From Candidatus Doudnabacteria bacterium RIFCSPHIGHO2_01_48_18 (GTDB lineage: Bacteria; Patescibacteriota; Doudnabacteria; UBA920; 2-01-FULL-46-14): a stretch of 64,000 bases of DNA. Shown here one piece after another: positions 1 through 64,000 of this stretch. Position numbers and translations under genes: made by a program. The first letter of the stretch is position 1. Each line of letters starts with the position of its first letter. The notes below the pieces were generated by a model. That model searched no databases, was not told the origin of the DNA, and was given only the letters and a program-made list of their open reading frames with translations. Location of the stretch: the NCBI GenBank assembly GCA_001777515.1, contig MFEF01000003.1, positions 53,423 to 117,422 on the forward strand. The letters are read 5' to 3'.

Positions 1-1
1 G

Positions 2-868
2 CCAGCTCCGCCACTCCCACCGCCAACAGCGCCTGGCACGCCGCCAATGCCACCAATGCCGCCGCTACCAAGGATCACTATGGACATCGTTACAGTTCAG
101 GCAAGAAGTAACGGGTTACAGACGATTATCGCCCTCGGCTTTTCTGGCAAGACTGACATGAAGAAGCTTGCCGAAGAAATGGTCGGCAACGTTTATCTTG
201 ATACTGATCAGGACCCTGGCACTGGTGCCACTGTCCGGTATGATCAGGATAGCCTGCGCTTCGAGCCGCGCATCGGATACGAGGCCAGCATAAGCTTCTG
301 GGGATTCCCTAGATCTGGCAGAGCCGAGCTTTACAAAGTACGTGGAAATGATGCGGGTTACTATGTTCAGGTTGAGATCGTCGGCCAAATGTTGTCGATG
401 GTCATACCGAACGAAGTACTTGGCGAATTCGGCGACGGCGAAATGCATGTTGCTGTCGCAATCGCAGATTATCAGGGAGTAGTTGACGTGGCTCCAAACC
501 AAGGCTACGGCTGGATTACCAGCATCCGCAAGCTGTCAGTTTCACCGGATAGCTCCCTAATGGTAACGGCGCAGAGTTTCGACATTGGCATCACAGTTGA
601 GATGGACAGTCCCAATTCGCCGTTTCAAAAGCTGGTCATCTACGACGGCGTTGACATGACCCGCAATTTCGAATCAGCGGAGACTGTCGGCGAGATCAAA
701 CAAAGCATTATGACCCGCGGCGGCAAGAGTTTCCGCTACCGTGTGCCAGCAAATGCCATGATGCCTGGCGAGCACACTGTCGGGGTGTTCGTGATCGGAC
801 ATGACGGGATTGCTGCAAAAGAGGTGAAATACCTCGTACTGCAGACCTCTGACCCCGGTAGCAACTAA
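2..868 (+). CDS. Hypothetical protein, C-terminal part (5' partial; Pro-rich linker at window start). An internal ATG at 80 with an AAGGA RBS is an alternative start
   Basis: The open frame runs from the window edge to the stop at 866-868. There is a proline-rich N-terminal stretch, no recognisable domain, and a terminator follows. Confidence 0.5.
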   Translation, partial: PAPPLPPPTAPGTPPMPPMPPLPRITMDIVTVQARSNGLQTIIALGFSGKTDMKKLAEEMVGNVYLDTDQDPGTGATVRYDQDSLRFEPRIGYEASISFWGFPRSGRAELYKVRGNDAGYYVQVEIVGQMLSMVIPNEVLGEFGDGEMHVAVAIADYQGVVDVAPNQGYGWITSIRKLSVSPDSSLMVTAQSFDIGITVEMDSPNSPFQKLVIYDGVDMTRNFESAETVGEIKQSIMTRGGKSFRYRVPANAMMPGEHTVGVFVIGHDGIAAKEVKYLVLQTSDPGSN

Positions 869-883
869 CGAATCACTTTAAAT

Positions 884-930
884 AAAAGGCCCGCGTTACA
901 TCGAGAGATGTTTCGCGGGCCTTTTTCTTT
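884..930 (+). terminator. Rho-independent terminator (GGCCCGCG...CGCGGGCC stem plus T-run). Serves the convergent gene pair.
   Basis: An 8-bp GC stem at 888-895 pairs with 914-921 and is followed by TTTTTCTTTT. Confidence 0.6.
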
Positions 931-936
931 TGTCTG

Positions 937-2751
937 TTACTTTACTCCCATTCTTTCTTTTCGTTTCGCTTCAGCGATATTTAGCACCATTTTTCTGATG
1001 CGGACATTTTTTGGCGTCACCTCCACTAGCTCATCATCGCCGATATATTGCAGGGCGTCCTCGAGACCCATAGTACGCGGCGTGTTGAAATGTTCGGCGC
1101 CGCCCTCTCCTTTTGAGCGCATGTTGGAAAGCTGCTTGGCCTTGCAGACATTTACAGAAATATCTTCCGGACGCGCGTTCTGCCCCACCACCTGTCCTTT
1201 ATAAACCGGAACGCCTGGACCGATAAACATCACGCCTCTATCCTGCACATTGAGGAGGCCATACATGTTGGTTGTGCCTGTTTCGTGGACCACGAGCGAT
1301 CCCTGCTCTCGCTCGCGCCAATTTCCCGGGTCTTTGTCATAGATTTCAAAGGTCGAGTTGATGATGCCGAGTCCTCTGGTGTCTGTAAGAAATTCGGAAC
1401 GGTACCCGAGGAGACCTTTGGTGGGAATAATAAATTCCATAAAGGCTATGCCGTTTTCCGTGCGCATCTCTGTCATCTGGCCGTGTCTGGAGCCGAGCTT
1501 TTGAATGATCACTCCATTGTGAACCTCTGGTACTTCGATAAATACCCTTTCGTAAGGAGTCAGAATCTTTCCGTCGATTTCCTTGTTGATGACTTGGGGC
1601 CTCGAGACCTGGAACTCAAATCCTTCTCTGCGCATGCGCTCGATGAGGATCGAGAGATGGAGCTCGCCGCGCCCGGACACTGTCCATTCGTTTTGTCCTG
1701 GACCGTTTTCAACCCGAAGCGCCATGTCAGTCTCAAGCTCTTTGTAAAGTCTCTCCTGTATCTGCCGCGAGGTGCAAAAATCTCCTTCTTTTCCCGCGAG
1801 CGGAGAATCGTTTACAGAAAATGTCATCTTCACGGTTGGCTGCTCGATCTCCAGGAGAGGCAAAGCCTGCGGGTTTAATGGATCAGCAATTGTTTCTCCA
1901 ATCACCACCTCGGGAATGCCGGCGATCGCGGCAATGTCGCCAGCAACAACCTCTTTGGCATAAATACGTTCGAGGCCCTCAAAGGTCATTAGCGACACCA
2001 GTCGGTATTTTTTCATGGTTCCAGCCCTATCAATATGCATCACTTCCTGTCCAGCAGTGAGACGGCCGTTGTTGACGCGACCTGTGGCGATGCGTCCTTT
2101 GAAAGTATCACTTCCAACAGTGGTAACCAAAAGCTGCAGTGGTTTATCAGGATCTGCTGTTGGCGCTGGAATATATTTGAGTATCGCGTCAAAGGCAGGG
2201 GTAATATCTGCCATTTTCGAAAGGTCGGGCTCTAGCCCGGCTTTCCCGAGTTTCGCGGCCGCGTAAATAGTTGGAAAATCAGCTATCTCATCACTGGCGC
2301 CCAATTCCAAAAACAAATCAAGAGTTTTATCATGCACAAAATTTACCCTGGCGTCAGGCTTGTCGATCTTATTGATAACAACAATGATACGGAGGCCCAG
2401 GGCCAAAGCTTTTTTGAGGACGAACCTAGTTTGCGGCATAGGTCCTTCTTTGGCATCCACAAGGAGCAGTGCTCCATCAGCCATGCGCAAGACTCGCTCT
2501 ACTTCGCCGCCAAAATCCGCGTGTCCCGGGGTATCAATAATATTGATCTTGGTCTCGCCCCAGCGCACAGACGCGTTTTTGGAAAAAATAGTAATCCCCC
2601 GCTCCCGTTCGAGAGGGTTGGAATCCATGATAAATTCTTTTTCCGCGACGTCTTTGTGCATCTTGGTCTTTGAACCGCGCAGCAAAGTATCGACAAGCGT
2701 AGTCTTGCCGTGGTCAACGTGGGCGATGATTGCAACATTTCTGATATTCAT
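937..2751 (-). CDS. typA: Translational GTPase TypA/BipA
   Basis: 604 aa with G-domain motifs AHVDHGKTT, DTPGHADF and NKID; overall EF-G-like TypA architecture. Confidence 0.95.
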   Translation of the reverse strand: MNIRNVAIIAHVDHGKTTLVDTLLRGSKTKMHKDVAEKEFIMDSNPLERERGITIFSKNASVRWGETKINIIDTPGHADFGGEVERVLRMADGALLLVDAKEGPMPQTRFVLKKALALGLRIIVVINKIDKPDARVNFVHDKTLDLFLELGASDEIADFPTIYAAAKLGKAGLEPDLSKMADITPAFDAILKYIPAPTADPDKPLQLLVTTVGSDTFKGRIATGRVNNGRLTAGQEVMHIDRAGTMKKYRLVSLMTFEGLERIYAKEVVAGDIAAIAGIPEVVIGETIADPLNPQALPLLEIEQPTVKMTFSVNDSPLAGKEGDFCTSRQIQERLYKELETDMALRVENGPGQNEWTVSGRGELHLSILIERMRREGFEFQVSRPQVINKEIDGKILTPYERVFIEVPEVHNGVIIQKLGSRHGQMTEMRTENGIAFMEFIIPTKGLLGYRSEFLTDTRGLGIINSTFEIYDKDPGNWREREQGSLVVHETGTTNMYGLLNVQDRGVMFIGPGVPVYKGQVVGQNARPEDISVNVCKAKQLSNMRSKGEGGAEHFNTPRTMGLEDALQYIGDDELVEVTPKNVRIRKMVLNIAEAKRKERMGVK

Positions 2752-2851
2752 AATTCGGTAACAAAAAATCTGCTAACAGCAGAATCTTAATTCTACTAGT
2801 TGATCATATCACATTAATACAATCTTGTCACTCGCATTACAACCTCCGTTC

Positions 2852-2889
2852 ATTCTACATCTATATGCAATAGCATATCTTGTTAGAAT
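2852..2889. promoter_or_regulatory. 38-bp imperfect palindrome ATTCTACATCTATATGCAATAGCATATCTTGTTAGAAT. Member of a 3-copy family; sits between the regulator stop and the typA start.
   Basis: Shares the outer ATTCTA/TAGAAT and central TGCAAT-GCATAT blocks with the sites at 3588 and 36251. Confidence 0.4.
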
Positions 2890-2918
2890 ACATCAATTTC
2901 ATTAATTGGAACAAGTTG

Positions 2919-3575
2919 TTAAATCAAACCTTTCTTTCGAAAAAAATCTTCCAACAATTCATAATCGCTATGATCCAATTGCTTTATCTCCATCAATGTA
3001 ACAAACGGGTTTATATGATAATGTGTCGCTACGGATTCTATTTCTTCCCTGGGATCGAAGGGATGAATCCAAACAGTTCTCTGTAAAGGATAAAATTCCA
3101 TTTGCTTTAACTTTTTCTGAAAAGTATTGGCAGCAATCCGAAACTGCTTTGGAATATCAGCTACCACCATCCACCAATTTCCATTCCAATGTTTAGGCTT
3201 TTTAACTGATAAGTTTTTAAAATTAATCTCGCGTAACCTTTCCTGTCCCTTCTTTGTCGGATAAACCATGAGCAAACCTCCTCGCTTTTCAATATTGATA
3301 TAACCCTGCCGGCGCATGTAATAAAATGATTTTGTCAGCTGATTCTGCCGTTTGACCACAGTATTTTTTCTACTCCCATATTGTTTCTTTCCAAAAATTT
3401 TATCCAGCGCCACAAAAGCATTCGGAGCAATAGCGCTTAGAGCCACCACCCCTGCTGTCATGGCGACTGCCAAAGCAACCTCACCAGCAGTGCGAAGATG
3501 AGCTTTCTGATCTTCTGATAATTCAAATCCTGCCTTCGGGGAAGAATTTTTTATTTCATTTCGGATATCTAACAT
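2919..3575 (-). CDS. PaaX-like transcriptional regulator (winged-HTH N-terminus, PaaX C-terminal domain)
   Basis: The C-terminal motif WNGNWWMVVADIP...LQRTVWIHPF matches the PaaX family signature (WDGRW..DIP...SVWV.P). A wHTH-like segment KSFYYMRRQGYI lies upstream. Confidence 0.55.
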   Translation of the reverse strand: MLDIRNEIKNSSPKAGFELSEDQKAHLRTAGEVALAVAMTAGVVALSAIAPNAFVALDKIFGKKQYGSRKNTVVKRQNQLTKSFYYMRRQGYINIEKRGGLLMVYPTKKGQERLREINFKNLSVKKPKHWNGNWWMVVADIPKQFRIAANTFQKKLKQMEFYPLQRTVWIHPFDPREEIESVATHYHINPFVTLMEIKQLDHSDYELLEDFFRKKGLI

Positions 3576-3587
3576 AGATACGTGATC

Positions 3588-3625
3588 ATTCTACACTAAT
3601 GTGCAATTGCATATCAAGTTAGAAT
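3588..3625. promoter_or_regulatory. 38-bp palindrome-family site ATTCTACACTAATGTGCAATTGCATATCAAGTTAGAAT, 13 bp upstream of the regulator ATG. Candidate autoregulatory operator/promoter.
   Basis: The central TGCAATTGCA is a perfect palindrome. Read on the minus strand, the site contains TTGATA-18-TAGAAT, which would place the regulator's promoter inside the site. Confidence 0.45.
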
Positions 3626-3670
3626 GCAAATATCATTTACTGTTTGTGCAAACTATTTAGAACGTGGATT

Positions 3671-3979
3671 CTAGGCCCCGAAAACCACATGAAAAAAAAT
3701 ATCTTGATCTCTTATATTGGGTCCGTATTTATTTCCCTCTGTCTTGCTTCTTGCAAACAAGAAATAAATGAAGACCGTGATATTTACAACGCGAAAAAAC
3801 ATCCAAGCCGCGTACCATCCGCTCTTACCCACGTCATGGAAGCGCCTCGCAAATAAAGAATAGTAGAAAACATTTTCCACGATCCCAAATATTATAAACA
3901 GAGCTTGGGTATACGTGTTACTGTTCAATGAGGGTAGTATCCAAAAGACTATTATGAATAGGGTTCCGGCCAGAAGCAA
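3671..3979 (-). CDS. DUF805-family inner membrane protein
   Basis: 102 aa with multiple TM helices and the RFHDVGKSGWY motif typical of DUF805 (RxHDxGxSGW). Confidence 0.6.
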   Translation of the reverse strand: MLLAGTLFIIVFWILPSLNSNTYTQALFIIFGIVENVFYYSLFARRFHDVGKSGWYAAWMFFRVVNITVFIYFLFARSKTEGNKYGPNIRDQDIFFHVVFGA

Positions 3980-4061
3980 AAAACTTTGAAAAAAAATTTC
4001 GATTTAGCCTTCCAGAATAGATTTTTTTGATATATCCCAAGATAGAGTGATTGTAGCACAA

Positions 4062-5036
4062 TTAGCGTGCAAGCTGCAATTCAACGATATTCTGAACCTC
4101 TTTTACGTTTCGCGCTGCCATGAGCATCACTCGCAGTTCTTTGGCCCCGTCAAACCCGGTTACATAAGCTTTGTAGTGTTTTTTCATCAAATCGAAATTT
4201 TTTACACCCTTGAAGATCTTTTCAAAAAGAAACGTGTGCTCAAGCATTACTGCCAATTTTTCTTCGAGCGGTACGCTTTTGTAATCCCGCTTGCTTGAGA
4301 ATAGCCACGGATTGCCGAAAATCCCGCGGCCAATCATGACGCCGTCGCAGCCTGTTTCTCTGACTCTCAGCTCTGCTTCATGCCTGTCCTTCACGTCACC
4401 GTTGCCAAAAATAAGTGTTTGTGATTCTAAATCGTTGCGAATCTTGACTGCGTCAGCGATTCGGTCCCAGTGCGCGGGTACAAGCGACATTTCTTTGCGA
4501 GTGCGCGCGTGAAGCGTTATTACCGCCGGCTCAGCCTCCAAGAGCTTCGGCAGCCAGTTATCGAGCTCGTCTTTATTGTAACCCAATCTGATTTTTGCAG
4601 ACACTGGCATCCGCCCGCCGGCGGATTCTGCGCCTTCTTTTGCAGCTTGGATAAGCTCCGCGGCTAGCTTCGGGTTTTTGCAAAGCGCGGCGCCCGCGCC
4701 TTGTTTTTCCACGGCCCGGTCAGGACACCCCATATTGATATCAATCCCGTCAAACTCTAATTCACGGGCGAGCACGGCGCATTTATAAAAGTTTTCTGGC
4801 TTGCTGCCAAAAAATTGCGCCACAATCGGCCGCTCCCCTTCGGTGTATTTCAGATCAATCACCAATTTTTCTTTGCCTGCAGAAACGAGGCCGTCGCAGG
4901 ATACAAACTCGGTCCACATTACGTCGGGCTTACCGTATTTGGCAATAATAAATCGGAAAGCCGCGTCCGTGACATTCGCCAGGGGGGCCAGGACAAAGAT
5001 CGGTCTTTTGAGCATTTTCCAGAAATTAGCTTTCAT
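4062..5036 (-). CDS. dus: tRNA-dihydrouridine synthase
   Basis: 324 aa with a Dus family TIM-barrel N-terminus (LAPLANVTDAAFR and GIDINMGCP). Confidence 0.9.
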   Translation of the reverse strand: MKANFWKMLKRPIFVLAPLANVTDAAFRFIIAKYGKPDVMWTEFVSCDGLVSAGKEKLVIDLKYTEGERPIVAQFFGSKPENFYKCAVLARELEFDGIDINMGCPDRAVEKQGAGAALCKNPKLAAELIQAAKEGAESAGGRMPVSAKIRLGYNKDELDNWLPKLLEAEPAVITLHARTRKEMSLVPAHWDRIADAVKIRNDLESQTLIFGNGDVKDRHEAELRVRETGCDGVMIGRGIFGNPWLFSSKRDYKSVPLEEKLAVMLEHTFLFEKIFKGVKNFDLMKKHYKAYVTGFDGAKELRVMLMAARNVKEVQNIVELQLAR

Positions 5037-5120
5037 TCTATACTTATGAGGCTAATAACTACTAATGTAAAATTCAAAAATCAAAGTGTAAAATTACAAT
5101 GTAAATTTTAAAATTTTTAA

Positions 5121-5837
5121 TTGTCATTTTTCATTTTGATATTTACATTTTCAATTATGGAGTTTCCAATCAGAATAAATCATTACTTGGCTCTAAAACA
5201 ATACTGTTCCCGTCGCATGGCTGACAAACTGATCGCGGGCGGTAAGGTCAAAATCAATGGCAAGGTCGCGGCCATTGGCCAGAAGGTGAACGAAGCAGAC
5301 CGCGTTGAGGTTGATCTGCCTGCAGTTAAAAAAATCTCGGAAGGCCGAGTGTATTTAGCATACCACAAACCAGTGGGAATTGATACCCACGCAGTGAAGT
5401 TCAAAAACCATCCCGGCGTTTTTCCAATCGGCCGTTTGGATAAAAATTCGCATGGACTGATCTTGATGACTAATGACGGCCGTGTGACCGACCGCATGCT
5501 CAATCCCAAATACGATCACGAAAAAGAATATACGGTTACGGTTGATAAAAAACTACGCCCCGGATTTCTGGAACGCTTGCGGACGGGAATCACGATCGAT
5601 GATTATGTTACGAGACCTGCAAAGGTTACGCAGTTAAATGATCACAAATTTAAAATTGTCTTGACTGAAGGGCGGCATCACCAGATCAGGCGCATGTGCG
5701 ACACTTTTGGTTTCACGGTGCGAAGCTTGAAGCGCGAGCGGATCATGAATATTAAACTCACCGGACTAGCGCAGGGACAGCAGAAGCAGCTTGGCGGCGC
5801 AGAATTGAAACTTTTTCTAAAAAACCTCGGACTCTAA
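5121..5837 (+). CDS. Pseudouridine synthase, RsuA/RluB family (S4 domain plus catalytic domain). Alternative start at 5157.
   Basis: S4 RNA-binding region IRINHYLALKQYCSRRMADKLIAGGKVKINGK plus the catalytic motif GRLDKNSHGLILMTNDG. Confidence 0.85.
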   Translation: MSFFILIFTFSIMEFPIRINHYLALKQYCSRRMADKLIAGGKVKINGKVAAIGQKVNEADRVEVDLPAVKKISEGRVYLAYHKPVGIDTHAVKFKNHPGVFPIGRLDKNSHGLILMTNDGRVTDRMLNPKYDHEKEYTVTVDKKLRPGFLERLRTGITIDDYVTRPAKVTQLNDHKFKIVLTEGRHHQIRRMCDTFGFTVRSLKRERIMNIKLTGLAQGQQKQLGGAELKLFLKNLGL

Positions 5838-5839
5838 AC

Positions 5840-6286
5840 CTATTTGATAATTCTCACGGACGCGCGCCTGCCTGGACCTGATGACACAGCGATCGGGTTG
5901 TGACCAGCCGCGACATCAAAGCCGCCCATCCACCATGGTTCATAGGTCATTTTCGCTTTGGCTTCCGCGCCATTCTCGTCAAAAGTTCTGGTATGCGCGC
6001 CGCCGCCGCCTTTTACCACTTTGAATTCTTCCGCATCAGTAATGAACACTGACCAGCCCCAGGATGCTTCAGGATATGGAACATGCGTTATGATGCCATC
6101 TACTGCCGCGACCAATGGCTGCATTTTTTTTCCAAAAATATCATTGCCTTTGTGCGTGCGCTTGCCCCCATCCCGGGGGAAACCAAAATCGTCCACATAA
6201 TTTACCTGTCCGATCACAGGAAATACAATGTCGCGGATAGATTCACCCGAAAATACTATCAGCAGCAAAAGAGTTTTGAATTTCAT
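5840..6286 (-). CDS. Secreted M23-family peptidoglycan peptidase (LytM-like)
   Basis: Signal peptide, an HKGNDIF...AVDGII motif pair and a C-terminal His motif typical of Peptidase_M23. Confidence 0.7.
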   Translation of the reverse strand: MKFKTLLLLIVFSGESIRDIVFPVIGQVNYVDDFGFPRDGGKRTHKGNDIFGKKMQPLVAAVDGIITHVPYPEASWGWSVFITDAEEFKVVKGGGGAHTRTFDENGAEAKAKMTYEPWWMGGFDVAAGHNPIAVSSGPGRRASVRIIK

Positions 6287-6362
6287 CTGCCATTTACGAC
6301 GCAGTGCTTTGCGGTTTATTAATTGTTTTTGTTTCCTGGCACTATAGTGCTATAGTCTAAAT

Positions 6363-6821
6363 ATGATTCGCGAATCAGAAACCGGGCATTTTCGCCCGGG
6401 TGAAACAAAACCATCGCTGGAAAATTTGCAGCAACAATACGCGCAAAAGCTGCTCGAGAGGGAAACAGCAAGAATCAATTATCAGCGCGCTATCGAGGCG
6501 GGTGTGCGATTGCACAATCGCCTGCTTGATGATTTGGGATCAAAAGAAATCAAAACTGAAATGGCAAAGCTCGAGAAGGAGCGCGTAGCCGCGGCAGAAC
6601 GCCTTGGCGGCCTCAAGGCAGAGGTTAACAGTATCACTGATGAAATCACTGCTCTCGCCGGAGCCGATGCCGATGACAAAATTAATGACACTGGTTTATT
6701 TATAGTTGAAGAGTTTAAAAAACTTCTCAAAACTGATCCGGCCAAAGCCATTGAGCTTTCAGCCGGCAACGAATATTTGGAAAAATTAAGGCTCATGGCT
6801 GAAGAGCTCAACCAAAAATAA
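6363..6821 (+). CDS. Hypothetical coiled-coil protein
   Basis: 152 aa, helical/charged, no recognisable domain. Confidence 0.5.
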   Translation: MIRESETGHFRPGETKPSLENLQQQYAQKLLERETARINYQRAIEAGVRLHNRLLDDLGSKEIKTEMAKLEKERVAAAERLGGLKAEVNSITDEITALAGADADDKINDTGLFIVEEFKKLLKTDPAKAIELSAGNEYLEKLRLMAEELNQK

Positions 6822-7078
6822 AATTATTTCTTTCGGAATATATTTTTGATCGCTCCGGAATACAACTCTTCTGTGTAATCTCGCCCCTTCATCACGAGTT
6901 GCTTGATTGAAGGGATTTTTTTTGCGTGCCTCGCATCAGTTTATAAGTACCGCTGCCGCCATCGTTGCCGGCAGCGCCGAGTTTATCAGATCAGCTTGGC
7001 TGGCTTCCGAAATGCCATTTTCGTAAACTCTGATTTTTCGATCGCTGATTTCCGCCGCATTTATTGGCAAGGCAAAAA

Positions 7079-7184
7079 TAAATCCAGCACCTTCCTGTCG
7101 GGGTATTGCACCCCGCAGGAAGGCTATATTGAGCCATTCATCCCCGCAGCAAGCTGCGGGGTATTCTGGAAGGTGCTGGATAAA
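7079..7184 (+). mobile_element. MITE-like 98-bp structured element (copy 1). 13-bp TIR TCCAGCACCTTCC, flanked by TAAA on both sides.
   Basis: Identical to the copies at 9017, 15728 and 20480 (reverse). Contains internal GC hairpins (CCCCGCAGCAAGCTGCGGGG). Confidence 0.7.
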
Positions 7185-7402
7185 ATTGGCTGCGACCAAC
7201 AACATAACTAATAGGTTAGGAAAAAGTTTTTTCGCTGTCATGTATATATTGTGGCCTTCAAATCTAAAACTTCGTTACAAAAACGATTGAGGCGCTGGAA
7301 CAGCCCGGATCGCAGGTTTCTATCGAATTTTTTGACGATATCTGAAATAATTTTGGATTTTTGCACATTTAGCTTTACTGTGGACCGCGCTATACTTAGC
7401 GT

Positions 7403-7639
7403 ATGGATTCCAAGGTGAAAATCTTGATTACAGCAGTGCTGCTGATATTGCTGCCCGTGGCATCGTGGTTTATCTGGCGCGCGGTACGAGAGAAGTCGCA
7501 ACAGGCAAATCCGCCTTCTCCTTCTCCGCAGCAAGCTGTGGTACCCCAGACCACACCTGAACAAATTTTTCCTGCCTCTCCCACGCCAGCAGCTGAGCCG
7601 TCGCCGATACCCCCGCGAACCGGACGCGACAAAAATTAG
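7403..7639 (+). CDS. Small membrane-anchored Pro-rich protein (78 aa)
   Basis: An N-terminal TM helix is followed by P/S/T-rich low-complexity sequence. The overlapping antisense 150-aa ORF is Arg/Cys-rich and not protein-like. Confidence 0.3.
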   Translation: MDSKVKILITAVLLILLPVASWFIWRAVREKSQQANPPSPSPQQAVVPQTTPEQIFPASPTPAAEPSPIPPRTGRDKN

Positions 7640-7672
7640 TTTTAAAATGTTTATTTTATCAGTCCAATTCGG

Positions 7673-9019
7673 ATGTGGTATAATAAACATAGAATGATTT
7701 TGAATGTAAAAAAATATTTTTTACGCTTTATGTTGCTCGCGATTGCCGTCAGCATGATTTCTTTGTCATCTGCAAACGCACAACTCGACAAGCAGCAGGA
7801 AAAAGATCAGCTGCAGCAGCAGCTCAGAGATATTGAAAATCAGATTGCTGCATATCAAAGGGAGCTGGGTCAAATCAAAGGTCAAAAAAATACTCTGCAA
7901 AACAAAATCAACCAACTGAAAAAACAGCAGGCCGCGTTGGGACTGCAGATCAAGGCCACGACATTACAGATTGATGATTTGGATGTCCAGATTACGATGA
8001 CGCAGGAATCGATTGATCGTAACACCGCAAAAGGTGTTGAGCTTAAACAGCAGCTTGCAGAATTTATACGGCTCATCAACGAAAAAGATGGCACCCCCCT
8101 TTTGCTGGCAGTTCTTTCGCAAAACAATTTTTCCGACGTTTTAAACCAGCTGGTGTATTACTCGGAACTCAGTGAAGGCTTGCATTCGATTCTCGAAGAA
8201 ATAAAACAGACAAATGGCGCGCTCGCGCAGGACAAGCAGAAATTTGAAGATAAACAAGGCCAGGCCAGAAATTTATTATCCATTCAAAGTATTCAAAAGG
8301 AACAGCTCGTAGATACTGAGAGTGAACAAAGGGTCTTGCTCGACCAAACGCGCGGCCTGGAGAGTGAATACCAGGCGGTTCTCGGTAATACGCAAAAGAA
8401 AGCCGCCGAGATCAGAAACCGTCTTTACGAATTGACCGGCGCGACCGCCCAGGTTACTTTTGGCGAAGCTGTAGAAATTGCGAAATGGGCCAGCTCTCAC
8501 ACCGGCGTTCGCGCTGCCTTTCTGCTGGCGATTTTGACGCAGGAATCAAACCTGGGGAAAAACGTAGGAACATGCAATCGTGCCGGCGACCCGCCGGAAA
8601 AAAGCTGGCGGATGGTAATGAAACCGGACAGGGATCAGCAGCCATTTCAGCAAATTACAACAGATCTAGGGCTTGATATAGAGACTACGCCTGTATCATG
8701 CCCAATGCGCCAAAACGGCAAGCAGGTTGGCTGGGGCGGCGCGATGGGACCGGCCCAATTTATTCCTTCAACATGGATGGGTTACAAAGATAAAGTCGCG
8801 GCGATTACTGGAAAAACCGCGGACCCCTGGGATATAAAAGACGCGTTTTTGGCCTCAGCCATAAAACTGAAAGCAGGCGGAGCAGGAACAGTTCAGGGTG
8901 AATGGGCGGCAGCCATGCGTTATTTTTCTGGCGGTACCAATCCCCGATTTCGGTTCTACGGCGATAACGTGGTCGCCACCGCGAACCGCTACCAGCAAGA
9001 TATTGACGCGTTAAAATAA
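7673..9019 (+). CDS. Secreted coiled-coil protein fused to a C-terminal lytic-transglycosylase (SLT)-like domain
   Basis: Signal/TM region, a ~250-aa Q/K-rich coiled coil, then a C-terminal LTQESNLG...GPAQFIPSTW (SLT-like G-x-MQ-F-MP-STW). Confidence 0.7.
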   Translation: MWYNKHRMILNVKKYFLRFMLLAIAVSMISLSSANAQLDKQQEKDQLQQQLRDIENQIAAYQRELGQIKGQKNTLQNKINQLKKQQAALGLQIKATTLQIDDLDVQITMTQESIDRNTAKGVELKQQLAEFIRLINEKDGTPLLLAVLSQNNFSDVLNQLVYYSELSEGLHSILEEIKQTNGALAQDKQKFEDKQGQARNLLSIQSIQKEQLVDTESEQRVLLDQTRGLESEYQAVLGNTQKKAAEIRNRLYELTGATAQVTFGEAVEIAKWASSHTGVRAAFLLAILTQESNLGKNVGTCNRAGDPPEKSWRMVMKPDRDQQPFQQITTDLGLDIETTPVSCPMRQNGKQVGWGGAMGPAQFIPSTWMGYKDKVAAITGKTADPWDIKDAFLASAIKLKAGGAGTVQGEWAAAMRYFSGGTNPRFRFYGDNVVATANRYQQDIDALK

Positions 9020-9122
9020 ATCCAGCACCTTCCTGTCGGGGTATTGCACCCCGCAGGAAGGCTATATTGAGCCATTCATCCCCGCAGCAAGCTGCGGGGT
9101 ATTCTGGAAGGTGCTGGATAAA
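9017..9122 (+). mobile_element. MITE-like element (copy 2), inserted at the stop codon of the preceding gene
   Basis: 100% identical 98-bp core. The left TAAA overlaps the TAA stop at 9017-9019. Confidence 0.7.
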
Positions 9123-9137
9123 CATTGAAAGAAACTG

Positions 9138-9166
9138 TTGACTTTTTGCTATATAAAGGCTACAAT
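9138..9166 (+). promoter_or_regulatory. Sigma70-like promoter TTGACT-17-TACAAT
   Basis: Near-consensus hexamers with 17-nt spacing. It drives a ~200-nt unit that ends at the terminator at 9340. Confidence 0.45.
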
Positions 9167-9244
9167 GAACTGCTAATGTCTCATTCGAGACAATCACGAG
9201 TCATGACGGTCGGGGCACCATAACCAGGAAAGGACATCATCACC

Positions 9245-9328
9245 ATGGACGAGATTAAAAACCAGGAAGCCAAACCAGAGGAAATAAAAACTCCGGAAGC
9301 GGCTGCGGCAACAGAAGAAACTAAATAA
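9245..9328 (+). CDS. sORF, 27 aa acidic peptide (MDEIKNQEAKPEEIKTPEAAAATEETK)
   Basis: AGGAAAGGA RBS 9 nt upstream, and the ORF sits between a strong promoter and a terminator. Not in the ORF track (<60 aa). Confidence 0.3.
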   Translation: MDEIKNQEAKPEEIKTPEAAAATEETK

Positions 9329-9339
9329 TTTCTTGTTGT

Positions 9340-9372
9340 AAAAACACCCGCCTTTGGCGGGTGTTTTAATTG
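9340..9372. terminator. Bidirectional intrinsic terminator (ACACCCGCC-TTTG-GCGGGTGT with flanking A/T runs)
   Basis: A perfect 9-bp GC stem. It terminates both the sORF unit and the convergent ABC operon. Confidence 0.65.
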
Positions 9373-9374
9373 TG

Positions 9375-10052
9375 TCATGCCACCTTCGAATCTTCAATAA
9401 TTTGTCCGTCCTTCAGGTTAATAACTCGCTGCGCGTATTTCGCGTAGTCATCCTCATGAGTAATCATGACAATAGTCTGGCCGTTTTTATGCAAATCAAG
9501 AAAGGCTTGCATCACGACATGACCGTTGGTCGAATCGAGGTTGGCCGTCGGTTCGTCAGCGAAAAGAATGGTTGGGTGATGAGCGATTGCTCTGGCGATC
9601 GAAACTCTCTGCTGTTGTCCACCGGATAACTGACTCGGCAGGTTGTGCATTCTGTCCGAGAGTCCAACCCTGGCCAGGGCACCTTCAGCCTGTTTATACG
9701 CAGCTTCTCTTGAATGTCCCTGCATTAGCATTAACAAAGCTACATTCTCGAGCGCTGTTAATTCAGGTAGAAGTGCGTAATCCTGAAAAACGTAACCAAG
9801 CATGTTAAGCCTCATGGCAGTCTTTTGCACTTGGGACAGTTCAGAAGTCTTAATACTATCCAGAAATACTTCGCCAGACGAAGGTTCGTCAAGAAGCGAG
9901 AGCTGATAAAGCAGGGTTGATTTCCCCGCGCCGGACGGACCAGTAACAGCTACGAACTCGCCGGAATCGATTTTTAGATCGATACTTCTCAAGACCTTGA
10001 CCTCGAGTTCTCCTGATCCATATGTTTTTGTAAGATTTTGCACTTCGATCAT
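9375..10052 (-). CDS. ABC transporter ATP-binding protein (MacB/LolD/FtsE-like)
   Basis: Walker A GPSGAGKST, signature LSGGQQQR, Walker B ILFADEPT. Confidence 0.9.
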   Translation of the reverse strand: MIEVQNLTKTYGSGELEVKVLRSIDLKIDSGEFVAVTGPSGAGKSTLLYQLSLLDEPSSGEVFLDSIKTSELSQVQKTAMRLNMLGYVFQDYALLPELTALENVALLMLMQGHSREAAYKQAEGALARVGLSDRMHNLPSQLSGGQQQRVSIARAIAHHPTILFADEPTANLDSTNGHVVMQAFLDLHKNGQTIVMITHEDDYAKYAQRVINLKDGQIIEDSKVA

Positions 10053-10053
10053 T

Positions 10054-11355
10054 TTATCTCCCTAATATAGAGTCAAGTGTATTTTTTCGAACAATGAGCT
10101 TGGCCGGCAGATATCCGGCAATGATAGTTACAAAAATCAAAATCGCCACTCGAATCGCTGCGCCTGCTGGCGTAACCACCAGAATACCGTCGGAAAAAGG
10201 AAAATCTATCGGGTTATTTTTAAAATACGGCTCCAAAACTCCAAAGGTCAAAAGCAGGCCAACGAGCGATCCAGATAGCCCGTAAAATATCGCCTGGATC
10301 AAATAAGAAAACTGCACTGCTGCGGGACTAATACCTACACCCTTCATGATGCCAATGAGCTTTCGTTTGGTGACTGCGTTGATGTAAATCACGATAAAGA
10401 TCGTAATCGAGGCCACAACCAACGCTATCGAGGACAATGCGTTTCCTAGTACACCCATTGTGCTCTCGATATCACGCAGGAACTGCGGGATTGCGTCAAG
10501 GCTCGTTTGTGTGCGCGCGGCGCTGGACCCCATGAACCCGTTAATATCAGCCACGAGCGCCTCCGCGTACGACGGCTCTGTCCGGATCGCGATTTCCTGA
10601 AAATGTTCTTTGTTTATGGAAAGCAGGGATTTCAAATCCGCGCCGGTGACAAAAACTCTTGTCGAGATTTCATCGACTTTGCTTTTGACAATGCCTTTTA
10701 CAATAAATTCTTTGACAATCAGCGTTCCTCCGCCTTTTGAGGTGACAGTAACGCGGACTCTGCTGCCGACGTCTACGTCAGCCAAAAGATCAAGTCCGGG
10801 AATATTTGCGTCAGCGAAAGATGAGTATTTTTTTAACAGATTTGCCCCGATTAGCATATAGCCAGATTCATCGCCATCCAGCATGCCGCCTTGCGTGACC
10901 GAAGAAGCAAAATTGGTGACCAATGCTTCTTTCTCCGGATCCAGTCCTTTTATGGCAGCCCCCATTTGGTTTGGGCGTTCATTGCTGCGCGGCAGGCTCG
11001 TAAGGGTGCCGAGTATCGTCCCGCTTGTCTGGTAACGGGGTGAAAAAGCTTTTACCTGACTGTGGCTCTCCAAGAACGAAACTAATCCCGGTGAATTTTC
11101 TATATAGTCCCTGCCTGGCGCGGAGGTTACGATGACCTCGCCTGAATGGCTTTCGCGGAATTGTTCAAATGATCCACTGATGAGGCCTAAAAGTAGCCCT
11201 GAAACTACTACCAGATTAAGGAAAGTTAAAACCATGATAAAAATGATGAGCGCTGTCGTCCATTTGCTTGAACGGCGGATCTGCCGGACAGCCAAAAACC
11301 ACCCGACTCGGAAGCCAAACACATACTCCTTCAGGAGCTTGGGCAGGGATTTCAT
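10054..11355 (-). CDS. ABC transporter permease, FtsX/MacB-like
   Basis: 433 aa with an N-terminal TM helix, a large periplasmic domain and a C-terminal FtsX 3-TM bundle. Confidence 0.85.
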   Translation of the reverse strand: MKSLPKLLKEYVFGFRVGWFLAVRQIRRSSKWTTALIIFIMVLTFLNLVVVSGLLLGLISGSFEQFRESHSGEVIVTSAPGRDYIENSPGLVSFLESHSQVKAFSPRYQTSGTILGTLTSLPRSNERPNQMGAAIKGLDPEKEALVTNFASSVTQGGMLDGDESGYMLIGANLLKKYSSFADANIPGLDLLADVDVGSRVRVTVTSKGGGTLIVKEFIVKGIVKSKVDEISTRVFVTGADLKSLLSINKEHFQEIAIRTEPSYAEALVADINGFMGSSAARTQTSLDAIPQFLRDIESTMGVLGNALSSIALVVASITIFIVIYINAVTKRKLIGIMKGVGISPAAVQFSYLIQAIFYGLSGSLVGLLLTFGVLEPYFKNNPIDFPFSDGILVVTPAGAAIRVAILIFVTIIAGYLPAKLIVRKNTLDSILGR

Positions 11356-11363
11356 GTCAATAT

Positions 11364-12938
11364 TTATTTGGTATCAGCATTAGTGAGGATCTCTCCGCCC
11401 TCCTCGAGACCGGAAAGGATTTCAGCGAGGCCGCCGTCGGACACCATGCCAACAGTTATTTCTCTATCCTCGGATGTTCGTTTAATCGGATCAGTAATAA
11501 CTGAAGCATACCTGCGACCGTCCCGGGCAAACACCGCTCTGTTCGGAATCGAGAGCGCGTTTGGCCGATGTTCAACCATTATCACCATGTTGGCGGTCAT
11601 GCCAGGTTTGATGTCTAAATTCTTTTCGATCAAAACCTTGATTTTGTAATTCACCACTCCGGAGACAATCGTGGAGGCTGGGTCGATAAACTGTACCGTT
11701 CCATTGTATATTTTTTCATGAAGAGCATCAAAATCGATCTTAACGTTCTGGCCAATCCGCAGTTTGGAGATATCAGCCTCGCTGATGTTCGATTCAAGAT
11801 AAAGATTGCCTACATCTTGCAAAGCAATCGCTGCGCCTAACGCTGCTCCCTGCTCCCCGGCATGAATATCGACTGAAGTGATTGTGCCTGACACCGGTGA
11901 TCTTATCACTGTATTTTCCAAAGCGGTCGTAGCCGATTGCACTTGGGCCTCGGCTGACAAAATAGCGGCTCTGGCTGCTTCGATCTCTGATGGACGCGCA
12001 GTTGCTTTCTTGAGGTTGAGGTCTGCGTTTTTTTGGTCAACCGCAGCTTTAGCAGACGCCACTTTGTTTTCTGCCGCACTTTTTGAAGTCCTTTGGGTCT
12101 CCAAGGCGGCAAGATAAGCATTGTAGTTAGCAACATAACTTGATGAAGTTTTGTTTGGCAACCGGATCACCCATTCGTCAATCTGCGAAAAATTTCCAGT
12201 TAAACTAAATGTGGCATACAAGCCTTTGGTGCCTATCGCGAGCGGCACGCCTCGCGTTATGATTTTTTGGTCGTTTTCCAATCCTTGAACTTGCAAATAA
12301 AATGAACTGTGTCCCGTTCCCTGGAGCTTGACGCGGTATTCCCCTTCTTCTTGCCCTGCGTATGTTCCAGTTACGGTCAATGTTGCGCTTGTGTCAAAAT
12401 GAGTAATAGCGATCGGTTCAGTATCAGTATTCAACAATTTTCTATATGCATTTTCTACAAGAACTTTTTGCTCTGTTATGGTATCTTCCAAATCAATCTC
12501 CGCGTTCTTGAGCGAAATTTGCGCTGTGCGCAGCTCAGCTTCGACAATCGCTACCTCTTCCGTACGAGCTCCTTCCAAAACTTTTTGATAGTTAGCTTTA
12601 GCCTGAGCCAGAGCTCCTTGAGCGCTTTTTAGAGCAGCCAGTTCGCTTCCCTGATCGAGCTGCGCCAAAATCTGGCCCGGTCCGACCTGGCTGCCTACCG
12701 TAACATTTACGCCTCGGACAAAGCCGCTCGATTTAAATCCCAGCTTCAAATCAACAGCGCTAACGACTTTGCCGGTGGCTAAAACTGTCTGTGTTAAGTC
12801 CCGTCTTTGGACCTTTTCCGTTACTTCCTCGGATTTTCCATTGTGGCCGCCTTGCGACGCAAAAACGCCGCCGGCAATGAGCAACAGCAGAACAGCTGAA
12901 ATAATATATCGCTTTCGCAATAATGCTTTAAATCTCAT
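11364..12938 (-). CDS. HlyD/MacA-family periplasmic adaptor. The likely start is 12938 (MRFKALL...), because the longer ORF-track start at 12977 lies inside the upstream terminator hairpin.
   Basis: Signal anchor, long coiled-coil/lipoyl-like region, and C-terminal beta-barrel motifs of membrane-fusion proteins. Confidence 0.8.
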   Translation of the reverse strand: MRFKALLRKRYIISAVLLLLIAGGVFASQGGHNGKSEEVTEKVQRRDLTQTVLATGKVVSAVDLKLGFKSSGFVRGVNVTVGSQVGPGQILAQLDQGSELAALKSAQGALAQAKANYQKVLEGARTEEVAIVEAELRTAQISLKNAEIDLEDTITEQKVLVENAYRKLLNTDTEPIAITHFDTSATLTVTGTYAGQEEGEYRVKLQGTGHSSFYLQVQGLENDQKIITRGVPLAIGTKGLYATFSLTGNFSQIDEWVIRLPNKTSSSYVANYNAYLAALETQRTSKSAAENKVASAKAAVDQKNADLNLKKATARPSEIEAARAAILSAEAQVQSATTALENTVIRSPVSGTITSVDIHAGEQGAALGAAIALQDVGNLYLESNISEADISKLRIGQNVKIDFDALHEKIYNGTVQFIDPASTIVSGVVNYKIKVLIEKNLDIKPGMTANMVIMVEHRPNALSIPNRAVFARDGRRYASVITDPIKRTSEDREITVGMVSDGGLAEILSGLEEGGEILTNADTK

Positions 12939-12953
12939 AGGACAGTAATAATA

Positions 12954-12990
12954 ACAAAAAAACCGCCTTTTTATCAAGGCAGGCGGTTTT
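12954..12990 (-). terminator. Intrinsic terminator after gene 12992-14044 (AACCGCCT...AGGCGGTT stem, T-run on the minus strand)
   Basis: 8-bp stem with a 12-nt loop; the A-run at 12954-12960 is a T-run on the minus strand. Confidence 0.45.
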
Positions 12991-12991
12991 G

Positions 12992-14044
12992 CTACTGATA
13001 CTGTATATAAACTGGAATAGGAACGAGCTTTAGCAGGTCAGCCGGCAAAAGCAAGGTGCTTCCCGGCCTGCGGAGATCGTTTTTATAAAATAGCTTGAAA
13101 CCCGTAAACTGCACCGGCTCTTTGGAAATAAACTGCTTGTAAGTGTTGATTTTGTTTGGCTGGCCGCCAAAGCCGTCCATATTTATGACAATCTGCGCCT
13201 CAGGTAAAGGATTAACATTTCGGTAATTGGTCAGCATCTTTTGCGTAAAACGGTGAACTACAATGATTTTTGGGGGTAAATTATTTTTTCTCACTATTTC
13301 AGCAAGGTAGTTCGCAGCAAAATTGATATCAGTCGCGTCCAAGGATCCGATCGCTGTGCCAGGCGCAGCTCCGTTTTTCATGGCAAATTCAGGATCAACG
13401 CCTAAATGCACATGGGGAAGCTTTAAGTATTTTTCTAACCGAGGTAACTCAATCTGTAAATTACTAAGCCCGGCTTGAATATCCAAAAATACGATACCCT
13501 GAATTTTCTCCGCCATCTTGAGCACCTTATCTATTTCTTTGTCTGGCATTCGTGCGCGGTATTTGCCGTCGGCTCTGGGACCAGCTTGCGCCACCACGGC
13601 AATATAATGAAGCGCGGGAACAACAGGCGTGGCCGGGTCTGCGGTCTCCCATTTTTTTGCTTCTGCCTGCAGCATGTCAAGCATTTGATGCTCAGGGTAT
13701 TCACCGAGTACCCCCATGCCTTTCGAGTAAAGATTGCCATAATACGCGACGATACGGTTGAAAGGAAGTATTGCTCCCGCCTTGGGATAAACCGTTTTCA
13801 CGGGCCAGAGTGCGGGCGGCGTAGATGACGGACTTCCCGCGATTTCGTATAGCTTTTTGTCATAAGCATCAAAATCAAGTTTTGGATGTTGGTCTGCCGA
13901 CGTCTCCGGCACTGCCACAGTTGGGGCAATTTTTATCGAACGAAAATAGAGGCTAGCCAAAAATAACGCCATCAAAAAAAACAACAGCGCCAAAACTCCG
14001 CTTTTCGCCACGTATCTTGGTTGAATTTTTAAATTGTGTTTCAT
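12992..14044 (-). CDS. Hypothetical membrane-anchored extracytoplasmic protein (possible TIM-barrel hydrolase-like)
   Basis: 350 aa with an N-terminal TM helix and alternating beta/alpha patterns (IVFLDIQ, HLGVDPEF, IIVVHRF). No confident family assignment. Confidence 0.45.
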   Translation of the reverse strand: MKHNLKIQPRYVAKSGVLALLFFLMALFLASLYFRSIKIAPTVAVPETSADQHPKLDFDAYDKKLYEIAGSPSSTPPALWPVKTVYPKAGAILPFNRIVAYYGNLYSKGMGVLGEYPEHQMLDMLQAEAKKWETADPATPVVPALHYIAVVAQAGPRADGKYRARMPDKEIDKVLKMAEKIQGIVFLDIQAGLSNLQIELPRLEKYLKLPHVHLGVDPEFAMKNGAAPGTAIGSLDATDINFAANYLAEIVRKNNLPPKIIVVHRFTQKMLTNYRNVNPLPEAQIVINMDGFGGQPNKINTYKQFISKEPVQFTGFKLFYKNDLRRPGSTLLLPADLLKLVPIPVYIQYQ

Positions 14045-14334
14045 TGCGTTTTATTGCAACTCCACTATAACCTCTTTTCACAAAAACAACTAAAATTTGC
14101 CAGTCCCCACGATCTTGATTTCCTTGCCCAAAATCAGAGCTTCGGAAACCTTTTTGTATGCTGAGGTGAGGATCGGTTGAAAAGTACTTGCGGCCGCGGT
14201 TTGATCGAGATTTTTCAAATTTTTTAAGCGCAAAGCCTCGGCTTCTTCAGCCGTAATCTCGACACAGCGCCGAGGAAACCGAGGCCATAGAGGCCGCTGG
14301 AAGCACCGTGTGATTTCATAATTTAATTAATTTA

Positions 14335-14541
14335 TTACGAGCTCTTGTATTCCAAAACATCGCCAGGCTGACAATCTAAAGCTTTGCAAATCGCTTCCAG
14401 GGTTGAAAGCCTTATCGCTTTGGCTTTGCCATTTTTCAATATGGAAATATTTGCCATTGTGATGCCAACCTTTTCCGCAAGGTCAGTGACACTCATTTTC
14501 CTTTTGGCCAGCATCACATCAATGTTGATTACTATCGGCAT
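14335..14541 (-). CDS. XRE-family HTH transcriptional regulator (YozG-like)
   Basis: 68 aa with the HTH motif MSVTDLAEKVGITMANISILKNG. Confidence 0.8.
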   Translation of the reverse strand: MPIVINIDVMLAKRKMSVTDLAEKVGITMANISILKNGKAKAIRLSTLEAICKALDCQPGDVLEYKSS

Positions 14542-14551
14542 ATTATTCTGT

Positions 14552-15043
14552 TTAGACCGTTAAATCGTTTTCAGATTTTATATCTACGGCGCTTTGTAAA
14601 AGTTTTTCAAAAACAGCTGCCGCGGTGGCAATTACGACAGAAATAAAAGTAGCTACAAGAGCCACGGCAATAAAACCAGCCGGATCATCATCTGTAACTG
14701 ATTTAACTGAAAATGATAGCCTTATATATATTGCTGCCATCACAATTAGGATGCTCAGTGCGATTGCGCAATATTTAATAGTCCTTAAAGCTTTCACAGA
14801 ATTCAGCGAGAATACTTTATTTTGCCCGATGTATCCGAGTAATTTGAACGCTTGATATAGCGCAACAAAAAATGGGATAGATGCCAGGTACCCATACACG
14901 ATGAACGGATCAGAGTAAATACTGAACAGGTCTAAATTTACGGCTCTCCCCTCGGTCAGGGGAAACCGAATCATGACCGCAAGTGTCACGATTCCGATCA
15001 GTACAATTACAACCTTTAGAAAAATTGTTGAACCCCGTTTCAT
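14552..15043 (-). CDS. DUF2975-like 4-TM membrane protein (partner of YozG-type regulators)
   Basis: 163 aa with four TM helices. Its position directly upstream of the XRE gene mirrors the yozG-yoaS arrangement. Confidence 0.5.
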   Translation of the reverse strand: MKRGSTIFLKVVIVLIGIVTLAVMIRFPLTEGRAVNLDLFSIYSDPFIVYGYLASIPFFVALYQAFKLLGYIGQNKVFSLNSVKALRTIKYCAIALSILIVMAAIYIRLSFSVKSVTDDDPAGFIAVALVATFISVVIATAAAVFEKLLQSAVDIKSENDLTV

Positions 15044-15157
15044 AATAGAAGCTTAATGATTATGGACAACACAATATTAAACCACTATTTATCGTTTGTC
15101 AATATATTGTTATCGTTATTTAATATTTTTCCACAAGGTATTTATATAGCGCTTTCG

Positions 15158-15184
15158 CAAAATTTAAACCGCCTTTCGGCGGCT
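15158..15184 (-). terminator. Intrinsic terminator after the small gene 15213-15452 (CCGCC-GAAA-GGCGG plus T-run on the minus strand)
   Basis: GNRA-looped 5-bp GC hairpin followed by TTTAAATTTT on the minus strand. Confidence 0.4.
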
Positions 15185-15212
15185 AGTTGAATACAATACT
15201 CTTGATACTAAC

Positions 15213-15452
15213 CTAAAAATCGAGTTTTATCCCAACCTTTTGAGCAATTTTCTGAAGTGCTTCTTCGTGACGTTTTAGTGCATGTCTCATGGCAGACATT
15301 TCTTGAAAATAAGTATCGGCTTTCTTAGCGTAGGCATCAACCGAAGACTGCAAATTTGAAAACATCTGTTCAATCCGCGCGAAATCTTCTTTGGTAGTAA
15401 AAACTTCTCGTTCAGCTTCTATTAATTTTTGAATATCTTCAGTGGTCAACAT
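15213..15452 (-). CDS. Small coiled-coil protein, paralog family member P1 (79 aa)
   Basis: Homologous to 16670-16879 (ML-T-EDI-KL ... FS-LQ--VDAYA) and more distantly to 17184-17417. Confidence 0.55.
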   Translation of the reverse strand: MLTTEDIQKLIEAEREVFTTKEDFARIEQMFSNLQSSVDAYAKKADTYFQEMSAMRHALKRHEEALQKIAQKVGIKLDF

Positions 15453-15586
15453 AGTATCTCCATTATAAATCTTGGTTTGAAAGTGTCAATTATACCCAAT
15501 TCTAATAACACTTTCTAAGGGCGATTTTCTAATTCAATGCCCCGGGTGAACAATTTAGCCGCAACTATAAACGGCGATTGAGCCAT

Positions 15587-15628
15587 TTCACCCACTGTAC
15601 AATTCTACCGAATTGTACAGTGGGTGAA
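15587..15628. other. Perfect 19-bp-stem hairpin (TTCACCCACTGTACAATTC-TACC-GAATTGTACAGTGGGTGAA)
   Basis: Exact inverted repeat with a 4-nt loop, intergenic, not followed by a T-run. Confidence 0.5.
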
Positions 15629-15727
15629 ACTCATGCTTCGCTAATGTCCTTTGATTAGGGTCGCATAATTCGCAGTATTGGCACTGAGGAAGCGATAATA
15701 ATTTATATCTCGATTTTTGAAAAGAAA

Positions 15728-15833
15728 TAAATCCAGCACCTTCCTGTCGGGGTATTGCACCCCGCAGGAAGGCTATATTGAGCCATTCATCCCCGCAGCA
15801 AGCTGCGGGGTATTCTGGAAGGTGCTGGATAAA
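15728..15833 (+). mobile_element. MITE-like element (copy 3)
   Basis: 100% identical 98-bp core flanked by TAAA. Confidence 0.7.
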
Positions 15834-16013
15834 TTCCAACCAATAGAAACACAACGGTTGTGGAACAAGATCTTTGAATTTCCGCGTCAGATTTTTAACT
15901 TCTATAATGTTCGTTTTGTTTCTCAATTATTTTTGTAATTCTGGCATTGTGCGAAGTGTAACAAAGCCGCTCGTTAGGCGAAAGCTCAGAGTCTTCGACC
16001 TTTCGGCGGCTAG

Positions 16014-16316
16014 TTATTTATTCTTCCGAGCGAGTAGGGCAAAGTGATTGAAGTACTTTTGCAATCCTTCGGGAAAACCCTTACAACTTATTTCTCGCAA
16101 ACGCAGCAATTCACGTTTCCGCCCCAAATCCCAACGTTCATCATTGATCGTGAGGTCGAGTAGTTCTAAAAATCTGGAGAGTGCCCCCTGAAACCTCGCT
16201 TCATCCTGGCGCCTTCTACTGCTCAAAATGCGACTGTATTCACTACCAACGTTTCCCAGCTGATCGGCAATGGACATTTGCTGCCACCTGCCAGTGGCAA
16301 GTTTTGAGTGCATCAT
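16014..16316 (-). CDS. Hypothetical basic (Arg-rich) all-alpha protein. Downstream member of an overlapping two-gene module.
   Basis: 100 aa. Its start overlaps the stop of 16313-16660 by 4 bp. Confidence 0.5.
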   Translation of the reverse strand: MMHSKLATGRWQQMSIADQLGNVGSEYSRILSSRRRQDEARFQGALSRFLELLDLTINDERWDLGRKRELLRLREISCKGFPEGLQKYFNHFALLARKNK

Positions 16317-16660
16317 TTGACAAGAGAGTTAACTATTTCTTTGAGTTTTTTCTGAATGTCAGGATCTTCTACTGTATTGGAAAGATTGCCATGCGCTGGC
16401 CGCAGATTAATCATTGAGTCAAACTCAATCCATGAATCGCGCGGCTCATTGACATAAATGTTTATGCCCCACAGATTTTCCTGCTTACTGCCGTCGTGAA
16501 GCAGCACTGCTTCCTCGTCAGCATGCAGCTCTCCCGCGAGCGCCATTATTTTGCGCTCAATATCAACGACAGCTTTGACCATATCGCCGAAGCCCTCTTT
16601 GGCCGATTCTTTTAGCCTATCAATCGATACTGAATCTGTGATTATTTCAATCTTATCCAT
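16313..16660 (-). CDS. Hypothetical acidic protein (115 aa). Upstream member of the two-gene module.
   Basis: Good coding periodicity; ATGA overlap with the downstream gene. Confidence 0.5.
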   Translation of the reverse strand: MDKIEIITDSVSIDRLKESAKEGFGDMVKAVVDIERKIMALAGELHADEEAVLLHDGSKQENLWGINIYVNEPRDSWIEFDSMINLRPAHGNLSNTVEDPDIQKKLKEIVNSLVK

Positions 16661-16669
16661 CTAGCTAAT

Positions 16670-16879
16670 TTAATTCGTATGGGTCGCATTGTGCGGGATG
16701 TTGAAACTATTTTTACGAATAGGTCTTGCATACGCGTCTACGGCCGCCTGCAAATCCGAAAACGACTCGTGCATCGCATCGAATTTTGTATCAAGCTCCA
16801 CTCGGGTTGCAAATACTTCTGTTAGTTTTTTTATATCTTCGTCTGTGAGCATGGATTCATTAAAACCTACCTTAAACAA
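16670..16879 (-). CDS. Small protein, paralog family member P2 (69 aa, C-terminally divergent/truncated)
   Basis: The N-terminal 45 aa align with P1. It starts 31 bp downstream of the tRNA-His 3' end. Confidence 0.45.
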   Translation of the reverse strand: MFKVGFNESMLTDEDIKKLTEVFATRVELDTKFDAMHESFSDLQAAVDAYARPIRKNSFNIPHNATHTN

Positions 16880-16909
16880 ATACAGTCAATGTAGCCTCAA
16901 ACCCATTTT

Positions 16910-16986
16910 TGGGGTGGGTGACGGGTTTTGAACCCGCTGCCTCCGCTGCCACAGAGCGGCGCTCTACCGATTGAGCTACACCCACC
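16910..16986 (-). tRNA. tRNA-His (GTG), with G-1 and encoded CCA
   Basis: Manual fold: 8-bp acceptor stem including G-1:C73, D-arm GCTC/GAGC, anticodon loop CTGTGGC, T-loop TTCAAAA. Confidence 0.9.
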
Positions 16987-17183
16987 ATATTAGAAATAAA
17001 AAACTCTTACACAGCTATTGTAAGAGGATGCGGCACCTGCTGTGTCAGGTAAGGTTCATTGTAAACCTAAAGTAATTCTAGCTCTTTTTCGCGGAAATGT
17101 CAACCTCGCCATTTGTTAACATAAGCCAAAAAATAAAAAATGGCTTGCTTTAGCCATTGTAAAAACGCTTGTTTATTGGGCTT

Positions 17184-17417
17184 TTAAGGCTGCTTAACTT
17201 TCGCTATTCCCGTGTGCTTTTCCAAAACTGCAACACGCTTTTCTAGTGCCTGCATTTCAAAGCGATAAGCAGCTTGATCCAAGCGGAGTTTAATATCTTC
17301 CTGGCCTGTTTCGAGCTTATCAAGCCGTTCGTCTACCTCATTAAATCTTTCATCAATACCATCAAAGCCTTTTTTCATCATCACGGCCAAATCTTCATTT
17401 GTAATTTTCTTTTCCAT
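17184..17417 (-). CDS. Small coiled-coil protein, paralog family member P3 (77 aa)
   Basis: Shares the N-terminal EDL/EDI motif; charged coiled coil. It lies ~210 bp downstream of tRNA-Arg. Confidence 0.5.
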   Translation of the reverse strand: MEKKITNEDLAVMMKKGFDGIDERFNEVDERLDKLETGQEDIKLRLDQAAYRFEMQALEKRVAVLEKHTGIAKVKQP

Positions 17418-17627
17418 ATTCTCAAGTTAATCTAAATGTTTTGAAATGTCAATTATCTTTCAAGCTGTTTGCAATTGAAAAGCCTAATCTGCTTCCACAT
17501 AGGATATCTCGAATAGTGCTTCACGTAAAACATCTGTTTGTTTTTAATGCTGTCCTGCTTCGCTAAAGCTTCGCAGGACACTTCTCCGCGTACCGTGCAC
17601 TTCGTAGCTCCATAAGGAGCGGAGAAG

Positions 17628-17702
17628 TGGTATCCCCGGTAGGAATCGAACCTACATATCCGGCTTAGAAGGCCAGTGTTCTATCCATTGAACTACGGGG
17701 AC
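17628..17702 (-). tRNA. tRNA-Arg (TCT), CCA encoded
   Basis: Manual fold: acceptor GTCCCCG/CGGGGAT, anticodon loop CTTCTAA, T-loop TTCGATT. Confidence 0.9.
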
Positions 17703-17916
17703 CTATATCAAATCTATAACACTTTACCATTTTTCACAAAGAATTTCAAGCGTTTGCAATCTTCAATTGGTACTGTTCTACAAAAAGCGGGCATTTCCAA
17801 AAAACAAAAAATTATGTTCCTAATAATTGTTCATTTGCCTATCAGCGGAAACAAAACCGCTGAGCATACTAGTAAAGCATTATTCATACTTAATCATCGG
17901 GGGAGGTGAAAAAATT

Positions 17917-17976
17917 ATGGAAAGAGAAGGTCAAAAAGGCCAGGGCCAGCAAGGCGGCCAGAGCGACAATCAGTAA
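17917..17976 (+). CDS. sORF, 19 aa Gly/Gln-rich peptide (MEREGQKGQGQQGGQSDNQ)
   Basis: Strong RBS GGGGGAGGTG 6-8 nt upstream; terminator hairpin 45 nt downstream. Confidence 0.25.
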   Translation: MEREGQKGQGQQGGQSDNQ

Positions 17977-18020
17977 TCTCGAATTTCAAACCTAGAGTTT
18001 GGGAACGGAAGAGTTCAAAT

Positions 18021-18056
18021 CAAAACCCCTAGGGGACACCCCAGGGGTTTTGATTT
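18021..18056. terminator. Intrinsic terminator (AAAACCCCT...AGGGGTTTT stem plus TTTTGATTT)
   Basis: A 9-bp outer stem with a nested GGGG/CCCC hairpin, flanked by an A-run and a T-run (bidirectional). Confidence 0.55.
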
Positions 18057-18090
18057 GGCGCAATAGCACAAATCCTTGTATAATTGCTGC

Positions 18091-19530
18091 ATGAAACAAA
18101 GTGCAAAAGAACTCCTTGATCCGACAAATTTGGTTATATTTGGAGCGACCGGAGATCTGTCGCGGGGACGGCTCATCCCGGCACTGTACCGTCTGCACGA
18201 GAGGAAATTGTTGCCCCGGTCATTCCATATCATAGGATTCGCGCGCAGTGAATTTTCCCATGAAGAATTTCGCAGTCAGGTCAAAATTTCTTCCGAAGAA
18301 TGGCAGGCATTCGCAAAAAAAATCTTCTACTCACCGGGTAATTTCGGAAACGACCGTGATTTCACAAAACTCGCGAATTTTCTGACCAAGCTTGAATCAA
18401 AAAAACATAACTGCGCAAACCGTTTATTTTATTTCGCCACGCTACCGAGCCACTATCCCACGATTTCCCATGCCCTGGATAAATCAGGTCTGCTGAAGGG
18501 CTGCGCTATCCACAAAAGGCAGACCAGAGTTGTTTTGGAAAAGCCGTTTGGCGCAGATCTACCGTCCGCGCGCAAACTCGATAAAACCCTGAATAGCTAT
18601 TTTTCCGAAGACCAGATATACCGCATTGACCATTATCTTGGCAAAGAAACTGTGCAAAACCTTTTGACTGTCCGCTTTGCCAACAGTATTTTTGAACCGC
18701 TGTGGAACAAAAACTTCATTGATCATATTCAGATTTCGGCCCTGGAGGAGCGTGGCATCGACAGACGGGGCGCATTTTATGAACAGACCGGAGCAATACG
18801 CGATTTCATGCAAAACCATCTGATGCAGCTTTTGGCCCATATTGCCATGGAGCCGCCGCAGGATCTCTCCACGGAATCGATTCGGGACGAGCGAGCCAAA
18901 GTAATAAAAGCTATAAAAATGCCTACGGCCGCCGATCTCAAAGAAGCACTGGCGATCGGACAGTTTGAAGGGTACCGCAAAGAGCCAGATGTCCATCCTC
19001 GGTCGCGTACAGAGACCTATGCCGCAGTCAAACTATTTGTTGATAACGAACGCTGGATGGGTGTTCCCTTTTATTTGCGCACCGGGAAAAAACTTAAATC
19101 CAAATTTACCGAGGTTTCGATCCATTTCAAAAAAAGCTCGCCAGATATTTTCCAAATGAATTCGGAAATTCCCAATGTTCTTTCGTTTGAGATCCATCCG
19201 AACGAAGGAATTTTTTTGAATATCTCGGCCAAAGATCCCGGTTTTGGCATCAGGCTGCATCCAGTGACCATGGAACTTGGATATCATTCCGCTTTCCAAG
19301 GCGAGTTTCCCGAGGCTTATGAACGGTTGCTCCTCGATTTCATCGAAGGTGACCAGCGTTTGTTCACGCGGGGCGACGAGATTGAACATTCCTGGAAATA
19401 TATCGACGAAGTTGAAAAATATATCACTAAGACAATGCCCCGGGTTGAAATTTATAGACCTGGTAGCTGGGGACCGAATACCGCAGAACAATTAATGAAA
19501 AAGGATAAAAAACAATGGCACATCGCCTGA
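18091..19530 (+). CDS. zwf: Glucose-6-phosphate 1-dehydrogenase. The ORF track starts at TTG 18076; the ATG at 18091 is preferred and probably leaderless, behind TGTATAAT.
   Basis: NAD(P)-binding VIFGATGDLSRG; G6PD signature RIDHYLGKE. Confidence 0.9.
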   Translation: MKQSAKELLDPTNLVIFGATGDLSRGRLIPALYRLHERKLLPRSFHIIGFARSEFSHEEFRSQVKISSEEWQAFAKKIFYSPGNFGNDRDFTKLANFLTKLESKKHNCANRLFYFATLPSHYPTISHALDKSGLLKGCAIHKRQTRVVLEKPFGADLPSARKLDKTLNSYFSEDQIYRIDHYLGKETVQNLLTVRFANSIFEPLWNKNFIDHIQISALEERGIDRRGAFYEQTGAIRDFMQNHLMQLLAHIAMEPPQDLSTESIRDERAKVIKAIKMPTAADLKEALAIGQFEGYRKEPDVHPRSRTETYAAVKLFVDNERWMGVPFYLRTGKKLKSKFTEVSIHFKKSSPDIFQMNSEIPNVLSFEIHPNEGIFLNISAKDPGFGIRLHPVTMELGYHSAFQGEFPEAYERLLLDFIEGDQRLFTRGDEIEHSWKYIDEVEKYITKTMPRVEIYRPGSWGPNTAEQLMKKDKKQWHIA

Positions 19531-20450
19531 GCGTCGGCATACTCGGCCTCGGCCGCATGGGCGCGCAAATAGCCCGCAGACTGCACAAAAACAATATCAA
19601 TGTTATTGCCTGGAACCGGAGCCCCGGTCCCAGAGAAGAATTCTCCGCCATAGGCGGACTGACGGCCGAAAGCCCGACTGAATTGATAGAGAAGTTGTCG
19701 GCCGCCGGCAGCCCAAAGATTGTGTGGCTGATGCTCCCGGCAGGTGGCCTGGTTGATGAATTTCTATTCGGGCCGAAGGCCCTAAGCTTGTCGAAAGGCG
19801 ACGTTGTCATTGACGGCGGTAATTCTTTTTACCGCGATTCGCAGCGACGCGCCAAAAAACTGGCAGAGAACGGCATCCATTTCTTTGACAGCGGCACTTC
19901 TGGCGGAGTCTGGGGAGAGAAAAACGGCTTTTCTATCATGGTTGGCGGTCCAGCACCAGTTTTCCCTGTCATCGAACCGATTTTCAAAGTTCTCGCAGCA
20001 GGCAATGGCAACAGTTACGGTTTAGTTGGAAAAACTGGTGCTGGACATTTCGTGAAAATGGTCCACAACGCAATCGAGTACGGCATGATGGAAGCAATTG
20101 CTGAAGGCTTTGGAGTACTCAGGGCATCAGAGTTCAAAGACCTCGATTTCTCGCAGATCGCCCACATCTGGAGCAAAGGTTCAGTGGTGTCCTCCTGGCT
20201 CGTGGATCTGGCCAAAAATATTTTTGATACGGAAAACCTCGACAATGTCGTCGGCTATATCCATCACACGGGAGAAGGCAAATGGACTATCGATGAGGCA
20301 AAACGACTCGGCGTCAGCGTCCCAGTCATGGAAGATTCCTTCCGCGTTCGCATGGAATCGGAAAAGCCCGAAAATCAGGAAATTTTTTCCAACAAAATAG
20401 TTGCCTTGCTGCGAAAGCAGTTTGGCGGTCATGAAGTAAAATACAAATGA
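19515..20450 (+). CDS. gnd: 6-phosphogluconate dehydrogenase-like, short form (YqeC/Gnd-like, NAD(P)-binding)
   Basis: 311 aa with an N-terminal Rossmann fold ILGLGRMGAQIARRL; overlaps the zwf stop by 16 nt (operon). Confidence 0.8.
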   Translation: MAHRLSVGILGLGRMGAQIARRLHKNNINVIAWNRSPGPREEFSAIGGLTAESPTELIEKLSAAGSPKIVWLMLPAGGLVDEFLFGPKALSLSKGDVVIDGGNSFYRDSQRRAKKLAENGIHFFDSGTSGGVWGEKNGFSIMVGGPAPVFPVIEPIFKVLAAGNGNSYGLVGKTGAGHFVKMVHNAIEYGMMEAIAEGFGVLRASEFKDLDFSQIAHIWSKGSVVSSWLVDLAKNIFDTENLDNVVGYIHHTGEGKWTIDEAKRLGVSVPVMEDSFRVRMESEKPENQEIFSNKIVALLRKQFGGHEVKYK

Positions 20451-20479
20451 CTGACCATGAAAAATCCCAAATCTGACGC

Positions 20480-20585
20480 TTTATCCAGCACCTTCCAGAA
20501 TACCCCGCAGCTTGCTGCGGGGATGAATGGCTCAATATAGCCTTCCTGCGGGGTGCAATACCCCGACAGGAAGGTGCTGGATTTA
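20480..20585 (-). mobile_element. MITE-like element (copy 4, reverse orientation)
   Basis: Reverse complement is 100% identical to copies 1-3; flanked by TTTA/TAAA. Confidence 0.7.
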
Positions 20586-20752
20586 TTTTTCGATTATGGC
20601 TGTCAACGCCGTGGGGACTTTATTATATGTGGCGGCGCACAAATTGGCCCAGACGAACAAAAATTTATTTGACTTTTTGGCAGGTCTGACCTACTTTACT
20701 CCTTCTCCTCGTTCTACTCTTCCTAAAATTTTTCTGAATTAATTGGATCTAA

Positions 20753-21364
20753 CTATCTCCAAAGTACCGCACGAGCAGGGGACCCATCCCCTGCTTTGAT
20801 TTTGAGGGGGAGAACAGCGAGATTGTAACTGCCTGGCTTTATTTTGGACAAATCCAAACCTTCGACATTGACGATTCCGGCGGAAAGCAGGGTTTTATGA
20901 ACCGGGTGTCCTGGCGCGCTTTTGGCTTCTATCCCGAGATAATCCGTGCCGACCAAAGCGATTTTCTTTCGTGCCAAGTGCCTAGCGCCATCAAGCGACA
21001 AAGAAACGTAGTCAGCGGTAAATTTGCCTTTCTTGTAAAGCCCTGAGTTGCGGGTCTTAAACAGGATGCGCTCGCCTTTTTGAATTTTAAGTTTTTCTAG
21101 GTCACTGGAAGTAATCAGATTTTTCGCGTTTATTTCCACAATCCTTGCTGGTCCCACGAGTTTTGTCAGGGCGATTTTATCCACTCCTGATTTGTTAAAT
21201 AAAAAGTGCTTTGGCGCGTCAACATGCGTTCCAGTGTGCGTGGACATTATGAGCTGAGAAACAATCCCCGAACCTTTCTTTTCCAAACGGATGAATTTCG
21301 TGTCTCCCGGCCAGGGAAACGTCGAGTTATCGAGGCTCAGGCTAATATCAAAAAATTTCGGCAC
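20753..21364 (-). CDS. Cyclase-family protein (kynurenine formamidase-like)
   Basis: Metal-binding motif HTGTHVDAPKHF typical of the putative cyclase/arylformamidase family. Confidence 0.8.
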   Translation of the reverse strand: MPKFFDISLSLDNSTFPWPGDTKFIRLEKKGSGIVSQLIMSTHTGTHVDAPKHFLFNKSGVDKIALTKLVGPARIVEINAKNLITSSDLEKLKIQKGERILFKTRNSGLYKKGKFTADYVSLSLDGARHLARKKIALVGTDYLGIEAKSAPGHPVHKTLLSAGIVNVEGLDLSKIKPGSYNLAVLPLKIKAGDGSPARAVLWR

Positions 21365-21365
21365 T

Positions 21366-22142
21366 CTAGTGGCTTCCTTCCAGATAATATCTTAGCACAC
21401 CAACGGCGAAAATCCCCAAAACAATGAGAACAAACACGTGACTGGTTTTATCACGGCGGTGATACATGGAAATCTCGGGGATAAGGTCAGCCGCGGCAAT
21501 ATAGATAAAAATCCCCGAGGTTAGGGCCAATAGATATGGCAAGCGAGGCTCGAGATAGTTGCTGGCAAAAAAAGCGAGAAACGCCCCGGCAATATTGGAA
21601 AGTGAAGAAACGATATTCGCTATGAGAACCTTGGCTCTGCTCCAGCCGTGGTGCAGCATCACGGAAAAATCGCCAATCTCCTGGGGCAGTTCATGGGCGG
21701 CTACCGCAAGCGAGGTAACAATCCCGAGCGGCACATTGGTCAAGAACGCCCCGGCGATAACAACGCCATCGATGAAATTATGGAACGTATCGCCGATGAA
21801 CAGCAGTTTTGGCGTCGCGTGATGGTGAAACTCGTCCTCGTCTTCATGGTGATGCGGATGAAATTTCAGGATAAGGCTCTCGAGCAAGAAGAACCCGATC
21901 ATTCCCCCCATGACCACCATGAGCAAAGCCTCGAGCCCAACACCTCTCTCTTCGCCATGCTCAAAGGCTTCGGGGAGCAAATCCAAAAACGCGGTTGCGA
22001 GAAGAGCGCCCACCGCAAACGACACCAAATGCGTGGAAAATTTCCTGACCCATTCGGCCTTGATCAGCAGTATCGCTCCGCCAGCAAGCGAGAGAACGCC
22101 GGAAATCAAACAACCAAGCAGAATCCAAAATAAAATTGACAT
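21366..22142 (-). CDS. ZIP-family divalent metal transporter (ZupT-like)
   Basis: 8 TM helices, a His-rich loop HHHEDEDEFHHH, and the HELPQEIGDF motif. Confidence 0.85.
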   Translation of the reverse strand: MSILFWILLGCLISGVLSLAGGAILLIKAEWVRKFSTHLVSFAVGALLATAFLDLLPEAFEHGEERGVGLEALLMVVMGGMIGFFLLESLILKFHPHHHEDEDEFHHHATPKLLFIGDTFHNFIDGVVIAGAFLTNVPLGIVTSLAVAAHELPQEIGDFSVMLHHGWSRAKVLIANIVSSLSNIAGAFLAFFASNYLEPRLPYLLALTSGIFIYIAAADLIPEISMYHRRDKTSHVFVLIVLGIFAVGVLRYYLEGSH

Positions 22143-22145
22143 ATT

Positions 22146-23114
22146 TTAAGCTTTAGCTTTTTGTAAAAACAAACTCAATAGTAATTTAGGCGGTTCTTCT
22201 GAGCTTTTGAGGCGCAGATCAAGCGCGCGCAGATCTTTTAGCAAGGCAATTAATTTTTCCTTAGTGAATTTTTTTGCCAGCTTGCTGTTTATCCAGACTC
22301 TCCCCTCTTTCCAACCGAGAACGGAGGCGATTTTGGCCGGGCTTTCAGCCTCAATGTCTTTGACCAGAAGCAACGATCTTATCTGCGAAGCCAAACCGCC
22401 GATGATTTGTATGGTTTGCGACTTGAGATCAGCAGCCGGCCCCTCCGCCATCATTTTCTCCAAAAGACTCATCGCTTCCCTGCCTTTCCCCTCCGCGAAC
22501 ATGTTGGTCAACGCGAAAATGTTCTGAGAAATATTTGGCCTTACCAGTTCCTGAATATCTGCCGCAACGATCCGTTTTTCCCGGTCCTTTAGCAGCATCA
22601 ATTTTTCAAGATTCTGAGTAACCTGCCATAAATCATACAGGCTCTCCTGCTCAGCATTGCCGAGCCTTGTCATCAGCAGGCCCAGCGCGCTGCTTTCTAT
22701 TTCAAATCCAAAATCCGAAAGATAGTTTTTTATCCAAGCTTCCAGATCTTTGCCGGAAGGAATCTTGAACTCTGTGGCATTGGTTTCTTTTTGTAAAAAT
22801 TTGAAAAATTTCAGGCGTTTATCGGGATCCTCGCCCTCGGCAAAAATCAAGGTTACGTCAGCGGGAGGCGCTTTTACAACTCTGGCCAGATACTGCTCGC
22901 ATTCCGAGTAATCTTTTACGAGCTTCAAAAAATTTCTCACGATTACTGTTTTTTGCGTCGCAAACAAACTTTGTCCTGCCAGAAGGTCAGTGAAGCGGCT
23001 ACGCAAATCTTTATCAGATAAATCCTTGGTCGCGCTGAGGGTTTCTGCGCTGCCTTTTTTTTTCAGCTCTCTGGAGATTGAAAAATTGTCATCTCCATAA
23101 AAAAAATAAACCAT
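22146..23114 (-). CDS. holA: DNA polymerase III delta subunit
   Basis: 322 aa with a delta-subunit-like AAA+ lid and C-terminal helical domains. Start overlaps the upstream HTH gene's stop. Confidence 0.75.
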   Translation of the reverse strand: MVYFFYGDDNFSISRELKKKGSAETLSATKDLSDKDLRSRFTDLLAGQSLFATQKTVIVRNFLKLVKDYSECEQYLARVVKAPPADVTLIFAEGEDPDKRLKFFKFLQKETNATEFKIPSGKDLEAWIKNYLSDFGFEIESSALGLLMTRLGNAEQESLYDLWQVTQNLEKLMLLKDREKRIVAADIQELVRPNISQNIFALTNMFAEGKGREAMSLLEKMMAEGPAADLKSQTIQIIGGLASQIRSLLLVKDIEAESPAKIASVLGWKEGRVWINSKLAKKFTKEKLIALLKDLRALDLRLKSSEEPPKLLLSLFLQKAKA

Positions 23115-23341
23115 TAGAATAAAGTTTCGCCTTTCTGTTTTTTAGTCTGGACTTTGCCTGTGATAAGCCGGTTGAGATCTGATACGCGGACCTTCCATTC
23201 TTTGCCGATTTTGAAACCTGGCAGCCGTCCTTTTTTACACCATTCCCAAATAGTTTTTTCGCTCACCGCGAAAAACTTCGCCAACTCTCGCGTGCTATAT
23301 ATCTTTTCTCTCATACTTTTAAAGCTGTTACTCTGTTTCAA
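23114..23341 (-). CDS. Excisionase/MerR-family HTH DNA-binding protein (75 aa)
   Basis: Motif YSTRELAKFFAVSEKTIWEWCKKGRLPGFKIG (HTH_17/excisionase type). Immediately downstream of tRNA-Lys. Confidence 0.7.
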   Translation of the reverse strand: MKQSNSFKSMREKIYSTRELAKFFAVSEKTIWEWCKKGRLPGFKIGKEWKVRVSDLNRLITGKVQTKKQKGETLF

Positions 23342-23351
23342 ACCTCGGCCA

Positions 23352-23427
23352 TGGTGCCCTGTGCTGGATTCGAACCAGCGACCGTTTGCTTAAGAGGCAA
23401 CTGCTCTACCAACTGAGCTAACAGGGC
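23352..23427 (-). tRNA. tRNA-Lys (CTT), CCA encoded
   Basis: Manual fold: acceptor GCCCTGT/ACAGGGC, anticodon loop CTCTTAA, T-loop TTCGAAT. Confidence 0.9.
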
Positions 23428-23449
23428 TTGTCGCAGAAGGAACACAAAA

Positions 23450-23521
23450 TGCCCTTGGAGGGAATCGAACCCCCATTCCTAGTTCCGAAGACTAGTGCTC
23501 TATCCATTGAGCTACAAGGGC
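23450..23521 (-). tRNA. tRNA-Arg (TCG), no encoded CCA
   Basis: Manual fold: acceptor GCCCTTG/CAAGGGC, anticodon loop CTTCGGA (G37), T-loop TTCGATT. Confidence 0.85.
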
Positions 23522-23597
23522 TCACAACTGCCTGTCCGCAAGGCTTTAGCGAAGGCGGAAGCTAGGGCGCACAGGAATAGAAGCCTTAATATTATAA

Positions 23598-23628
23598 TGA
23601 AAAGCGCTCCGGTTTTCCAGAGCGCTTA
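23598..23628 (-). terminator. Putative terminator of the pilus operon (AAGCGCTC...GAGCGCTT hairpin)
   Basis: 7-8-bp stem overlapping the stop of 23626-23922, followed by a T-rich tract on the minus strand. Confidence 0.35.
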
Positions 23629-23922
23629 GAACTCGGCCAGCGGATCGTCCTTACCGCCTGTCAGGCTTTGGAGTTGATAGCCCGGCACTTGGTAAAGCTG
23701 GCTTTGATCCATAGAATCGCGAACTTTTTCAAATGCTTTAAAATTCAAAACCTGCGCCGAGGAGGTCCCTGTTGTATCAGATTTTTTTGTCACACTCAGA
23801 TACCCGTATTTATAAAGGGCAAACAGTTCCGCTAAAATCGCGATCACGGAAAGCGCAGACAGCACAATAGGAAGCGGCGGCGGTTTTATTCTTTTCAAAA
23901 ATCTAAATTTCGGCTTTTTCAT
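23626..23922 (-). CDS. Small membrane protein, last gene of the pilus operon
   Basis: 98 aa with an N-terminal TM helix; 4-bp overlap with the upstream gene. Confidence 0.45.
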   Translation of the reverse strand: MKKPKFRFLKRIKPPPLPIVLSALSVIAILAELFALYKYGYLSVTKKSDTTGTSSAQVLNFKAFEKVRDSMDQSQLYQVPGYQLQSLTGGKDDPLAEF

Positions 23923-24551
23923 GGTTTTTGAATAAATAACAATCCATCAACCTGGGTAAACGCGTTTCCAGTATTGCGCGTGTCCCCTCCCGGTTCAGAT
24001 GATTGCACGGATTCGGCGGCCAAGGATAGCTTCCCTACGCGGGTGATGAATGGCAGATTTTCCAAGTACAATAGGAAATTTACGGTTTGCCTGTAACTGC
24101 CGAAATAGTCGAGCTGATAGGGAATCTCTTCTGCGCCGGTTAACTCTTTTATAACAGCCTGTCTGGCAGGGGGTTTGCTGCTCGCGCTGACTGCGGCTTG
24201 TTCTTCATGGTCAGTCAGAACCAAAGTGTGGGAACCAGCTGATCTGGCAACAGCGCCTTCCAGGCCTTCAATCAAGGTCAACACGTTTTCCCGCTTGGAA
24301 AAAATTTCGGGCATGGTGTCGCTTCCGGTAAGCTTCTTGAGGTTTGCTTGCACCTCTTGGTAACTTTGTATCTCCGATCGCACCTGCGCTATCCGTTGTT
24401 GTTTCTGATCGATCTCAGATTTGATGCTGCTCACCGCATCAGTTTGCGGAAGCAAGCCGAAAAAGACGAGGAGCGCGGACGCGACGATGATAGCTCCTAT
24501 TGTGAGAGCTATCCGAGCTTGATGAAAGGAATTGAGAGGAGAAAGCGTCAT
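23919..24551 (-). CDS. PilO-like pilus assembly protein (bitopic, coiled coil)
   Basis: 210 aa with an N-terminal TM helix, a coiled coil and a C-terminal domain. Position after PilM-PilN is the canonical order. Confidence 0.5.
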   Translation of the reverse strand: MTLSPLNSFHQARIALTIGAIIVASALLVFFGLLPQTDAVSSIKSEIDQKQQRIAQVRSEIQSYQEVQANLKKLTGSDTMPEIFSKRENVLTLIEGLEGAVARSAGSHTLVLTDHEEQAAVSASSKPPARQAVIKELTGAEEIPYQLDYFGSYRQTVNFLLYLENLPFITRVGKLSLAAESVQSSEPGGDTRNTGNAFTQVDGLLFIQKP

Positions 24552-24552
24552 G

Positions 24553-25095
24553 CTATTTCACAAAAAATCTATACTGCCAAGCCACATTGCTTGGTTTTTC
24601 CAGATTAGCTAAAGGAAAATTTATATTTTTGAAACGCTCGGAGGCAATGAGCGCTTGCCTAAACGATAAAACTGAATTGCGGTTTGAGGCACGACCAGCG
24701 ATCTCGATCCTGCCAGTTGATTGATCTACCGTAAGACGATCCAGCGTGAGATCGGCAGGCATTTTCTGAGCGATCTCTGTCAGTATCCCAGACAGCTTTC
24801 CCTGTTTCTTTTCTAATATTTCAAAATTTGCCAGCTCCGCGTTGAACCGCTCTACCTCTTTGCGAAACGCTGAAGTCTCAAGGCTGTTCAGCAATCCAGT
24901 CTCCCTGGCCAGTTCTTCCCGGGTTTGCTTCACCTCGATGTTCAGATAAAACCTAATCGCCAAAAAAATAGCTATTAACACCGCGAGAGAAATCAGCAGT
25001 CTAATCCCAAAATCACGAATCTGCTGATTGACCTGCATGATTCGCAGTTCCTGCTGTTCAACTGGAGGCAGTAAATTTATGTACCTTTTGATCAT
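24553..25095 (-). CDS. pilN: Type IV pilus assembly protein PilN
   Basis: N-terminal INLLP motif then a TM helix; 180 aa. Confidence 0.7.
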   Translation of the reverse strand: MIKRYINLLPPVEQQELRIMQVNQQIRDFGIRLLISLAVLIAIFLAIRFYLNIEVKQTREELARETGLLNSLETSAFRKEVERFNAELANFEILEKKQGKLSGILTEIAQKMPADLTLDRLTVDQSTGRIEIAGRASNRNSVLSFRQALIASERFKNINFPLANLEKPSNVAWQYRFFVK

Positions 25096-26240
25096 CTATC
25101 TTCCTCCCGAAGCGCTAGGCCAATGGCTGTTGCGTATGAAAGTGAATCTTCGCGAGACAATGGTGGAACCTGCCGCTTTTTCAAAACCTTGACCCACGGG
25201 TTGCCAAGCTCAACTTTTATTCCAGGCAGTGAGCGTAATGGATGATCGCCCCCGGTGTCTTGAGCGAGCTTTTCTGCCAAAAACGATGGCAAATGTTTTA
25301 GCTTGCTTGATCCTCCGGACAGTAGAATCCGCGACACTTTACTAGTCGCGGTAGAATGTTCCTCATAGAATCGGATGATATTTTTAACCTCTGATACGAG
25401 ATTGTTGAAAACAGGAGACAGAGCCCGCTTGACCGCCCCATTGTCCTTACTTTCGTCCAATCCGTTTTTCCTTTTTATTTTTTCCGCCTCGTCCGAATTT
25501 ATGCCTAGAGCTTTCGCAACACTTTCCGTGAACACGTTTCCGGCAATCGGGATGGAGCTGGTGAATTGCAGCGTGTCCTCATCATAAACAATAAAGCTCG
25601 TACGCAGGGTGTTGATGTCCAAAATGAGTACTGTTTCTTCCAGCCTGGAAACCAGGCTGCGCGCCGTGGCCTGCGATTCGATTTCAAGGGCGATCGGCTG
25701 CAGCTGCGCTTCCTTTAAAATGCGGGTAAAATCGTCAACATAATCTTTTGGAGCGGCCGTGATCAGCACGGTCATTTTATCCTGCTGACCAAGAGCTCCA
25801 GGAACAGAGTGCGAAGGTAAAACCACCCAATCGAGATATACCTGTCCGATTGGCATTGGAATATAGGCCTCTGCTTCCCATGGGATAGCTTCCTTTGCTT
25901 CATCCATTGAAACCGCAGGCATCTGGATAACTCGCACGAAACATTTTGTTTCAGGAATAGACGCGACAACATAAGGCGTTGTCACCTTGCCGAACTTCGG
26001 CATGGAGATCGCTTTTTTGATGAGCCGAGTCAGCCCTTTGGGATCTTTTATCGAATCAGCTGAGATAAGCTCCTTGGGTATGATTTCGTCGGAATACGCC
26101 TGCACGCGAAAATTACTCTGATTTTTTTCAAATTCGAAAAGTTTCAAAGACACATCGCTGATGTCCAAACCCAAAGCATTTTTCTTTTTGCCGCCAAAAC
26201 TAAACATCAATTTATTTTTGCTGTTTATTTCAAAAATCAA
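25092..26240 (-). CDS. pilM: Type IV pilus assembly ATPase-like protein PilM (actin-like)
   Basis: ALGLDISDVSLKL N-terminus and actin/FtsA-like fold signatures; 382 aa. Confidence 0.8.
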   Translation of the reverse strand: MIFEINSKNKLMFSFGGKKKNALGLDISDVSLKLFEFEKNQSNFRVQAYSDEIIPKELISADSIKDPKGLTRLIKKAISMPKFGKVTTPYVVASIPETKCFVRVIQMPAVSMDEAKEAIPWEAEAYIPMPIGQVYLDWVVLPSHSVPGALGQQDKMTVLITAAPKDYVDDFTRILKEAQLQPIALEIESQATARSLVSRLEETVLILDINTLRTSFIVYDEDTLQFTSSIPIAGNVFTESVAKALGINSDEAEKIKRKNGLDESKDNGAVKRALSPVFNNLVSEVKNIIRFYEEHSTATSKVSRILLSGGSSKLKHLPSFLAEKLAQDTGGDHPLRSLPGIKVELGNPWVKVLKKRQVPPLSREDSLSYATAIGLALREEDR

Positions 26241-26281
26241 ACTTCAGTGACTAATATTATAGCACAAATTCATTTTTTTGT

Positions 26282-27631
26282 CTAATTTATCTCTCGCCAT
26301 GTGCCACGCAATATTTCCCAAGAGCCGCCAGGACCAGAATCAAGCTGTAAATTCGCCAGACCAGTCTCATAAATCACGCGGGCTGTGTTGTTTATATTAA
26401 GACGGTACGCTGTGACTTCTCTTATCGTTACGTTGTTGGAAATATTGACTTCTCCGTTTGGAGCATAAGCAATCAAAGTATTGGCACTATTATTGATGCT
26501 AAATGCTCCCCCTGTCGGTAAAGCAACCATCATAATATAGCTATCAGGACCGGCTTTTTGAAACTGAACAGAATTGCTAGTGCTCACGCTTCCGTCTGAG
26601 ACGATCACTTCACTAAGATTACCATAAGAGCTGTCCAGGGCAATGGTAGCCGAGTTTGACAAACTGACAGTTCCGGTAACCCACAGTGGGCCTGTCAAAG
26701 TGATTTTTGCGGAATTCGATAGAGACAAATTGCCCACGATCTTTTTGGGACCCAATGTCATTTGTGTGGTTCCTGAAAGAGATAATCCTCCACTAATCAC
26801 ACCTCCCGCTTCCGCCTGATTCTTCCAGTCAGTAATTTGCGCATCCGGGATCGGAAAAGGCTGTATTGCAGGATCCGCTTCACCGGCGTACGGTGTGGTC
26901 ACGCTTCCACCAACTGTGCATCCGGTCCGTGAAGCATAAAACGCATCGCCTGCTATCGTACAACTGGAAATTGTATTCATAAATGCACTTCCGTTAACCG
27001 TGGCCCCGCTAAGAGTGTGTCCAAACGCGCTTCCCCCCACAATATTGTTACGCACACTGTGCGCATAGGCAGCTCCATTCACATCAACGCCGTCGATCAG
27101 ACCGGCTCCCCCCGCAGAATAAGCGTCACCTGTAACATACGGCGAATTACTTCCGGTTATGGGTCCGTTGGAATAAACATTTCCTTCAATACTGGCAGTG
27201 TTGCTCATCTGCAAACCTCCTGCGCCGACTTGGACACCATAATTAAAACTGACAGTGGCCGTACCAATACTTGCCTGGGCTTTGACCTGTTTGGTAAGCT
27301 GGGGAGCGGCCTTGTTCGGTATATAAGCTGTCACGGTAATGTCTTTTACATTACCGGAAACATTAGTGACACTGACGTCAAACTCTCCGCTTCCGAGCAC
27401 TGTTCCGGTCTCCCCGGTGTAGGACCCTGCAGTGGCATTGAGTTGATGCAAGGCTCTGTCTATTCCCGCGTCAGCGATTTGAATGGCCTGTTCGTTAGCC
27501 ACAGCGATCCGCGACGCGCGCGAGTTTTGAGAGACATATTGCATGAGGCTCGCGACCAAAACCAGAATAATCGTGAAAAATATAACGGCGATGATTAGGA
27601 CCTGTCCGTCTTGTTTTGTTTTTATGTTCAT
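26282..27631 (-). CDS. PilX-like minor pilin/pilus-associated protein with a G/S/T/N-rich beta-repeat region
   Basis: The N-terminus GQVLIIAVIFFTIILVLVASLMQYVSQNSRASRIAVANEQAIQIADAGIDRAL matches the PilX_N pattern. A long low-complexity beta-rich region follows. Confidence 0.55.
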   Translation of the reverse strand: MNIKTKQDGQVLIIAVIFFTIILVLVASLMQYVSQNSRASRIAVANEQAIQIADAGIDRALHQLNATAGSYTGETGTVLGSGEFDVSVTNVSGNVKDITVTAYIPNKAAPQLTKQVKAQASIGTATVSFNYGVQVGAGGLQMSNTASIEGNVYSNGPITGSNSPYVTGDAYSAGGAGLIDGVDVNGAAYAHSVRNNIVGGSAFGHTLSGATVNGSAFMNTISSCTIAGDAFYASRTGCTVGGSVTTPYAGEADPAIQPFPIPDAQITDWKNQAEAGGVISGGLSLSGTTQMTLGPKKIVGNLSLSNSAKITLTGPLWVTGTVSLSNSATIALDSSYGNLSEVIVSDGSVSTSNSVQFQKAGPDSYIMMVALPTGGAFSINNSANTLIAYAPNGEVNISNNVTIREVTAYRLNINNTARVIYETGLANLQLDSGPGGSWEILRGTWREIN

Positions 27632-28188
27632 TTGTTTCTGAGGGTGACCCGGCCTTCGACGGTTTCCGCCGCCCCCGAAGGTCCGCCCATATTAATTTGA
27701 ATAGAATAATTAACAGCGTCAGCGCTGGCCGCGTTCGGGTCATATGTAAACAAGACATCACCCAATTTATTCGTGAGTTCCACGTTTCTTGGGACGCGGG
27801 CACTCGCGGCGTCAGGAACCAGAAACAAGAGCAGCCGCAGCGGGTTTACAGAGTCTTTCGTGATGATAACATAATCGTATGTGGTCAATACCTGACCCGC
27901 GCTGTTTATACTCGGGATTTGAAAAATAACCGTGGTAGCTCCTGAGCTATAATCAACCGTGTTATAGGTATAGCTGGAAGCCACGGAAACCGCGAGTCGT
28001 CCGTATTCCAGAATCCGATCTGCGATTTGACGCGTTCCGGAAATCGCCGTAATCTCCCCGGTTTGATTGTTAAAAAAACGGTTGTTGGCAATCATTATCC
28101 CCACCACAAAAATCGCCATGAGCGCGATCAGCCCAATCACCACGACCACCTCCAGCAGAGTAAATGCGGTGTTTTTTCGGCTATTCAT
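27628..28188 (-). CDS. Type IV prepilin/pseudopilin
   Basis: Class III signal KNTAFTLLEVVVVIGLI (prepilin cleavage motif with E+5). Confidence 0.75.
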   Translation of the reverse strand: MNSRKNTAFTLLEVVVVIGLIALMAIFVVGIMIANNRFFNNQTGEITAISGTRQIADRILEYGRLAVSVASSYTYNTVDYSSGATTVIFQIPSINSAGQVLTTYDYVIITKDSVNPLRLLLFLVPDAASARVPRNVELTNKLGDVLFTYDPNAASADAVNYSIQINMGGPSGAAETVEGRVTLRNK

Positions 28189-28564
28189 TTAATCCAGAGT
28201 TACTGATCAGGGTGTCGAGCCGGACACTTTGTGTGCCTGAATTTTCAAACCACGAAACCACTACTATTGCCTGTTTTATTTCACTGTCGCCGAGATAATT
28301 TGAAACCGTGAGCTGGGCCGTAGAACTGGCAAGAGAACTCAATATCGGATAACTGAAACTGCCAGATCCGGGCAGAGACGCGAACGGCGTGTTTCTAAGC
28401 TCCTCGATTTTTTGCGCGGCCGCATGATAAGCAATGTTCCGATTTCGCGTTCCCTTAATAACCGGGAGGCTTGAAACCGCAACTCCAAACAGCAAAATCG
28501 CGACCATAACCACGGCAAGCGCGACGATCAATTCTACGAGAGAAAATCCGAAGTACCTGTTCAT
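28181..28564 (-). CDS. Type IV prepilin/pseudopilin
   Basis: Class III signal GFSLVELIVALAVV with E+5. Confidence 0.75.
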   Translation of the reverse strand: MNRYFGFSLVELIVALAVVMVAILLFGVAVSSLPVIKGTRNRNIAYHAAAQKIEELRNTPFASLPGSGSFSYPILSSLASSTAQLTVSNYLGDSEIKQAIVVVSWFENSGTQSVRLDTLISNSGLNE

Positions 28565-28566
28565 GT

Positions 28567-29778
28567 TTAAATATTTTGCGAAATGTTGTAAATAGGAAGA
28601 ATGAGACCCACGGCAAGAACACCGACCACTGCGCCAATCACCATGACTAAAATCGGTTCAATGATCGATGAAAGATTTTTTACAGTATCGTCAATTTCCG
28701 CCTCATAAAAATCCGCGACCTCTTCCAAAACCGTTTCCATCGTGCCTGACTCTTCCCCGACCTGGATCATTTGCGTGACCATCGGAGTAAACAAATGAGG
28801 ATAACGCTCGAGCGACGAAACAAGATCAACTCCAATTTTGACTTTTTCGGAAGCGTCAGCCAAAGCCTGCTGGTAATAAATATTGCTCATAGTATTACTG
28901 GTGATAGACAGCGCCTCGACAATAGGCATGCCACTCTTCAATAGACCAGTAAAGATGATTGTAAAGCGGGCTAGGTTGATTTTTTTAACCAAGGTCTTAA
29001 ACATTGGCAGCATTAAGACCAACCGGTGGAGCACTATGTGACCGCTTTGTGTTTTGCGCCAAAACAAAAAGCCCGCTATCAAACCTCCAAGACCAATTCC
29101 CACCAAGATTGAATACCTCGAAAATATATCTACCGTGGTTATTATAACTCTGGTCAAAATCGGCAAGTCAGTATCAAACTCAGCAAAAGAAGCGGTGAGT
29201 TTTGGCAACACGAACGTAAACATTAAATACCCAATGATTAGCAGGGCTACCACGACAACGGCCGGGTATGTCATTGCACCCTTGGTGCGGCGGATGAGGT
29301 TGTAATCGCGGCCTATTTGTTTCGCCAAGTACTGTAAGGTATCATCCAACTCGCCGCTTGTTTCTCCAACCTTTACCATGTTGACAAAAATCGGTGAAAA
29401 TATGCGGGGATACGCGCCAAGACTTTCCGACAAAGTTTTTCCTGATTCGACATTATGCGCGATGTCAGCAATGACGCGGCTGAAATAAGGGTTGGACATC
29501 TGCTTGGTTACCACAACCAGCGCGCGCGACACAGGCAAGCCGGCCTTCAGAGTTACAGCGAGATTTTTGGCGAAAGTCAGCTTCTCAAGGAGCGAAACGC
29601 GGCCAAGCATTGAAAAAATAGAGCCGAATTCGCGTTTGGCGCGTTTTTCTTCGATCTGCGTAGGCAGTAATCCCTGACCGCGCAGAATCTGTCCCATTGC
29701 TTCGCGCGATTCTGCCTCGCCGCTATCATTGATCGTCTGGCCCTCGCGATTTTTCGCTGTGTATGTATATTGCGGCAT
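28567..29778 (-). CDS. pilC: Type IV pilus platform protein PilC (GspF family)
   Basis: Two T2SSF repeats and 3 TM helices; 403 aa. Confidence 0.9.
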   Translation of the reverse strand: MPQYTYTAKNREGQTINDSGEAESREAMGQILRGQGLLPTQIEEKRAKREFGSIFSMLGRVSLLEKLTFAKNLAVTLKAGLPVSRALVVVTKQMSNPYFSRVIADIAHNVESGKTLSESLGAYPRIFSPIFVNMVKVGETSGELDDTLQYLAKQIGRDYNLIRRTKGAMTYPAVVVVALLIIGYLMFTFVLPKLTASFAEFDTDLPILTRVIITTVDIFSRYSILVGIGLGGLIAGFLFWRKTQSGHIVLHRLVLMLPMFKTLVKKINLARFTIIFTGLLKSGMPIVEALSITSNTMSNIYYQQALADASEKVKIGVDLVSSLERYPHLFTPMVTQMIQVGEESGTMETVLEEVADFYEAEIDDTVKNLSSIIEPILVMVIGAVVGVLAVGLILPIYNISQNI

Positions 29779-29779
29779 G

Positions 29780-31519
29780 CTATTCTTTTGTCACTCTCAA
29801 GACTTCGTTAATTGTTGTCAATCCCTGATGCGCTTTGATAAAACCGTCCTGCCACATGAGCACCATTGATTCTTGAACCGCCTGCGATTGAATCTGATTG
29901 GTGGTTGCCTGCGATACGATCAATTTTTGAACGGGCTCAGAGACGTTCAGTACCTCGTATATACCCATGCGGCCTTTGTAACCGGTATGATTGCATTTTT
30001 CACAACCTTTACCCTCATAAAAATCAAGGTCCGTAACCCGTTTGACTTTTTCTACTCCCTCGCGCTTCATAACCTCCACGAGGGAATCGAGGTCAAAATC
30101 TCGCGAAAGGCTTTCCGCGGTTTTATCATCGATCTTTTTTATCTCTTTGCAGTCCTGGCAAATTTTTCTTACCAAACGCTGGCCCACAACCGTATTCAAT
30201 GTTGAGGCTATAAGATACGGCTCGACCCCGATGTCCAAAAGACGCGGAATCGCGCCGGCCGCGTTGTTGGTATGAAGAGTCGAAAGCACGATGTGCCCGG
30301 TCATGGCCGCGTGCACTGCTTCCTCTGCGGTTTCTTTATCGCGGATTTCACCGATCATGATGATGTTTGGATCTTGCCTGAGAAGCGCCCTCAGGCCCAT
30401 GGCAAACGATAAACTGATCTTGGGGTTGACCTGCATTTGGTTGACGCCAAAAATCCGATACTCAACGGGGTCCTCAATAGTGCTGATGTTCACGCCCTTG
30501 GTATTGAGCATAGAAAGAACAGTGTACAAGGTGGTGGATTTACCTGAACCGGTGGGACCGGTGATGAGTGTCATGCCATGCGAACGGGAAAGATTACCTT
30601 TGATGATATCCAAAGCCGATCTGGCAAATCCGAGTTCCTCGAAGGTAACAGCCTTGGCCCCCTCATCCAAAAGGCGCAGCACGACTTTTTCACCGTCAAA
30701 AATCGGGATAGTGGAAACGCGGAATGATATATTGTATTGATCTGTTTGAATCTTGAACCGCCCATCCTGCGGCAGCCGATGCTCATCGATCTTGAGGTTT
30801 GATAAAACCTTGATGCGGGCCACGAGCGCCGGCTGAATCACCTTTGGCAAAGTCATCACGTCGTGCAAAATGCCGTCAATGCGATAACGAACCGTGACCT
30901 CCTTTTCCTGCGGCTCAATGTGAATGTCAGACGCTCCTTCAAAAATCGCGTATTCAAGCAAAGTATCCACAACGCGCACCACAGGGATCTCTTGCGCCAT
31001 TTTTACCAGCTGGCTCCCCTCTTCCTTGTCGTCCATTTTGACGTCGTTCTTTTTAGACGTCAAAATTTTCTCAAACTCAGCCTTCAGATTGGAGTGATAT
31101 TGGGTCAAGGCCGCCTCCAGGCCGGAATCAGTGGCTAGGAACGGTTTGATGACGAAGCCAGTTTTCTTTTTTACGAATTCCCTCGTCTGCAGGTCTTCGG
31201 GATCTGTCATCGCGAGGTCCAGCTCGTTGTTTTTCTTGCGGAACGCGATTACCTGATGCCGCCTGGCGATCGGTTCGGGAATGATCTTCAGCACATCCTG
31301 AGGAATTTTTTCAGCGGTCAGATCCACCACCGGCACCTTCAAAAAATCACTCACGAGCTTGGTCAGTTTGTCTTCCGGAATAATTTTCTTCGTGACCAGA
31401 TAGCCAGACAGGGTTTGTTTTTTTTCCTTAGCATCCTGCTCTAGCTTGTCAAGATCTTTTTCTTCGACTATTTTATTGGTGACCAGAATCTTTTTCAGGT
31501 CAGTGGAGGCAAATGCCAT
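29780..31519 (-). CDS. pilB: Type IV pilus assembly ATPase PilB (GspE family)
   Basis: N-terminal T2SSE_N domain, Walker A GPTGSGKST, Asp/His boxes, tetracysteine CQDC...CEKC. Confidence 0.95.
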   Translation of the reverse strand: MAFASTDLKKILVTNKIVEEKDLDKLEQDAKEKKQTLSGYLVTKKIIPEDKLTKLVSDFLKVPVVDLTAEKIPQDVLKIIPEPIARRHQVIAFRKKNNELDLAMTDPEDLQTREFVKKKTGFVIKPFLATDSGLEAALTQYHSNLKAEFEKILTSKKNDVKMDDKEEGSQLVKMAQEIPVVRVVDTLLEYAIFEGASDIHIEPQEKEVTVRYRIDGILHDVMTLPKVIQPALVARIKVLSNLKIDEHRLPQDGRFKIQTDQYNISFRVSTIPIFDGEKVVLRLLDEGAKAVTFEELGFARSALDIIKGNLSRSHGMTLITGPTGSGKSTTLYTVLSMLNTKGVNISTIEDPVEYRIFGVNQMQVNPKISLSFAMGLRALLRQDPNIIMIGEIRDKETAEEAVHAAMTGHIVLSTLHTNNAAGAIPRLLDIGVEPYLIASTLNTVVGQRLVRKICQDCKEIKKIDDKTAESLSRDFDLDSLVEVMKREGVEKVKRVTDLDFYEGKGCEKCNHTGYKGRMGIYEVLNVSEPVQKLIVSQATTNQIQSQAVQESMVLMWQDGFIKAHQGLTTINEVLRVTKE

Positions 31520-31523
31520 ATCG

Positions 31524-33692
31524 CTATTTATTTTGTGTTAAACATTTTTTTTCAAGCTCGGCGATGAAATTCTGTCCTTGGACTTTGTATTTCGACTCCA
31601 GAGAAACAGCGGTTTGGATTTGCGCGCGCGCGGCGCTGACGTCGCAGACCTGCCCATATATGTTAGCAATCAGCCCATGATCTTCAGCGGTCAAGGTATG
31701 TCCGAGCTGGCGTAAATTATTAAACTCCTCATTTACGATATCCGCTCGTTTGGAAAGCACGGCGGCTAAAATATAGTTGAGATGCGATTCTTTTGGCTGC
31801 GGGTTCAGATCCACCGCTTTTTTGAAATATTCCAGGCCAAGATCCTGGCGGCCTTTGAGAAACGCGGCCTGTCCCAGCTCTGTGTAGATCTGCGGCCGGG
31901 TCGGCGAAAGCTTGAGAGCTTGCTCTCCAAGCTCAAAAACCCGGTCGACGTTGCCGATCTCAGCCGCGGAGATATTGAAAACGTTCATTAGATAAAGATA
32001 ATTTTTAACGTCATGGGGGGCTTGCGCGATATTTTTTTCAAATTCAGAAACGACAAAATTGTAGAGATCTTTTTTTTCCTGCGGGCTGAGCGCTCCGCTT
32101 GCAGAAGATTCCGCAGCGTAATCAAACAGCCTCTGGCGGATTTCTTCATCCATATAGGTTCCATACGAAAGGGCTTTTTTGAAATTGCCGTGCACTGAGC
32201 GGTATTGCTTTAGTTTCGCGGATTTGATGCCCTCGGTCGTAAAATAGTTGGCTGACGCTGGCTGCAGATTGATAAAATAGATGCTCATGATTGCCATTAC
32301 AATCACAACCACAGTAGGCATGTACCCAAGGTTATAAACTTTTGGGGTCGAAGCAACAGGGTCCCCATAACCGATGGTCAGATAAGCGAGAAATCCGAGT
32401 ACTAAAAAGAACAACAAATACGTGGCGTGCGTATCGAAAACAAACAAATTCTGAATGAAATAAGCAAAAAGCAGGGCAGTGAGGACAACCGTTTGCACGG
32501 GCGAGATAACAGTTCTGCGCCAAGCTTTAAGTAAAGCAAAAAACGCCATGGCAAAAATTCCCAGGTAGGCTGCAATCCCAAACACTCCAGTAGTTACCGC
32601 TATGTCGAGCACTGTGTTATGCGCTCTGTCAAACCAGATTTGACTGCCCTGATTTTTGAATATGGATGGCGGAAAATATTTGTTAAACGCGACATTATAA
32701 TTTTCGTAGCCATAGCCGAGAATAAAGCGATCCCGCCAGCCTTTCCACGAGGCCTCCCAGGTTTCCAGACGATTTTGAGTTGTCGTGTCTGTTTTGAAGA
32801 TTCTGCTCAAACGTTTTACAACCACAATGTTTTCAATCGGATCTGGCAAGGATGCTGGTTTCAAAAACAAAATAAACGGACCTAATACCATGAATATGGC
32901 CACGACGCTGCTGGCGATTTTGACTGATCTTTTTTGTCCTCTAAAAATCAAAAACAAAATCACCAAAAAAACACTGAAGTATAAAGCAACTGCACCGCCG
33001 CGGGTTTGAGTTTGTATGACTATGAAAGCATTGAAAAACCCCGCCACGAAAAACAACCGCTTTGCCAATTTATTGCTGATCTCCGCTGCCATAAACCAAG
33101 ACAAAAAAGCGCCGAATAGCATGACCGCCGCGTAAAAAGCAGCGTTGCCGATCGTCGCAGAAATACGCGTGCCTTGCATTGGCGGAGCAAATCGGCAAAA
33201 CCCTTCTTTCTCTAAACCGCATGACAGCTGTACGAGACCGATTAATCCCAAAAAAGTTACAACAATCACCACTGCCGTAAGATATTTTTGCCAGTCACGC
33301 CGCGTACGCAGCACCGTCGGTAGCATTGTAAAATAAGCGGCAAAATGCAGCATGGTGATGATCCCCTCCCCTCTTTCGATCGTTCCCCAAAGGCTTTTCG
33401 AAAAATTTACGCCAAAAATCGCAGTCACAAACATGATGAGCATATATATCCAAACCACGCCAGTGAGCCAGTTCCTTTTTGGCCGAAGAGAAGGATGCAG
33501 CAGAGTAAGAGGAATATATATCGCAAGCGCGATCTCTATGAGAAGCCGAAAATAAATTACTTTGCTCGTGATAAAAGGAAATAAAAAAGCACTCCAGAGC
33601 CAGATCGGAGTGAGTAAAATAGCATACAAAATAATTTTTAGTATTTTGTAGGAAATTTTTGTTTCTAAGGCTGAATCAATTGCATCCGCCAT
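31524..33692 (-). CDS. O-antigen ligase-family (Wzy_C) polytopic membrane protein with C-terminal TPR repeats. Candidate PglL/PilO-type O-oligosaccharyltransferase.
   Basis: ~12 TM helices with a large periplasmic loop resembling Wzy_C (QTQTRGG...); the C-terminal ~250 aa are TPR-like. Confidence 0.65.
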   Translation of the reverse strand: MADAIDSALETKISYKILKIILYAILLTPIWLWSAFLFPFITSKVIYFRLLIEIALAIYIPLTLLHPSLRPKRNWLTGVVWIYMLIMFVTAIFGVNFSKSLWGTIERGEGIITMLHFAAYFTMLPTVLRTRRDWQKYLTAVVIVVTFLGLIGLVQLSCGLEKEGFCRFAPPMQGTRISATIGNAAFYAAVMLFGAFLSWFMAAEISNKLAKRLFFVAGFFNAFIVIQTQTRGGAVALYFSVFLVILFLIFRGQKRSVKIASSVVAIFMVLGPFILFLKPASLPDPIENIVVVKRLSRIFKTDTTTQNRLETWEASWKGWRDRFILGYGYENYNVAFNKYFPPSIFKNQGSQIWFDRAHNTVLDIAVTTGVFGIAAYLGIFAMAFFALLKAWRRTVISPVQTVVLTALLFAYFIQNLFVFDTHATYLLFFLVLGFLAYLTIGYGDPVASTPKVYNLGYMPTVVVIVMAIMSIYFINLQPASANYFTTEGIKSAKLKQYRSVHGNFKKALSYGTYMDEEIRQRLFDYAAESSASGALSPQEKKDLYNFVVSEFEKNIAQAPHDVKNYLYLMNVFNISAAEIGNVDRVFELGEQALKLSPTRPQIYTELGQAAFLKGRQDLGLEYFKKAVDLNPQPKESHLNYILAAVLSKRADIVNEEFNNLRQLGHTLTAEDHGLIANIYGQVCDVSAARAQIQTAVSLESKYKVQGQNFIAELEKKCLTQNK

Positions 33693-33799
33693 AAATTTAT
33701 TATACGACCTTTTAACATTTGCGTCAAAACCATTTTCTCATCCCGGGCCAATCTGTGCGATTATACAACAGTAACTGGCTCTGCTATAATTAGCAAAAT

Positions 33800-35173
33800 A
33801 TGTTAGGAAATTTGAAAAAAACCATCTTGTTTTTTGGGGATTTGCTGGTTATGTATATGTCCCTTTATTTGACGCTACTTTTGCGTTATCGGGAGATACC
33901 AACACAAAATATCTGGGAAATGCATTTTCTGCCATTCACTGTTTTGTTTCTCGTTTGGTGCGCAGTTTACTACATCAATGGTCTGTATGATATCGCGGCA
34001 ACGAAAAATGATGTCGAGTTCTATAACAGCGTGCTCCGTAATCTGTTGGTGAGTTTTGCGATGGCAGCCGCGTATTTTTATCTTCTCACGGACAATCTCT
34101 TTCATATCAAACCGCAGCTGGTGTTCTTCATCATGATCGGTGTTCATTCGATCCAATTTTCTCTCTGGAGATTTTGGTACAACGCCTTTGTGCAGCGGCC
34201 AGAGTTTCTCAAAAATATTCTGGTGATCGGCATGAAAGATGAAGCCAGAGAGCTTGTTGACGAAATTTTCAAAAAACCACAGCTTGGCTACCGCATCGCG
34301 GCCATCATCAACGGTCAAAAAATGGCTTCCGAGTTTCCCGGAGTCGCGATTTACGATGCCACCGCTGACATAAAAAAAATCATCCGCGACCATGGCATCA
34401 GTACGGTAATAACTGCCGTTGACCCGAGAACTATTCCAGAGCTTGTGCAAAATCTTTTCTCCAGTTTATCAATGCGCATACAATTTTATGATTTGCCGGA
34501 TTTTTATGAAAAGCTTACTGGGAAAATCCCAGTGACCGGCATTGGCCACATCTGGTTTTTGCAAAACATCGCGAAAGGGCAAAACGGCATCTATGAATTT
34601 CTGAAAAGATCCACGGATTTGCTGCTGGCCACAGTCGGCCTAATAGTTTCCCTCCCTTTTTGGCCGATCATTGCCGTCGCGATCAAGCTTGATTCTTCGG
34701 GACCGATCTTCTTTAAACAAAACCGCGTGGGGTTTCTGGGCCGGCATTTTACCGCGGTAAAATTTCGCAGCATGCGGGTAGGCGCTGAAGCAGAAGGCGG
34801 GCCGCAGTGGGCCTCAAAAAACGATCCGCGAGTAACACGCCTCGGAAGATTCATGAGAAAGGTCCGTTTGGACGAAATCCCGCAGTTTATCAATATCATC
34901 AAAGGCGAGATGTCGCTCATCGGCCCGCGGCCTGAGCGTCCCGAATTCGTCAAAACCCTGGAGCGTGATATCCCCTTTTACAACGAACGTCATCTCGTAA
35001 AACCCGGGCTAACTGGCTGGGCCCAGATAAATTTTCAATACGGCGAATCTACCCGGGATGCTTTCAAAAAACTCCAGTATGATTTGTTTTATGTAAAAAA
35101 TCGCTCCATCCCTCTTGATCTTGGCATCGTGCTTAAAACCATCAATATCATGCTCAGCGGTAAAGGGCAGTAG
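33800..35173 (+). CDS. Undecaprenyl-phosphate sugar phosphotransferase (WbaP/PglC-type initiating PGT)
   Basis: N-terminal TM bundle, a CoA-binding-like linker, and the C-terminal bacterial sugar transferase domain (PGLTGWAQINFQYGE, DL..V). Confidence 0.9.
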   Translation: MLGNLKKTILFFGDLLVMYMSLYLTLLLRYREIPTQNIWEMHFLPFTVLFLVWCAVYYINGLYDIAATKNDVEFYNSVLRNLLVSFAMAAAYFYLLTDNLFHIKPQLVFFIMIGVHSIQFSLWRFWYNAFVQRPEFLKNILVIGMKDEARELVDEIFKKPQLGYRIAAIINGQKMASEFPGVAIYDATADIKKIIRDHGISTVITAVDPRTIPELVQNLFSSLSMRIQFYDLPDFYEKLTGKIPVTGIGHIWFLQNIAKGQNGIYEFLKRSTDLLLATVGLIVSLPFWPIIAVAIKLDSSGPIFFKQNRVGFLGRHFTAVKFRSMRVGAEAEGGPQWASKNDPRVTRLGRFMRKVRLDEIPQFINIIKGEMSLIGPRPERPEFVKTLERDIPFYNERHLVKPGLTGWAQINFQYGESTRDAFKKLQYDLFYVKNRSIPLDLGIVLKTINIMLSGKGQ

Positions 35174-35204
35174 CTTTTGGCTAACTGTAGCCAAAGATGG
35201 CGAC

Positions 35205-35232
35205 AAAAATGGCTTATTCAAGCCATTTTTTT
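35205..35232 (+). terminator. Intrinsic terminator (AAAAATGGCTT-ATTC-AAGCCATTTTT)
   Basis: Perfect 11-bp stem including the A/T extension, followed by a T-run. Confidence 0.6.
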
Positions 35233-35243
35233 GGTTGAAAGTC

Positions 35244-35272
35244 TTGACAATATTGCCAAAAAGGAGTAAGAT
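35244..35272 (+). promoter_or_regulatory. Sigma70-like promoter TTGACA-17-TAAGAT
   Basis: Consensus -35 and 17-nt spacer; would drive the structured leader plus gene 35582-35941. Confidence 0.4.
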
Positions 35273-35279
35273 ATATGGT

Positions 35280-35581
35280 TAAAATGATTGTAAGATCATT
35301 CCCGCGCCATTCGGCGGGAATCCAGTTTTAACACCGCACATTTATTCCCTTATATAAAACACCCGTTAAAAGAGAGCGAGCCACATCTGTCACCTTGTCA
35401 TTCCGGACTTGATCCGGAATCCATGCTCTCTTTGCCGAGAGCTTTTATTTTTCACAAGATGAGCAATTTGGATGTAACTATTATTCCCAAGATGCTCATC
35501 TGGTGACTGGCAATAAGGCTGGTGTACCCGAGTGAGTCGAGGGTCTAGACGGGTCTAGACATATTTGTAACTGGAGGATGT
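35280..35581 (+). promoter_or_regulatory. ~300-nt structured 5' leader / candidate cis-regulatory RNA
   Basis: Several stable hairpins (TTCCCGCGCC/GGCGGGAA; ATTCCGGA-CTTGA-TCCGGAAT; tandem GGGTCTAGAC x2). No ORF >20 aa. Ends at a GGAGGA RBS. Confidence 0.3.
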
Positions 35582-35941
35582 ATGTTAAAGTCCGTTGTTA
35601 ACACGGTGGGATTGGCAGATCAGGCCGTTCAAAATTTTCGTACCAGTTTAGCGGACAGAGTTGAACGGTTATCGATGCACTGCTGGGGATCGAATGTTAA
35701 CACTCAACTGGGCGTAATCAATACGTTGATTACATCAGTGAATGCGATCACTGCCCCTCATCGCCAGCAGTTCGAAGCCGTCGAGCCATTTGATGACGAG
35801 GAAATCAAACAACTCACGGTGATTCTCGCTCCGCTCCGCGAACTGAATATGGCCGACAAGGTGAGAGAATTCCTCGTGGCCGCCTTGACTGAAAAAGGAT
35901 TCGATCCTGAAATTTTCAAGGCAAAGGCTCATCAGCGGTAA
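35582..35941 (+). CDS. Hypothetical protein (119 aa)
   Basis: Strong RBS GGAGGATGT-ATG, good coding statistics, no recognisable domain. Confidence 0.5.
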   Translation: MLKSVVNTVGLADQAVQNFRTSLADRVERLSMHCWGSNVNTQLGVINTLITSVNAITAPHRQQFEAVEPFDDEEIKQLTVILAPLRELNMADKVREFLVAALTEKGFDPEIFKAKAHQR

Positions 35942-36173
35942 ATTTTCCGAAGGAAGTGGTTCGCCGCTTCCTTCAACTCCCAAGCTCTGGACTAACTCAA
36001 GAGTTTAGGAGTTCTGGAAACAACTTTGGGTACTAATGAACAGGACATTAGTATTTCACTAGCCTGAATACTCTAGTACCCAAAATCGTTTCTGGAATTT
36101 GACATCCCGATGTCGAGACAATTTCAGCTGCTACCTTTCGGGAAAGGGAGCAAACAATTCTTTGGAGGATACA

Positions 36174-36242
36174 ATGAGAAAAGCTTTGGCTTTGATGGCG
36201 ATCGGGATCCTGCGCTCGATGATTTTTTTCTTCAAGTTGTAA
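36174..36242 (+). CDS. sORF, 22-aa hydrophobic peptide (MRKALALMAIGILRSMIFFFKL)
   Basis: GGAGGA RBS 5 nt upstream; ends 9 bp before the perfect palindrome. Not in the ORF track. Confidence 0.25.
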   Translation: MRKALALMAIGILRSMIFFFKL

Positions 36243-36250
36243 CTCAAATC

Positions 36251-36288
36251 ATTCTACATCTATATGCAATTGCATATAGATGTAGAAT
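36251..36288. promoter_or_regulatory. Perfect 38-bp palindrome ATTCTACATCTATATGCAATTGCATATAGATGTAGAAT. Palindrome-family site 3, at the 3' end of the glycan cluster.
   Basis: Exact inverted repeat (18-bp arms). Its left half is identical to site 2852-2889. Confidence 0.5.
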
Positions 36289-36313
36289 AAATACCAAGCT
36301 TGCTCTTGAGTAA

Positions 36314-38515
36314 TTAATCTATCTCGTAAACATAAATCGCTTCGCCCAAATTTTTCAGGCGGTAATAATCAAAATCAAAATAAAGACCGAGTTTGTTGTC
36401 CATGCTGAAATGCTCGCCAGGGGCGGCTGATCCAAAAATTTGCTTGGCGTGCGTTGGCCGCGGTTCATTGGTAAAAAGGTAATACTGCGCCGGCAGGTCA
36501 AAATCTTCTCTTTTTCGGCGCGCATCCACCACCAACGACGCAAAGTCAGCGCCGAGATTGCGCTCAATGGTTTGTCTGCACCTTGTCGAGCAAAATCGCT
36601 CTTCGAGAAGCGCGGCAGATTTTGCGTTCAGCGGAAACTGCAGGCGCGACACGTCATTGACTATAATCACCCGTTCCGAATTTAGACTCTCTGCGGCCCA
36701 ATCGGCGGCCAGGTTGTAGGTGGTCGGCCGCGCAAGATAACAAAGCGTCAGCGCGTAAACCAGAAACGATAGCGCTGCGCTCACTGCTAGGATTTTATTC
36801 CAGCGAAATTCGAGACTCGCCAAAATGAGTCCCAGGAAAAACGCCACCGGCACGAGGTAGCGCAAAAACGGATCAACCGAGCTGACCCAGGGCGCCACTA
36901 TGCTGATGGCGGCCAAATAAACAGCGAGGTACAGAAGGGAGAGCCAGAACAGCACGCGATCGCGGATACCGCGCGTAAACAAAAGCGGCATAAGCAAAAA
37001 CGGGAACATCAGGACCGTCCGTTTTAAATACAGCCAAAACGAAGCCAGCGTGCCGCCGAGATCAATACCGCCGGCTGCCGGACTCGATAAGATCGTGGCG
37101 ACCTGGTCGAGAATATTTTGCCAATTCATGGCCGTAACCGCAGCTACAACCGCAGTCCCGGCAAGCGCAGATTTGAATATTACGCCATAAAATTGCCGTT
37201 CACGGCGAAACACGAACAGCAGCACTGCCACCGCTAAACCGACGGCATAAAAATTGAACGGAAAATTGGCCAGCGACAACGCGGCAAACAATATGGACCA
37301 AAAGATCGCTCGCCGCGATTTGGCGGTAATCGCCGCGTAGAGATAATAAAGCGAGGCAAGCGTGAGCACTGTCGTCAACACCCAGACCTTGGTGGTGCGA
37401 AACATTGCAGTGACAATGATGCTCGTCATCACGAGCACGGTGATACTCGCGCGCCGCGAAAATTTATACAGCAGAGCCGCGGCTATGATTGCAAGAACAG
37501 CGCTTGAGCCGCGCGTAACGAGATAAACCGACGAGAGATTATCCACTACCTGTTCTTTGAGCGCGGCTAGATCAAATCCAAAAAACGGCCAGGCCAGTGC
37601 CAGATATGCCGCGACAAACACATAGCTGAGCAAATAGGTCACGGTCGCGTACGGCACATCCCCCACTGCCGGCAAAACAGTTTTGTTCTCAAGCGCGCGC
37701 AGCACCCCGCCCACATTGGGTGATTCGTCAGAAATGACGTTTGTCAAAGGCAGCGCGTGCGCGAGCCCCACAAAAAAACTCAAGGACAGCAGAACAAGCA
37801 CAAGAAGCTCGAGCCATTTACCGGCAAACCTGACCTTGACTACAGACAGAAACGCTTCCTTGATTTCTTTGAGGGAAAAATTGGACACGCCGCGCGCCCG
37901 ATTCACAAAAACAATCGGCACCTCGGCAAATTCTGCTCCCACTTTGGATAGCGCAAACGACAACTCAGAAAGCACAATGTATCCTTTGGCGCGAATCGCA
38001 TTCAAATCAAGCTTGCGGACCAGCGCTGCCGGGTACACTCGATAGCCATTTGTGTAGTCGCTGTACCCAAGCCCAAGCACTACGCTCGCGTAAAAATTGG
38101 CAAATTTGCTAAAGATGCGGCGTGAAAGCGGCCAGCCGACGATCTTGCTGCCGCGCATGTACCGCGAACCGATTACTACCGTATCAGGGGCGGCTTTGGC
38201 AAGCAGCTCCCCGAGCGCCTGGGGATCATGGGAAAAATCCGCATCCATCTCCACCAGGAAGTCATAGTTTTTTTCAAGCCCGTATTTGAGCCCCTCGATG
38301 ACCGCTGAACCGCGCCCGCCCTTGCCAGAGCGGTGAATCAAAAATAAATTCTCGCGGGTTTTTTGCAATTCCAAAATAAGCTGGTCTGTACCATCGTTCC
38401 CGTCATCAACAACCAAGATATCAAGGCCAAGGTTTTGCCCTGTTACTGATTCAACGAGCTTGGCTATATTTTCCCGCTCGTTATAGGTTGGGATGATCAC
38501 CAGCGTCTTAGCCAT
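36314..38515 (-). CDS. Bifunctional GT2 (Dpm1/ArnC-like polyprenyl-phosphate glycosyltransferase) fused to a polytopic GT-C-like membrane domain
   Basis: N-terminal VIIPTYNERENI...VVDDGNDGTD (GT2), followed by ~13 TM helices and a C-terminal soluble domain. Confidence 0.8.
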   Translation of the reverse strand: MAKTLVIIPTYNERENIAKLVESVTGQNLGLDILVVDDGNDGTDQLILELQKTRENLFLIHRSGKGGRGSAVIEGLKYGLEKNYDFLVEMDADFSHDPQALGELLAKAAPDTVVIGSRYMRGSKIVGWPLSRRIFSKFANFYASVVLGLGYSDYTNGYRVYPAALVRKLDLNAIRAKGYIVLSELSFALSKVGAEFAEVPIVFVNRARGVSNFSLKEIKEAFLSVVKVRFAGKWLELLVLVLLSLSFFVGLAHALPLTNVISDESPNVGGVLRALENKTVLPAVGDVPYATVTYLLSYVFVAAYLALAWPFFGFDLAALKEQVVDNLSSVYLVTRGSSAVLAIIAAALLYKFSRRASITVLVMTSIIVTAMFRTTKVWVLTTVLTLASLYYLYAAITAKSRRAIFWSILFAALSLANFPFNFYAVGLAVAVLLFVFRRERQFYGVIFKSALAGTAVVAAVTAMNWQNILDQVATILSSPAAGGIDLGGTLASFWLYLKRTVLMFPFLLMPLLFTRGIRDRVLFWLSLLYLAVYLAAISIVAPWVSSVDPFLRYLVPVAFFLGLILASLEFRWNKILAVSAALSFLVYALTLCYLARPTTYNLAADWAAESLNSERVIIVNDVSRLQFPLNAKSAALLEERFCSTRCRQTIERNLGADFASLVVDARRKREDFDLPAQYYLFTNEPRPTHAKQIFGSAAPGEHFSMDNKLGLYFDFDYYRLKNLGEAIYVYEID

Positions 38516-39371
38516 GATAGTATTTTATAGTTTCAGCTAGCCCCTTTGCCAGGGAAAACTTGGGCCTGACAATATTTTGGAATTTACTCAGCTTGGTCGG
38601 TTTATCATCTTCCTTAAAATTGTTTTTTATCGCGATTTTTTTTCCAGATAGCTTGATTATCATCCTCACGATTTCATTTACGCTAAAATTTTCGTTGTTT
38701 CCTATTGTAAAAAAACCCTCGTTGGCTTTTTCCGCTGCAATCAGATTGGCCGTGAGATCATCAATATAGATGAATTGCAGCTTGCGCTTGCCTTGCCCCC
38801 AAACCTCGACTTTGTTTTTCGCTTTGGCCACCTTGATGATGGTTGCGGGGATAAAATTGGCAGTCTCCGGGTCAAAATTGTCGCCCGGGCCATAAATCGG
38901 CGCGGAGCGAATGACTTTTACATCCATTTTGAACTCACGACTAAAAACGGCGAGCAGTAACTCATTTATTTTTTTTCCCAACACATACCCGTCCGCAATA
39001 TTGTCTTCCGCATATTCTACAATGGTTGAACTAAGGTATATAATTTTTTTTGCCTTTGATTTCCCGAGAGCATTTAAAAAAGTTGCGAAGGGTAAGACAT
39101 TATCAGAGGCGAACCGGAATGGATGAGCGGTATGAAAACGCAGATTCTTCTTGGCACCAGCTACATAGTAGACAGTATCAATGCCTGTTAAAACTTTTTT
39201 ACAAAACCGGGGGTCGGCAAGATCTCCATCTTTGCGGGTGACAGCAACAATTTTTCGTCCGCTTTTTTTTAACACAGAAGAAAGCCGGCGGCCGACAAAA
39301 CCACCAGCGCCAACGACTAAAATTTTATTTGTCGATGAGGATGTTGTCATCGCCTTTTTGGTAGCGCTCAA
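38508..39371 (-). CDS. NAD-dependent epimerase/dehydratase family protein (possible GDP-4-keto-6-deoxymannose reductase/epimerase)
   Basis: Rossmann motif [12 protein letters not shown]. Overlaps gmd, consistent with a GDP-sugar pathway. Confidence 0.75.
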
Positions 39372-40389
39372 GGTCGTACTTGGCCATAATCCTCACTAGA
39401 TCCTTAAACTTCACTCTTGGTTCCCAGCCTAAAATCCGTTTGGCTTTAGCAGCATCGCCTTGCAGAATATTTATTTCCGTTGGCCGCAGGAAATGCGGGT
39501 TGAGCTCCACGATCAATTTGCCGGTTTTGGGATCAATCCCTTTTTCCTCGGCGCCCTCCCCTCTCCATTCCAGAGGAATATCCAAAACGTTGCAGGTTTC
39601 CTCAACGAATTCTCGCACGGTGTGTGCTTCACTGGTCGCGATAACAAAATCTTCCGGTTTGTCCTGCTGCAGCATCAGCCACATAGCCTCCACATATTCT
39701 TTGGCGTATCCCCAGTCACGCTTGGCGTCCAGGTTTCCGAGGACCAGTTTTTCCTGCAGTCCCAATTTGTAGCGCGCAAGGCTTTGCGTGATCTTTTTGC
39801 TGACAAAATTTTCACCGCGTCGCGGCGATTCGTGGTTAAATAAAACGCCATTCACCAAAAACATGCCATATGATTCACGGTAAGTATAAACAATCCAATA
39901 CCCATAAAGTTTTGCCACGCCGTAAGGATTGCGCGGCAAAAACGGCGTGGTTTCGTTTTGCGGAACCTGCGTAGTGTTGCCGTAAAGCTCGCTGGTCGAT
40001 GCCTGGTAAAATTTGGTTTTTTTCTCAAAACCAAGGATGCGCAAAGCCTCAATCATGCGCAGCGTGCCAAGCGCGTCTATGTGCGCGGTGTATTCCGGGG
40101 TTTCAAACGAGACCTGGACATGAGACTGCGCGCCAAGGTTATAGATTTCGTCAGGTTCAACTTTTTTAATGATCCGGATAATGTTCGAGGAATCGGTCAG
40201 GTCGCCGTATTCGAGGTGAAAATACGGGTGCCGGTCAAACAAATGGTGGTGGAGATGGTCAATGCGCCAGCGGTTAAACGTGGAAGCGCGCCGCACCACG
40301 CCATGGACTTCATAACCCTTGGCCAGCAGGAACTCTGCCAAATACGACCCATCCTGGCCGTTTATTCCAGTAATTAAAGCTCTTTTCAT
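39325..40389 (-). CDS. gmd: GDP-mannose 4,6-dehydratase
   Basis: [27 protein letters not shown] and the full GMD SDR signature; 354 aa. Confidence 0.95.
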
Positions 40390-40390
40390 A

Positions 40391-41581
40391 CTATTTAAAG
40401 AAATTATAGAGGTTTTTCACAATATAATCGAGCTCAGCTCTCCCCATGAGCTGGTGGCAGCCGACATAGAAGCCAGAGTTATTGATCCAATCCGCGACCG
40501 GGTAGTTTTTGGCTTTTAGCTTATAGCGCTTTTGCAAATATGGCTGGTTGATCAAGGGCAGCATGTCCCTTGTTTCAATGCCGCGATTTTCCAGAAAATT
40601 TACCAGCTCTTTCTTTTTTATTCCGGCGTTTTTTCGAATCACCAGCGGAAACATCATGAAGGCGTGTTCGGATTCCGGGTTCTCAAACGGCAGCTGCAAA
40701 TACTTTTCTAATCCCTTCAATTTGCTCTTGAGATACTGCGCGTTCTGCCGGCGTTTTTTGATAACGCGGGGAAGCTCTGGCAGCTGCGCGCAGCCCAAAG
40801 CCCCCTCAAGCTCAGTCGCTCGAAAGCTATAGCCCGGGCGGATAAACCGAAAGCGCTTGGCAATGATTTCTTCGCGCGCCTTGCCTTTTTTGCCTTTGTC
40901 ATCATCAATACTGATGTAAATGCCGTCTCGGCCGTGGTTAGCAAGCGACCGCAAAACTTCGGCGTATTTTTTGTTACTGGTTAAAGCCAAACCGCCCGCG
41001 CCCGTAACGATCAGGTGCGCCGCATACGTGGAAAAACAAGAGATATCGCTCATGCTGCCCACTTTCTTGCCGCGATAAGTTACATACATGCTTTCACAGG
41101 AATCCTCAATAACCTTGAGCTTATGTTTTTCTGCCAATTTCATGATTGGCTGCATGTCCGCGCTCTGTCCAAACAGATGCACGGGGATGATCGCTTTGGT
41201 GCGGCGGGTAATTTTTTTCTCGATTAACGCTGGATCAATATTGTAGGTGTGGGGGTCAACATCAACAAACACCGGCTTGAGGTTCTGCATGAGCACCACG
41301 TTAGCGGTCGCAACAAAGGTCAGCGCCGGGACGATGACCTCATCGCGATCCTGCCAGTTTCCAAGCTCCTTGAGGGCAGCCACAGCGATGCGCAGTGCCG
41401 AGGTGCCGCTATTGACCATGACTGCGAACTGGCTGTCGTGGGCAGAAGCAAATTCTCTCTCAAATCTCTTGATAAACGGGCCATAAGAAAGGCGCCTGTT
41501 TTTCAGGGCCTGGTTTACGTATTTTACGGCTGCCGGGCTGATTTCTACGCAGCCGACCCCGAGATTCTCTTTGTTCACCAT
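40391..41581 (-). CDS. DegT/DnrJ/EryC1/StrS-family PLP aminotransferase (perosamine-synthase-like)
   Basis: 396 aa aspartate-aminotransferase fold, next to gmd. Confidence 0.85.
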
Positions 41582-41611
41582 GCCGCAATTTTATCAAAAT
41601 TTGCGGCTTTA

Positions 41612-42589
41612 TTAAAGCGGTTTTGGCCTTAACCCTTTCACGACTAAATAGACAAGCCCTCCCAATAAAATAAGAGGCAACCCGACAGCCGCAAACATGC
41701 CCTGCTCATTGTTTAGATTATTTCCGGCCAGCCATTTCAAAAACGGCAAGCGGTCTTCCAGCAGATCAAACATTTTGGTATATTTGATCGTTGTGTCGTC
41801 CTCGAGATAATTAAAATGATCCTTCAAGTCTCTTATCATCGTATCCTGCAGCTCCTGCATTTTTAGCCGTGTTGCGTCATCAGCGCCAGTGTACGCCATC
41901 TCATTGAGCTCTACTTCCATTTGCGAAAAAGAGGCGCTTCTCGTCCAAAGTTGTGACTGGGCATCATCAACAGAGAAAGAAATAAAAGTCGCATTATTCA
42001 ATCCATGAGTTGCGTCGTTCCTATTTATATACACTCGCCTGCGACGCTGCTGTATCGTTAAAATCGGACGAAGATCGCTATAATCAACACCGAGTGTGGT
42101 TAAATGCAACTTTAGTTCATCAGTTTGCCCTGCAGTCAATCTTGTTAGTGACGGCTGTCCCGCACTGCCTTCAGGCATTTCAAATTTAATCTCATTGCGA
42201 CTGTCAACATTGCCGGTGTCGGCCAGCTTATCATCGCCACTCAATTTGAGCTGAACTAATTCTTTGTGCGCTCGTGAATCAAGACGATCAGAACGGACGC
42301 GGTAACGGAGTCCTCCTTTTCTCTGATATAGATCAAGATTCCTTGTATCAAAATACGTGTCTGTAAAATCCTCATCTCCGTAAGAGCTTGAAAAATCAAG
42401 ACCTAGATTCCGAACTTCGCGATTATCATCTACATATCTACTCTTCAGATAATTGAAAATTTCATCGCTATTTCCTTCCGGATAAGCCAGGTTGAAATCA
42501 TCCTCAATGCGCACGTCGTCCTGAGCTGAGACAACAAACGCCTGAAAGACGAATAAAAATGCGAAAAATAATACGAGCGCTTTTTTCAT
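41612..42589 (-). CDS. Hypothetical secreted protein with a C-terminal membrane anchor
   Basis: Signal peptide plus a C-terminal TM helix; 325 aa. Confidence 0.5.
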   Translation of the reverse strand: MKKALVLFFAFLFVFQAFVVSAQDDVRIEDDFNLAYPEGNSDEIFNYLKSRYVDDNREVRNLGLDFSSSYGDEDFTDTYFDTRNLDLYQRKGGLRYRVRSDRLDSRAHKELVQLKLSGDDKLADTGNVDSRNEIKFEMPEGSAGQPSLTRLTAGQTDELKLHLTTLGVDYSDLRPILTIQQRRRRVYINRNDATHGLNNATFISFSVDDAQSQLWTRSASFSQMEVELNEMAYTGADDATRLKMQELQDTMIRDLKDHFNYLEDDTTIKYTKMFDLLEDRLPFLKWLAGNNLNNEQGMFAAVGLPLILLGGLVYLVVKGLRPKPL

Positions 42590-42624
42590 GGTAAGGAGAA
42601 TTTTAGCTTTTTACGCGAGTGTGG

Positions 42625-43707
42625 TCAATCGGCAAGATTTTTCATAATTTCCTGGGCGATGTTGCGGCTTCCTTCGTCAGTGAGATGAACACTGTCCAGA
42701 AAAATATCCTCGCGATCAGACAGCCAGGATAGATCAACGAGTTTCATTTCCGCCGCTTTGTGCTCTCCTGCTTTGGACCGAAAAAAATTCAAAAATTCTT
42801 TACGCTGCGGATAATCAGTTATTCGAGCTGGCTGAAAAAAAGCGACGAATCCAGCCCCGCGTTTTTCTGATAAATCTTTTATAAGGGCTAAATTTTCCAA
42901 ATAGGCTTTGGCCGCGTCCGAAGCTTGGCTCTGCATTGAGGGCGGCAACTCAGCAACAACCTGACCGTTATCGCTGCTTCCGCTAAAAAGTTTTTTTATC
43001 TTTTGACGGACGCGAAAAAACAGGTATTTGGAAAGTCGCGATTTATTTATCGTTACCAGCTTCTGTTCTCGAATATTATCAAACCGCTGAGCAAGGCCTT
43101 CATATGATTCATTGGTTCCAGGCGGGTAAGGCAGGTTGTGAACCGCAAAACCATGCGCTGTAACAGCGTCGTTGAATCCATCAAGGGCGATAATCAAATC
43201 AGGGCGATAATCAAGCAGCTCCGTTGCAACGCGCGTAAATTCCTGGCTCGAAACAAATGACGGGACACCGGCATTAACAAAAAGGTATTCATCCTGCTGC
43301 TTGTTGAGATAACCCGATATGGTCGTGTCGTTACTTGACGCGCCGTGCCCAAACGCAGTGGAGCCGCCGATAATAAATGCTAATTTTTTATCACCTCGAT
43401 CTTCAGGAAGGGCGCCTCGAAAACCGCGGCCGTCAATCGAGACCACCGAGTTATTGATCGCAGCGATTTGTGCTTCGTCCCGAGGAAAAAAGAAAAAATA
43501 AAACGGGTGCAAATACTGTTTGGTAAATTCACGGTAAGGCAGCATTTGCGGCAGCGTCGCTGGAGGTTTTGGAGCGACAATCGCAAGCAGCAGCTCCGCA
43601 CCTACTGCCGCGATCAAAACAAAAATGCCGGCAACAAAGAATCTAAATACCCAGCGCATGCTAGAAAAGACTGTAGATAAATGGGGATAGCGCTGAAGAT
43701 TGACCAA
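42625..43707 (-). CDS. Membrane-anchored SGNH/GDSL-like hydrolase (possible glycan O-acyl esterase/transferase)
   Basis: N-terminal TM helix, a GGSTAFGHG block and a DxxH-like C-terminal motif. Confidence 0.45.
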   Translation of the reverse strand: MVNLQRYPHLSTVFSSMRWVFRFFVAGIFVLIAAVGAELLLAIVAPKPPATLPQMLPYREFTKQYLHPFYFFFFPRDEAQIAAINNSVVSIDGRGFRGALPEDRGDKKLAFIIGGSTAFGHGASSNDTTISGYLNKQQDEYLFVNAGVPSFVSSQEFTRVATELLDYRPDLIIALDGFNDAVTAHGFAVHNLPYPPGTNESYEGLAQRFDNIREQKLVTINKSRLSKYLFFRVRQKIKKLFSGSSDNGQVVAELPPSMQSQASDAAKAYLENLALIKDLSEKRGAGFVAFFQPARITDYPQRKEFLNFFRSKAGEHKAAEMKLVDLSWLSDREDIFLDSVHLTDEGSRNIAQEIMKNLAD

Positions 43708-43867
43708 GCATGATGAGCGCGCCGACGAGCAGGAATAAAATCAAAATTGGCGCGAGCCACCATTTCTTGCGTTCTTTCAGAAACTGCCAGAACTCGAAAA
43801 CAAGGCCTCGATTTTTTGGTTCATTATCATTAATCATGTGCGTATTGTTCAGAATCCCACATATCAT
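43661..43867 (-). CDS. Small membrane protein (68 aa)
   Basis: Single TM helix; small membrane proteins of this kind often accompany carbamoyltransferases. Confidence 0.35.
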   Translation of the reverse strand: MICGILNNTHMINDNEPKNRGLVFEFWQFLKERKKWWLAPILILFLLVGALIMLGQSSALSPFIYSLF

Positions 43868-45572
43868 TGGGGTTATCTGCGCGAGCGATGAGAAACTTAT
43901 CCATCAGCAAATAATCAATCCCAGTCCCCATCATGCAGCGGTAAGCATCCCGCGGTGTGCAGACGATGGGCTCGCCGCGGATATTAAAAGAAGTATTAAT
44001 CAATATTGGATACCCGCTCAGTTCCCCGAAGGCTTTAATCATATCATAATAACGCGGATTTTGCTTCCGTCGCACTGTTTGCAACCGGCCAGTTCCGTCG
44101 ACATGCGTTACGGCTGGAATCTTATCTCTATGATCGGGTCTTACGGGGTAAACCATAAGCATGAAGTCTGCGGGCATAGGGACGACCTCATCTCCTTGAA
44201 AATATTCGTTCGCTTTTTCCGCTGTCACCGCAGGCGCAAACGGTCGAAACGGTTCGCGGTGTTTTACTTTGACGTTGAGGATTTCCTGCATCTTGGGATT
44301 GGTTGGATTCGAGAGGATGCTTCTGGCGCCCAAGGCCCGCGGCCCCCATTCCATGCGGCCCTGCAGCCAGCCGATCACAAAGCTGTCTTTGATGAGCTTG
44401 GCCACGCCGGCAAGCAGCGAATTTTCATCCGCATATTCCTTATATTTGATCCCGCTGTCATCCAAAAACTGCTTCATTTCCGCTCTGGTATACTGCGGTC
44501 CCCAGTAAGCATGCTCCATAACAAACGAGCGCGGCTGATCAAAAACGGCATGATAAGCGTAAAATGCCGCGCCAAGACAGCCGCCCCCGTCCCCTGCTTC
44601 CGGCTGGATGTAAATTTCCTTAAAAGGCGTATGCTTGAACAGCTTGCCATTCAATAAACTATTCAGGGCGACACCGCCGGCGAAACATAGTTTATCAACT
44701 TTTGTAATCTCGTAGAGGTGGCGGCATATTTTAAAGATTATTTCCTCCAGAAGAACCTGCATGGACGCAGCCATGTCCTGATGATCCTGGCTGATTTCTG
44801 TTTCTGGTTTGCGGGCTGGACCAAATTCCTCTTCAAATTTTTTTGAGAACATGCGCATTCCATAATGAAAACTAAAATATTCAAGATTGAGGGCGAAGCT
44901 GCCATCATCTTTAACGTCAATAACTTTGCGCAGCTTCTCAAGATAGCGGGGTTTCCCGTAGCCAGCTAAACCCATGACTTTGTATTCATCATTGTTTACC
45001 TTAAATCCCAGGTATGCCGTGACAGCGCTGTATAACAGGCCCAGCGAATGCGGAAAATTGATTTCCGCCAGCTGCTGCAGCTGCTGGCCGCGGCCAATGC
45101 CCAGGGTTGAGGTCTGCCATTCGCCAGCGCCATCCAGTGTCAAAACCGCGGCTTCCTCAAACGGCGAAACATAAAAAGCGCTGGCCGCGTGCGACAAATG
45201 ATGAGGAATGTACAGCACATTTTTACGGTAACCGATTTTCTTTCTGAGGATGTGGCGCAAACGAAGCTTTTCATTGAACCACGAGGGCAGCGCCAAAAAA
45301 AACGGCAAGAAACTCCGCGGAAACATCTCTAGGTGCTGCGAAAGAATCCGGTCAAATTTCAACACCGGCTTCTCGTAAAAAGCAACATGGTCCACCGCGG
45401 ATATATCAATGCCCGCTTCTTCCAGACAAAAAGCAATGGCCGCGTGCGGAAAGGAAAAATCGTGTTTTTTTCTGGAAAATCGTTCTTCCAGGGCCGCCGC
45501 GACAAGCTGCCCATCTTTGATGAGACAAGCGCCGGAATCGTGATAAAAACAAGAGATACCTAGAATATACAT
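43830..45572 (-). CDS. Carbamoyltransferase (NodU/CmcH family)
   Basis: N-terminal Kae1/YgjD-like domain MYILGISCFYHDSGACL and a C-terminal carbamoyltransferase domain; 580 aa. Confidence 0.9.
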   Translation of the reverse strand: MYILGISCFYHDSGACLIKDGQLVAAALEERFSRKKHDFSFPHAAIAFCLEEAGIDISAVDHVAFYEKPVLKFDRILSQHLEMFPRSFLPFFLALPSWFNEKLRLRHILRKKIGYRKNVLYIPHHLSHAASAFYVSPFEEAAVLTLDGAGEWQTSTLGIGRGQQLQQLAEINFPHSLGLLYSAVTAYLGFKVNNDEYKVMGLAGYGKPRYLEKLRKVIDVKDDGSFALNLEYFSFHYGMRMFSKKFEEEFGPARKPETEISQDHQDMAASMQVLLEEIIFKICRHLYEITKVDKLCFAGGVALNSLLNGKLFKHTPFKEIYIQPEAGDGGGCLGAAFYAYHAVFDQPRSFVMEHAYWGPQYTRAEMKQFLDDSGIKYKEYADENSLLAGVAKLIKDSFVIGWLQGRMEWGPRALGARSILSNPTNPKMQEILNVKVKHREPFRPFAPAVTAEKANEYFQGDEVVPMPADFMLMVYPVRPDHRDKIPAVTHVDGTGRLQTVRRKQNPRYYDMIKAFGELSGYPILINTSFNIRGEPIVCTPRDAYRCMMGTGIDYLLMDKFLIARADNPNDMWDSEQYAHD

Positions 45573-45817
45573 TAGAACATCCGATAAAAACTATTTCGCT
45601 CTGGCCGTTTTTCGATTTTCTGCCAATAGCTTTGGCGTGATTGCCGGCCAATATCCAAAAAGTGCTTGCCTGATAGTTTTGCGACAATGCTTACGAGGCC
45701 AATGCCGACAAAATACACCGCAAGCAATAACAGCAAATTTACGCTGTCTGCCACCATGTCGGCAAACTGCTTCATGCCTTCTCTCAAGCTTTTGAGGAAT
45801 TCCTTTACCATACCCAT
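45572..45817 (-). CDS. Small membrane protein (81 aa)
   Basis: TM helix LLLLLAVYFVGIGLVSIVA; sits downstream of the carbamoyltransferase. Confidence 0.4.
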   Translation of the reverse strand: MGMVKEFLKSLREGMKQFADMVADSVNLLLLLAVYFVGIGLVSIVAKLSGKHFLDIGRQSRQSYWQKIEKRPERNSFYRMF

Positions 45818-46020
45818 TTTTTATGGCGACGGTTGATGAGAAATACGATAAAAAAAATCAAAACCGCAAAACCGCTTAAGCCAAGACCGCGCCCATAGCC
45901 GCCTGAGAAATAATGCGACATAGTGTTTAGAATCGTGAAAAATATGGTCGCCGCTAGAAAAAACCCCGTTTTTCGCCCGGCTTTCCGGCCTGGCGCGATT
46001 TCGTTTTGGATATTAAGCAT
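45805..46020 (-). CDS. Small 2-TM membrane protein (71 aa)
   Basis: Two hydrophobic helices; overlaps neighbours, suggesting coupling. Confidence 0.4.
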   Translation of the reverse strand: MLNIQNEIAPGRKAGRKTGFFLAATIFFTILNTMSHYFSGGYGRGLGLSGFAVLIFFIVFLINRRHKKWVW

Positions 46021-46029
46021 AAACCAATA

Positions 46030-47397
46030 TTAACATTTCAGCTGCTTAATGCGCGAATCAATAAACCCGTTGAGTGATTCATCATTGACCCCAATCTGGT
46101 CTCGTATATTTTTTACAGCTGTATTATCAAAAGCAAGATTTGTGTCTTTTCCGTAAAATCTTTTGTCAGACAGAAGCGCATCGCAAACAATACTGGCTAA
46201 AAGCGCGTTACCTTTGGGATTTAGGTGGATCTTATCAATGAATAAATCCCGGCGCGACTGGCCGCGCTGCTTGCTCATTTCCGTTTCCACATCGATACAA
46301 GGGATAATCGCGTGTGCTGCGAGCAGAGTCTCGCGCAGCCGTTGCCTGGAGGCTGCCTGGTAATCCGCATAAATCTCGGTGAGCTTCGTAGATTTGATAT
46401 ATAGCTGGCGTTCTGCCGGGGAATCTTCCATACTCACGAGACCCGGGGCGTTAACCGTATAGAGTTTAATGTTGTTTGACTGCGCTCTTTGCGCAAAATT
46501 TATCATGTTGTCGAACCAGTTTTGTAAATACTCCGTTCTTTTCAAACATTGCCAGCGATCTGGGTTGTTGAAATCCATGTTTTTTTTGAAACGATGGTCA
46601 TAATAATAGCTGGCCGCTAAAAAGTGCAGAAACAGCGAAGCGGTACTAGAAAGAATGCTCCCCACCCTCGCATACATGGTTTTCATTTCCACTGCACCCA
46701 GCAGCTGTTTTGGCTGCCAGTTCCGCCCCAAATTTTGCGCACTAAACCAAAACTCCTCATTCCAGCCCTGATTGAGCAAGACGATGTCTGGTTGGTAATT
46801 TATAATTTCTCTTTCAAAGCGCAGCCACTCTTGATACGAAGACCATGCGCCAACGCCGGCATTGATAACCTCCGCGTTGACGCCTCGTCCGCGAAGCTCT
46901 TTTTCTAAAACCGCAGGCCAGGCCTCGTCATTGCCGACCATCGCGCAAGCCGTTGTAGAATCTCCGCTAGCAAAAATGCGGATCATATTTGGGTCTTTTT
47001 TTTGCAGAGAAAATTCTGGGCCGCGGAAACCTAACGAGTTGATATCAAAATCCACACGGCCAGCGATATTTTCTTTTAAATCCACGCTCGGCTCAACGCC
47101 GGCACGAAACGCAAATTTATCGAAAATCGGAAATGGAATTTTTTTGCTTTCTGAGTTTTTCCGAAACGCAAACCCATACACTGGATGATCGACCATTAGA
47201 TAATTGAAAATCGCATATCTGTAGTATTTGCCGAACTTTTTCCGCATCCATAACCGGAGACCTGTTTCATAGACTCCCAAAGGAATAAAGAAATAGAGCA
47301 GGCCCCAGCCGCGCGGCTGAAAAACCGCAGCCAAAAAAACTGCGTACCCAGCGTACAAAACCAGAGTCAGAATCATCAGCCGCGGCCGATTTTTCAT
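46030..47397 (-). CDS. Membrane-anchored SGNH/GDSL hydrolase-family protein
   Basis: GDSL block ASGDSTTAC and N-terminal TM helices; 455 aa. Confidence 0.6.
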   Translation of the reverse strand: MKNRPRLMILTLVLYAGYAVFLAAVFQPRGWGLLYFFIPLGVYETGLRLWMRKKFGKYYRYAIFNYLMVDHPVYGFAFRKNSESKKIPFPIFDKFAFRAGVEPSVDLKENIAGRVDFDINSLGFRGPEFSLQKKDPNMIRIFASGDSTTACAMVGNDEAWPAVLEKELRGRGVNAEVINAGVGAWSSYQEWLRFEREIINYQPDIVLLNQGWNEEFWFSAQNLGRNWQPKQLLGAVEMKTMYARVGSILSSTASLFLHFLAASYYYDHRFKKNMDFNNPDRWQCLKRTEYLQNWFDNMINFAQRAQSNNIKLYTVNAPGLVSMEDSPAERQLYIKSTKLTEIYADYQAASRQRLRETLLAAHAIIPCIDVETEMSKQRGQSRRDLFIDKIHLNPKGNALLASIVCDALLSDKRFYGKDTNLAFDNTAVKNIRDQIGVNDESLNGFIDSRIKQLKC

Positions 47398-48263
47398 TTC
47401 CTTCGCAGTTTTTTCTTAACTGGAATCTCACTTTCAAAAACCCGTTTGACTCCATCGCCCTTAGCCTTCTCCCAAACGCGAATATCACGCACCAGCAGCT
47501 GAAGACCCTTTGGCTCCATACTCGCGGCATGGTCCGAGCCCCACATCGCGCGATCTAGAGTAATGTGCCTTTCGACGATGGCCGCGCCAAGCACTACAGA
47601 CATAACCGAGGTGGCGAGCGCGATCTCGTGTCCGCTATAGCCCACTGGTACGTCCGGATATTTTTCCTTCAGCGTTTTGATCATTAAAAGATTCAGCTCC
47701 TTTATATCCGAAGGATAAGTAGAGTTTGTGTGCATAAGGATCAAATTGTCCTGCCCCAAAACTTCCACTGCGTGTTCCACCTCTTGCATAGTGCTCATGC
47801 CCGTCGAAAGGATAACCGGTTTCCCTTTAGACCTCGTGTGTCTCAAAAGTCCGTCATCTGTGAGACTGGCTGACGCGATTTTATAACACGGCGGGTTGAA
47901 AGCATCGATAAAATCCACACTTCCTTCATCCCAGCATGACGCAAACCACATGATCCCCTTCTCTTTACAATAGCGGTCAATTTCTTGGTAGTCTTTTTGC
48001 CCAAATTCCAATCCGCGCTTGAGATCGCCATTGGTTGGCCCAAAAGGATTCTCACGCGGTTTGGCAAGCTCTTCGACTGTATAAACCACATCCACGGTGC
48101 GTTTCTGAAATTTGACCGCGTCCGCGCCGGCTTCGACTGAAGCGTCGATCAATTTCTTTGCGATTTCCATATCGCCGTTATGATTAATGCCGATTTCCGC
48201 AACAACGAAAACGGGTTGCTCGTCGCCAATCAATTTATTTCCAATTTTTACTGTTTTTGACAT
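47394..48263 (-). CDS. NeuB-family ulosonic/nonulosonic acid synthase (TIM-barrel only, no SAF domain)
   Basis: PVFVVAEIGINHNGDMEIAKKLIDASVEAGADAVKFQ signature. Confidence 0.85.
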   Translation of the reverse strand: MSKTVKIGNKLIGDEQPVFVVAEIGINHNGDMEIAKKLIDASVEAGADAVKFQKRTVDVVYTVEELAKPRENPFGPTNGDLKRGLEFGQKDYQEIDRYCKEKGIMWFASCWDEGSVDFIDAFNPPCYKIASASLTDDGLLRHTRSKGKPVILSTGMSTMQEVEHAVEVLGQDNLILMHTNSTYPSDIKELNLLMIKTLKEKYPDVPVGYSGHEIALATSVMSVVLGAAIVERHITLDRAMWGSDHAASMEPKGLQLLVRDIRVWEKAKGDGVKRVFESEIPVKKKLRRK

Positions 48264-48273
48264 AATAATCTAT

Positions 48274-48828
48274 TTAATTGTTAGTCTTTAGTAATTCCCA
48301 GATGCAATGCAATATCACCATATGTACCTCCTGCACTCGCTGGGTACTATCTGAAGGGACGCTAAAATATAAATCACTGTTTTTTACTGTTTCATTAACA
48401 GAGCTACCGACCAGCGCGATTATTTTCATTTTCTTTTGTCTGGCCTCATCAATTGCCGCCAAAATGTTCGGAGATTTGCCGCTCGTGGAAATCGCCACCA
48501 AAATATCACCTTCCCGCCCTAGTCCCTCGATCTGGCCGGCGAATACGGATTCAAAACTATAGTCATTTGAGAGTGCGGTAACCACAGATGTGTCAGAATT
48601 CAAAGCTATAGCCGGCAGTGCGGGCTGTCCCGCATTGTGACGAGCGACAAATTCGGCCACAAAATGCTGAGCATCGGCCGCGCTCCCGCCATTGCCGCAA
48701 GCTAGGATCTTCCCCCCTGCCTTGAAGCTTTCCGCAATCAAATTTGCGGCAGTAATAATCTTTTCAGTTTCAGTTTCGGCAAGCTTTGCCAATATTCCGC
48801 TCGTCTCAAGAAAATTATCTTTGGTCAT
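48274..48828 (-). CDS. SIS-domain sugar-phosphate isomerase (GmhA/KpsF-like)
   Basis: 184 aa with the SIS motif ILACGNGGSAADAQH. Confidence 0.85.
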   Translation of the reverse strand: MTKDNFLETSGILAKLAETETEKIITAANLIAESFKAGGKILACGNGGSAADAQHFVAEFVARHNAGQPALPAIALNSDTSVVTALSNDYSFESVFAGQIEGLGREGDILVAISTSGKSPNILAAIDEARQKKMKIIALVGSSVNETVKNSDLYFSVPSDSTQRVQEVHMVILHCIWELLKTNN

Positions 48829-50002
48829 GATGTTTGAGGATTAATTCACAAATTTCTCTAACGGCGCCGTGGCCGCCAGTGCGACGTAAAACATAGTCAG
48901 CTTGTTTTAAAACTTCCGGGTGCGAATCAGCGGGCGCAGCTGCAAAACCCACTAACCGAAAGCATTCCAAATCATTTACATCATTTCCAACATATACAAC
49001 ATTTTTCGGGTCAATTCGTTGCTTTTTCAAATATTTTTCCAAATACTCTTTTTTGTCGCCGACACCCTGATGGCAGTCTAGCTTGAGTTTTTTGCACCTT
49101 GCAGCGACGACAGGGTGAGCCTCAGTTGATAGAACCATTGCCGGGATCCTGGCTTTGCGCAGCATGCTCAGTCCCAGGCTGTCAGTGCGGTCATTTGAGA
49201 CAAACTCGTTACCGCGCGCGTCACTTTTGACTTTGTTGTCAGTAAATACTCCATCGAAATCAAAAACTGTCAGTTTCACGTTATTTGGCAACCGCGACTG
49301 GTCCTCGGGCTTGGTCAAAGCCATAACTGCTTCAACAAGTTTGATGTCATCTTTTTCATCAATCTGGAACGAATGAAAAATATCCATTTCATAAATCGCG
49401 ATCTTTCCGCCAAGACGGTTGTTATACTTGCGAAGTATCTCAGGCTTAACAACATAAATCGACCCGTTTTCACGGTATTGCAACCCCATATCCTGTTCCC
49501 GCTTCCGAGTGCGGTAATCGTAATTGCCGGAGTGGATTTGTTTGCCATTTACTATCCACATCAGCCCTTTATCGCGGCAAACTGAAAACAATGAATCAGC
49601 TTTCTCACGAATGAGTGTTTCGATTGCCTGATCGATATCATTTTTTTTACGCAAAGGTGATGTGGCCTGCAAAAAAACAACCAGATCGGGATCGCTTTGT
49701 TTGTTCCCGCGCAAAAAATCCAGAACGTGAAGCAATGCTGATTCGCTCGTTGCTTTGTCGCTTGCCAAACTCTTTGGACGCTTCACCACCTCCGCGCCGT
49801 AAGCCTTGGCAACTCTGGCAATCTTCGCATCCTCAGTGGAAACAAACACCCGATTAACGTATTGGGAATTTCTAGCTTGGAGTACGCTGTGCGCGAGTAA
49901 AGGCAATCCCCCCAGCTCCGTAATATTTTTTCCAAAAATTCTTTTTGAGCCGCCGCGCGCCGGAATGATGGCAATGATATTTTTTACTTTTGTCTTTACC
50001 AT
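48815..50002 (-). CDS. Bifunctional CMP-ulosonic-acid cytidylyltransferase (NeuA/KdsB-like) fused to a KdsC-like HAD phosphatase
   Basis: N-terminal IIAIIPARGGSKRIFGKN; C-terminal HAD motifs FDFDGVFTD and GND. Confidence 0.8.
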   Translation of the reverse strand: MVKTKVKNIIAIIPARGGSKRIFGKNITELGGLPLLAHSVLQARNSQYVNRVFVSTEDAKIARVAKAYGAEVVKRPKSLASDKATSESALLHVLDFLRGNKQSDPDLVVFLQATSPLRKKNDIDQAIETLIREKADSLFSVCRDKGLMWIVNGKQIHSGNYDYRTRKREQDMGLQYRENGSIYVVKPEILRKYNNRLGGKIAIYEMDIFHSFQIDEKDDIKLVEAVMALTKPEDQSRLPNNVKLTVFDFDGVFTDNKVKSDARGNEFVSNDRTDSLGLSMLRKARIPAMVLSTEAHPVVAARCKKLKLDCHQGVGDKKEYLEKYLKKQRIDPKNVVYVGNDVNDLECFRLVGFAAAPADSHPEVLKQADYVLRRTGGHGAVREICELILKHHDQR

Positions 50003-50835
50003 ATTGTTCGCCCTCCATCGACAACAAGGTTTGCGCCGGTCATGTACTCTGACGCATCCGACGACAGAAAGGCTATCGCGGCTTTATATTCATCCGTATG
50101 AGCCATGCGATGAAGCGGAACATGCCTTGCCAATTTCTTAACAAAATCTCGCGGCTGATTGGTATATACTCCTCCGGGACTGATCGCGTTAACCCGCACC
50201 CCAGACTCTGCCCAATAGCTGGCCAAGTACTTTGTGAGGCCAAGCATTCCGTGTTTGATCACCGAATAGGTCACCGGCTTCACCGGCTGCTGTTCTGGCG
50301 GCAGTCCCTCTTTGCGATAAATCCGCTGATCAGGAGCGATAATGCCCAAATCAGAAGCAATGTTTACAATCACGCCTTTTTTTTGCGTGGCCATTTGACT
50401 GCCAAACACCTGCGACGCCAGAAAAGCGCCGGTTAAACCAACCGCAACATCGTCCTCCCACGCGGACAGAGGAAAATTCTCCAAGCGCGACCAGTTCTGG
50501 GAAAATCCACCCGCGCTCACTGCCGGATTGTTAGCTGCGTTATTGACCAGCACATCAATGTGTCCAAATTTTTTCAAAATGATTTTCAAGGTTTTTTCCA
50601 GCTCAGATTTTTGGGTAATATCACATTTTAGACCGATGGCCTTTACTTTATATTTTCTTGCAATCGCCGCAGCGATTTTTTGGACCGCAGGTTTTCTATC
50701 AAGCAAAACAATATTGGCCCCGAACTCCGCAAGGCTTTCTGCGTGCTTTGGTCCCAGCAGCCCGGCCGCGCCAGTGATCACCGCAACCCGGCCTTTCATA
50801 TCAAACATTTTGCTGACAAGCGTGCTTTTTTTCAT
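49996..50835 (-). CDS. Short-chain dehydrogenase/reductase (SDR)
   Basis: TGAAGLLG Rossmann fold and a YxxxK catalytic pair. Confidence 0.85.
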   Translation of the reverse strand: MKKSTLVSKMFDMKGRVAVITGAAGLLGPKHAESLAEFGANIVLLDRKPAVQKIAAAIARKYKVKAIGLKCDITQKSELEKTLKIILKKFGHIDVLVNNAANNPAVSAGGFSQNWSRLENFPLSAWEDDVAVGLTGAFLASQVFGSQMATQKKGVIVNIASDLGIIAPDQRIYRKEGLPPEQQPVKPVTYSVIKHGMLGLTKYLASYWAESGVRVNAISPGGVYTNQPRDFVKKLARHVPLHRMAHTDEYKAAIAFLSSDASEYMTGANLVVDGGRTIW

Positions 50836-51662
50836 AAATATTTTTTCAAAAAATCGAGATGTGATCGAGTTGTCTCAAGCTCTCTGCCTCTCTCTCCGCG
50901 TGCTATCTGCAAAGTGTAAGGTCCAGTATAGCCTGCCTGTTTCAGCGCAGAAAAAGTTTCACCAAATTTGGCATTGCCGGTGCCGAGAGGGACTGTACTG
51001 CCGCCCAAACTGCGGTCTTTGACATGGACATTGCTCAAATATTTTCCAATCATGCTAATTTCTTCGGTGGTATTATAACCTAAGGAGGCGCTATTGCCGA
51101 TGTCGTAAACAACCCTGGCATTCGGATGATCGAGCTTGCGCATAAATTCTACAAATCTCTCCGGCTCAAGCGAAGTTTCAAAAGCAAGGACGAGGTTATT
51201 TTCTGCTGCCACAGGCAGCGCATCTTTCATTATCTTAATTACCGCTTGCATTTCTTCTTCTGTTTCAATGCGGGAGTTGTCAAGCAGCGGGATTTCGATG
51301 CTGTTTGCCCCAATCTCCGCTGAGTGTAAAATAAGTTGCTTTAGTATAGAGACACTCTGTTCGCATTCTTCGTCCGGAACGCGAAAAAAAGGATGTTCCA
51401 TAAAATAATCCGCGCAAACCTGATCAACGCGAATCCTGCTTTGTTCCGCGAGCCGTCGGATATGAGCGCGCCCTTCTGCTGTCCAAAGAGGATTTTTTTC
51501 AATCGGATCCTCAAAAATCCATTCAATCGCCGTCAGACCAAGGGTACTGGCCGATTCAAATTCCTTTTCCCAAGCTTCCTTTGGAAAAGCTTGGATACGG
51601 TCGCCGACCGGCTCAGATAGCCGGCCTTGGATTATCCCAATAGCTGTCATATAACTGTCCAT
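50832..51662 (-). CDS. Xylose-isomerase-like TIM-barrel sugar-phosphate isomerase/epimerase
   Basis: 276 aa with AP-endo2/XI-like TIM-barrel metal-binding pattern. Confidence 0.65.
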   Translation of the reverse strand: MDSYMTAIGIIQGRLSEPVGDRIQAFPKEAWEKEFESASTLGLTAIEWIFEDPIEKNPLWTAEGRAHIRRLAEQSRIRVDQVCADYFMEHPFFRVPDEECEQSVSILKQLILHSAEIGANSIEIPLLDNSRIETEEEMQAVIKIMKDALPVAAENNLVLAFETSLEPERFVEFMRKLDHPNARVVYDIGNSASLGYNTTEEISMIGKYLSNVHVKDRSLGGSTVPLGTGNAKFGETFSALKQAGYTGPYTLQIARGERGRELETTRSHLDFLKKYL

Positions 51663-52495
51663 CCTCCATCGATCATAATAGTTTGTCCGGTCATATAGCT
51701 TGATGCGTCAGATGCTAAAAACAGCATGGCGCCGATTAAATCGCGGGGGTGCCCGGTACGTCCGAGCAAAGTTTTTTCTCGGATACGGTTTAAAAAAGGA
51801 TCGTCAGCCTGTACGCTGTTTGCGGTAACTGTTTCGAGGTTGGAAAAGGCGCCGGGGCTGATGCTGTTGCACCTCACACCCTCTTCTGCCCAAAACGCTG
51901 CTGTATATCTAGTAAGTGCTTGAATGCCCGCTTTGAAAACACTGTAGGTCGGCGGATTAAATTTGGCTGTACCCCTATATAGGTCCGGATTGGGCGAAAC
52001 ATGCCCATACATGGAACAGATATTGATAATGCTTCCTGTTTTGCGTTTTCGCATCTGCTGACCGACAATTTGCGTGGCCGCGACTGCCCAGTAAATTCCC
52101 GATTCAAACGCAGCTTGCCACTGCTCAAAGGTTGAGCTTTCAAATCTTCCGCTCGGCGTATTGAATCCGGTTTTGGAACTGAAATCAAAAGCATTGTTGA
52201 CGAGCGCGTCTATTTTGAACTGTTTAACTGCGTTTTTGAGCGCTCCTATCAATTTTTTGCGGTCATAAAAATCAACGCGGAAAGCGTGCACGCGGTTTTT
52301 ACCGTATTTTTTTTGCAAATCGCGTGCCTGCTCTTTGAGCTTTTCAGAACGACCCATGAGCACAACTTTTTTGGCGCCAGCTTCCAAAAACCCTTCTGTA
52401 ATGTAACGTCCGAAAAAACCAGTTGCCCCGGTAATCAGAATCGTCTTCCCCTCGACATTCATTTTTTGCGTAACGCTAGACATATTTTTTATCAT
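51647..52495 (-). CDS. Short-chain dehydrogenase/reductase (SDR)
   Basis: TGATGFFG motif plus catalytic YxxxK. Confidence 0.85.
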   Translation of the reverse strand: MIKNMSSVTQKMNVEGKTILITGATGFFGRYITEGFLEAGAKKVVLMGRSEKLKEQARDLQKKYGKNRVHAFRVDFYDRKKLIGALKNAVKQFKIDALVNNAFDFSSKTGFNTPSGRFESSTFEQWQAAFESGIYWAVAATQIVGQQMRKRKTGSIINICSMYGHVSPNPDLYRGTAKFNPPTYSVFKAGIQALTRYTAAFWAEEGVRCNSISPGAFSNLETVTANSVQADDPFLNRIREKTLLGRTGHPRDLIGAMLFLASDASSYMTGQTIMIDGGWTVI

Positions 52496-53756
52496 GAATG
52501 ATCCCGATGATCTCCTGCTCCGCCCTGCTGCTGGCGGTTCCGCTGCTGTCTCCGATCAATGTAATCAAAAATCTTTCGCGGGCCGCAGGGTTCGCGATCG
52601 GCTTGTTCGCTAATAAAACCTGTTCCAAGTCCTCCTCTGTTTTAACATAATTTATCAATTCCTCAAAGCCATTCATGAAATCCCAGGATTGGTCAATAGC
52701 CAGTTCCCGGAAATCTGGCCTGATAATTGGCCTCCCCGCTGCGATCGCCTCTATTAGAACTGTTGAATCAAAACCGATAACCGCGTCTGAATCCACGATG
52801 AGGTCGGCGGTGCTGGCAAATTTGGTAATCAAAAGATTAGATAAGGAGCTCGGATATTTTTCGCGGTAAATATTATAGACATAGTCGAAATAGTGCTGTG
52901 CTGCCTTAGTTTTGAAAATAATACTAAATTCCTTATGTTTGGCCGCGAAATCCATTACGTAGCCGTGGAATGACTCGTAAAATTTCTTAATCTCTGTGAT
53001 TTTTTTCTCATCTTTAATGGTTACCAAAAATTTATCCTGAGGGAAAAAACAAAAGAAAGCGATTTGTTTGGATTTCGGCGCTCTCTTGTTTAAAAAATAA
53101 AAATCAAGCCGCGGCACGCCGACCACCGCAGTTTTTTCGATACCGAGACCGCTAATTCGTTTTACGAGTTCGTCTCTGATTTTTTGGTTGTAAAATAATA
53201 TTTTTGTTCCTTGAAATTTATAATTACGGTATGTGTCTAAAATGCCGCCATAGACATCCAGGGCCTCCTTATGAAGCACGATGAATGGTATATGCGACTT
53301 TTCAGCAGCGGTAATGATTTCCTGCTGGACTACATAGCTCAAGTGCCCGGACATGATCGCCTGAATACCCAGCCTGGCTTGGAGTTTTGGCAAAAGCCTC
53401 GTCAAAAAATCATAATATCGCCCCCGACCTTCTTTTCCTTCACTGGTGGTGAGATAGTTGGCCTCGGTGATCAGTTTTCGCTGCAGCGGCGGAACAAAAT
53501 AACTTAATATAGACTCAAAATACTGCAAATGAATGACTAAATATTGGATTTTTCCGGAATATTTCGCCATTGCTTTAACGTCATCCACAAAAATAGTGCG
53601 GCCGAGGCACAGCACTCGAAACTCGCCTTGGCCGATACGCCACGCTACGAATGACATGGCCGCCGCGGCAAGGTCCGCATTGTTAATCAGCAGCGCGAAT
53701 CGCAACAAGCTAAAACCAAAAGCTGTTTTGAATTTAGAGATAATTTTTTTGATCAT
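52476..53756 (-). CDS. GT-B-fold transferase-like protein (TagF/KpsS-like; capsule/teichoic-type polyol- or Kdo-transferase family)
   Basis: The C-terminal ADLIVDSDAVIGFDSTVLIEAIAAGRPII resembles the TagF/Capsule_synth C-terminal half. Assignment is tentative. Confidence 0.4.
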   Translation of the reverse strand: MIKKIISKFKTAFGFSLLRFALLINNADLAAAAMSFVAWRIGQGEFRVLCLGRTIFVDDVKAMAKYSGKIQYLVIHLQYFESILSYFVPPLQRKLITEANYLTTSEGKEGRGRYYDFLTRLLPKLQARLGIQAIMSGHLSYVVQQEIITAAEKSHIPFIVLHKEALDVYGGILDTYRNYKFQGTKILFYNQKIRDELVKRISGLGIEKTAVVGVPRLDFYFLNKRAPKSKQIAFFCFFPQDKFLVTIKDEKKITEIKKFYESFHGYVMDFAAKHKEFSIIFKTKAAQHYFDYVYNIYREKYPSSLSNLLITKFASTADLIVDSDAVIGFDSTVLIEAIAAGRPIIRPDFRELAIDQSWDFMNGFEELINYVKTEEDLEQVLLANKPIANPAARERFLITLIGDSSGTASSRAEQEIIGIIHDKKYV

Positions 53757-54448
53757 AGAGTAATGATCCTTGTACCTGGCGGTGCAGATAAATTAAAAAT
53801 GCTTGAATGCTTCTCTGTTTTCTCGCTCGCTTTGATAAAAGCACGGCGGTTCAAACTGCGGATATTGCAAGTCAGGTATTCTATCCTGCTCAGCGCCCAT
53901 GCCAGCAGCCGAAAAAGGCGCATCCCCGCGATCGGATGCGACCCCAGATTACCATTTCTTTCAAAAATCCACTCATAGATTCGGCTCAAAGGATTGCGAT
54001 AATAAATAACATCGATGGCGGAAAAATGCGCTTTAATAATAGCAAGCAGCGTATCAAACCCTGGGTCGAGGATCAACTCGCACAAAAATCTACCGTCTGG
54101 TCTGCAGATTCGAATCAATTCAGACAGCGCCCGGGACCTGCGATCCGGCGGTAGCTGATACAGAGTATTGGTTGAAACTACGATGTCGATGCTACCATCA
54201 GCAACACCCTTTAGATTCGCCATATCGGCTTGAATGCCAAAAGTATTTGGGTCCTGGTATTTAGCGAGTCCCTGCTTTAGCAATTCCAAATCATAGTCCA
54301 GCCCATAATAATACTTTGTTTTAAACATTTTGCGGTTCTTGAAATTGGCAGAGGCCGCGTCCAGGCCAATCTCGCCGCTCGCCAAAGACAGCTCTTTTTC
54401 CAAGAGGTCATAGAGAAATGTTTTCGATGGCCTGACCATGAGGTTCAT
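53753..54448 (-). CDS. Class I SAM-dependent methyltransferase. Start set at 54448 (MNLMVRP), giving a 4-bp overlap with the upstream GT2.
   Basis: Methyltransferase type 11-like motifs; the longer ORF-track start would overlap the GT2 gene by 97 nt. Confidence 0.7.
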   Translation of the reverse strand: MNLMVRPSKTFLYDLLEKELSLASGEIGLDAASANFKNRKMFKTKYYYGLDYDLELLKQGLAKYQDPNTFGIQADMANLKGVADGSIDIVVSTNTLYQLPPDRRSRALSELIRICRPDGRFLCELILDPGFDTLLAIIKAHFSAIDVIYYRNPLSRIYEWIFERNGNLGSHPIAGMRLFRLLAWALSRIEYLTCNIRSLNRRAFIKASEKTEKHSSIFNLSAPPGTRIITL

Positions 54449-55230
54449 GAGATTATTCTGTGGAGTACTTTTAATACTGCCAAGGGAAATACTGCGCTCT
54501 TGTTGCCGCTTTTCTTGCGATAGTGGTAAATCTTGAGCCAATTCTTTATTTTTTGTTTAAATGACATGCGTGATGAATATTTTCTGACGAATTGATAAAT
54601 TCCTTCCGCCATTTTCGCATGATTGGTCAAACGCACCCCGCTATGGTCCCGCCATAAAACTTGATTGTCTGGAAGCGTTCCAACCGGAATAGCCGCCAAT
54701 AAAAGCTCCAGCACCAGGCTCTTGTCCTCTGAGGGCGGCAGTTTCGGATCAAAGCCTTTGGCTTCAAAAAAAATCTTTTTGGCAATGACAATATTTGATC
54801 CGGTAATGCCCGGGTTGAAAGCCAGTAGATTTTCCACAGTAAGCTTGCTGTCGGGATTTTTGAACTGTTCAATTTTTTCTCCGCGCAGCGCATCGAGCCT
54901 GGAAAGCACGCACACTGCTCCCCTGTCACACAGCTCACCGGCATTTGCTAGATAATCCCTGTTCCACAGATCATCATCATCCAGAAACGCCAGATAATCC
55001 CCGGCCGCTACCGCCGCGCCAAAATTTCTGGCTTGCGCTGCGCCAGCGTACGGCACAATGTCATAAACAGTAACCCGGCTCGCGAATTCTGATTCTAACT
55101 TTAGAGGCAGTTTGCCGTTATTTACAACGATGACCTCATCCGGCTTTCTGCTCTGCGCAAACACAGACCGCAGGGTTTCCGGCAGATATTCTGGCCTGTC
55201 ACAGGTTGGAATAATCACGCTGATTTTCAT
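54445..55230 (-). CDS. Family 2 glycosyltransferase
   Basis: ISVIIPTCDRPEYLPETLRSV and DDDD motifs. Confidence 0.85.
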   Translation of the reverse strand: MKISVIIPTCDRPEYLPETLRSVFAQSRKPDEVIVVNNGKLPLKLESEFASRVTVYDIVPYAGAAQARNFGAAVAAGDYLAFLDDDDLWNRDYLANAGELCDRGAVCVLSRLDALRGEKIEQFKNPDSKLTVENLLAFNPGITGSNIVIAKKIFFEAKGFDPKLPPSEDKSLVLELLLAAIPVGTLPDNQVLWRDHSGVRLTNHAKMAEGIYQFVRKYSSRMSFKQKIKNWLKIYHYRKKSGNKSAVFPLAVLKVLHRIIS

Positions 55231-56741
55231 ACGAGCCTTTCCAATTGTTTTTGATAAGCTGCCCAGAGCTTTTCCATGTTATCCTTTTCCGAACGCTCCC
55301 AGACACCCCAGTAATTAAAATCAAATCCTTCGTCAAACGCCGCGGCGACATAGTTCTCCAAGCGCTGTTCATATTCCTGCGTTTTCAGGTTTAGTCTCAG
55401 CAGTTCTTTGATTCTGGGAGCCAGAACGGTCATATCCGAATGCTTAAACGTGTTGGGCAGCATGAGAGTAGTGCCAAGATTCCCCAACTGAACTGCGGGC
55501 TTATGATAAAAAGCCGCTTCCGCGAGCGTTGTGCAGCTTGGGCCAACGACAGCAGCCGCGCCACGCAGCACTTTTTCGCTAGGGATCCGCCAATCAATGA
55601 GCTTCACGTTTGGAGTCCTGGCAATCTTTTCAATGTACGACGGTGGCCGCTTGCCAATCATCCACGGATGCTCTTTGACAACCAGCGTATAGTCATCTGG
55701 CAGTGACATCGCGACCAGTCTTGCTGTTTCAATCTGGTTTGCAAAAAACGGAGCGCGCACGTCAATCGTAGTTTCCGGCTGAGACTGCAACGGGAAATAG
55801 ATATATTTATCGAGCTTCTCCAGCGGATAAAAAACGAAGTTTTTCATAAATTTCGTGTAGCGTTTGCGGGCGTAATGATCGCGCAGTTTTATCCAGGGCG
55901 GCCTATAATCAATCGTCGGGCCAAGGTTTGGCAGATAATCAATTTTTCGTTTCGGATCAAGCAGCCAGCGGAGAGAATAATAATAAGGAGAAAGCTCTTG
56001 TTTGATCCTCGCAAGCCACGAGTGTTTTTTGTACAGGTGATCGGAATACACGGGACGTTTAAATTTTTCCCGAAACTCGGCAATATACTGCCTGGCGCGT
56101 TCTTGATTTTTGCTTACGACTTTCCCGGTGTTGAGCTCGGCTAAGCGCTCAAAAAATGTGCCGGTGTCTTCCTGCTGATTGTGCACGAAGATGCCGATAC
56201 CGTGAACCTTGCTATCAGAAACTGCGAGCATCTTGATGCCATGCTTTACCGCATAACGGTCAAACATCAGATGCGGCAAAGACACAAAATTGGGCAGAAC
56301 CACGATGTCTGGCTTGAATTCATTATGGATTGTTGCGATGAGTTTGTATAAGGCTTTCACGTAAGCAATAATTTCTTCATCACTGACATTCTGTTTGAAG
56401 CTATAGTAATATTTTTCGCCGTATGTGCGTATATGATGGCGCAGGGACATTACCATGGGCCAGATAGAATCAACTCCCAACGCCTCACAAATCTCCTCCA
56501 GCGTGAACTCTGTCCCATCAAGGTAGCCGCGTGGATTGCCCCGCACCTCGTCAATGCTGTATATTTTTTCATAACGAATATCTTTTTGTTTCAGCAAGAA
56601 ATCGTGAGCGCTGCGCTTTTGCGTCAGCGCGGCTAGCACCGCATTTTCGTCCTGAAGCTTGCGCGCCAGAAAATTGCCGATGCGCTTGCTCCATCCGCGT
56701 TGTTGGAAGATTAAAATTTTCTTGCCGGAAAATTTGCTCAT
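55227..56741 (-). CDS. Capsule-polysaccharide-biosynthesis-family protein (KpsC/KpsS-like beta-Kdo-transferase family)
   Basis: 504 aa with a VVKEHPW ... GPSCTTLAEAAFYHKPAV C-terminal pattern resembling Capsule_synth. Tentative. Confidence 0.4.
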   Translation of the reverse strand: MSKFSGKKILIFQQRGWSKRIGNFLARKLQDENAVLAALTQKRSAHDFLLKQKDIRYEKIYSIDEVRGNPRGYLDGTEFTLEEICEALGVDSIWPMVMSLRHHIRTYGEKYYYSFKQNVSDEEIIAYVKALYKLIATIHNEFKPDIVVLPNFVSLPHLMFDRYAVKHGIKMLAVSDSKVHGIGIFVHNQQEDTGTFFERLAELNTGKVVSKNQERARQYIAEFREKFKRPVYSDHLYKKHSWLARIKQELSPYYYSLRWLLDPKRKIDYLPNLGPTIDYRPPWIKLRDHYARKRYTKFMKNFVFYPLEKLDKYIYFPLQSQPETTIDVRAPFFANQIETARLVAMSLPDDYTLVVKEHPWMIGKRPPSYIEKIARTPNVKLIDWRIPSEKVLRGAAAVVGPSCTTLAEAAFYHKPAVQLGNLGTTLMLPNTFKHSDMTVLAPRIKELLRLNLKTQEYEQRLENYVAAAFDEGFDFNYWGVWERSEKDNMEKLWAAYQKQLERLV

Positions 56742-58024
56742 CTGACTTTGAAAACGTCGCTGATAGGCTTACCGGCGAGGTTTTGGCGAAGCTGCTTAGT
56801 GATTAAAAGGCGCTTGAGCTTTGTAAAGACTTTTTTGTAAGCCGCAAGTATCCCATCGAGGTCTTCTTTGCTATGCGCATAGGACATATTGTGTGAGCCG
56901 CTCCACAAGAAACCCGCTTGCAGTATTTCCTGCTGAATGTAGGTTTTGATCTCCAGGGGTTTATAGCCATAGCCTTCAGAAAACAAGAACAGCTGCCACG
57001 ATGGATGCCCAGTGAGCCTGATAACATCGCCAAGGCCTGTATCTGCGATAAGTCTGCGGGTATGCTCCTGCAGATACTCGCCTTTCCTGCGAACCTTTTC
57101 GATCACGCCTTTGCGCTCGATTTCCTTGATGGTGGCAATCGCAGCGGCCAGCGAGAGAGTCTCGCCGAGATATGAACCGGAAAAGAAGATATCATTGACC
57201 TTCTCCATGTATTTCTTTTTTCCCACGAGGACCGAGAGGGGCATCCCGTTAGCAATAGATTTGCCGAAACATGCCAGATCCGGGATGACCCCAAACAATT
57301 TCTGGGCGCCACCAAGGTCAAAGCGAAAGCCAGTGATCATTTCGTCAAAAATCAGAAGAGCCCCGTGTTTATGCGCAAGATTTTTTACTTTCTGCAGGTA
57401 ATTGTCAGCTGGAAAATCAGTGTTCATTGGCTCGAGGATCACGGCCGCGACCTCATTTTTATGCTGCTTAAATATTTTCTCTAGGGATGAGATGTCATTG
57501 TAAGCAAATTTGTGGGTCAGTTTCCTTACGGCCTCAGGCACTCCAAGATATCTAGTTGTGGAACCAATATACCAATCATGCCAGCCATGATAGCCGCCGA
57601 CTGCAACATGTTCGCGGCCAGTGACCGCGCGCGCAAGACGCACCGCCGCTGAGGTCACGTCAGAGCCGGTTTTGCCGAAACGAACCATTTCCGCTCCAGG
57701 GATATGCTTGGTAATCAGCTGGGCAAGCTCGTATTCGAGAGGCGAGGGCAGCGAAAAAACAATGCCTTTGTCGAGCTGTTTTTTGATAGCATTGTCCACG
57801 GCCGGGTATTGATACCCTAAAATGATCGGCAGCAGACCATTGATCATATCCACGTATTCATGGCCGTCAATGTCCCAGACATGAGAGCCTTTCGCGTGTG
57901 TAATGAACATTGGCGCAGCACCATCAACATACACCAGATGGCTTTTGCTGAATGTTTGGGAAGCAAGCGGGATAACCTCTTTTACTTTACGGAGGAATTT
58001 GTTGCTTTTTGTGAATTTGCGCAT
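56738..58024 (-). CDS. Class-III (GSA-aminomutase-like) PLP aminotransferase
   Basis: 428 aa with AT-III fold motifs (DEMITGFR and a lysine region). Confidence 0.85.
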   Translation of the reverse strand: MRKFTKSNKFLRKVKEVIPLASQTFSKSHLVYVDGAAPMFITHAKGSHVWDIDGHEYVDMINGLLPIILGYQYPAVDNAIKKQLDKGIVFSLPSPLEYELAQLITKHIPGAEMVRFGKTGSDVTSAAVRLARAVTGREHVAVGGYHGWHDWYIGSTTRYLGVPEAVRKLTHKFAYNDISSLEKIFKQHKNEVAAVILEPMNTDFPADNYLQKVKNLAHKHGALLIFDEMITGFRFDLGGAQKLFGVIPDLACFGKSIANGMPLSVLVGKKKYMEKVNDIFFSGSYLGETLSLAAAIATIKEIERKGVIEKVRRKGEYLQEHTRRLIADTGLGDVIRLTGHPSWQLFLFSEGYGYKPLEIKTYIQQEILQAGFLWSGSHNMSYAHSKEDLDGILAAYKKVFTKLKRLLITKQLRQNLAGKPISDVFKVR

Positions 58025-58035
58025 GATTGCTAAAA

Positions 58036-58815
58036 TTAATTATTTAAAAATTTTTTATCTTCATCTAAAGCTGATTGCCAGCCCGCGTTCTGCTTGTTTT
58101 CAGAGTTGATTTGGGCGATATCAGGATTTGCCTCCAGAAATTCTACGATCTCCTGCCACCGGACAGTTCGGGCCTTATCTCCAAAATGATCGCGGATCTT
58201 TGAGAGCAGCTTATAGTCCTGAGGATAATCAAGAGTCAATCTGTATTGAGTCAATTTTCTCTCATTCTGGCAGTAATAAACCTTAAACATTTCCGGGTTT
58301 TGCCAGAAATAAAATGTCACGTGTTCCCGGTGGCTAGGAAGCTTTGCCTCTTGCCAGGCTCTTTTCAGATTTTTAAAAGAAAATACCTCAATGTCCAGAC
58401 CGTCAGGAAAGCTGTATGGCTCAAGGCTGTTGGAGACAAAATCATAATCCTTATCAAGGTAAGTCTTGATTACCTGATCGAGAAGTCGTGGATCAGAAAA
58501 TGGACAATCGCCCGTGAGCCTGACCACGACATCATCATCACCTAGGGACATACTCGCGGCGGCCTGGTAATACCGATCGAGCACATCTGTCTCGCTGCCT
58601 GCGTAATATTTTTGACCAATACTCAGTAAATAATTCACAAGGCTCTGGTCGTCTGGATTTGTAGTTGTGGCGACGAGTACGTTATCTATTAATGTCGCCT
58701 GCTTCACGCGGTCCAGCATGAAACTCAATACCGTATGCCCTTTGCCAAATGGCAGGAGGACTTTCTTGGGAAGCCTGGTGGAGCCGAGCCTGGCTTGTAT
58801 GATAACTAAAACCAT
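58036..58815 (-). CDS. Cytidylyltransferase (SpsF/PseF/NeuA-like CMP-sugar synthetase family)
   Basis: LVIIQARLGSTRLPKKVL N-terminal motif. Confidence 0.8.
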   Translation of the reverse strand: MVLVIIQARLGSTRLPKKVLLPFGKGHTVLSFMLDRVKQATLIDNVLVATTTNPDDQSLVNYLLSIGQKYYAGSETDVLDRYYQAAASMSLGDDDVVVRLTGDCPFSDPRLLDQVIKTYLDKDYDFVSNSLEPYSFPDGLDIEVFSFKNLKRAWQEAKLPSHREHVTFYFWQNPEMFKVYYCQNERKLTQYRLTLDYPQDYKLLSKIRDHFGDKARTVRWQEIVEFLEANPDIAQINSENKQNAGWQSALDEDKKFLNN

Positions 58816-59534
58816 TTGTGATAATCTATTGCGCTCGCAGTGATTCTAAATCCCGCTCCCTGATAGAGCCGCTGCGAAACAATATTTCTCCCTTCGGTTA
58901 CTACTTCGAATTTATCAAAACCTTGTTTGCGCATTTCATTCAAAAACTCTGTGAGCATAATCTTACCGATCCCCTGTCCCTGAAACTTGCGATTTACCCC
59001 AATCAATGTCAGGCTGATACCTGCGGCTGTTTGTTTGTAGCCGATGTATCCTGCAATTTTTTTCTTGTCAGCCAAAACATAAATGCCATGATCTTTTTTA
59101 CCTGACCCGAGATTTTTCATCCACTGGATATAAAGCTGATCACATGCTTTTCTGGAAAAATGCTTATCAAAATAAAACCTGCTTGCGGTATAGAGATTTT
59201 TTGAAATACGGGAAAGTTCCGGTAAATCCATTTTCCGGCATTGACGCAAGATAAAATTTGCTTTGCCAATTTTTGCTGGTCTATAACCCATATCTGTCTC
59301 AAGCATATAGGTCACCCGAAAATTGGAGAAATGAAAACCGTACTGCTCCGCCAAGTCGACAATTTTGCCATCATCAGCTGGTGCCCGGTAAAATAAACAT
59401 CTGATTTTGTTCTTTTTGCAAAATTGCAATACACGCTTCATGTCAGCGTCAGTGATACGCGAGCGGTTCAAGCGGGCAATATTGAACCCAAAAAAATCAC
59501 TGTCCCAATTAAGTTTTTCAACTAAGGCTGTCAT
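58806..59534 (-). CDS. GNAT-family N-acetyltransferase (PseH-like position)
   Basis: FQGQGIGKIMLTEFL acetyl-CoA binding motif. Confidence 0.75.
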   Translation of the reverse strand: MTALVEKLNWDSDFFGFNIARLNRSRITDADMKRVLQFCKKNKIRCLFYRAPADDGKIVDLAEQYGFHFSNFRVTYMLETDMGYRPAKIGKANFILRQCRKMDLPELSRISKNLYTASRFYFDKHFSRKACDQLYIQWMKNLGSGKKDHGIYVLADKKKIAGYIGYKQTAAGISLTLIGVNRKFQGQGIGKIMLTEFLNEMRKQGFDKFEVVTEGRNIVSQRLYQGAGFRITASAIDYHKWF

Positions 59535-60301
59535 GCTAATATTTCCTTTAATTTTTTCAGCATCAAGATGAGCTTCTTATCATCTTTGTAGTACTCCAGT
59601 GTCATATACTGCAAATTGGGACACCGTGACACAAGCTTTCTAACCATGTCCCAATCGTCGTCCTCAAGCGATTCATGGATGTCCTTGGCGAGTGTTTCAT
59701 TTTTGTCGGGGCGGCTGATGTGCATCTGTATGGCGCGGTCCAGGTTTAATCTTCCTAAATAATCCTCCAGTGCGATCTTTTTGTTAATGGCAGTGATTTG
59801 CGCGTGCGCCATATCCAGTAAGAATTTCATATCAAATTCAGACATCAGTTTATTTAGAAACTCAGGTGTGGTGACGATCTCATATGCCCCTGTTGGGTAA
59901 TAGTTGGTATTTTCTACGCCTTTTTGAAATTTGCGCCCAACTGCCGTCTCTAATTTTTCTAGATTTCTGCGGGCATTCCCTATGAGTTCTGATTCCGCAA
60001 GCTTTTCGCCCGAGGGCACGAACATGTCATCCTCAATCGGCGGCTTGAAGTAGCAAGAGTTAACATGAAAAGTCACCAGCTGCGGATTGTTACTGCGAAT
60101 TATATTGGCAATTTTTTCGACTTCTTCCGCAGACCACACATCCACAACACTCCAGTCACAGTGATATATGCGCGGCAAATCGCTCTCGATCGGGTTTGAG
60201 TATTCTCTCAGCTCCACAACGTCTGATAGCTCCAAAATCTCTTTCTGCAATGAAGAGTTGTTAAAGAGTTTTGAGATGGGAGTAGCAATCTTTGGCTTCA
60301 T
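59531..60301 (-). CDS. Hypothetical protein, possibly a xylose-isomerase-like TIM barrel
   Basis: 256 aa with weak VEN.../LLDMAHA motifs. No confident assignment. Confidence 0.35.
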   Translation of the reverse strand: MKPKIATPISKLFNNSSLQKEILELSDVVELREYSNPIESDLPRIYHCDWSVVDVWSAEEVEKIANIIRSNNPQLVTFHVNSCYFKPPIEDDMFVPSGEKLAESELIGNARRNLEKLETAVGRKFQKGVENTNYYPTGAYEIVTTPEFLNKLMSEFDMKFLLDMAHAQITAINKKIALEDYLGRLNLDRAIQMHISRPDKNETLAKDIHESLEDDDWDMVRKLVSRCPNLQYMTLEYYKDDKKLILMLKKLKEILA

Positions 60302-60317
60302 AATCCTTGCTAGATAT

Positions 60318-61151
60318 TTACGTTTCCCGGCGATAAATCCTGATCGGTTCCTCCACTGGGAGGGATTTGATTTCGCCGTTTCCCAGCATGGTTTCCAGCT
60401 GGCGGATTTTCTCTACTAACTCCTTTATATCTCCGCCGTCAGCCGACATGCTGTGGTCAGCTCCGCTTCTCGTTTTGTCAGTAGTAAAATGCTTTTCAAT
60501 GATCCTAGCACCAAGCGCTACCGCGTACACGCACGCCTCAGCGCCTAGCGTATGGTCCGAATATCCGACTGGGCAGGAATAATTTTGCAGCAGAGAATTG
60601 ATAATGTTCAGGTTGACCTCTTCTTTTGGCGCCGGGTACGACGACACACAGTGGAGAATCGCGTACTCGGTCCCGTATTTTTCAAAAATCTTCACTGCCG
60701 TGTCAATCTCCTCGCGGCTTGCCATGCCCCGCGAGATGATCGTTGGTGTGCCGGTTTTGGCCACAGCCTCGAGAAGCACCTTGTTAACGATATCAAACGA
60801 GGCAATCTTCATCAGCGGCACCTCAAGGCTCTGTAAAAACTCTGCCGCCTCAGGATCAAATGGCGTGGAAAAAAACATTAAGCCTTTTTGGTCTGCGTAC
60901 TCTTTGATTTTTCGCTGCTGGTCATAAGAAAGCTCGCGCTGTTTCAGACCCGCAAAAATCGGAGAATCAGCTTTGGCCCGCTTTTCCGCGGTATAGGTTT
61001 GAAATTTGATCGCGCTTGAGCCAGCCGCTTTCGCTGTGTCCACCATTTTGAAGGCGAGATCAAGATCGCCATCATGGTTAATGCCAGCTTCCGCAATAAT
61101 AAATGTTGGCTTGTTCCGGCCGATATTCAATTCTATAAATTTTTTTGACAT
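60318..61151 (-). CDS. NeuB-family ulosonic/nonulosonic acid synthase (second copy; PseI/LegI/NeuB-like)
   Basis: PTFIIAEAGINHDGDLDLAFKMVDTAKAAGSSAIKFQ signature. Confidence 0.85.
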   Translation of the reverse strand: MSKKFIELNIGRNKPTFIIAEAGINHDGDLDLAFKMVDTAKAAGSSAIKFQTYTAEKRAKADSPIFAGLKQRELSYDQQRKIKEYADQKGLMFFSTPFDPEAAEFLQSLEVPLMKIASFDIVNKVLLEAVAKTGTPTIISRGMASREEIDTAVKIFEKYGTEYAILHCVSSYPAPKEEVNLNIINSLLQNYSCPVGYSDHTLGAEACVYAVALGARIIEKHFTTDKTRSGADHSMSADGGDIKELVEKIRQLETMLGNGEIKSLPVEEPIRIYRRET

Positions 61152-61190
61152 ATGCTTAATTAATCGTTTTGAGACAAGAAATTGGCAAAA

Positions 61191-61958
61191 TTATTGATTA
61201 AGTGTGAAGCCGCCGTCGATAACAATATTTTGCCCTGTAATATAGCCTGAATCGTCTGAGGCCAAAAAACAGACTGTGCCAACCAGGTCATCAGTATAAG
61301 TCATGCGCTTCATCGGCGTTTTTTCCAGAAAATTATCTATGAATACTTGTTTCTGGTTATTAAACACTCCGCCCGGACTAATCGCGTTGACAGTAATGTT
61401 ATGCTCGCCGAGATAAGCGGCTAGATATCTAGTCAGCTGAATAATCCCAGCTTTGGTAGCCGCATAAATATCAGAGCTGTTGCGGCCGGAATCCCCATAG
61501 ATCTTTTTGTCAGCAGGCACAACTCCATACATTGAAGCAGTATTGATGATTTTGCCGCTCTTGATTTTGATCATTTTGCGGGAGAAGATTTTCGAACAAA
61601 GAATCGTGCCTTTGATGTTGACCTTCATCACATTGTCTATTTCCTCTTCAGTACGCTGCTCGAACGGCGTGAAAACCGCGATACCGGCATTGTTGATGAG
61701 GACACCCACATCGCTAGCCTCGGCAGCGCATGCTTCGACCGATTTTTCGCTCGTTACATCGAGTTTTATGTATTTATAATCTGCAAGTCCTTTGTCAGCT
61801 AGCGCTTTGGCAAAATCGTTATTTATTTCGTCCTGAATGTCAGTGATGTAAACAAATGCTTTACTCTCCAGCAAAGCCGTCACGAACGCCTGACCAAGCT
61901 GGCCATTGGCTCCAGTAACAAGAATTTTCTTACCTTTTAGATCGTATTGGTTCTTCAT
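61191..61958 (-). CDS. Short-chain dehydrogenase/reductase (SDR)
   Basis: TGANGQLG motif plus YAATK. Confidence 0.85.
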   Translation of the reverse strand: MKNQYDLKGKKILVTGANGQLGQAFVTALLESKAFVYITDIQDEINNDFAKALADKGLADYKYIKLDVTSEKSVEACAAEASDVGVLINNAGIAVFTPFEQRTEEEIDNVMKVNIKGTILCSKIFSRKMIKIKSGKIINTASMYGVVPADKKIYGDSGRNSSDIYAATKAGIIQLTRYLAAYLGEHNITVNAISPGGVFNNQKQVFIDNFLEKTPMKRMTYTDDLVGTVCFLASDDSGYITGQNIVIDGGFTLNQ

Positions 61959-61963
61959 GGTGG

Positions 61964-62497
61964 TTATGAATTAGGATTAAATTTTGCTAACCGAACTTCA
62001 TCCATAAAACCATCCCTGCTCCGACTATGTTCTTTTAAAACCGCTTCTTCATGAAAACCGTTTTTCAAAAAAGCTTTGATTGACCCCTGGTTCGCGCTAT
62101 AAGCTCCGGCAATGATCTTGTGAAGCCCCAATTTTTCAAAACCATAATCACTGATGAGTCGGATGGCTTCCGTGGCAAAACCCTGACCCCACGAATCTTT
62201 GTCTCCGATCATGATGCCAATCTCGCCGCGGCTGTGACCAGCATGCACTGGTCCGAGTTTGATAGTACCTATCATTTTATCGCTATCTTTTCTGACAATC
62301 GCAAAAAAATATGTGTTTGACTCAGCATTGCGGTCCGCAATATATTGCTTAACGCTCTCCATGGTGTGCGTTTGAAAACGGCTTTCCATGTACTGGTTGA
62401 CCTCAGGGTTGTTTAACCAGACGGGGTACTCTGCTGTAGCATCATCATCAGTCAGCGGCCACAATTTTATTTTTTCACCGTCCAGGGTCACGTTCAT
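61964..62497 (-). CDS. GNAT-family N-acetyltransferase (RimL-like)
   Basis: 177 aa with a GNAT core and WGQGFATEA motif. Confidence 0.8.
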   Translation of the reverse strand: MNVTLDGEKIKLWPLTDDDATAEYPVWLNNPEVNQYMESRFQTHTMESVKQYIADRNAESNTYFFAIVRKDSDKMIGTIKLGPVHAGHSRGEIGIMIGDKDSWGQGFATEAIRLISDYGFEKLGLHKIIAGAYSANQGSIKAFLKNGFHEEAVLKEHSRSRDGFMDEVRLAKFNPNS

Positions 62498-62499
62498 AA

Positions 62500-64000
62500 T
62501 TAATTATTCTGAATAATATTATACGTTCTAAAAAAATAGGAATTCTTGTCCGCCAGCAGCGCTTTTGGTTCTCCCTGCTCGACCAGTTTGCCGTTTTCCA
62601 GAACTAAAAGTTTATCCGAATCCATAACCGTTGATAAACGGTGCGCGATAGCCAGAACTGTTATCCTGCCTTTGAGGTTTTTGATAACCTTTTGAATCTG
62701 CGCCTCGGATTCGTTATCAAGCGAGCTGGTCGCTTCATCGAGAATCAATATCTCTGGTTTGCGGGCAAGGACGCGCGCAAGCACAACGCGCTGCCGTTCT
62801 CCACCGGACAAACGAACACCGCGTTCGCCAATCACGGTGTCGTACCCTTGCGGCAAACTAAGAACAAAATCGTGGATATTGGCCATGAGAGCTGCTTTTT
62901 CTATTTCTGTCTTAGAAATATTTTTATTGTAAAATCTGATATTATTTTCGATTGTGTCGTTGATGAGGAAAATATCCTGGGAAACGTAGCCAATTTTCTT
63001 GCGCCACTCCGCAAGCGAAATCTCGGAAATATTTCGCCCATCGAGCAATATTGCGCCGCTTGTAGGCTCAAACAAGCGCAGAAGCAAATCAACAAGAGTT
63101 GTCTTTCCCGCGCCGGAAGGACCAATCAGTCCGATAAGCGATCCTCGCTGGATAACCAAGTCTACGTTAGACAAGACGTAAGCGCTGCCGTCATGAGCAA
63201 ACGAAACATCATCAAATCTCAATTCCCTAGCAAACTCAAATCCGCCTCGTCCGCTGTCTATTTCTGGATTGGTATTGGCTTTAGTCTCATAATGCAGGAC
63301 ACTCTGCACGTGCGGTGAAAAATCGCTTACGGCGTGAGCGATGCGTTGAACCTGCTGAGAATAAACGAACATGCGCTGCACAAGGTAAACAATGGCGATC
63401 AATACCGCGAGATTGAAATCGGGGCGCTGATACGTAGTCGCAAAAATCAAGGACACAAATATAACAGCAATCGGTTCAGTAACCGCGTTGGTTATGCTTT
63501 TTAGAAACGGGACTTGCAGTGTTGAGAAACGAAGCTTACGAAAAATGCCGCGGCCTTTACTCGCGACTTCGGCTGCCACATACATAGTTTTTACAGTTTT
63601 GACGCCAAAGATGTTTTCTGATACATGGTGCGCGCTTTCTTTCATGTGCCTGTTGCGCTCGATCGCCAGAGTATTGATGCGTTTCAAAAATGGCCGGAAC
63701 ACAAAAAACAACAAAGTTCCCAAACCTAAGGTCATGAGGGTTATCGGCGCTGAAATGTTAAAAGCAAAAAATACATAAATCAGCAGTCCCGTGATCACCA
63801 TAATTCCGCCAGCAATTTGCTCCAAGAACTTCGCGCTAGTCGGAACATCGATCGCAAGAATAGTCTCCAAAACTCCGAGTTTTTGTCGCATGAGGTGAGT
63901 CCAGCTAGAGTTAAGAACCTTTTCAAACAGCCGGGCCCTCGTCTGCTCTTCATAATCTGTGGTAATGCGGATCTTCAAATAGTCAATCAAAATCGTCAGC
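62500..64000 (-). CDS. ABC exporter, fused TMD-NBD (MsbA/PglK-like flippase-type). The N-terminus lies beyond the window edge.
   Basis: TM helices followed by Walker A GPSGAGKTT, signature LSGGERQR and Walker B ILILDEAT. Confidence 0.85.
   Translation of the reverse strand, partial: LTILIDYLKIRITTDYEEQTRARLFEKVLNSSWTHLMRQKLGVLETILAIDVPTSAKFLEQIAGGIMVITGLLIYVFFAFNISAPITLMTLGLGTLLFFVFRPFLKRINTLAIERNRHMKESAHHVSENIFGVKTVKTMYVAAEVASKGRGIFRKLRFSTLQVPFLKSITNAVTEPIAVIFVSLIFATTYQRPDFNLAVLIAIVYLVQRMFVYSQQVQRIAHAVSDFSPHVQSVLHYETKANTNPEIDSGRGGFEFARELRFDDVSFAHDGSAYVLSNVDLVIQRGSLIGLIGPSGAGKTTLVDLLLRLFEPTSGAILLDGRNISEISLAEWRKKIGYVSQDIFLINDTIENNIRFYNKNISKTEIEKAALMANIHDFVLSLPQGYDTVIGERGVRLSGGERQRVVLARVLARKPEILILDEATSSLDNESEAQIQKVIKNLKGRITVLAIAHRLSTVMDSDKLLVLENGKLVEQGEPKALLADKNSYFFRTYNIIQNN

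Follow-up and report, generated by a model that had tools for sequence, protein, structure and literature searches.

Why a PaaX-like gene should stand between two copies of a 38-bp palindrome, with a third copy elsewhere on the same stretch of DNA, is the question raised by a locus of Candidatus Doudnabacteria (CPR), for which we analysed a stretch of 64 kb, called the window throughout. The preliminary description of this DNA took the palindromes for binding sites of the regulator, one of them over the regulator's own promoter, and offered a second small repeat family or bidirectional terminators as alternatives. We compared the locus with its relatives, which are referred to by our own L numbers, and weighed these readings against each other.

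Three palindromic sites in the window

The three sites are real features of the window. A search of the 64 kb with the degenerate pattern ATTCTA-N9-GCAATNGC-N9-TAGAAT, allowing up to two mismatches, matched only the three palindromes first described (Table 1), in comparison to 0 matches in 100 dinucleotide-preserving shuffles. The repeat finder placed them in one family with 80-84% identity over 44 nt, all three have the layout ATTCTA-N26-TAGAAT, and sites 1 and 3 have identical left arms of 19 nt. Site 3 proved to be a perfect palindrome, as had been described, with arms of 19+19 rather than 18+18.

Table 1. Features of the regulator cassette and of the surroundings of site 3 (positions counted along the window)
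Feature	Position	Strand	Sequence	Basis or proposed role
typA/bipA	937-2751	-		Pfam GTP_EFTU and BipA_C; follows the cassette here
Promoter-like element	2803-2831	-	GTGACA-17-TATGAT, TG motif before second hexamer	Consensus match only; candidate typA promoter
Site 1, downstream palindrome	2852-2889	-	ATTCTACATCTATATGCAATAGCATATCTTGTTAGAAT	Proposed second cognate site of the regulator cassette
Regulator gene	2919-3575	-		Truncated PaaX relative, 218 aa; Pfam PF20803, Foldseek, hhalign
Site 2, upstream palindrome	3588-3625	-	ATTCTACACTAATGTGCAATTGCATATCAAGTTAGAAT; coding strand ATTCTAACTTGATATGCAATTGCACATTAGTGTAGAAT	Proposed operator over the regulator promoter
Hydrophobic sORF, 22 aa	36175-36243	+	MRKALALMAIGILRSMIFFFKL	Read from the sequence
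Site 3, orphan perfect palindrome	36251-36288	.	ATTCTACATCTATATGCAATTGCATATAGATGTAGAAT	Between convergent 3' ends
GT2 glycosyltransferase gene	36314-38515	-		Convergent with the sORF across site 3

Site 2 ends 12 nt before the regulator ATG (3575), the regulator stop codon (2919-2921) is followed after 29 nt by the start of site 1, and 100 nt separate the end of site 1 from the typA ATG (2751), with the promoter-like element lying between the two. The immediate neighbours of the regulator are dus, a DUF805 gene and typA; none is a paa gene, and relatives have other housekeeping genes in this place. Site 3 begins 7 nt after the end of the sORF, which carries GGAGGA 4 nt upstream of its ATG.

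A truncated relative of PaaX

By sequence as well as by fold, the product of 2919-3575 is a relative of PaaX, and the PaaX-like identity first assigned to the gene was borne out by a match to the PaaX_M family (E 5.4e-16, 58.9 bits in comparison to a cut-off of 24), a domain that was present in all full-length homologues among the matches listed. The top Foldseek match of its AF2 model was E. coli PaaX (8a39, E 2.7e-5, 211 columns aligned), followed by Cas2 and PadR-like proteins. The protein consists of a probable PadR/PaaX-type winged helix (about aa 21-120) and the Cas2-like PaaX_M domain (aa 128-204), after which it stops, so that the C-terminal domain of PaaX is absent. Against TIGR02277 it scored 24.6 bits in comparison to a cut-off of 264.55, over profile positions 40-152 of 279, and the Pfam model of the PaaX N-terminal domain gave no match. 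Both the TIGR02277 and the hhalign alignments begin in the recognition helix and wing, with aa 83 of the regulator corresponding to aa 57-60 of PaaX, the latter alignment spanning aa 57-164 of E. coli PaaX; the AF2 confidence for aa 1-70 of the regulator was below 50. A Pfam search at E up to 10 returned PaaX_M and noise only, and three family members searched against PADLOC gave no match at E up to 1.

Conservation of the palindrome-gene-palindrome layout

The association of the sites with this gene family is conserved and its geometry is constant. In about 40 independent loci, with protein identities of 28-70% and varied neighbours, a gene of about 220 aa has a 19+19-bp palindrome on both sides. 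The Doudnabacteria relatives (62-70% identity), which have different neighbours, carry a site on both sides in the same orientation, and both sites were also kept in metagenome and genome loci at 28-57% identity. When the upstream and downstream flanks were compared, the best 30-mer match was mostly 23 to 30 of 30 positions, in comparison to a null distribution with median 19 and 95th percentile 22.5. The length of the site stayed at 38 bp, and the outer arms varied by lineage (ATTCTA, ATTTCA, TTGTC, TTGGAAA and others). Proteins sharing more than 60% identity had sites with a mean identity of 0.74, a value that fell to about 0.46 for pairs below 45%, and the correlation of site with protein divergence (Mantel rho 0.28) was reached by 1 of 2000 permutations.

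The proposed tie between the palindromes and the PaaX-like gene thus held in every homologue of about 220 aa examined with enough flanking DNA, all of which carry a 38-bp palindrome beside the gene, with the sites most alike between the closest proteins. Two short-form relatives (184 and 192 aa) had no 38-bp palindrome. The tie is also backed by the layout of the sites, 6-N26-6 here in comparison to 6-N27-6 in the published E. coli PaaX operator, TGATTC-N27-GAATCA (PMC9493321). The gene was found in one copy per contig or MAG examined, all 24 contigs read with an identical protein had the same context, and no relatives were found in the IMG/VR, plasmid and phage collections.

The upstream copy and the probable regulator promoter

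On the coding strand, site 2 contains TTGATA (3617-3612), an 18-nt spacer and TAGAAT (3593-3588), a consensus match that the promoter scan reports, although this match alone is not significant, since the total of promoter-like elements in the region equals the shuffle expectation. A forward -35/-10 pair lay over the upstream site in 18 of the 30 loci and a reverse pair in 5, which agrees with the early placement of the regulator promoter inside this site; for the downstream site the counts were 10 and 5 of 30, respectively. The upstream sites of L003, L005 and L009 are placed and oriented as site 2 is and have TTGACA-like left arms, and in the window as well as in L003, L005, L009, L035 and L075 the upstream copy breaks the palindrome exactly at the -35. 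As this asymmetry forms a -35/-10 pair reading into the gene, it supports autorepression. Often the upstream site lies directly against the preceding gene's stop codon, the gap being 1-13 nt in several loci.

The downstream and orphan copies

typA is not a conserved neighbour, homologous cassettes preceding other genes, and the downstream copy is kept whatever follows: typA, smpB, yebC, an RNase T-like gene, or convergent uvrA (L007) or tyrS (L022). The next gene is convergent in about one third of loci. Judged from these comparisons between loci, site 1 is part of the cassette of the regulator rather than an operator specific to typA.

Orphan sites are rare and often perfect palindromes, and most 20-kb loci hold no site beyond the flanking pair. 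In the MAG for which a genome-wide count exists (GCA_030700065.1) there were five sites, two flanking the gene and three orphans. With this count, and with three copies in the 64-kb window, a high-copy repeat was not supported, and the alternative of a second small repeat family was mostly excluded. Four of the six classifiable orphans lay between convergent genes, in comparison to about 17% of all junctions, and orphans are placed as site 3 is in L013, L016 and L075. This placement is at odds with a promoter regulon, and a role of site 3 in regulating the glycan operon was not upheld, as there is no promoter between the convergent genes to control.

Symmetry and hairpin potential

Arm symmetry was 80-97% at positions 1-6 and 87-100% at positions 16-18 and only 57-73% at positions 8-12, a bipartite pattern such as would arise if the protein contacted two blocks in each half-site. 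In many downstream and orphan copies all 19 pairs match, even at positions that look unread, and compensated double changes between copies of one locus numbered 19, in comparison to 1 to 9 in slid-partner controls; in L041 (upstream against downstream) and L052 (downstream against orphan) both differences were compensated.

The RNA fold of site 3 was strong (-26.5 kcal/mol, z -8.2), whereas sites 1 and 2 fold weakly (-12 kcal/mol; z -1.9 for site 2). The terminator scan did not report sites 1 and 2; site 3 passed a loose scan on the minus strand only, from which the glycosyltransferase operon is read, and its stem is rich in A+T (5 of the 19 pairs are G-C) and is followed by the tail TTTGAGTT. 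No U-tract or T run follows site 1, site 2 or the downstream sites inspected in other loci. Mismatches within the palindromes showed no G-U bias on the sense strand (40 in comparison to 31), and most were of the transversion type (141). Bidirectional terminators, the other early alternative, were mostly excluded by the missing U-tract, the bipartite symmetry and the lack of G-U bias; an ordinary intrinsic terminator and a sense-strand RNA hairpin were not supported.

Proposed explanation and its alternatives

We consider it fairly probable that the 38-bp palindromes are the cognate binding sites of the protein encoded at 2919-3575, acting as a truncated PaaX-type repressor. In the regulator a probable winged helix is joined to a Cas2-like domain, which in PaaX is a dimerisation domain, and a dimer or dimer of dimers would contact the outer hexamers ATTCTA/TAGAAT, which lie 32 bp or about three helical turns apart centre to centre, much as E. 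coli PaaX uses its own hexamers; the central TGCAATTGCA would be contacted as well. Since the regulator's own promoter would lie inside site 2, binding there would shut the gene off. Site 1 would be the second operator of the cassette, likely cooperating with site 2 by looping over about 740 bp, and/or blocking transcription that enters or leaves the regulator gene. Site 3 would be one of the few orphans without -35-like asymmetry, and the preference of orphans for convergent junctions suggests a protein-bound barrier or insulator and not promoter control.

Counting against the proposal are the orphans at convergent junctions together with the third or so of downstream sites that face a convergent gene, which a simple operator model does not predict, and the compensated changes, which two independently bound half-sites would not need. 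The copies with 19 perfect pairs, the short-form relatives without the palindrome, the promoter scan at the level of shuffled sequence and the low model confidence of the N-terminal part also count against it. It is conceivable, if unlikely, that the gene and its sites make up a self-contained module that maintains palindromy itself (hairpin or cruciform potential), in which the gene is always bracketed, perfect orphans are placed or propagated at convergent junctions, and the bound protein blocks transcription or replication in both directions or serves as an architectural or partition-like anchor. In a variant of this reading, the Cas2-like domain would act on DNA itself.

A small regulon, in which site 2 autoregulates, site 1 is the typA operator or promoter and site 3 is a control site or terminator of the glycan operon, is unlikely. 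In the Doudnabacteria clade the downstream sites keep promoter-like asymmetry (e.g., CTGACA-18-TAGAAT and TCGACA-18-TAGAAT) and are usually followed by a gene, smpB or typA, that reads in the direction of the regulator; the downstream site of L003 ends 22 nt before the smpB ATG, and an orphan in L012 stands in promoter orientation 131 nt upstream of a hicBA-like pair. Against these stand the indifference of the downstream site to the gene that follows, the promoter-like element that lies separately between site 1 and typA with no scan-detected promoter in site 1 itself, and the position of site 3 and three other orphans between convergent genes. Such junctions are typical of tolerated insertions and would suit a selfish or mobile module, quite improbable in our judgement, in which the gene moves together with its two palindromes as one cassette, or the protein spreads copies of the palindrome, and orphans are solo copies or scars in harmless places, similar to RAYT genes with their REP sequences or to cassettes with recombination sites at their ends. 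In contexts that differ by lineage, the gene always has its own palindromes on both sides; upstream and downstream copies can be identical (38/38 in L007) or nearly so (37/38 in L003) and partial left-arm copies lie beside the downstream site of L007; in 7 loci an asymmetric centre has opposite orientations in the upstream and the downstream copy; the palindromes stay perfect through compensated changes; and three loci have small GIY-YIG genes in the vicinity. However, PaaX_M was the only domain found, with no transposase, recombinase or HUH domain, PADLOC was empty, no target-site duplication was seen in the flanks inspected, and the single gene copy, the few orphans, the lack of relatives in mobile-element collections and the constant context of identical proteins all speak against mobility, while loss of synteny at 40-65% protein identity does not need it.

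Very doubtful is the reading of the palindromes as protein-independent nucleic-acid hairpins, that is, RNA terminators, stabilisers or processing sites or DNA cruciforms that bracket the gene and mark convergent junctions. The stable, terminator-like fold of site 3, the many perfect 19-bp stems among downstream and orphan sites, the compensated changes within loci and the closeness of upstream sites to preceding stop codons agree with it, but the weak folds of sites 1 and 2, the missing U-tracts, the mismatch spectrum and a symmetry uneven along the stem do not; moreover, the outer hexamer and the centre are conserved in sequence within a clade, which a stem does not need, and the strict tie to one gene family would be left unexplained.

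Comparison with known systems

The regulator resembles PaaX of E. coli and Pseudomonas in its central Cas2-like domain and probable winged helix, both homologous, and in an operator (39 bp in PaaX, 38 bp in the proposed one here) made of two inverted 6-bp hexamers with about three helical turns between them. It differs in lacking the phenylacetyl-CoA-binding C-terminal domain (218 aa in comparison to 316 aa), in having no paa gene beside it, and in sites whose centre is a conserved palindrome and whose symmetry is often perfect through all 38 bp. The gene here is bracketed on both sides, whereas paaX of E. coli K-12 is flanked by no box, the only near-consensus box of the K-12 paa region lying between paaZ and paaA.

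RAYT genes are single-copy genes bracketed by matching REP palindromes, with other copies in intergenic DNA, often at 3' ends. Here too the bracketing palindromes vary with the gene and further copies are intergenic, but a Pfam search of the regulator at E up to 10 gave no Y1/HUH transposase domain, there are about five copies per genome (one MAG) in comparison to tens to hundreds for REP, and the upstream copy doubles as a putative promoter. With regard to MITE or TIR transposons, the gene has no transposase domain, and the flanks inspected showed no evident target-site duplication. The winged helix also resembles that of PadR-like proteins such as pNOB8 AspA (4rs8 and 5k5q in the Foldseek list), a similarity at the level of the fold (E about 0.05). 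As with AspA and ParB-parS, a handful of palindromic sites per replicon lie partly beside the own gene and partly away from promoters, but no partition ATPase or ParB-like partner is conserved near the regulator and there was no evidence of spreading. In Vibrio parahaemolyticus, the winged-helix regulator HlyU is reported to act on an intergenic palindrome of exsBA that is able to extrude as a cruciform (PMC10325908), which is a similar pairing of regulator and palindrome. HlyU belongs to another protein family (ArsR/SmtB type), and the system concerns a single locus, not a gene-bracketing pair.

The palindrome-gene-palindrome layout kept in related bacteria is previously undescribed. If palindromy itself is what these bacteria maintain, the layout would represent an undescribed gene-palindrome system of small-genome CPR bacteria.

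Palindromic sites in the window

All three 38-bp palindromes named in the preliminary description were read from the window exactly where it had placed them. The pattern ATTCTA-N9-GCAATNGC-N9-TAGAAT, with up to two mismatches allowed, occurs at 3 places in the 64 kb, which are sites 1-3 exclusively, and gave 0 matches in 100 dinucleotide-preserving shuffles, while a repeat finder assigned sites 1-3 to one repeat family with 80-84% identity across 44 nt. Site 3 is a perfect palindrome, as had been claimed, with arms of 19+19 rather than the 18+18 reported. No known RNA family was found at or near sites 1-3, the Rfam matches at gathering threshold being four tRNAs only in the whole window.

Several other features were noted in the window. 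Additional TAGAA(T)-N4/5-(A)TTCTA pairs lie immediately outside both gene-flanking palindromes, and TAGAAT was found again ahead of smpB in L005 and L009, two of the homologous loci used for comparison; this hexamer may be a preferred -10 hexamer of these organisms. The glycan cluster ends in a gene-poor stretch of 1.1 kb, which contains a 119-aa ORF without a Pfam match, two inverted repeats and the 22-aa sORF, the latter carrying a GGAGGA ribosome-binding site. The idea that a second, degenerate regulator copy lies close to site 3 was rejected, as the best tblastn match reached only E 3 and fell on a 112-aa ORF without a Pfam match, and the smpB/argS locus could not serve as an empty-site test of mobility since smpB/argS are absent from the window. 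The 112-aa ORF overlaps an inverted repeat whose perfect 20+20 arms are 4 nt apart (TTTCACCCACTGTACAATTC / GAATTGTACAGTGGGTGAAA) and which adjoins the third copy of a 110-nt repeat present in three copies 99-100% identical. This 110-nt repeat, which has no relation to the 38-bp palindromes, holds a G+C-rich hairpin, TCCCCGCAGCAAGCTGCGG, and inverted ends, TCCAGCACCTTCC/GGAAGGTGCTGGA, and may represent either a structured RNA or a mobile element of small size.

Positions of sites and neighbouring features in the window and in homologous loci (L)
Feature	Source	Position	Remark
Site 1	window	2852-2889	29 nt after stop codon of regulator ORF 2919-3575(-); 100 nt before typA ATG
Site 2	window	3588-3625	ends 12 nt before ATG of ORF 2919-3575(-)
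Site 3	window	36251-36288	between 3' ends of 22-aa sORF and opposite-strand GT2 glycosyltransferase gene
Promoter-like GTGACA-17-TATGAT	window	2831-2803	between site 1 and typA
Terminator-like hairpin	window	2763-2783(-)	12 nt before typA ATG
TAGAA(T)-N4/5-(A)TTCTA pairs	window	2775-2795; 3658-3675	
Gene-poor stretch	window	35174-36313	
Inverted repeats in gene-poor stretch	window	35452-35506; 36012-36097	
112-aa ORF	window	15588-15926	
20+20 inverted repeat	window	15586-15629	
110-nt repeat, three copies	window	7075-7184; 9013-9122; 15724-15833	
Fragments related to 110-nt repeat	window	7523-7541; 20502-20587	
Partial left-arm copies	L007	3664-3732	directly ahead of full downstream site
Sites of 184-aa short-form member	L073	3905-3940; 4630-4665 (approximate)	GTGCAAC-N19-GTTGCAC upstream; GTACA-N22-TGTAC downstream
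Small GIY-YIG genes	L003	2138-2377	
Small GIY-YIG genes	L009	2710-2856; 730-981	
Small GIY-YIG genes	L075	13803-14081	

The regulator and its family

In Pfam, the 218-aa product was assigned to PaaX_M, which is the Cas2-like domain in the middle of PaaX (E 5.4e-16), and it matches the PaaX equivalog model TIGR02277 at profile positions 40-152 of 279 only, with a score far under the cut-off. The AF2 model has a mean pLDDT of 71 (above 90 in the Cas2-like domain, poor for residues 1-70), and its closest solved structure by Foldseek is E. coli PaaX (8a39, E 2.7e-5), followed by Cas2 proteins, Rv0674 and PadR-like winged-helix proteins. The profile alignment with E. coli PaaX spans the PaaX recognition helix, wing and central domain. 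Because of these domain, profile and structure matches, the regulator is regarded as a truncated PaaX relative which lacks the effector-binding C-terminal domain and is not a PaaX orthologue; no paa genes adjoin it. D140 of the Cas2-like domain, considered as a candidate catalytic Asp, is invariant across the family, and the aligned residue is Glu in E. coli PaaX and Ser in Rv0674. Residues 31-57 form a hydrophobic stretch rich in Ala/Val/Gly followed by a basic cluster. This stretch may anchor the protein in the membrane or may instead correspond to the first two helices of the winged helix; the helix count in the AF2 model agrees with the second reading for a winged helix of PadR/PaaX type, at low pLDDT there, and the Foldseek alignment to PaaX takes in nearly the whole chain.

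Among 1.84 billion proteins serving as representatives at 50% identity, 2,261 relatives were found at E <=1e-3 and 773 at E <=1e-10, most of them 180-245 aa long. Family members of assignable origin belong to Doudnabacteria and to one MAG labelled Saccharibacteria, both within the CPR (Patescibacteria). A literature search found no published description of the family or of such proteins in CPR bacteria, and on this basis we regard the family as undescribed.

Conserved bracketing of the regulator gene

The loci of homologues were fetched and their flanks were printed and compared. In four other Doudnabacteria lineages, whose proteins are 62-68% identical to the regulator, the neighbour genes differ, with smpB-argS or a convergent uvrA following and varying genes preceding, and the same 38-bp site was found on both sides of the gene, in the gene's orientation, in all four. 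In relatives at 28-57% identity the gene again lies between two copies of a 38-bp palindrome of altered sequence, such as ATTTCA..AGCAATTGCT..TGAAAT, with TTTGTCAATTGATACACAATTGTGTATCAATTGACAAA, TTGTGGGGAAATTGCGCAATTGCGCAATTTCCCCACAA and ATTCTACAAAAAGCTGCATATGCAGCTTTTTGTAGAAT as further divergent forms, and the bracketing pattern was present in about 40 distinct loci having sufficient flank. The best 30-mer match between upstream and downstream flanks was mostly 23-30/30, in comparison to a median of 19 and a 95th percentile of 22.5 for equally spaced control window pairs. Site similarity tracks protein similarity, being 0.74 at >60% protein identity and about 0.46 at <45% (Mantel rho 0.28, matched by 1 of 2000 permutations). 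With proteins this divergent, intergenic DNA would be expected to have lost its similarity to randomness, and a site of constant geometry and changing sequence beside this gene is best explained, from the comparison of sequences, as the predicted target of the regulator itself. The 38-bp palindrome was not found at two short-form relatives (184 and 192 aa), one of which, L073, has a different pair of sites upstream and downstream, with short inverted ends that surround an identical 13-nt core, CCGAACGGACAGA. The pairing of protein with site is well supported, as is the conserved cassette formed by the gene with its upstream and downstream palindromes. Small GIY-YIG nuclease genes occur near palindromes at three loci; in L009 the gap to the upstream site is 34 nt, and in L075 that to an orphan copy is 110 nt. 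This proximity could be coincidence.

The downstream site occurs irrespective of the gene that follows, which may be typA, smpB, yebC, an RNase T-like gene or, in convergent orientation, uvrA or tyrS, and about a third of loci have a convergent neighbour there; the site is therefore part of the regulator cassette and not specifically an operator of typA, to which site 1 had been tied. Convergent neighbours at downstream sites were not significantly enriched (about 35% vs 23% background, with rough ORF calls). Between site 1 and typA lies a separate promoter-like element, and downstream of it a terminator-like hairpin, TCTGCTGTTAGCAGA, followed by TTTTTTG, which may act as an attenuator in the leader or, with read-through, as the terminator of the regulator gene.

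For the upstream site, a promoter scan identified TTGATA-18-TAGAAT on the coding strand of site 2, a single match that is not significant by itself. TTGACA or TTGACC stands at the equivalent left-arm positions in the other Doudnabacteria loci. L035 and L075 belong to unrelated clades, and in both the upstream copy departs from a perfect downstream copy exactly so as to make a -35/-10 pair (TTGACG-18-TAATAT and TTTACA-17-TAAAAT, respectively). A promoter-like pair overlaps the upstream site in forward orientation in 18 of 30 loci in comparison to 5/30 in reverse, and the downstream site in 10/30 and 5/30, respectively. The forward bias upstream and the asymmetry in L035 and L075 support the proposed autorepression layout, in which the regulator's promoter would lie inside site 2.

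Symmetry and variation of the sites

Symmetry was computed on 60 curated sites. The outer hexamer (arm positions 1-6) is 80-97% symmetric and positions 16-18, adjoining the dyad, are 87-100% symmetric, in comparison to only 57-73% for arm positions 8-12, and these features fit a protein that would read two blocks per half-site. The E. coli PaaX operator, which a passage of PMC9493321 citing Kim et al. 2004 gives as TGATTC-N27-GAATCA, has the same layout as ATTCTA-N26-TAGAAT here; according to that review, no structure of a PaaX-operator complex has been solved.

Between copies within a locus, compensated double changes numbered 19 vs 1-9 with the partner column slid; in L041 the two differences between upstream and downstream copies are each compensated, as are the two between downstream and orphan copies in L052, and in L031 and L075 an entire A/T tract is flipped on both arms. 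An asymmetric centre, such as CACATTCGTG or GGCAATAGCA, is inverted between upstream and downstream copies in seven loci (L033, L039, L042, L056, L058, L071 and L011) with the arms staying in register, and keeps the same orientation in both copies in four other loci. Since two independently bound half-sites do not need compensated changes, these suggest that the arms are homogenised, that hairpin or cruciform potential matters, or that a symmetric DNA shape is read. In L007, whose upstream and downstream sites are identical (38/38), partial left-arm copies (ATTCTAACCTTGA, ATTCTAATTCTAACTTACACT) are stacked ahead of the downstream site, which suggests slippage or conversion at the palindrome.

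Proposed mechanism and alternatives

We consider it probable that the regulator binds the 38-bp sites, with autorepression at site 2, a second operator at site 1 and a barrier or sink at site 3. A dimer, or a dimer of dimers, of this truncated PaaX relative would occlude its own promoter by binding site 2, and site 1 would cooperate with site 2 through a loop of about 740 bp and/or shield the regulator gene from transcription that runs into or out of it. At site 3, which has no promoter-type asymmetry, the bound protein would form a barrier or a sink where two genes converge.

A classical regulon, with typA under the control of site 1 and the glycan operon under that of site 3, is unlikely, given the indifference of the downstream copy to the next gene and the placement of the orphans, i.e. 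copies away from the regulator gene. Four of the seven orphans lie between convergent genes (site 3, L013, L016 and L075), two between tandem genes, and one is unclassifiable, against a background of about 17% convergent junctions across these loci (binomial P(>=4/6) about 0.02); a promoter regulon does not predict such placement. Site 3 and the L013 and L052 orphans are perfect palindromes, and that of L075 is symmetric at 18/19.

Orphan copies are rare. A scan of the genome collection found the pattern in just 8 stretches, ruling out a high-copy repeat element. Five sites lie in the Doudnabacteria MAG GCA_030700065.1, two of them flanking the regulator gene, and two in a MAG also carrying a family member; one orphan is in the MAG labelled Saccharibacteria. 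The remaining two stretches (Elusimicrobia and Cohnella) have no family gene nearby; with 19 bases specified, chance was roughly estimated to give about 4, which is near this count. Scans made locus by locus added one orphan each in L052 and L075, and most 20-kb loci yielded none. RAYT/REP shows a similar bracketing, in pattern only, and a selfish gene-palindrome module of that kind is quite improbable, as the protein has no transposase-like domain, the palindrome copy number is low, the context is invariant among identical proteins, and no relatives were found in virus, plasmid and phage collections. Hairpins acting independently of the protein, which the compensated changes and the folding of site 3 (-26.5 kcal/mol, the sole strong folder) might suggest, are very doubtful. 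The bipartite symmetry, the absence of a G-U preference among mismatched pairs (40 on the sense strand vs 31 on the antisense strand, with 141 of transversion type as the majority) and the weak folding of sites 1 and 2 (about -12 kcal/mol; z -1.9 for site 2) rule out an RNA stem or sense-strand hairpin as a general explanation, and no T run follows any of the gene-flanking sites that were inspected.

Biological significance

The regulator and PaaX have the fold, the operator geometry and probable autorepression in common, while E. coli paaX differs in that it is not bracketed by PaaX boxes beyond chance at <=3 mismatches. CPR bacteria have tiny genomes, and to our knowledge almost none of their transcription factors has been characterised. 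The analysis offers a testable protein-site pair, with a 38-bp site (6-N26-6 plus centre) that occurs in a conserved two-site layout and is predicted to serve autoregulation, and the family provides a comparative handle on PaaX. If the orphans are barriers formed by bound protein where genes converge, or copies that have been propagated, they would be relevant to the insulation of transcription units or to the origin of palindromic repeats.

Follow-up and report, generated by a model that had tools for sequence, protein, structure and literature searches.

A MITE-like family of 98-bp elements inserted with near-strict polarity at AATAAA sites in Doudnabacteria

The window, by which we mean the whole 64,000-nucleotide stretch of Doudnabacteria (CPR/Patescibacteria) chromosome analysed here, carries four copies of a 98-bp element between its genes. 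Copy 1 (element 7083-7180, + strand; 7079..7184 with a TAAA on either side) is flanked by open reading frames at 6363-6821 (+) and 7238-7690 (-). Copy 2 (9021-9118, +; 9017..9122 with its TAAAs) adjoins ORF 7673-9019, which encodes a coiled-coil/SLT-like protein and takes its stop codon from the TAA of the left TAAA. Copy 3 (15732-15829, +; 15728..15833 with its TAAAs) sits amid small ORFs upstream of a tRNA-His/tRNA-Arg region, and copy 4, which is reverse-complemented (20484-20581, -; 20480..20585 with TAAA on both sides, read on the minus strand), has the 3' end of gnd (19515-20450, +) on one side and that of a cyclase/arylformamidase gene (20753-21364, -) on the other. An earlier note on this DNA had reported four 100%-identical copies with 13-bp perfect terminal inverted repeats (TIRs) and TAAA on both sides, one at a stop codon and another among small genes; direct reading of the sequence bears this out in each respect. 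All four copies are intergenic, none is crossed by an open frame of at least 60 codons on both sides, and their clustering at 7-21 kb tracks where intergenic DNA and AATAAA sites occur in the window. The 13-mer TCCAGCACCTTCC occurs eight times in the window, as four inverted pairs (7083-7095/7168-7180, 9021-9033/9106-9118, 15732-15744/15817-15829 and 20484-20496/20569-20581), against 0.09 occurrences expected by shuffling, with none of 100 shuffles reaching eight. In a repeat search of the window, identity between copies extends over 109-111 nt (AAAATAAA + 98 + TAAA); the bases of identity beyond 98 bp are A-rich target and lie outside the element. A covariance model of the family, which scores the two strands of the element at 105.8 and 33.2 bits (105.8 bits on the + strand for copy 1), matched the four copies and no degenerate ones in the window.

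The element has read-through frames as its sole open frames, with no coding capacity for a transposase. Taking copy 1 as reference (all features on the + strand), the left TIR TCCAGCACCTTCC (7083..7095) and the right TIR GGAAGGTGCTGGA (7168..7180) are predicted to form a 13-bp closing stem around three internal hairpins, with fold energies of -61.1 kcal/mol (z = -7.7) for RNA and -35 kcal/mol (z = -8.3) for single-stranded DNA; the left arm reaches 14 bp with the adjoining A of TAAA. Hairpin 1 (TGTCGGGG-TATTGCA-CCCCGCA, 7096..7117) shows compensatory changes in six of its seven pairs, and its 5' arm and loop contain the first copy of an 11-nt subterminal direct repeat, TGCGGGGTATT; hairpin 3 (CCCCGCAGC-AA-GCTGCGGGG, 7142..7161, counted as helices 3 and 4) shows changes on both sides in 6/9 pairs, and its 3' arm plus TATT (7155-7165) forms the second copy. 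Between the central hairpin and hairpin 3 lies a conserved unpaired motif, CCATTCATCC (7134..7143), kept in the family alignment by variants from several phyla. Across both hairpins, 12 pairs are preserved through two-sided changes, compared with 7.1±1.7 in shuffles (0/500); furthermore, the two copies of the direct repeat co-vary between the ends, sharing 16 changes where 5.7 are expected (0/2000). The order of the arms is swapped between hairpins 1 and 3, which have the 11-nt linear motif alone in common in direct orientation, and they are therefore not matching counterparts at the left and right ends. Read on its minus strand, the element has UUUAUUU after the stem, resembling an intrinsic terminator.

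The wider search for copies that the earlier note had suggested proved productive. Copies with exact arms number 118 in 89 public loci plus the window; allowing up to one mismatch per arm, there are 132 copies at no fewer than 83 distinct insertion sites, at least 39 of which hold the exact 98-mer. The metagenome scan demanded exact arms, and the apparent invariance of the arms is therefore partly built in; copies with one mismatch also exist. Copy boundaries are exact outside the window too, density on long contigs of the Doudnabacteria species is ~1 copy per 13-20 kb, and the population consists of a master sequence plus few variants. The same arms and TAAA also surround unrelated interiors (L003, L004, L011/L012 and L005), the last enclosing a tRNA-Val gene, and diverged relatives occur in Magasanikbacteria, in one Nitrospirota MAG and in Syntrophaceae-type contigs. 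A covariance model search of the syntenic 20 kb of a sister species returned zero copies. Together with the 39 or more identical sites, this documents a very recent amplification in this Doudnabacteria genome, as the earlier note had proposed. Neither the window nor the variant loci matched Rfam at the gathering threshold (best sub-threshold hits of 12-14 bits), and phage, plasmid and literature searches returned no match to the element, which is a previously undescribed MITE-like family in the broad sense of MITE: it shares with prokaryotic MITEs a length below ~500 bp, TIRs, an empty site of the target-site-duplication type and dispersed copies, but no autonomous IS with its TIRs was found in the loci and collections searched.

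The insertion sites define the target closely. Position -6 is A in 73 of 83 sites and -5 is A in 76 of 83, followed by T-A-A-A; this conservation is left-sided, with nothing conserved past +4. T(-4), A(-1) and T(+1) are invariant (83/83) and A(+4) holds in 82/83, exceptions included, giving a dyad-symmetric flank pattern T-NN-A. Among 81 orientable distinct sites, 76 are TAAA/TAAA and two are TTTA/TTTA, and the flanks of these two reversed insertions still match AATAAA on the opposite strand; one variant (L008) carries matched TATA/TATA flanks, and one contig (L030) bears related copies in both polarities. With respect to neighbouring genes the copies point either way, and the polarity bias is therefore not gene-context selection. 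Orientation relative to GC skew (28:12) shows a modest strand bias. A single empty site was seen, paralogous rather than allelic: two pilin-like genes (L039) are identical save for 98 + 4 bp at a single TTTA/TAAA, a 102-bp gain that splits the filled paralog. The sampled strains show no insertion polymorphism. The element thus integrates at (A)ATAAA, an asymmetric target, with one polarity and its ends are TAAA-flanked, in keeping with the earlier view of TAAA as a duplicated or strictly preferred target; the empty site fits a true duplication and a shared recombination core alike. Such near-strict polarity at an asymmetric target is atypical of DDE-type MITEs.

About 10% of the family's sites are intragenic: the window copies are all intergenic, as the earlier note had said, but genome-wide the element is not confined to the DNA between genes. 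Copies lie in frame within real uvrC, recX, DUF3800 and GmrSD/HNH genes of the same organism, adding 34 aa to proteins whose Pfam domains span or flank the insert. The peptides that had been dismissed as repeat artefacts are indeed artefacts in the window; elsewhere the same peptides are read in frame in these four proteins. In UvrC, the 34 aa fall within the RNase H endonuclease domain, are carried by all MAG alleles and are predicted, with low confidence, to form coil. The element can therefore sit in frame within functional-looking genes; its effects on the host would include 34-aa protein loops and, at gene ends, strong RNA stem-loops that may stabilise or terminate transcripts. Rickettsia palindromic elements (RPEs), repeats of roughly 100-150 bp found in a reduced genome, are likewise inserted in frame in many unrelated protein genes, where they add a conserved peptide and leave the ORF intact, and in three of ten RPE families nearly half of the copies are intragenic (PMC10969869). 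The resemblance is behavioural only, resting on the in-frame inserts; unlike RPEs, the element is bounded by exact 13-bp TIRs, inserts with strict polarity at a defined AATAAA target, has a lower intragenic share and is hosted by CPR and other groundwater phyla. As far as the Rfam, phage, plasmid and literature searches reach, we know of no sequence relationship between the two.

No transposase or integrase domain was found in window ORFs of at least 100 aa, as the earlier note had observed in arguing for mobilisation in trans. The ~0.9 Mb of flanking loci yielded no mobilising enzyme, no longer element with the same ends and no solo or long-range TIR pairs; crude motif scans of these loci found no HUH/Y motif in open stretches of 90-400 aa and no RAYT-like ORF. 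An IS with matching TIRs, which the earlier note had suggested looking for, was not found in the window, these loci, the GTDB genome hit or the plasmid/phage/IMG/VR collections, which leaves a deletion derivative of an IS unproven. Abutted-end joints were found neither in the loci nor in IMG/VR, and no arm-like sequence was found in targets. Recombinase genes are present in strain-variable islands (L095, L097), with no visible link to the element.

We consider the four repeats to be very probably copies of a mobile and non-autonomous element, and a polar, non-DDE mode of integration is, given that mobility, the likelier mechanism; a miniature element of this kind is our probable explanation. 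The element probably encodes nothing, and an arm-recognising enzyme would move it in trans; within the family, the arms and TAAA persist even where the interior is unrelated. Strict polarity and left-only target conservation point away from a two-fold-symmetric DDE transpososome and towards a polar reaction. In the version that we prefer, the element would be excised as a circle or abutted-end joint whose ends would read GGAAGGTGCTGGAT-AA-ATCCAGCACCTTCC, an asymmetric core between dyad arms as in a recombinase crossover site (predicted circle junction GGTGCTGGATAAATCCAGCACC); this joint would recombine with T-AA-A sites, and the core would thereby fix the orientation. The abutted ends match such sites in architecture only: as in the serine/tyrosine recombinase sites of hix/gix type, Tn4451-TnpX and eukaryotic Cryptons, dyad arms of 13-14 bp would surround a short asymmetric core (the AA in TAAA), the target resembles the joint and the core flanks the integrated element. 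Unlike in recombinase-driven elements, no cognate recombinase, circular joint or arm-like target sequence was found here, and to our knowledge recombinase-driven examples are autonomous, never 98-bp passengers in dozens of copies. Alternatively, polar integration may proceed by an IS200/IS605-like single-strand reaction inserting a 102-nt unit that ends in TAAA 3' of TAAA. Polar mobility of either kind has against it that ~0.9 Mb of flanking loci yielded neither a mobilising enzyme nor a longer same-end element, that neither these loci nor IMG/VR showed an abutted-end joint, that the sole empty site is paralogous and that sampled strains lack insertion polymorphism.

A classical MITE, that is, an internal-deletion derivative of a DDE-type IS with the same 13-bp TIRs, would be mobilised by cut-and-paste in trans. 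A 4-bp staggered cut at T-W-W-A sites would then create the TAAA target-site duplications, and polarity would stem from asymmetry in the subterminal binding sites (the direct TGCGGGGTATT motifs) or from another bias. Textbook DDE MITEs are recognised by perfect TIRs together with a 4-bp direct repeat, and both are present here with a one-copy empty site; the TATA/TATA variant is most simply read as a staggered cut, the two reversed insertions fit AATAAA on the other strand, L030 shows both polarities, the flank pattern is dyad-symmetric, and unrelated interiors within the same TIRs recall MITE families derived from one IS. DDE transpososomes, however, are two-fold symmetric and give a symmetric target consensus and random orientation, against which stand the 76:2 polarity at a non-palindromic target and its left-only conservation; the partner IS is, moreover, missing from every collection searched. 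We regard this origin as possible, though on balance unlikely. Correia/NEMIS elements of Neisseria and ERIC are short, non-coding, multi-copy sequences with TIRs and long stem-loops, moved in trans, and our element resembles them in size, TIRs, stem-loop fold, copy number, its location mostly at gene ends and its short flanking direct repeats. Correia elements, however, go in either way round and duplicate TA, a symmetric dinucleotide; here the asymmetric TAAA is repeated, the AATAAA consensus is one-sided, one polarity predominates 76:2 and no parent IS is known.

A miniature of the IS200/IS605 (HUH/Y1) type, comparable to PATEs, would account for polarity differently: the 102-nt top strand ending in TAAA would be the mobile unit, leaving as a single-stranded circle and entering 3' of TAAA/AATAAA with no duplication, while the subterminal hairpins and the motifs next to them would serve for recognition and guidance. 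Strict polarity, a target conserved solely 5' of the insertion point, covarying subterminal hairpins, a co-varying same-strand repeat at both ends, a very stable single-stranded DNA fold and the 28:12 bias relative to GC skew all agree with this, as does the general habit of IS200/IS605 elements and PATEs, which insert with polarity by a short AT-rich tetra- or pentanucleotide. That skew is nonetheless weaker than lagging-strand-coupled single-strand transposition would give, the hairpins have opposite arm polarity, and the TATA/TATA variant and reversed copies need special pleading. The IS200/IS605 family, PATEs and REP/REPIN-RAYT systems lack both TIRs and target duplications, and REPINs are confined to extragenic DNA; by contrast, the TIRs are the best-kept feature of our element, persisting around unrelated interiors, copies lie inside genes, and the crude loci scan detected no Y1 enzyme. 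Such a miniature is improbable. Least probable of all is a not actively mobile REP/REPIN-like or regulatory repeat (a terminator, RNA-stability element or small RNA gene) with TAAA as part of the unit and identity upheld by gene conversion or selection. The strong fold with compensatory changes, the terminator-like minus strand, the position of all four window copies at gene 3' ends and a dominant master sequence with few variants, as in REPIN populations, would suit it. This conversion-maintained alternative, raised in the earlier note, fits poorly with an empty paralogous site, with insertions in coding sequence (uvrC, recX and the split pilin-like gene), with mixed orientation relative to genes, with the lack of Rfam matches, with occurrence in unrelated phyla and with a copy-free syntenic region in the sister species. 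A REP/REPIN-RAYT system proper is disfavoured by in-frame and disruptive intragenic insertions, the empty site with its 4-bp repeat and the lack of a RAYT-like ORF in the scanned loci. An integron attC site was also rejected, the ends being TCCAGC.../...GCTGGA plus TAAA, not RYYYAAC...GTTRRRY, and the copies being dispersed among housekeeping genes rather than set in cassette arrays next to intI.

Returning to polar, non-DDE integration, we offer a more specific and rather doubtful proposal: the family may be a distinct class, a 98-bp passenger that is not a DDE-IS derivative, with abutted ends making up a 14-2-14 crossover site, and which a host or mobile-element recombinase, or a hairpin-specific single-strand enzyme, integrates at AATAAA in one polarity and precisely excises. 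Were this true, insertions, including those in frame in uvrC and recX, would be potentially reversible, the family's passage between CPR bacteria and groundwater phyla unrelated to them would be explained, and the tRNA-Val gene between the family's arms (L005) would represent cargo capture by the system.

CPR/Patescibacteria genomes are ~1 Mb in size, streamlined and generally held to be poor in mobile DNA; here, one CPR species holds dozens of identical 98-bp copies, some within DNA-repair genes that are still open. The family is common to Doudnabacteria, Magasanikbacteria, Nitrospirota and Syntrophaceae-type organisms from similar habitats, and it therefore marks recent horizontal exchange between ultra-small bacteria and the rest of their community. 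For MAG annotation it is a nuisance, producing spurious ORFs, extended gene starts and assembly breaks. In a reduced proteome it supplies 34-aa protein insertions, a second natural case of the phenomenon known from Rickettsia RPEs. It is unusual for perfect TIRs to go with strict polarity at an asymmetric target; if a non-DDE enzyme is responsible, this would represent a new way of moving miniature elements.

The same 98-mer was read at 7083-7180, 9021-9118 and 15732-15829 on the plus strand and at 20484-20581 on the minus strand, with TAAA on both sides of all four copies, in agreement with the earlier note, which had described four identical copies, the fourth of them reverse-complemented, between TAAA flanks. 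The window has eight occurrences of the arm 13-mer TCCAGCACCTTCC, arranged in four inverted pairs (0.09 expected in shuffles, none of which reached eight), and in flank context the element ends read TAAA-TCCAGCACCTTCC ... GGAAGGTGCTGGA-TAAA. In a repeat search the identity between window copies extended to 109-111 nt (AAAATAAA + 98 + TAAA); the extra identical bases outside the 98-mer are preferred A-rich target, not element. As RNA or single-stranded DNA, the element is predicted to form three internal hairpins inside a closing stem of 13 bp, with stabilities far from those of shuffled controls (RNA, -61.1 kcal/mol, z = -7.7; DNA, -35 kcal/mol, z = -8.3). The family covariance model matched nothing in the window other than these four copies and detected no decayed ones there. 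Their clustering is owed to the concentration within 0-24 kb of intergenic DNA (two thirds of that in the window) and of intergenic AATAAA sites (14 of 21).

To place these copies in a larger family, we queried GTDB species genomes with the leading 37 nt of the element, recovering one diverged copy with TAAA on both sides in another Doudnabacteria MAG, and scanned metagenomes with both arms required exactly, recovering 88 DNA stretches. Across 89 public loci and the window there are 118 exact-arm copies (132 with at most one mismatch per arm), at 83 distinct insertion sites, 39 of which carry the window 98-mer unchanged. There are 44 distinct element sequences, of 95-108 nt plus one 209-nt composite. 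Arm invariance is partly built into a scan that demands exact arms; the constancy of boundaries and flanks is not. Exact look-ups of neighbouring proteins assigned diverged variants to hosts: 100-101-nt variants, together with locus L003 and its unrelated interior, to Candidatus Magasanikbacteria, a 104-nt variant to Nitrospirota MAGs, and a 107-nt variant to Syntrophaceae/Thermodesulfobacteriota-type contigs, the latter two sharing an extended hairpin 3. The family thus spans several phyla among groundwater and sediment organisms, and a 98-nt non-coding sequence at approximately 75-80% identity across phyla (a rough estimate, not computed) implies horizontal transfer. At one Magasanikbacteria locus (L013:3679-4716), the open frame of the element makes an L-lactate dehydrogenase gene seem to start earlier, its ORF being called at 345 aa through the element versus 309 aa in the NCBI annotation of a Magasanikbacteria MAG, an annotation artefact caused by the repeat.

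All-against-all comparison of flanks yielded one filled/empty pair, formed by tandem pilin-like paralogs in metagenome locus L039. The paralogs differ by exactly 98 + 4 bp; the empty one has a single TTTA (TAAA on the element strand), and the reading frame of the filled one reaches a TGA inside the element, splitting the gene. Furthermore, a diverged copy (L008) has TATA, not TAAA, on both sides, and in a sister species (Gnd 83% identical) the syntenic 20 kb around gnd hold no copy where the window species has two; this absence, taken with the 39 identical copies, indicates a recent burst in the window lineage. These observations support the recent mobilisation in trans previously proposed, and the repeats are very probably a non-autonomous mobile element whose movement depends on an enzyme acting in trans. 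No allelic presence/absence polymorphism was seen among fetched strain contigs or protein-cluster members, and all alleles sampled for uvrC and recX carry the insertion.

Insertions also occur inside genes. Three of six frames of the element are open, near the chance expectation for so GC-rich a 98-mer, and element plus repeat makes 102 nt, or 34 codons; the frame-preserving lengths (98 + 4 = 102, 101 + 4 = 105) are suggestive of adaptation, not significant after counting independent length changes. A long frame is open on both sides of the element at six sites. In an NCBI-annotated 629-aa UvrC (L035), INPAPSCRGIAPRRKAILSHSSPQQAAGYSGRCWI is inserted before the conserved WPxPDLIxIDGGKGQL, and the match to the Pfam RNase H endonuclease domain runs across the insert, as does the domain match of a DUF3800 gene (L076). 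Domains flank the insert on both sides in a GmrSD/HNH nuclease (L065), the match in a transglutaminase-like protein (L077) covers residues 30-125, upstream of the insert, and two unannotated ORFs (L022, L051) have no Pfam match. An AlphaFold model of the UvrC (shallow alignment, mean pLDDT 64) places residues 451-489 as low-confidence coil between confidently modelled elements, and UvrC homologues have linkers of variable length at this position. Searching proteins with the three peptides encoded by the element gave short spurious ORFs for the most part, along with a 178-aa RecX in which the same insert lies in frame between helical domains two and three; a predicted insert-spanning peptide of these UvrC/RecX proteins is INPAPSCRGIAPR. 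In this the element behaves like Rickettsia palindromic elements, for which in-frame insertion in genes has been described (PMC10969869). Only ~10% of sites are intragenic, in genomes ~90% coding; either selection removes most genic insertions or AATAAA sites at gene ends are preferred. The same UvrC linker holds other, unrelated low-complexity inserts in other CPR lineages (homologues P0155, P0157 and P0159, alignment columns about 515-560; e.g., VSLRGAKQRSNLKNEIATQPVAARND), which suggests that this loop may be a recurrent landing site for other palindromic repeats.

Within the element, an alignment of 33 distinct variants shows that hairpins 1 and 3 (7096-7117 and 7142-7161 in copy 1) are maintained: 82-85% of cells stay paired, two-sided changes fall in 12 pairs versus 7.1 ± 1.7 in shuffles (0/500 reached the observed value), and the hairpin structure outscores all slid registers. 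RNAalifold on the raw MAFFT alignment recovered the arm stem alone, the hairpins being specified by hand. Just inside both arms lies an 11-nt motif, TGCGGGGTATT, in direct orientation, giving the element an internal polarity; its two copies co-vary, with 16 shared departures from consensus against 5.7 expected (0/2000). Arms and TAAA also enclose unrelated interiors (L003, L004, L011/L012), and the arms seem enough for family membership. One metagenome contig (Ga0315276_10057372, L005:3624-3731), GC-rich and carrying rplS, pseudouridine synthase and CCA-adding enzyme genes, has the same 13-bp arms, extended by two further paired bases, around a complete tRNA-Val(GAC) gene, with flanks TTCA/TCAA, not TAAA; either a tRNA was captured by a family member or the arms double as a processing stem. 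A tRNA-derived (SINE-like) origin was rejected: ARAGORN made no call on the element, its interior is dissimilar to this tRNA-Val, and the window tRNAs have no such arms. In the 209-nt member (L030:3633-3841), hairpin 3 contains a second, nested palindromic element, whose ends, CCCAGCACCTTTTCTAC/GTAGAAAAGGTGCTGGG, are related to the arms, not identical; a second copy on that contig (2302-2400) has opposite polarity and TTTA/TTTA flanks.

The window itself has ordinary chromosomal content: zwf, gnd, holA, dusB, a MacAB-like exporter, type IV pilus genes, a nonulosonic-acid glycan cluster and four tRNAs. Its Gnd is 100% identical to a protein on 24 metagenome contigs, with Candidatus Doudnabacteria as nearest named relatives, and the UvrC of the same organism is annotated by NCBI in Candidatus Doudnabacteria bacterium RIFCSPHIGHO2_02_FULL_48_21 (GCA_001777695.1); the window is therefore from a CPR/Patescibacteria genome. 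The glycan locus is a long operon-like minus-strand cluster (36314-62497) of two NeuB, two CMP-sugar cytidylyltransferase, aminotransferase, GDP-mannose dehydratase, carbamoyltransferase and GNAT acetyltransferase genes, with no element copy and nearly no intergenic DNA. A separate 44-nt repeat family occurs at 2850-2893, 3586-3629 and 36249-36292; two copies flank a PaaX-like regulator ORF (2919-3575, with a Cas2-like middle domain), and the third, a near-perfect 38-nt palindrome (ATTCTACATCTATATGCAATTGCATATAGATGTAGAAT), closely follows the 3' end of a minus-strand glycosyltransferase gene (36314-38515). These repeats look like candidate operator sites of the regulator. A good sigma-70-like promoter match (TTGACT-17-TACAAT, 9138-9166) lies in unique flank 20 nt downstream of copy 2, and faces the convergent ABC-ATPase gene region. 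In tRNA-Lys(CTT) (23352-23427), the T-arm and 3' end contain AATCCAGCAC, the same 10 nt as at the left junction of the element, probably by chance, as the window should hold about a dozen 10-mer matches of this kind.

Regarding the enzyme, the claim of the earlier note that the window lacks a transposase was borne out, as Pfam found no transposase or integrase domain in window ORFs of at least 100 aa, and gene tables of four other contigs of the same organism offered no candidate. Same-species strains (L095:1-7407, L096:3-1520) diverge from the window at ~9.5-17 kb, upstream of zwf, replacing the exporter and small-gene region by an island that encodes a nuclease-like ATPase of the OLD family along with a large serine recombinase of 532 aa; another (L097) diverges downstream, with a CCA-adding enzyme, an Exo_endo_phos (endonuclease/exonuclease/phosphatase-family) gene and an Xer-like tyrosine recombinase. 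Several known classes were set aside: a phage origin (no match in 50,697 phage records and no paired-arm copies in IMG/VR, whose fifteen 17-mer matches are chance hits inside phage coding genes, without a partner arm), a plasmid-borne IS or MITE (blastn against PLSDB gave no match), a known RNA family (no Rfam match at gathering or E-value thresholds) and an integron attC site (wrong core sites, and copies scattered among housekeeping genes). In the literature, the arm sequences appear only as unrelated PCR primers, and we found no paper linking MITEs with CPR lineages.

Base counts over the 83 sites are A 73, A 76, T 83, A 76, A 76, A 83 in the left flank and T 83, A 77, A 77, A 82 in the right flank, which is unconstrained further out; the target is AATAAA, with one-sided conservation. 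With orientation assigned from the element interior (81 orientable sites; the covariance model separates strands at 105.8 vs 33.2 bits), 76 sites are TAAA/TAAA, two (L030, L060) are reversed, TTTA/TTTA, with flanks fitting AATAAA on the opposite strand, one is TATA/TATA and two have single-base differences. Copies point both ways with respect to neighbouring genes, so it is the target and not transcription that the polarity follows, and terminator selection is ruled out as the cause of the polarity; a simple terminator scan, with its loop limit of 3-8 nt, is blind to the element. The bias relative to local GC skew is only about 2:1.

A two-fold-symmetric DDE transpososome is not expected to produce near-absolute polarity at a non-palindromic target, which single-strand HUH transposases and conservative site-specific recombinases do produce. 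A classical DDE MITE with a 4-bp duplication is nonetheless a serious rival, in keeping with the perfect terminal inverted repeats, the TATA/TATA variant and the occurrence of both polarities within one contig (L030), and becomes rather unlikely in view of the 76:2 polarity and the one-sided target. The same two features favour a polar, non-DDE reaction, and a polar, non-DDE, non-autonomous element is, on balance, the best explanation. Such a reaction may proceed through a joint of abutted ends recombining with T-AA-A sites, or it may be a hairpin-dependent single-strand reaction. Bases T(-4), A(-1), T(+1) and A(+4) are constant even in the exceptional sites (A(+4) in 82/83), which in effect lengthens the arms to 14 bp, and ends brought together would read GGAAGGTGCTGGAT-AA-ATCCAGCACCTTCC, dyad arms around an asymmetric dinucleotide, an architecture shared with recombinase crossover sites. 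This likeness is inferred from the ends, and the joint itself (GGTGCTGGATAAATCCAGCACC) was absent from the loci and from IMG/VR. Were the element absent, copy 1 would leave GGCAAGGCAAAAATAAAATTGGCTGCG and the uvrC site CGTTTTGCCAGAATAAATTCTACGGCG. Regex scans for HUH/Y1 and serine-recombinase motifs found nothing, the latter expression being so strict as to miss the known L095 recombinase, and no parent element came out of the scans used; an IS200/IS605-type (HUH/Y1) miniature element, which could account for the polarity, appears improbable. Least credible is a non-mobile structural or regulatory repeat: the REP/REPIN class, raised earlier as an alternative, is ruled out by the intragenic insertions and by the empty site with its 4-bp repeat in L039. 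The element is best classed as a new family, MITE-like and of unusual polarity.

Follow-up and report, generated by a model that had tools for sequence, protein, structure and literature searches.

All known O-oligosaccharyltransferases carry a Wzy_C domain with an essential histidine (PMC9829042). The pilin-specific enzymes TfpO/PilO, TfpM and PglS of Pseudomonas and Moraxellaceae are linked to type IV pilus genes, transfer their glycan en bloc from a lipid carrier, and are encoded immediately downstream of their own major pilin gene (PMC9829042). In the monoderm Paenibacillus alvei, the S-layer O-oligosaccharyltransferase WsfB combines Wzy_C with a C-terminal TPR domain, an architecture also described for the S-layer enzyme WsaB, with WsaA, in Geobacillus stearothermophilus, likewise a monoderm; the usual ligands of TPR domains are proteins or peptides (PMC2943079). 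TacL, the lipoteichoic acid ligase of S. pneumoniae, is a Wzy_C-type ligase which acts on an undecaprenyl-pyrophosphate-linked polymer and serves lipid acceptors in monoderms (PMC5727136). PglL, the general enzyme of Neisseria, Burkholderia and Acinetobacter, has the Wzy_C fold with its conserved histidine, and its glycan specificity is relaxed. In Neisseria, pilin is one among many PglL substrates. The Wzy_C Pfam family includes polymerases too. For CPR bacteria, the only statement on surface-protein glycosylation found is a GlycoPP prediction for the pilins of TM7x (PMC12206443).

The locus considered here lies in a 64-kb stretch of DNA (the window) whose sequence matches Doudnabacteria at 100%, in agreement with a CPR lineage. 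On its minus strand, at 31524–33692, the window encodes a 722-residue candidate for a glycan ligase or O-oligosaccharyltransferase. The Wzy_C match reaches 76.7 bits (cut-off 31.7) and is accompanied by a TPR match, and the gene ends 4 bp upstream of pilB; domains and position are both as given in a preliminary description of this DNA. The AlphaFold2 model (pLDDT 88.4, pTM 0.86) has a WaaL fold, with 12 WaaL-like transmembrane helices, a 13th helix at residues 458–478, a conserved outer loop at residues 278–359 and the TPR domain at residues 498–721. From the 13 helices and their Lys/Arg-rich alternate loops, the N-terminus is predicted to lie inside and the TPR domain outside the cell. When aligned with E. 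coli K-12 WaaL by hhalign, at a modest probability of 55% and with an ambiguous equivalent for R288, R231 falls on R215 and H358-N359 on H338-N339. The outer loop is the most conserved segment (55–61% identity versus 31–46% in the remainder), and the TPR domain is kept across the whole family. The membrane domain as sole query retrieves 1,934 cluster representatives at E<=1e-30; among the best 150 of these, most are 700–900 residues long. A profile check for PglL_A (PF15864), suggested earlier, came out negative, as did one for Wzy_C_2 (PF11846), both in the query and in 120 homologues. An NCBIfam scan found no PglL family model at E <= 0.001, and the sole membrane-domain match was a weak one to IctB. 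Sequence comparison supports a Wzy_C/WaaL-fold enzyme with conserved Arg and His. It belongs to a CPR family that is widespread but uncharacterised, and is likely to be an O-oligosaccharyltransferase or a ligase that transfers its glycan en bloc.

The closest precedent found appears to be WsfB. The two share their described domain architecture, a monoderm host, and the combination of a WbaP/WsaP-type hexose-1-phosphate transferase with an undecaprenyl-pyrophosphate-linked glycan; WsaB is alike in these respects. They differ in their surroundings: the Doudnabacteria locus showed neither an S-layer gene nor the context of an S-layer glycosylation cluster, and the gene instead heads a type IV pilus operon. 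The system had been called previously undescribed, which is partly right, although Wzy_C with a C-terminal TPR domain was already known from WsfB (PMC2943079). The pilin-specific enzymes share the Wzy_C domain and the pilus linkage, but their hosts are diderm, and the description of TfpO and TfpM includes neither the extra transmembrane helix nor the TPR domain of about 225 residues (PMC9829042). WaaL, at 15% identity, likewise differs by the added 13th helix and TPR domain, and this monoderm CPR bacterium has no lipid A-core. TacL is not known to have a TPR domain.

The genes of the pilus operon were assigned by Pfam matches, and those for PilB, PilC, two prepilins, PilM and PilN all lie where they had been placed. 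All are on the minus strand: PilB, the assembly ATPase (29780–31519; T2SSE 430 bits, with an MshEN N-domain), the platform protein PilC (28567–29778; T2SSF 211 bits), PilM (25092–26240; 163 bits) and PilN (24553–25095). The prepilins, of 127 residues (28181–28564; signal G/FSLVE; GspI/PilV-type) and 186 residues (27628–28188; signal A/FTLLE), have N_methyl matches and are minor-pilin-like; their family matches are weak and fall in minor-pilin families only (GspI, ComGF, ComGE). They are the only open reading frames with class-III signals in the 64 kb. A third gene (26282–27631, minus strand) encodes a PilX/GspK-like large minor pilin of 449 residues with a repeat-rich C-terminal part. It had been described as PilX_N-like; the gene is present, but PilX_N scores 17.8 bits against a cut-off of 25.5, DUF7305 is also below threshold, and so is the match to GspK. 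Similarly, the proposed PilO-like protein exists as a bitopic protein of 210 residues (23919–24551, minus strand), but its T2SSM/GspM-like match is weak; its homologues give a faint PilO match. The last gene of the operon (23626–23922, minus strand) encodes a 98-residue single-transmembrane protein; L055 and L061 have such a gene at the same operon position, compared by position and length only, and tblastn found no match to it in the loci tested. No major pilin, PilD or PilT was found within the window. The operon has no secretin, as the preliminary description had stated, and none was found in the rest of the window.

Consensus matches, which are not measurements, suggest how these genes may be transcribed. 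A promoter-like site (TTGACG-17-TATAAT, 11/12 matches; 33699–33727, minus strand) lies directly upstream of the ligase gene, and a terminator-like hairpin (11 pairs, 7 G-C; 23602–23627, minus strand) lies at the end of the operon. Within the operon the only other promoter-like site is just upstream of pilM (26256–26284, 11/12 matches). Given the 4-bp gap, and a promoter-like site that precedes the ligase gene but not pilB itself, co-transcription of the ligase gene and the pilus genes is very probable in this genome.

Divergent from the ligase gene, and 107 bp away, is the initiating phosphoglycosyltransferase gene proposed earlier (33800–35173, plus strand), faced by a promoter-like site with 10/12 matches (33762–33790, plus strand). 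Its product is a large WbaP/WcaJ-type polyprenyl-phosphate hexose-1-phosphate transferase (Bac_transf 220 bits; NCBIfam TIGR03025 402 bits, cut-off 295). The sugar genes (36314–64000) do form the single-strand cluster described, but this minus-strand block is convergent with the phosphoglycosyltransferase gene, not downstream of it, and has the same direction as the pilus operon. At its lower-coordinate end is the gene for a 733-residue fusion of an N-terminal polyprenyl-phosphate glycosyltransferase (DPMS/ArnC/GtrB-like), about 10 transmembrane helices and a C-terminal domain (36314–38515). The GDP-sugar module (38508–41581) encodes an Fcl-like reductase, GDP-mannose 4,6-dehydratase and a DegT protein in which His replaces the catalytic Lys; the substitution and the adjoining genes suggest that the DegT protein is a 3-dehydratase of ColD type and the sugar colitose-like, not perosamine-like as first suggested. 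Decoration genes follow (41612–47397), for a CYTH membrane protein, two membrane-anchored GDSL/SGNH proteins and a carbamoyltransferase. Two ulosonic-acid modules flank a group of transferase genes (52476–56741) for two weak BFO_1060-like glycosyltransferases (426 and 504 residues), a methyltransferase and a GT2 enzyme. Module 1 (47394–52495) encodes NeuB, a GmhA-like SIS isomerase, a cytidylyltransferase fused to a KdsC/Kdn-9-P-phosphatase-like domain, two SDRs and a xylose-isomerase-like TIM barrel. Module 2 (56738–62497) encodes a class III aminotransferase, a cytidylyltransferase, a GNAT, an MNIO/MbnB-like protein, NeuB, an SDR and a second GNAT. NeuB-type synthases are present, but both score under the equivalog cut-offs of the NeuB and PseI models. 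Among the window ORFs scanned, neither PseB/LegB nor a UDP-GlcNAc 2-epimerase was found; a DegT gene and an epimerase/dehydratase gene lie just past the window end. The products would be Kdn/Kdo-like ulosonic acids. The MsbA/HepA/PglK-type ABC exporter (62500–64000) had been taken for the end of the cluster; its gene is in fact an upstream one that the window truncates. In the source contig the exporter has 593 residues, and its gene follows another DegT gene and one for an epimerase. Farther upstream, the 10-kb flank holds DUF4956-VTC-CotH, a GT1 gene and two genes of unknown function.

Of 53 related CPR loci compared, about 38 keep the divergent phosphoglycosyltransferase; these come from Doudna-, Kuenen-, Falkow- and Uhrbacteria. 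Linkage to pilB is found only in Doudnabacteria-type genomes, in 12 loci (the window, L001–L008, L027, L032 and L055), so the pilus linkage noted earlier is real but restricted to this lineage. An S8 peptidase/FG-GAP gene occupies the pilB position in about 22 other loci, where the ligase orthologues have 34–41% identity and conserved TPR domains, and certain other orthologues have neither gene next to them. By genomic context, the conserved partner of the ligase is the phosphoglycosyltransferase rather than the pilus. The glycan genes beside the ligase vary from genome to genome. Conserved pairing with variable glycan genes is the pattern expected if the ligase tolerates different donors while the reducing-end sugar and the acceptor stay the same; the relaxed specificity of PglL would suit such variable clusters. 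In other genomes a Wzx flippase lies beside the same pair, and polymerised glycans are conceivable there.

The acceptor can be read in several ways. A dedicated pilin O-oligosaccharyltransferase, modifying type IV pilins and/or the PilX-like protein in the manner of TfpO, TfpM and PglS, is doubtful. The gene is the first of the pilus operon, with a shared promoter-like site, and the ligase–pilB order recurs wherever a Doudnabacteria-type locus has sufficient flank, even where ligase identity falls to 33%; the Wzy_C domain with its conserved His and the TPR domain predicted outside the cell would fit, and Wzy_C enzymes are established pilin glycosylators (PMC9829042). However, holA, which is functionally unrelated, is syntenic to an equal degree, which makes adjacency weak evidence. 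Most relatives have a gap of about 100 bp or more (96–203 bp), and the pair is interrupted in L006 by the phosphoglycosyltransferase gene. The feature that defines TfpO, its place immediately downstream of the major pilin gene (PMC9829042), is where the analogy breaks down, as this gene lies upstream of pilB with no major pilin in the window. A check of the adjoining minor-pilin-like proteins for C-terminal acceptor patches found no conserved Ser/Thr (they end in ...LRNK and ...GLNE). The TPR domain is conserved despite differing neighbours, which speaks for an acceptor that does not depend on the gene next door.

A non-protein acceptor is similarly tentative: the enzyme would transfer a glycopolymer onto a membrane glycolipid or wall-linked anchor, like TacL or WaaL, with the TPR domain as a scaffold. 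The closest solved structure is WaaL (Cupriavidus metallidurans, 7TPG/7TPJ), TacL offers a monoderm precedent, the pairing with a WbaP/WcaJ-type 'EPS' phosphoglycosyltransferase would be just as usual in a polysaccharide pathway, and some related loci have Wzx. Yet the matched WaaL structures have no TPR domain, whereas here this typically protein- or peptide-binding domain is conserved family-wide, and the window showed no recognisable genes of teichoic-acid or lipid-anchor type. Least probable by far is a Wzy-type polymerase that joins repeat units into a capsule or exopolysaccharide. Family membership would allow it, and no Wzy or other polytopic polymerase besides the 722-residue protein was found in the window; but polymerases co-vary with their repeat unit, while this protein keeps 35–60% full-length conservation over deep CPR lineages beside differing glycan clusters. 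It also retains the WaaL-type Arg and His, and the window has a PglK/MsbA-type exporter and neither Wzx nor Wzz.

The favoured reading, with a probability of roughly 0.55, is that an extracytoplasmic WaaL-fold transferase moves a finished glycan en bloc from undecaprenyl pyrophosphate to a cell-surface acceptor, most likely one or more proteins, and that with the divergent hexose-1-phosphate transferase it would form the conserved core of a surface-glycosylation pathway widespread in CPR. By family membership, the phosphoglycosyltransferase would prime undecaprenyl phosphate; cytoplasmic glycosyltransferases of the adjacent, genome-specific cluster would build a short, heavily decorated oligosaccharide, here from a colitose-like GDP-sugar and two CMP-ulosonic acids; and the PglK/MsbA-type exporter would flip it. 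The outer loop of the ligase (R231, R308, H358) is proposed to transfer the glycan to an acceptor held by the outward TPR domain. Since no sequence feature separates protein- from lipid-directed Wzy_C enzymes, the acceptor class is argued only from the TPR domain and precedent, by which the enzyme is most likely a WsfB-like O-oligosaccharyltransferase of secreted or surface proteins.

The preliminary interpretation is thus partly supported: the enzyme, its pairing and a very probable co-transcription are supported, and the pilus linkage is lineage-restricted. Because the ligase gene heads, and is probably co-expressed with, the pilus operon in Doudnabacteria, pilus proteins are candidate substrates, and pilin glycosylation as a lineage-specific link is plausible. 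In this Doudnabacteria genome, from within the CPR, a credible candidate for a surface-glycosylation enzyme is thus encoded between the initiating and sugar-synthesis genes on one side and the type IV pilus genes on the other.

The ORF listing and the profile searches bore out the gene map of the preliminary description. On the minus strand, in transcription order, the gene for a 722-aa membrane protein with Wzy_C and C-terminal TPR domains (31524–33692; hereafter the ligase) is followed by those for PilB (29780–31519), PilC (28567–29778), two proteins with prepilin N-methylation signals (28181–28564 and 27628–28188), a 449-aa protein (26282–27631) and, further downstream, PilM, PilN and a PilO/GspM-like protein recognised by profile searches. 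The last gene of the pilus operon encodes a 98-aa single-TM protein (23626–23922), for which no family match was found; a gene matching it in position and length only occupies the same place in two related CPR loci (L055 and L061). Divergently, on the plus strand, lies a Bac_transf phosphoglycosyltransferase gene (33800–35173), whose start is 107 bp from that of the ligase gene. From 36314 on, the window is taken up to its end by an unbroken minus-strand block of genes for sugar nucleotides, transferases and decoration. A hypothetical protein of Candidatus Doudnabacteria bacterium RIFCSPHIGHO2_02_FULL has the same sequence as the ligase (100% identity), so the small-genome monoderm lineage that had been guessed is the right one. 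A MacAB-like set (9375–12977, minus strand; HlyD-family adaptor, FtsX permease and ABC ATPase) is also present in this presumed monoderm.

The pilus genes make up a monoderm-type type IVa set of PilB, PilC, PilM, PilN, PilO and minor pilins, and, as had been stated, none of the scanned window ORFs matched a secretin. A Pfam and class-III-signal scan of the window likewise found no major pilin, PilD or PilT, and the 10-kb flanks on either side hold no recognisable pilin. The only ORFs with class-III signals in the 64 kb are the two prepilins, both about 3 kb from the ligase gene, and these show weak matches to minor-pilin families only (GspI, ComGF and ComGE). They terminate in ...GLNE and ...LRNK, endings which are kept in relatives, and a conserved C-terminal Ser/Thr is absent from the linked pilins of the window and of the relatives compared. 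The 449-aa protein, previously likened to PilX, gives matches to PilX_N, DUF7305 and GspK that are all sub-threshold. A check of the pilin C-termini for Ser/Thr-rich acceptor patches had been proposed. No conserved patch was found in the PilO-like protein or the minor pilins; the Ser/Thr/Ala/Pro-rich stretch of the PilO-like protein is a variable linker without a conserved motif, and was rejected as evidence.

The HMM check on 31524–33692 confirmed Wzy_C (PF04932; residues 219–377, 76.7 bits against a gathering cut-off of 31.7) and TPR. PglL_A, which had been named for the same check, is absent: neither PglL_A (PF15864) nor Wzy_C_2 (PF11846) matches the ligase at E ≤ 0.01, and both are missing from the precomputed Pfam lists of 120 homologues. 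NCBIfam offered no informative family, with a weak IctB match only. The predicted structure has the 12-helix fold of WaaL, in which a large outer loop precedes helix 10. By hhalign against E. coli K-12 WaaL, at a probability of only 55%, R231 aligns with R215 and H358-N359 with H338-N339; both R231 and H358 recur in 95% or more of 36 sequences. R308 is a likely candidate for the equivalent of WaaL R288, its assignment being ambiguous. The outer loop (residues 278–359) bears the motifs GYGxEN and WFDRAHN and is the best-conserved part of the ligase, at 55–61% identity between lineages. Searched against PDB sequences, the full-length family profile retrieved TPR proteins only, and the membrane domain alone gave no match at E ≤ 10; the relationship to WaaL thus rests on the fold and the hhalign comparison.

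Beyond the twelve WaaL-like helices lie a disordered linker, a 13th hydrophobic helix (458–478) and an all-helical TPR domain (498–721). Lys/Arg-rich segments occupy alternate loops of the membrane domain (66–75, 128–136, 205–213, 252–258 and 389–397) while the conserved motifs sit in the opposite set, from which we infer an N-in topology that would place the TPR domain outside, beside the catalytic loop. The TPR domain is conserved across all lineages. The membrane domain alone retrieves 1,934 cluster representatives at E ≤ 1e-30, and most of the best 150 of these are 700–900 aa long and so carry a C-terminal extension. A combination of Wzy_C and C-terminal TPR is known from Paenibacillus alvei, in its S-layer O-oligosaccharyltransferase WsfB (PMC2943079), which the ligase resembles in its Wzy_C membrane domain, its C-terminal TPR, its monoderm host and its hexose-1-phosphate transferase partner.

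That partner, the phosphoglycosyltransferase, scores 220 bits with Bac_transf (PF02397) and 402.5 bits with TIGR03025 (cut-off 295.55). With Bac_transf, an N-terminal TM block, CoA_binding_3 and the subfamily model all present, and with four hydrophobic segments, it has the make-up of a large WbaP/WcaJ-type hexose-1-phosphate transferase. The sugar cluster had been placed downstream of it; the cluster is indeed a single-strand block, but it is convergent with the phosphoglycosyltransferase gene. Between the two convergent ends stands a perfect 38-bp palindrome (36251–36288), probably a bidirectional terminator and the only element returned by a repeat scan of the intergenic regions. Nor does the cluster end in the ABC exporter, as had been thought: the exporter gene is cut by the window end, encodes 593 aa in the source contig and has another DegT gene and one for an epimerase upstream of it. 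Still further upstream in the 10-kb flank come, as possible members of the cluster, two uncharacterised genes as well as a DUF4956-VTC-CotH triad with a GT1 gene (L057, 640–3505).

The sugars of the cluster appear to differ from those first proposed. The DegT protein at 40391–41581 (minus strand) gives similar scores with ColD, E1 dehydrase and perosamine synthase, and has a His aligned to the Schiff-base Lys of the aminotransferases. This Lys-to-His change is a hallmark of ColD/E1 3-dehydratases and suggests a ColD-type GDP-4-keto-6-deoxymannose 3-dehydratase. Taken with the adjacent genes for an Fcl-like reductase and for GDP-mannose 4,6-dehydratase, it suggests that the sugar is a colitose-like 3,6-dideoxyhexose and not the GDP-perosamine-like one of the preliminary description. 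Of the nonulosonate pathway claimed, two NeuB matches (Pfam, 261 and 265 bits) and two CTP_transf_3 matches are present. The NeuB proteins are short (277 and 289 aa) and fall below the equivalog cut-offs of both NeuB_NnaB (255 and 297 bits against 399.65) and PseI (203 and 254 bits against 340.25), and the window ORFs scanned yielded neither a Polysacc_synt_2 dehydratase, as needed for Pse or Leg, nor an Epimerase_2, as needed for Neu5Ac or Leg. Next to one NeuB gene are those for a cytidylyltransferase with a fused KdsC/Kdn-9-phosphate-phosphatase-like domain and for a GmhA-like isomerase. These neighbours point to a phosphosugar route and a Kdn/Kdo-like or higher ulosonic acid rather than to pseudaminic acid.

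The module in question (47394–52495, minus strand) also encodes SDRs and a xylose-isomerase-like TIM barrel beside the NeuB, the phosphoheptose isomerase and the fusion. The SIS-NeuB-HAD-cytidylyltransferase set recurs in L055 (2345–7453), there adjoining the phosphoglycosyltransferase/ligase pair, and the ulosonic acid made may be unusual. Within the sugar-nucleotide genes, between a GNAT gene and a NeuB gene, lies a gene for an MNIO (MbnB/DUF692)-like protein (59531–60301, minus strand), whose family is known to act in the maturation of peptides (RiPPs). Weak matches to the BFO_1060 glycosyltransferase family, the prefix presumably denoting Tannerella forsythia, are shown by two soluble proteins (426 and 504 aa). 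A nonulosonic-acid transferase, which may or may not be BFO_1060, is known from T. forsythia (PMC5420450). At the near end of the block, 36314–38515 (minus strand) encodes a 733-aa fusion with a DPMS/ArnC/GtrB-like polyprenyl-phosphate glycosyltransferase domain, about ten TM helices and an unmodelled C-terminal domain; the related locus L008 (6306–8555) has such a fusion as well. Related CPR proteins fuse the same kind of N-domain to PMT_2, PMT or YfhO domains, and the fusion could be part of a second, GT-C-type route of extracytoplasmic glycosylation.

Fifty-three loci were collected from a scan of GTDB species representatives and were then searched with the window proteins and with the S8/FG-GAP protein of locus L054. 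About 38 of them, from Doudna-, Kuenen-, Falkow- and Uhrbacteria, have the divergent phosphoglycosyltransferase. Adjacency of the ligase and pilus genes is conserved in one group only: in Doudnabacteria-type genomes (the window, L001–L008, L027, L032 and L055), among which ligase identity falls to 33%, pilB-pilC comes next after the ligase gene. In some 22 loci of another clade, a gene for an S8 peptidase/FG-GAP protein of about 740 aa (38–61% identity) lies downstream of the ligase gene instead, and a third group has neither. The S8/FG-GAP-linked loci are of Kuenen-, Falkow- and Uhrbacteria type (for example L054 5365–7590 and L056 12263–14452); no S8/FG-GAP homologue was found in the window. 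In a neighbour-joining ligase tree without bootstrap, the S8-linked loci form essentially one cluster (for one member, L021, the contig does not reach the downstream gene), and those linked to pilB fall into two clades. Next to the phosphoglycosyltransferase gene, the gene content varies between genomes: NeuB, SIS and HAD in L055; YfhO, Wzx, GT1 and a methyltransferase in L061; radical-SAM and GT2 in L056; Wzx, GT1 and Asn-synthase in L060.

Gene order as such is conserved in the pilB-linked group, where the unrelated gene holA is also syntenic downstream of the pilus operon wherever the flank reaches, and adjacency alone is therefore weak evidence of shared function. The ligase–pilB gap is 0–25 bp in the closest relatives of the window only and 96–203 bp in six others, and in L006 the phosphoglycosyltransferase gene stands between the two. 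In L055, the pilus operon is followed by three genes of opposite orientation (18004–20369, minus strand) that encode 123, 452 and 202 aa; by size alone, they would be a relocated minor-pilin cassette (127, 449 and 186 aa in the window). In L001, where about 100 bp separate pilC from pilM, tblastn matched nothing in the gap. Within the window, the top promoter-like site of the 23–36.5 kb region (33727–33699, 11/12 matches) is just upstream of the ligase gene, a second points at the phosphoglycosyltransferase gene and a third precedes pilM. Beyond the 98-aa gene stands a strong terminator-like hairpin. An Rfam search returned four tRNAs only. As no promoter- or terminator-like element intervenes between the ligase gene and pilB, co-transcription of the two in this genome is predicted as likely.

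We favour a general surface-glycosylation ligase with a protein acceptor, pilins being possible targets, at a probability of roughly 0.55. The conserved initiating transferase, the intact catalytic loop of the WaaL fold, the variable cluster and the PglK/MsbA-type exporter argue for a ligase or oligosaccharyltransferase of relaxed donor specificity and conserved acceptor, and a polymerase is very improbable; no Wzx, Wzy or Wzz was found in the window. A monoderm CPR cell lacks lipid A-core, which leaves proteins, membrane glycolipids and wall polymers as acceptors. TacL, a Wzy_C-type ligase with a lipid acceptor, makes the lipid alternative a real one in monoderms (PMC5727136). Nevertheless, the outward TPR domain found in all lineages and the same architecture in WsfB tilt the balance towards proteins, and we give a lipid or wall-polymer ligase a low probability.

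A dedicated pilin enzyme resembling TfpO, the core of the original proposal, is also unlikely. The genes for TfpO, TfpM and PglS lie immediately downstream of their cognate major pilin gene (PMC9829042), whereas the ligase gene is upstream of pilB in a window without a major pilin. The acceptor of TfpO and TfpM is the terminal Ser/Thr of the cognate pilin, unlike the ...GLNE and ...LRNK ends of the linked minor-pilin-like proteins here; the ligase differs from PglL in lacking its specific domains; and orthologues with an equally conserved TPR adjoin unrelated genes in other CPR lineages. What stands of pilin O-glycosylation is that, given the predicted co-expression with the ligase, pilins are reasonable candidate acceptors in Doudnabacteria. 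The system had been called previously undescribed. Our literature search found no paper on O-antigen ligases or oligosaccharyltransferases in Patescibacteria and, on CPR pilus glycosylation, a software prediction only (PMC12206443), but the kind of enzyme is known: Wzy_C ligases and O-oligosaccharyltransferases include a TPR-bearing one in a monoderm (PMC2943079). The new element is a large uncharacterised CPR enzyme family whose catalytic core is clear, whose initiating partner is conserved and whose glycan clusters are hypervariable.

More tentatively, the phosphoglycosyltransferase and Wzy_C/TPR pair might constitute a general protein O-glycosylation system of much of the CPR, a doubtful extension in which a TPR-guided oligosaccharyltransferase would place strain-variable, ulosonic-acid-capped glycans on type IV pili and other surface proteins, such as the Kuenenbacteria-type S8/FG-GAP protein. 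The CPR bacteria in cultivation all live attached to other microbes as episymbionts, a contact in which type IV pili have a central role (PMC12206443). If such a system exists, the attachment of episymbionts to their hosts and phage/host recognition would be shaped by variable glycans. The locus provides a concrete gene for glycoengineering hosts and a testable lead on episymbiont surface biology, and the combination of phosphoglycosyltransferase, ligase and variable cluster is a marker for surface-glycan diversity in CPR metagenomes. Should pilins or adhesins turn out to be the acceptors, the host specificity of these organisms would be linked with a glycan locus that varies.
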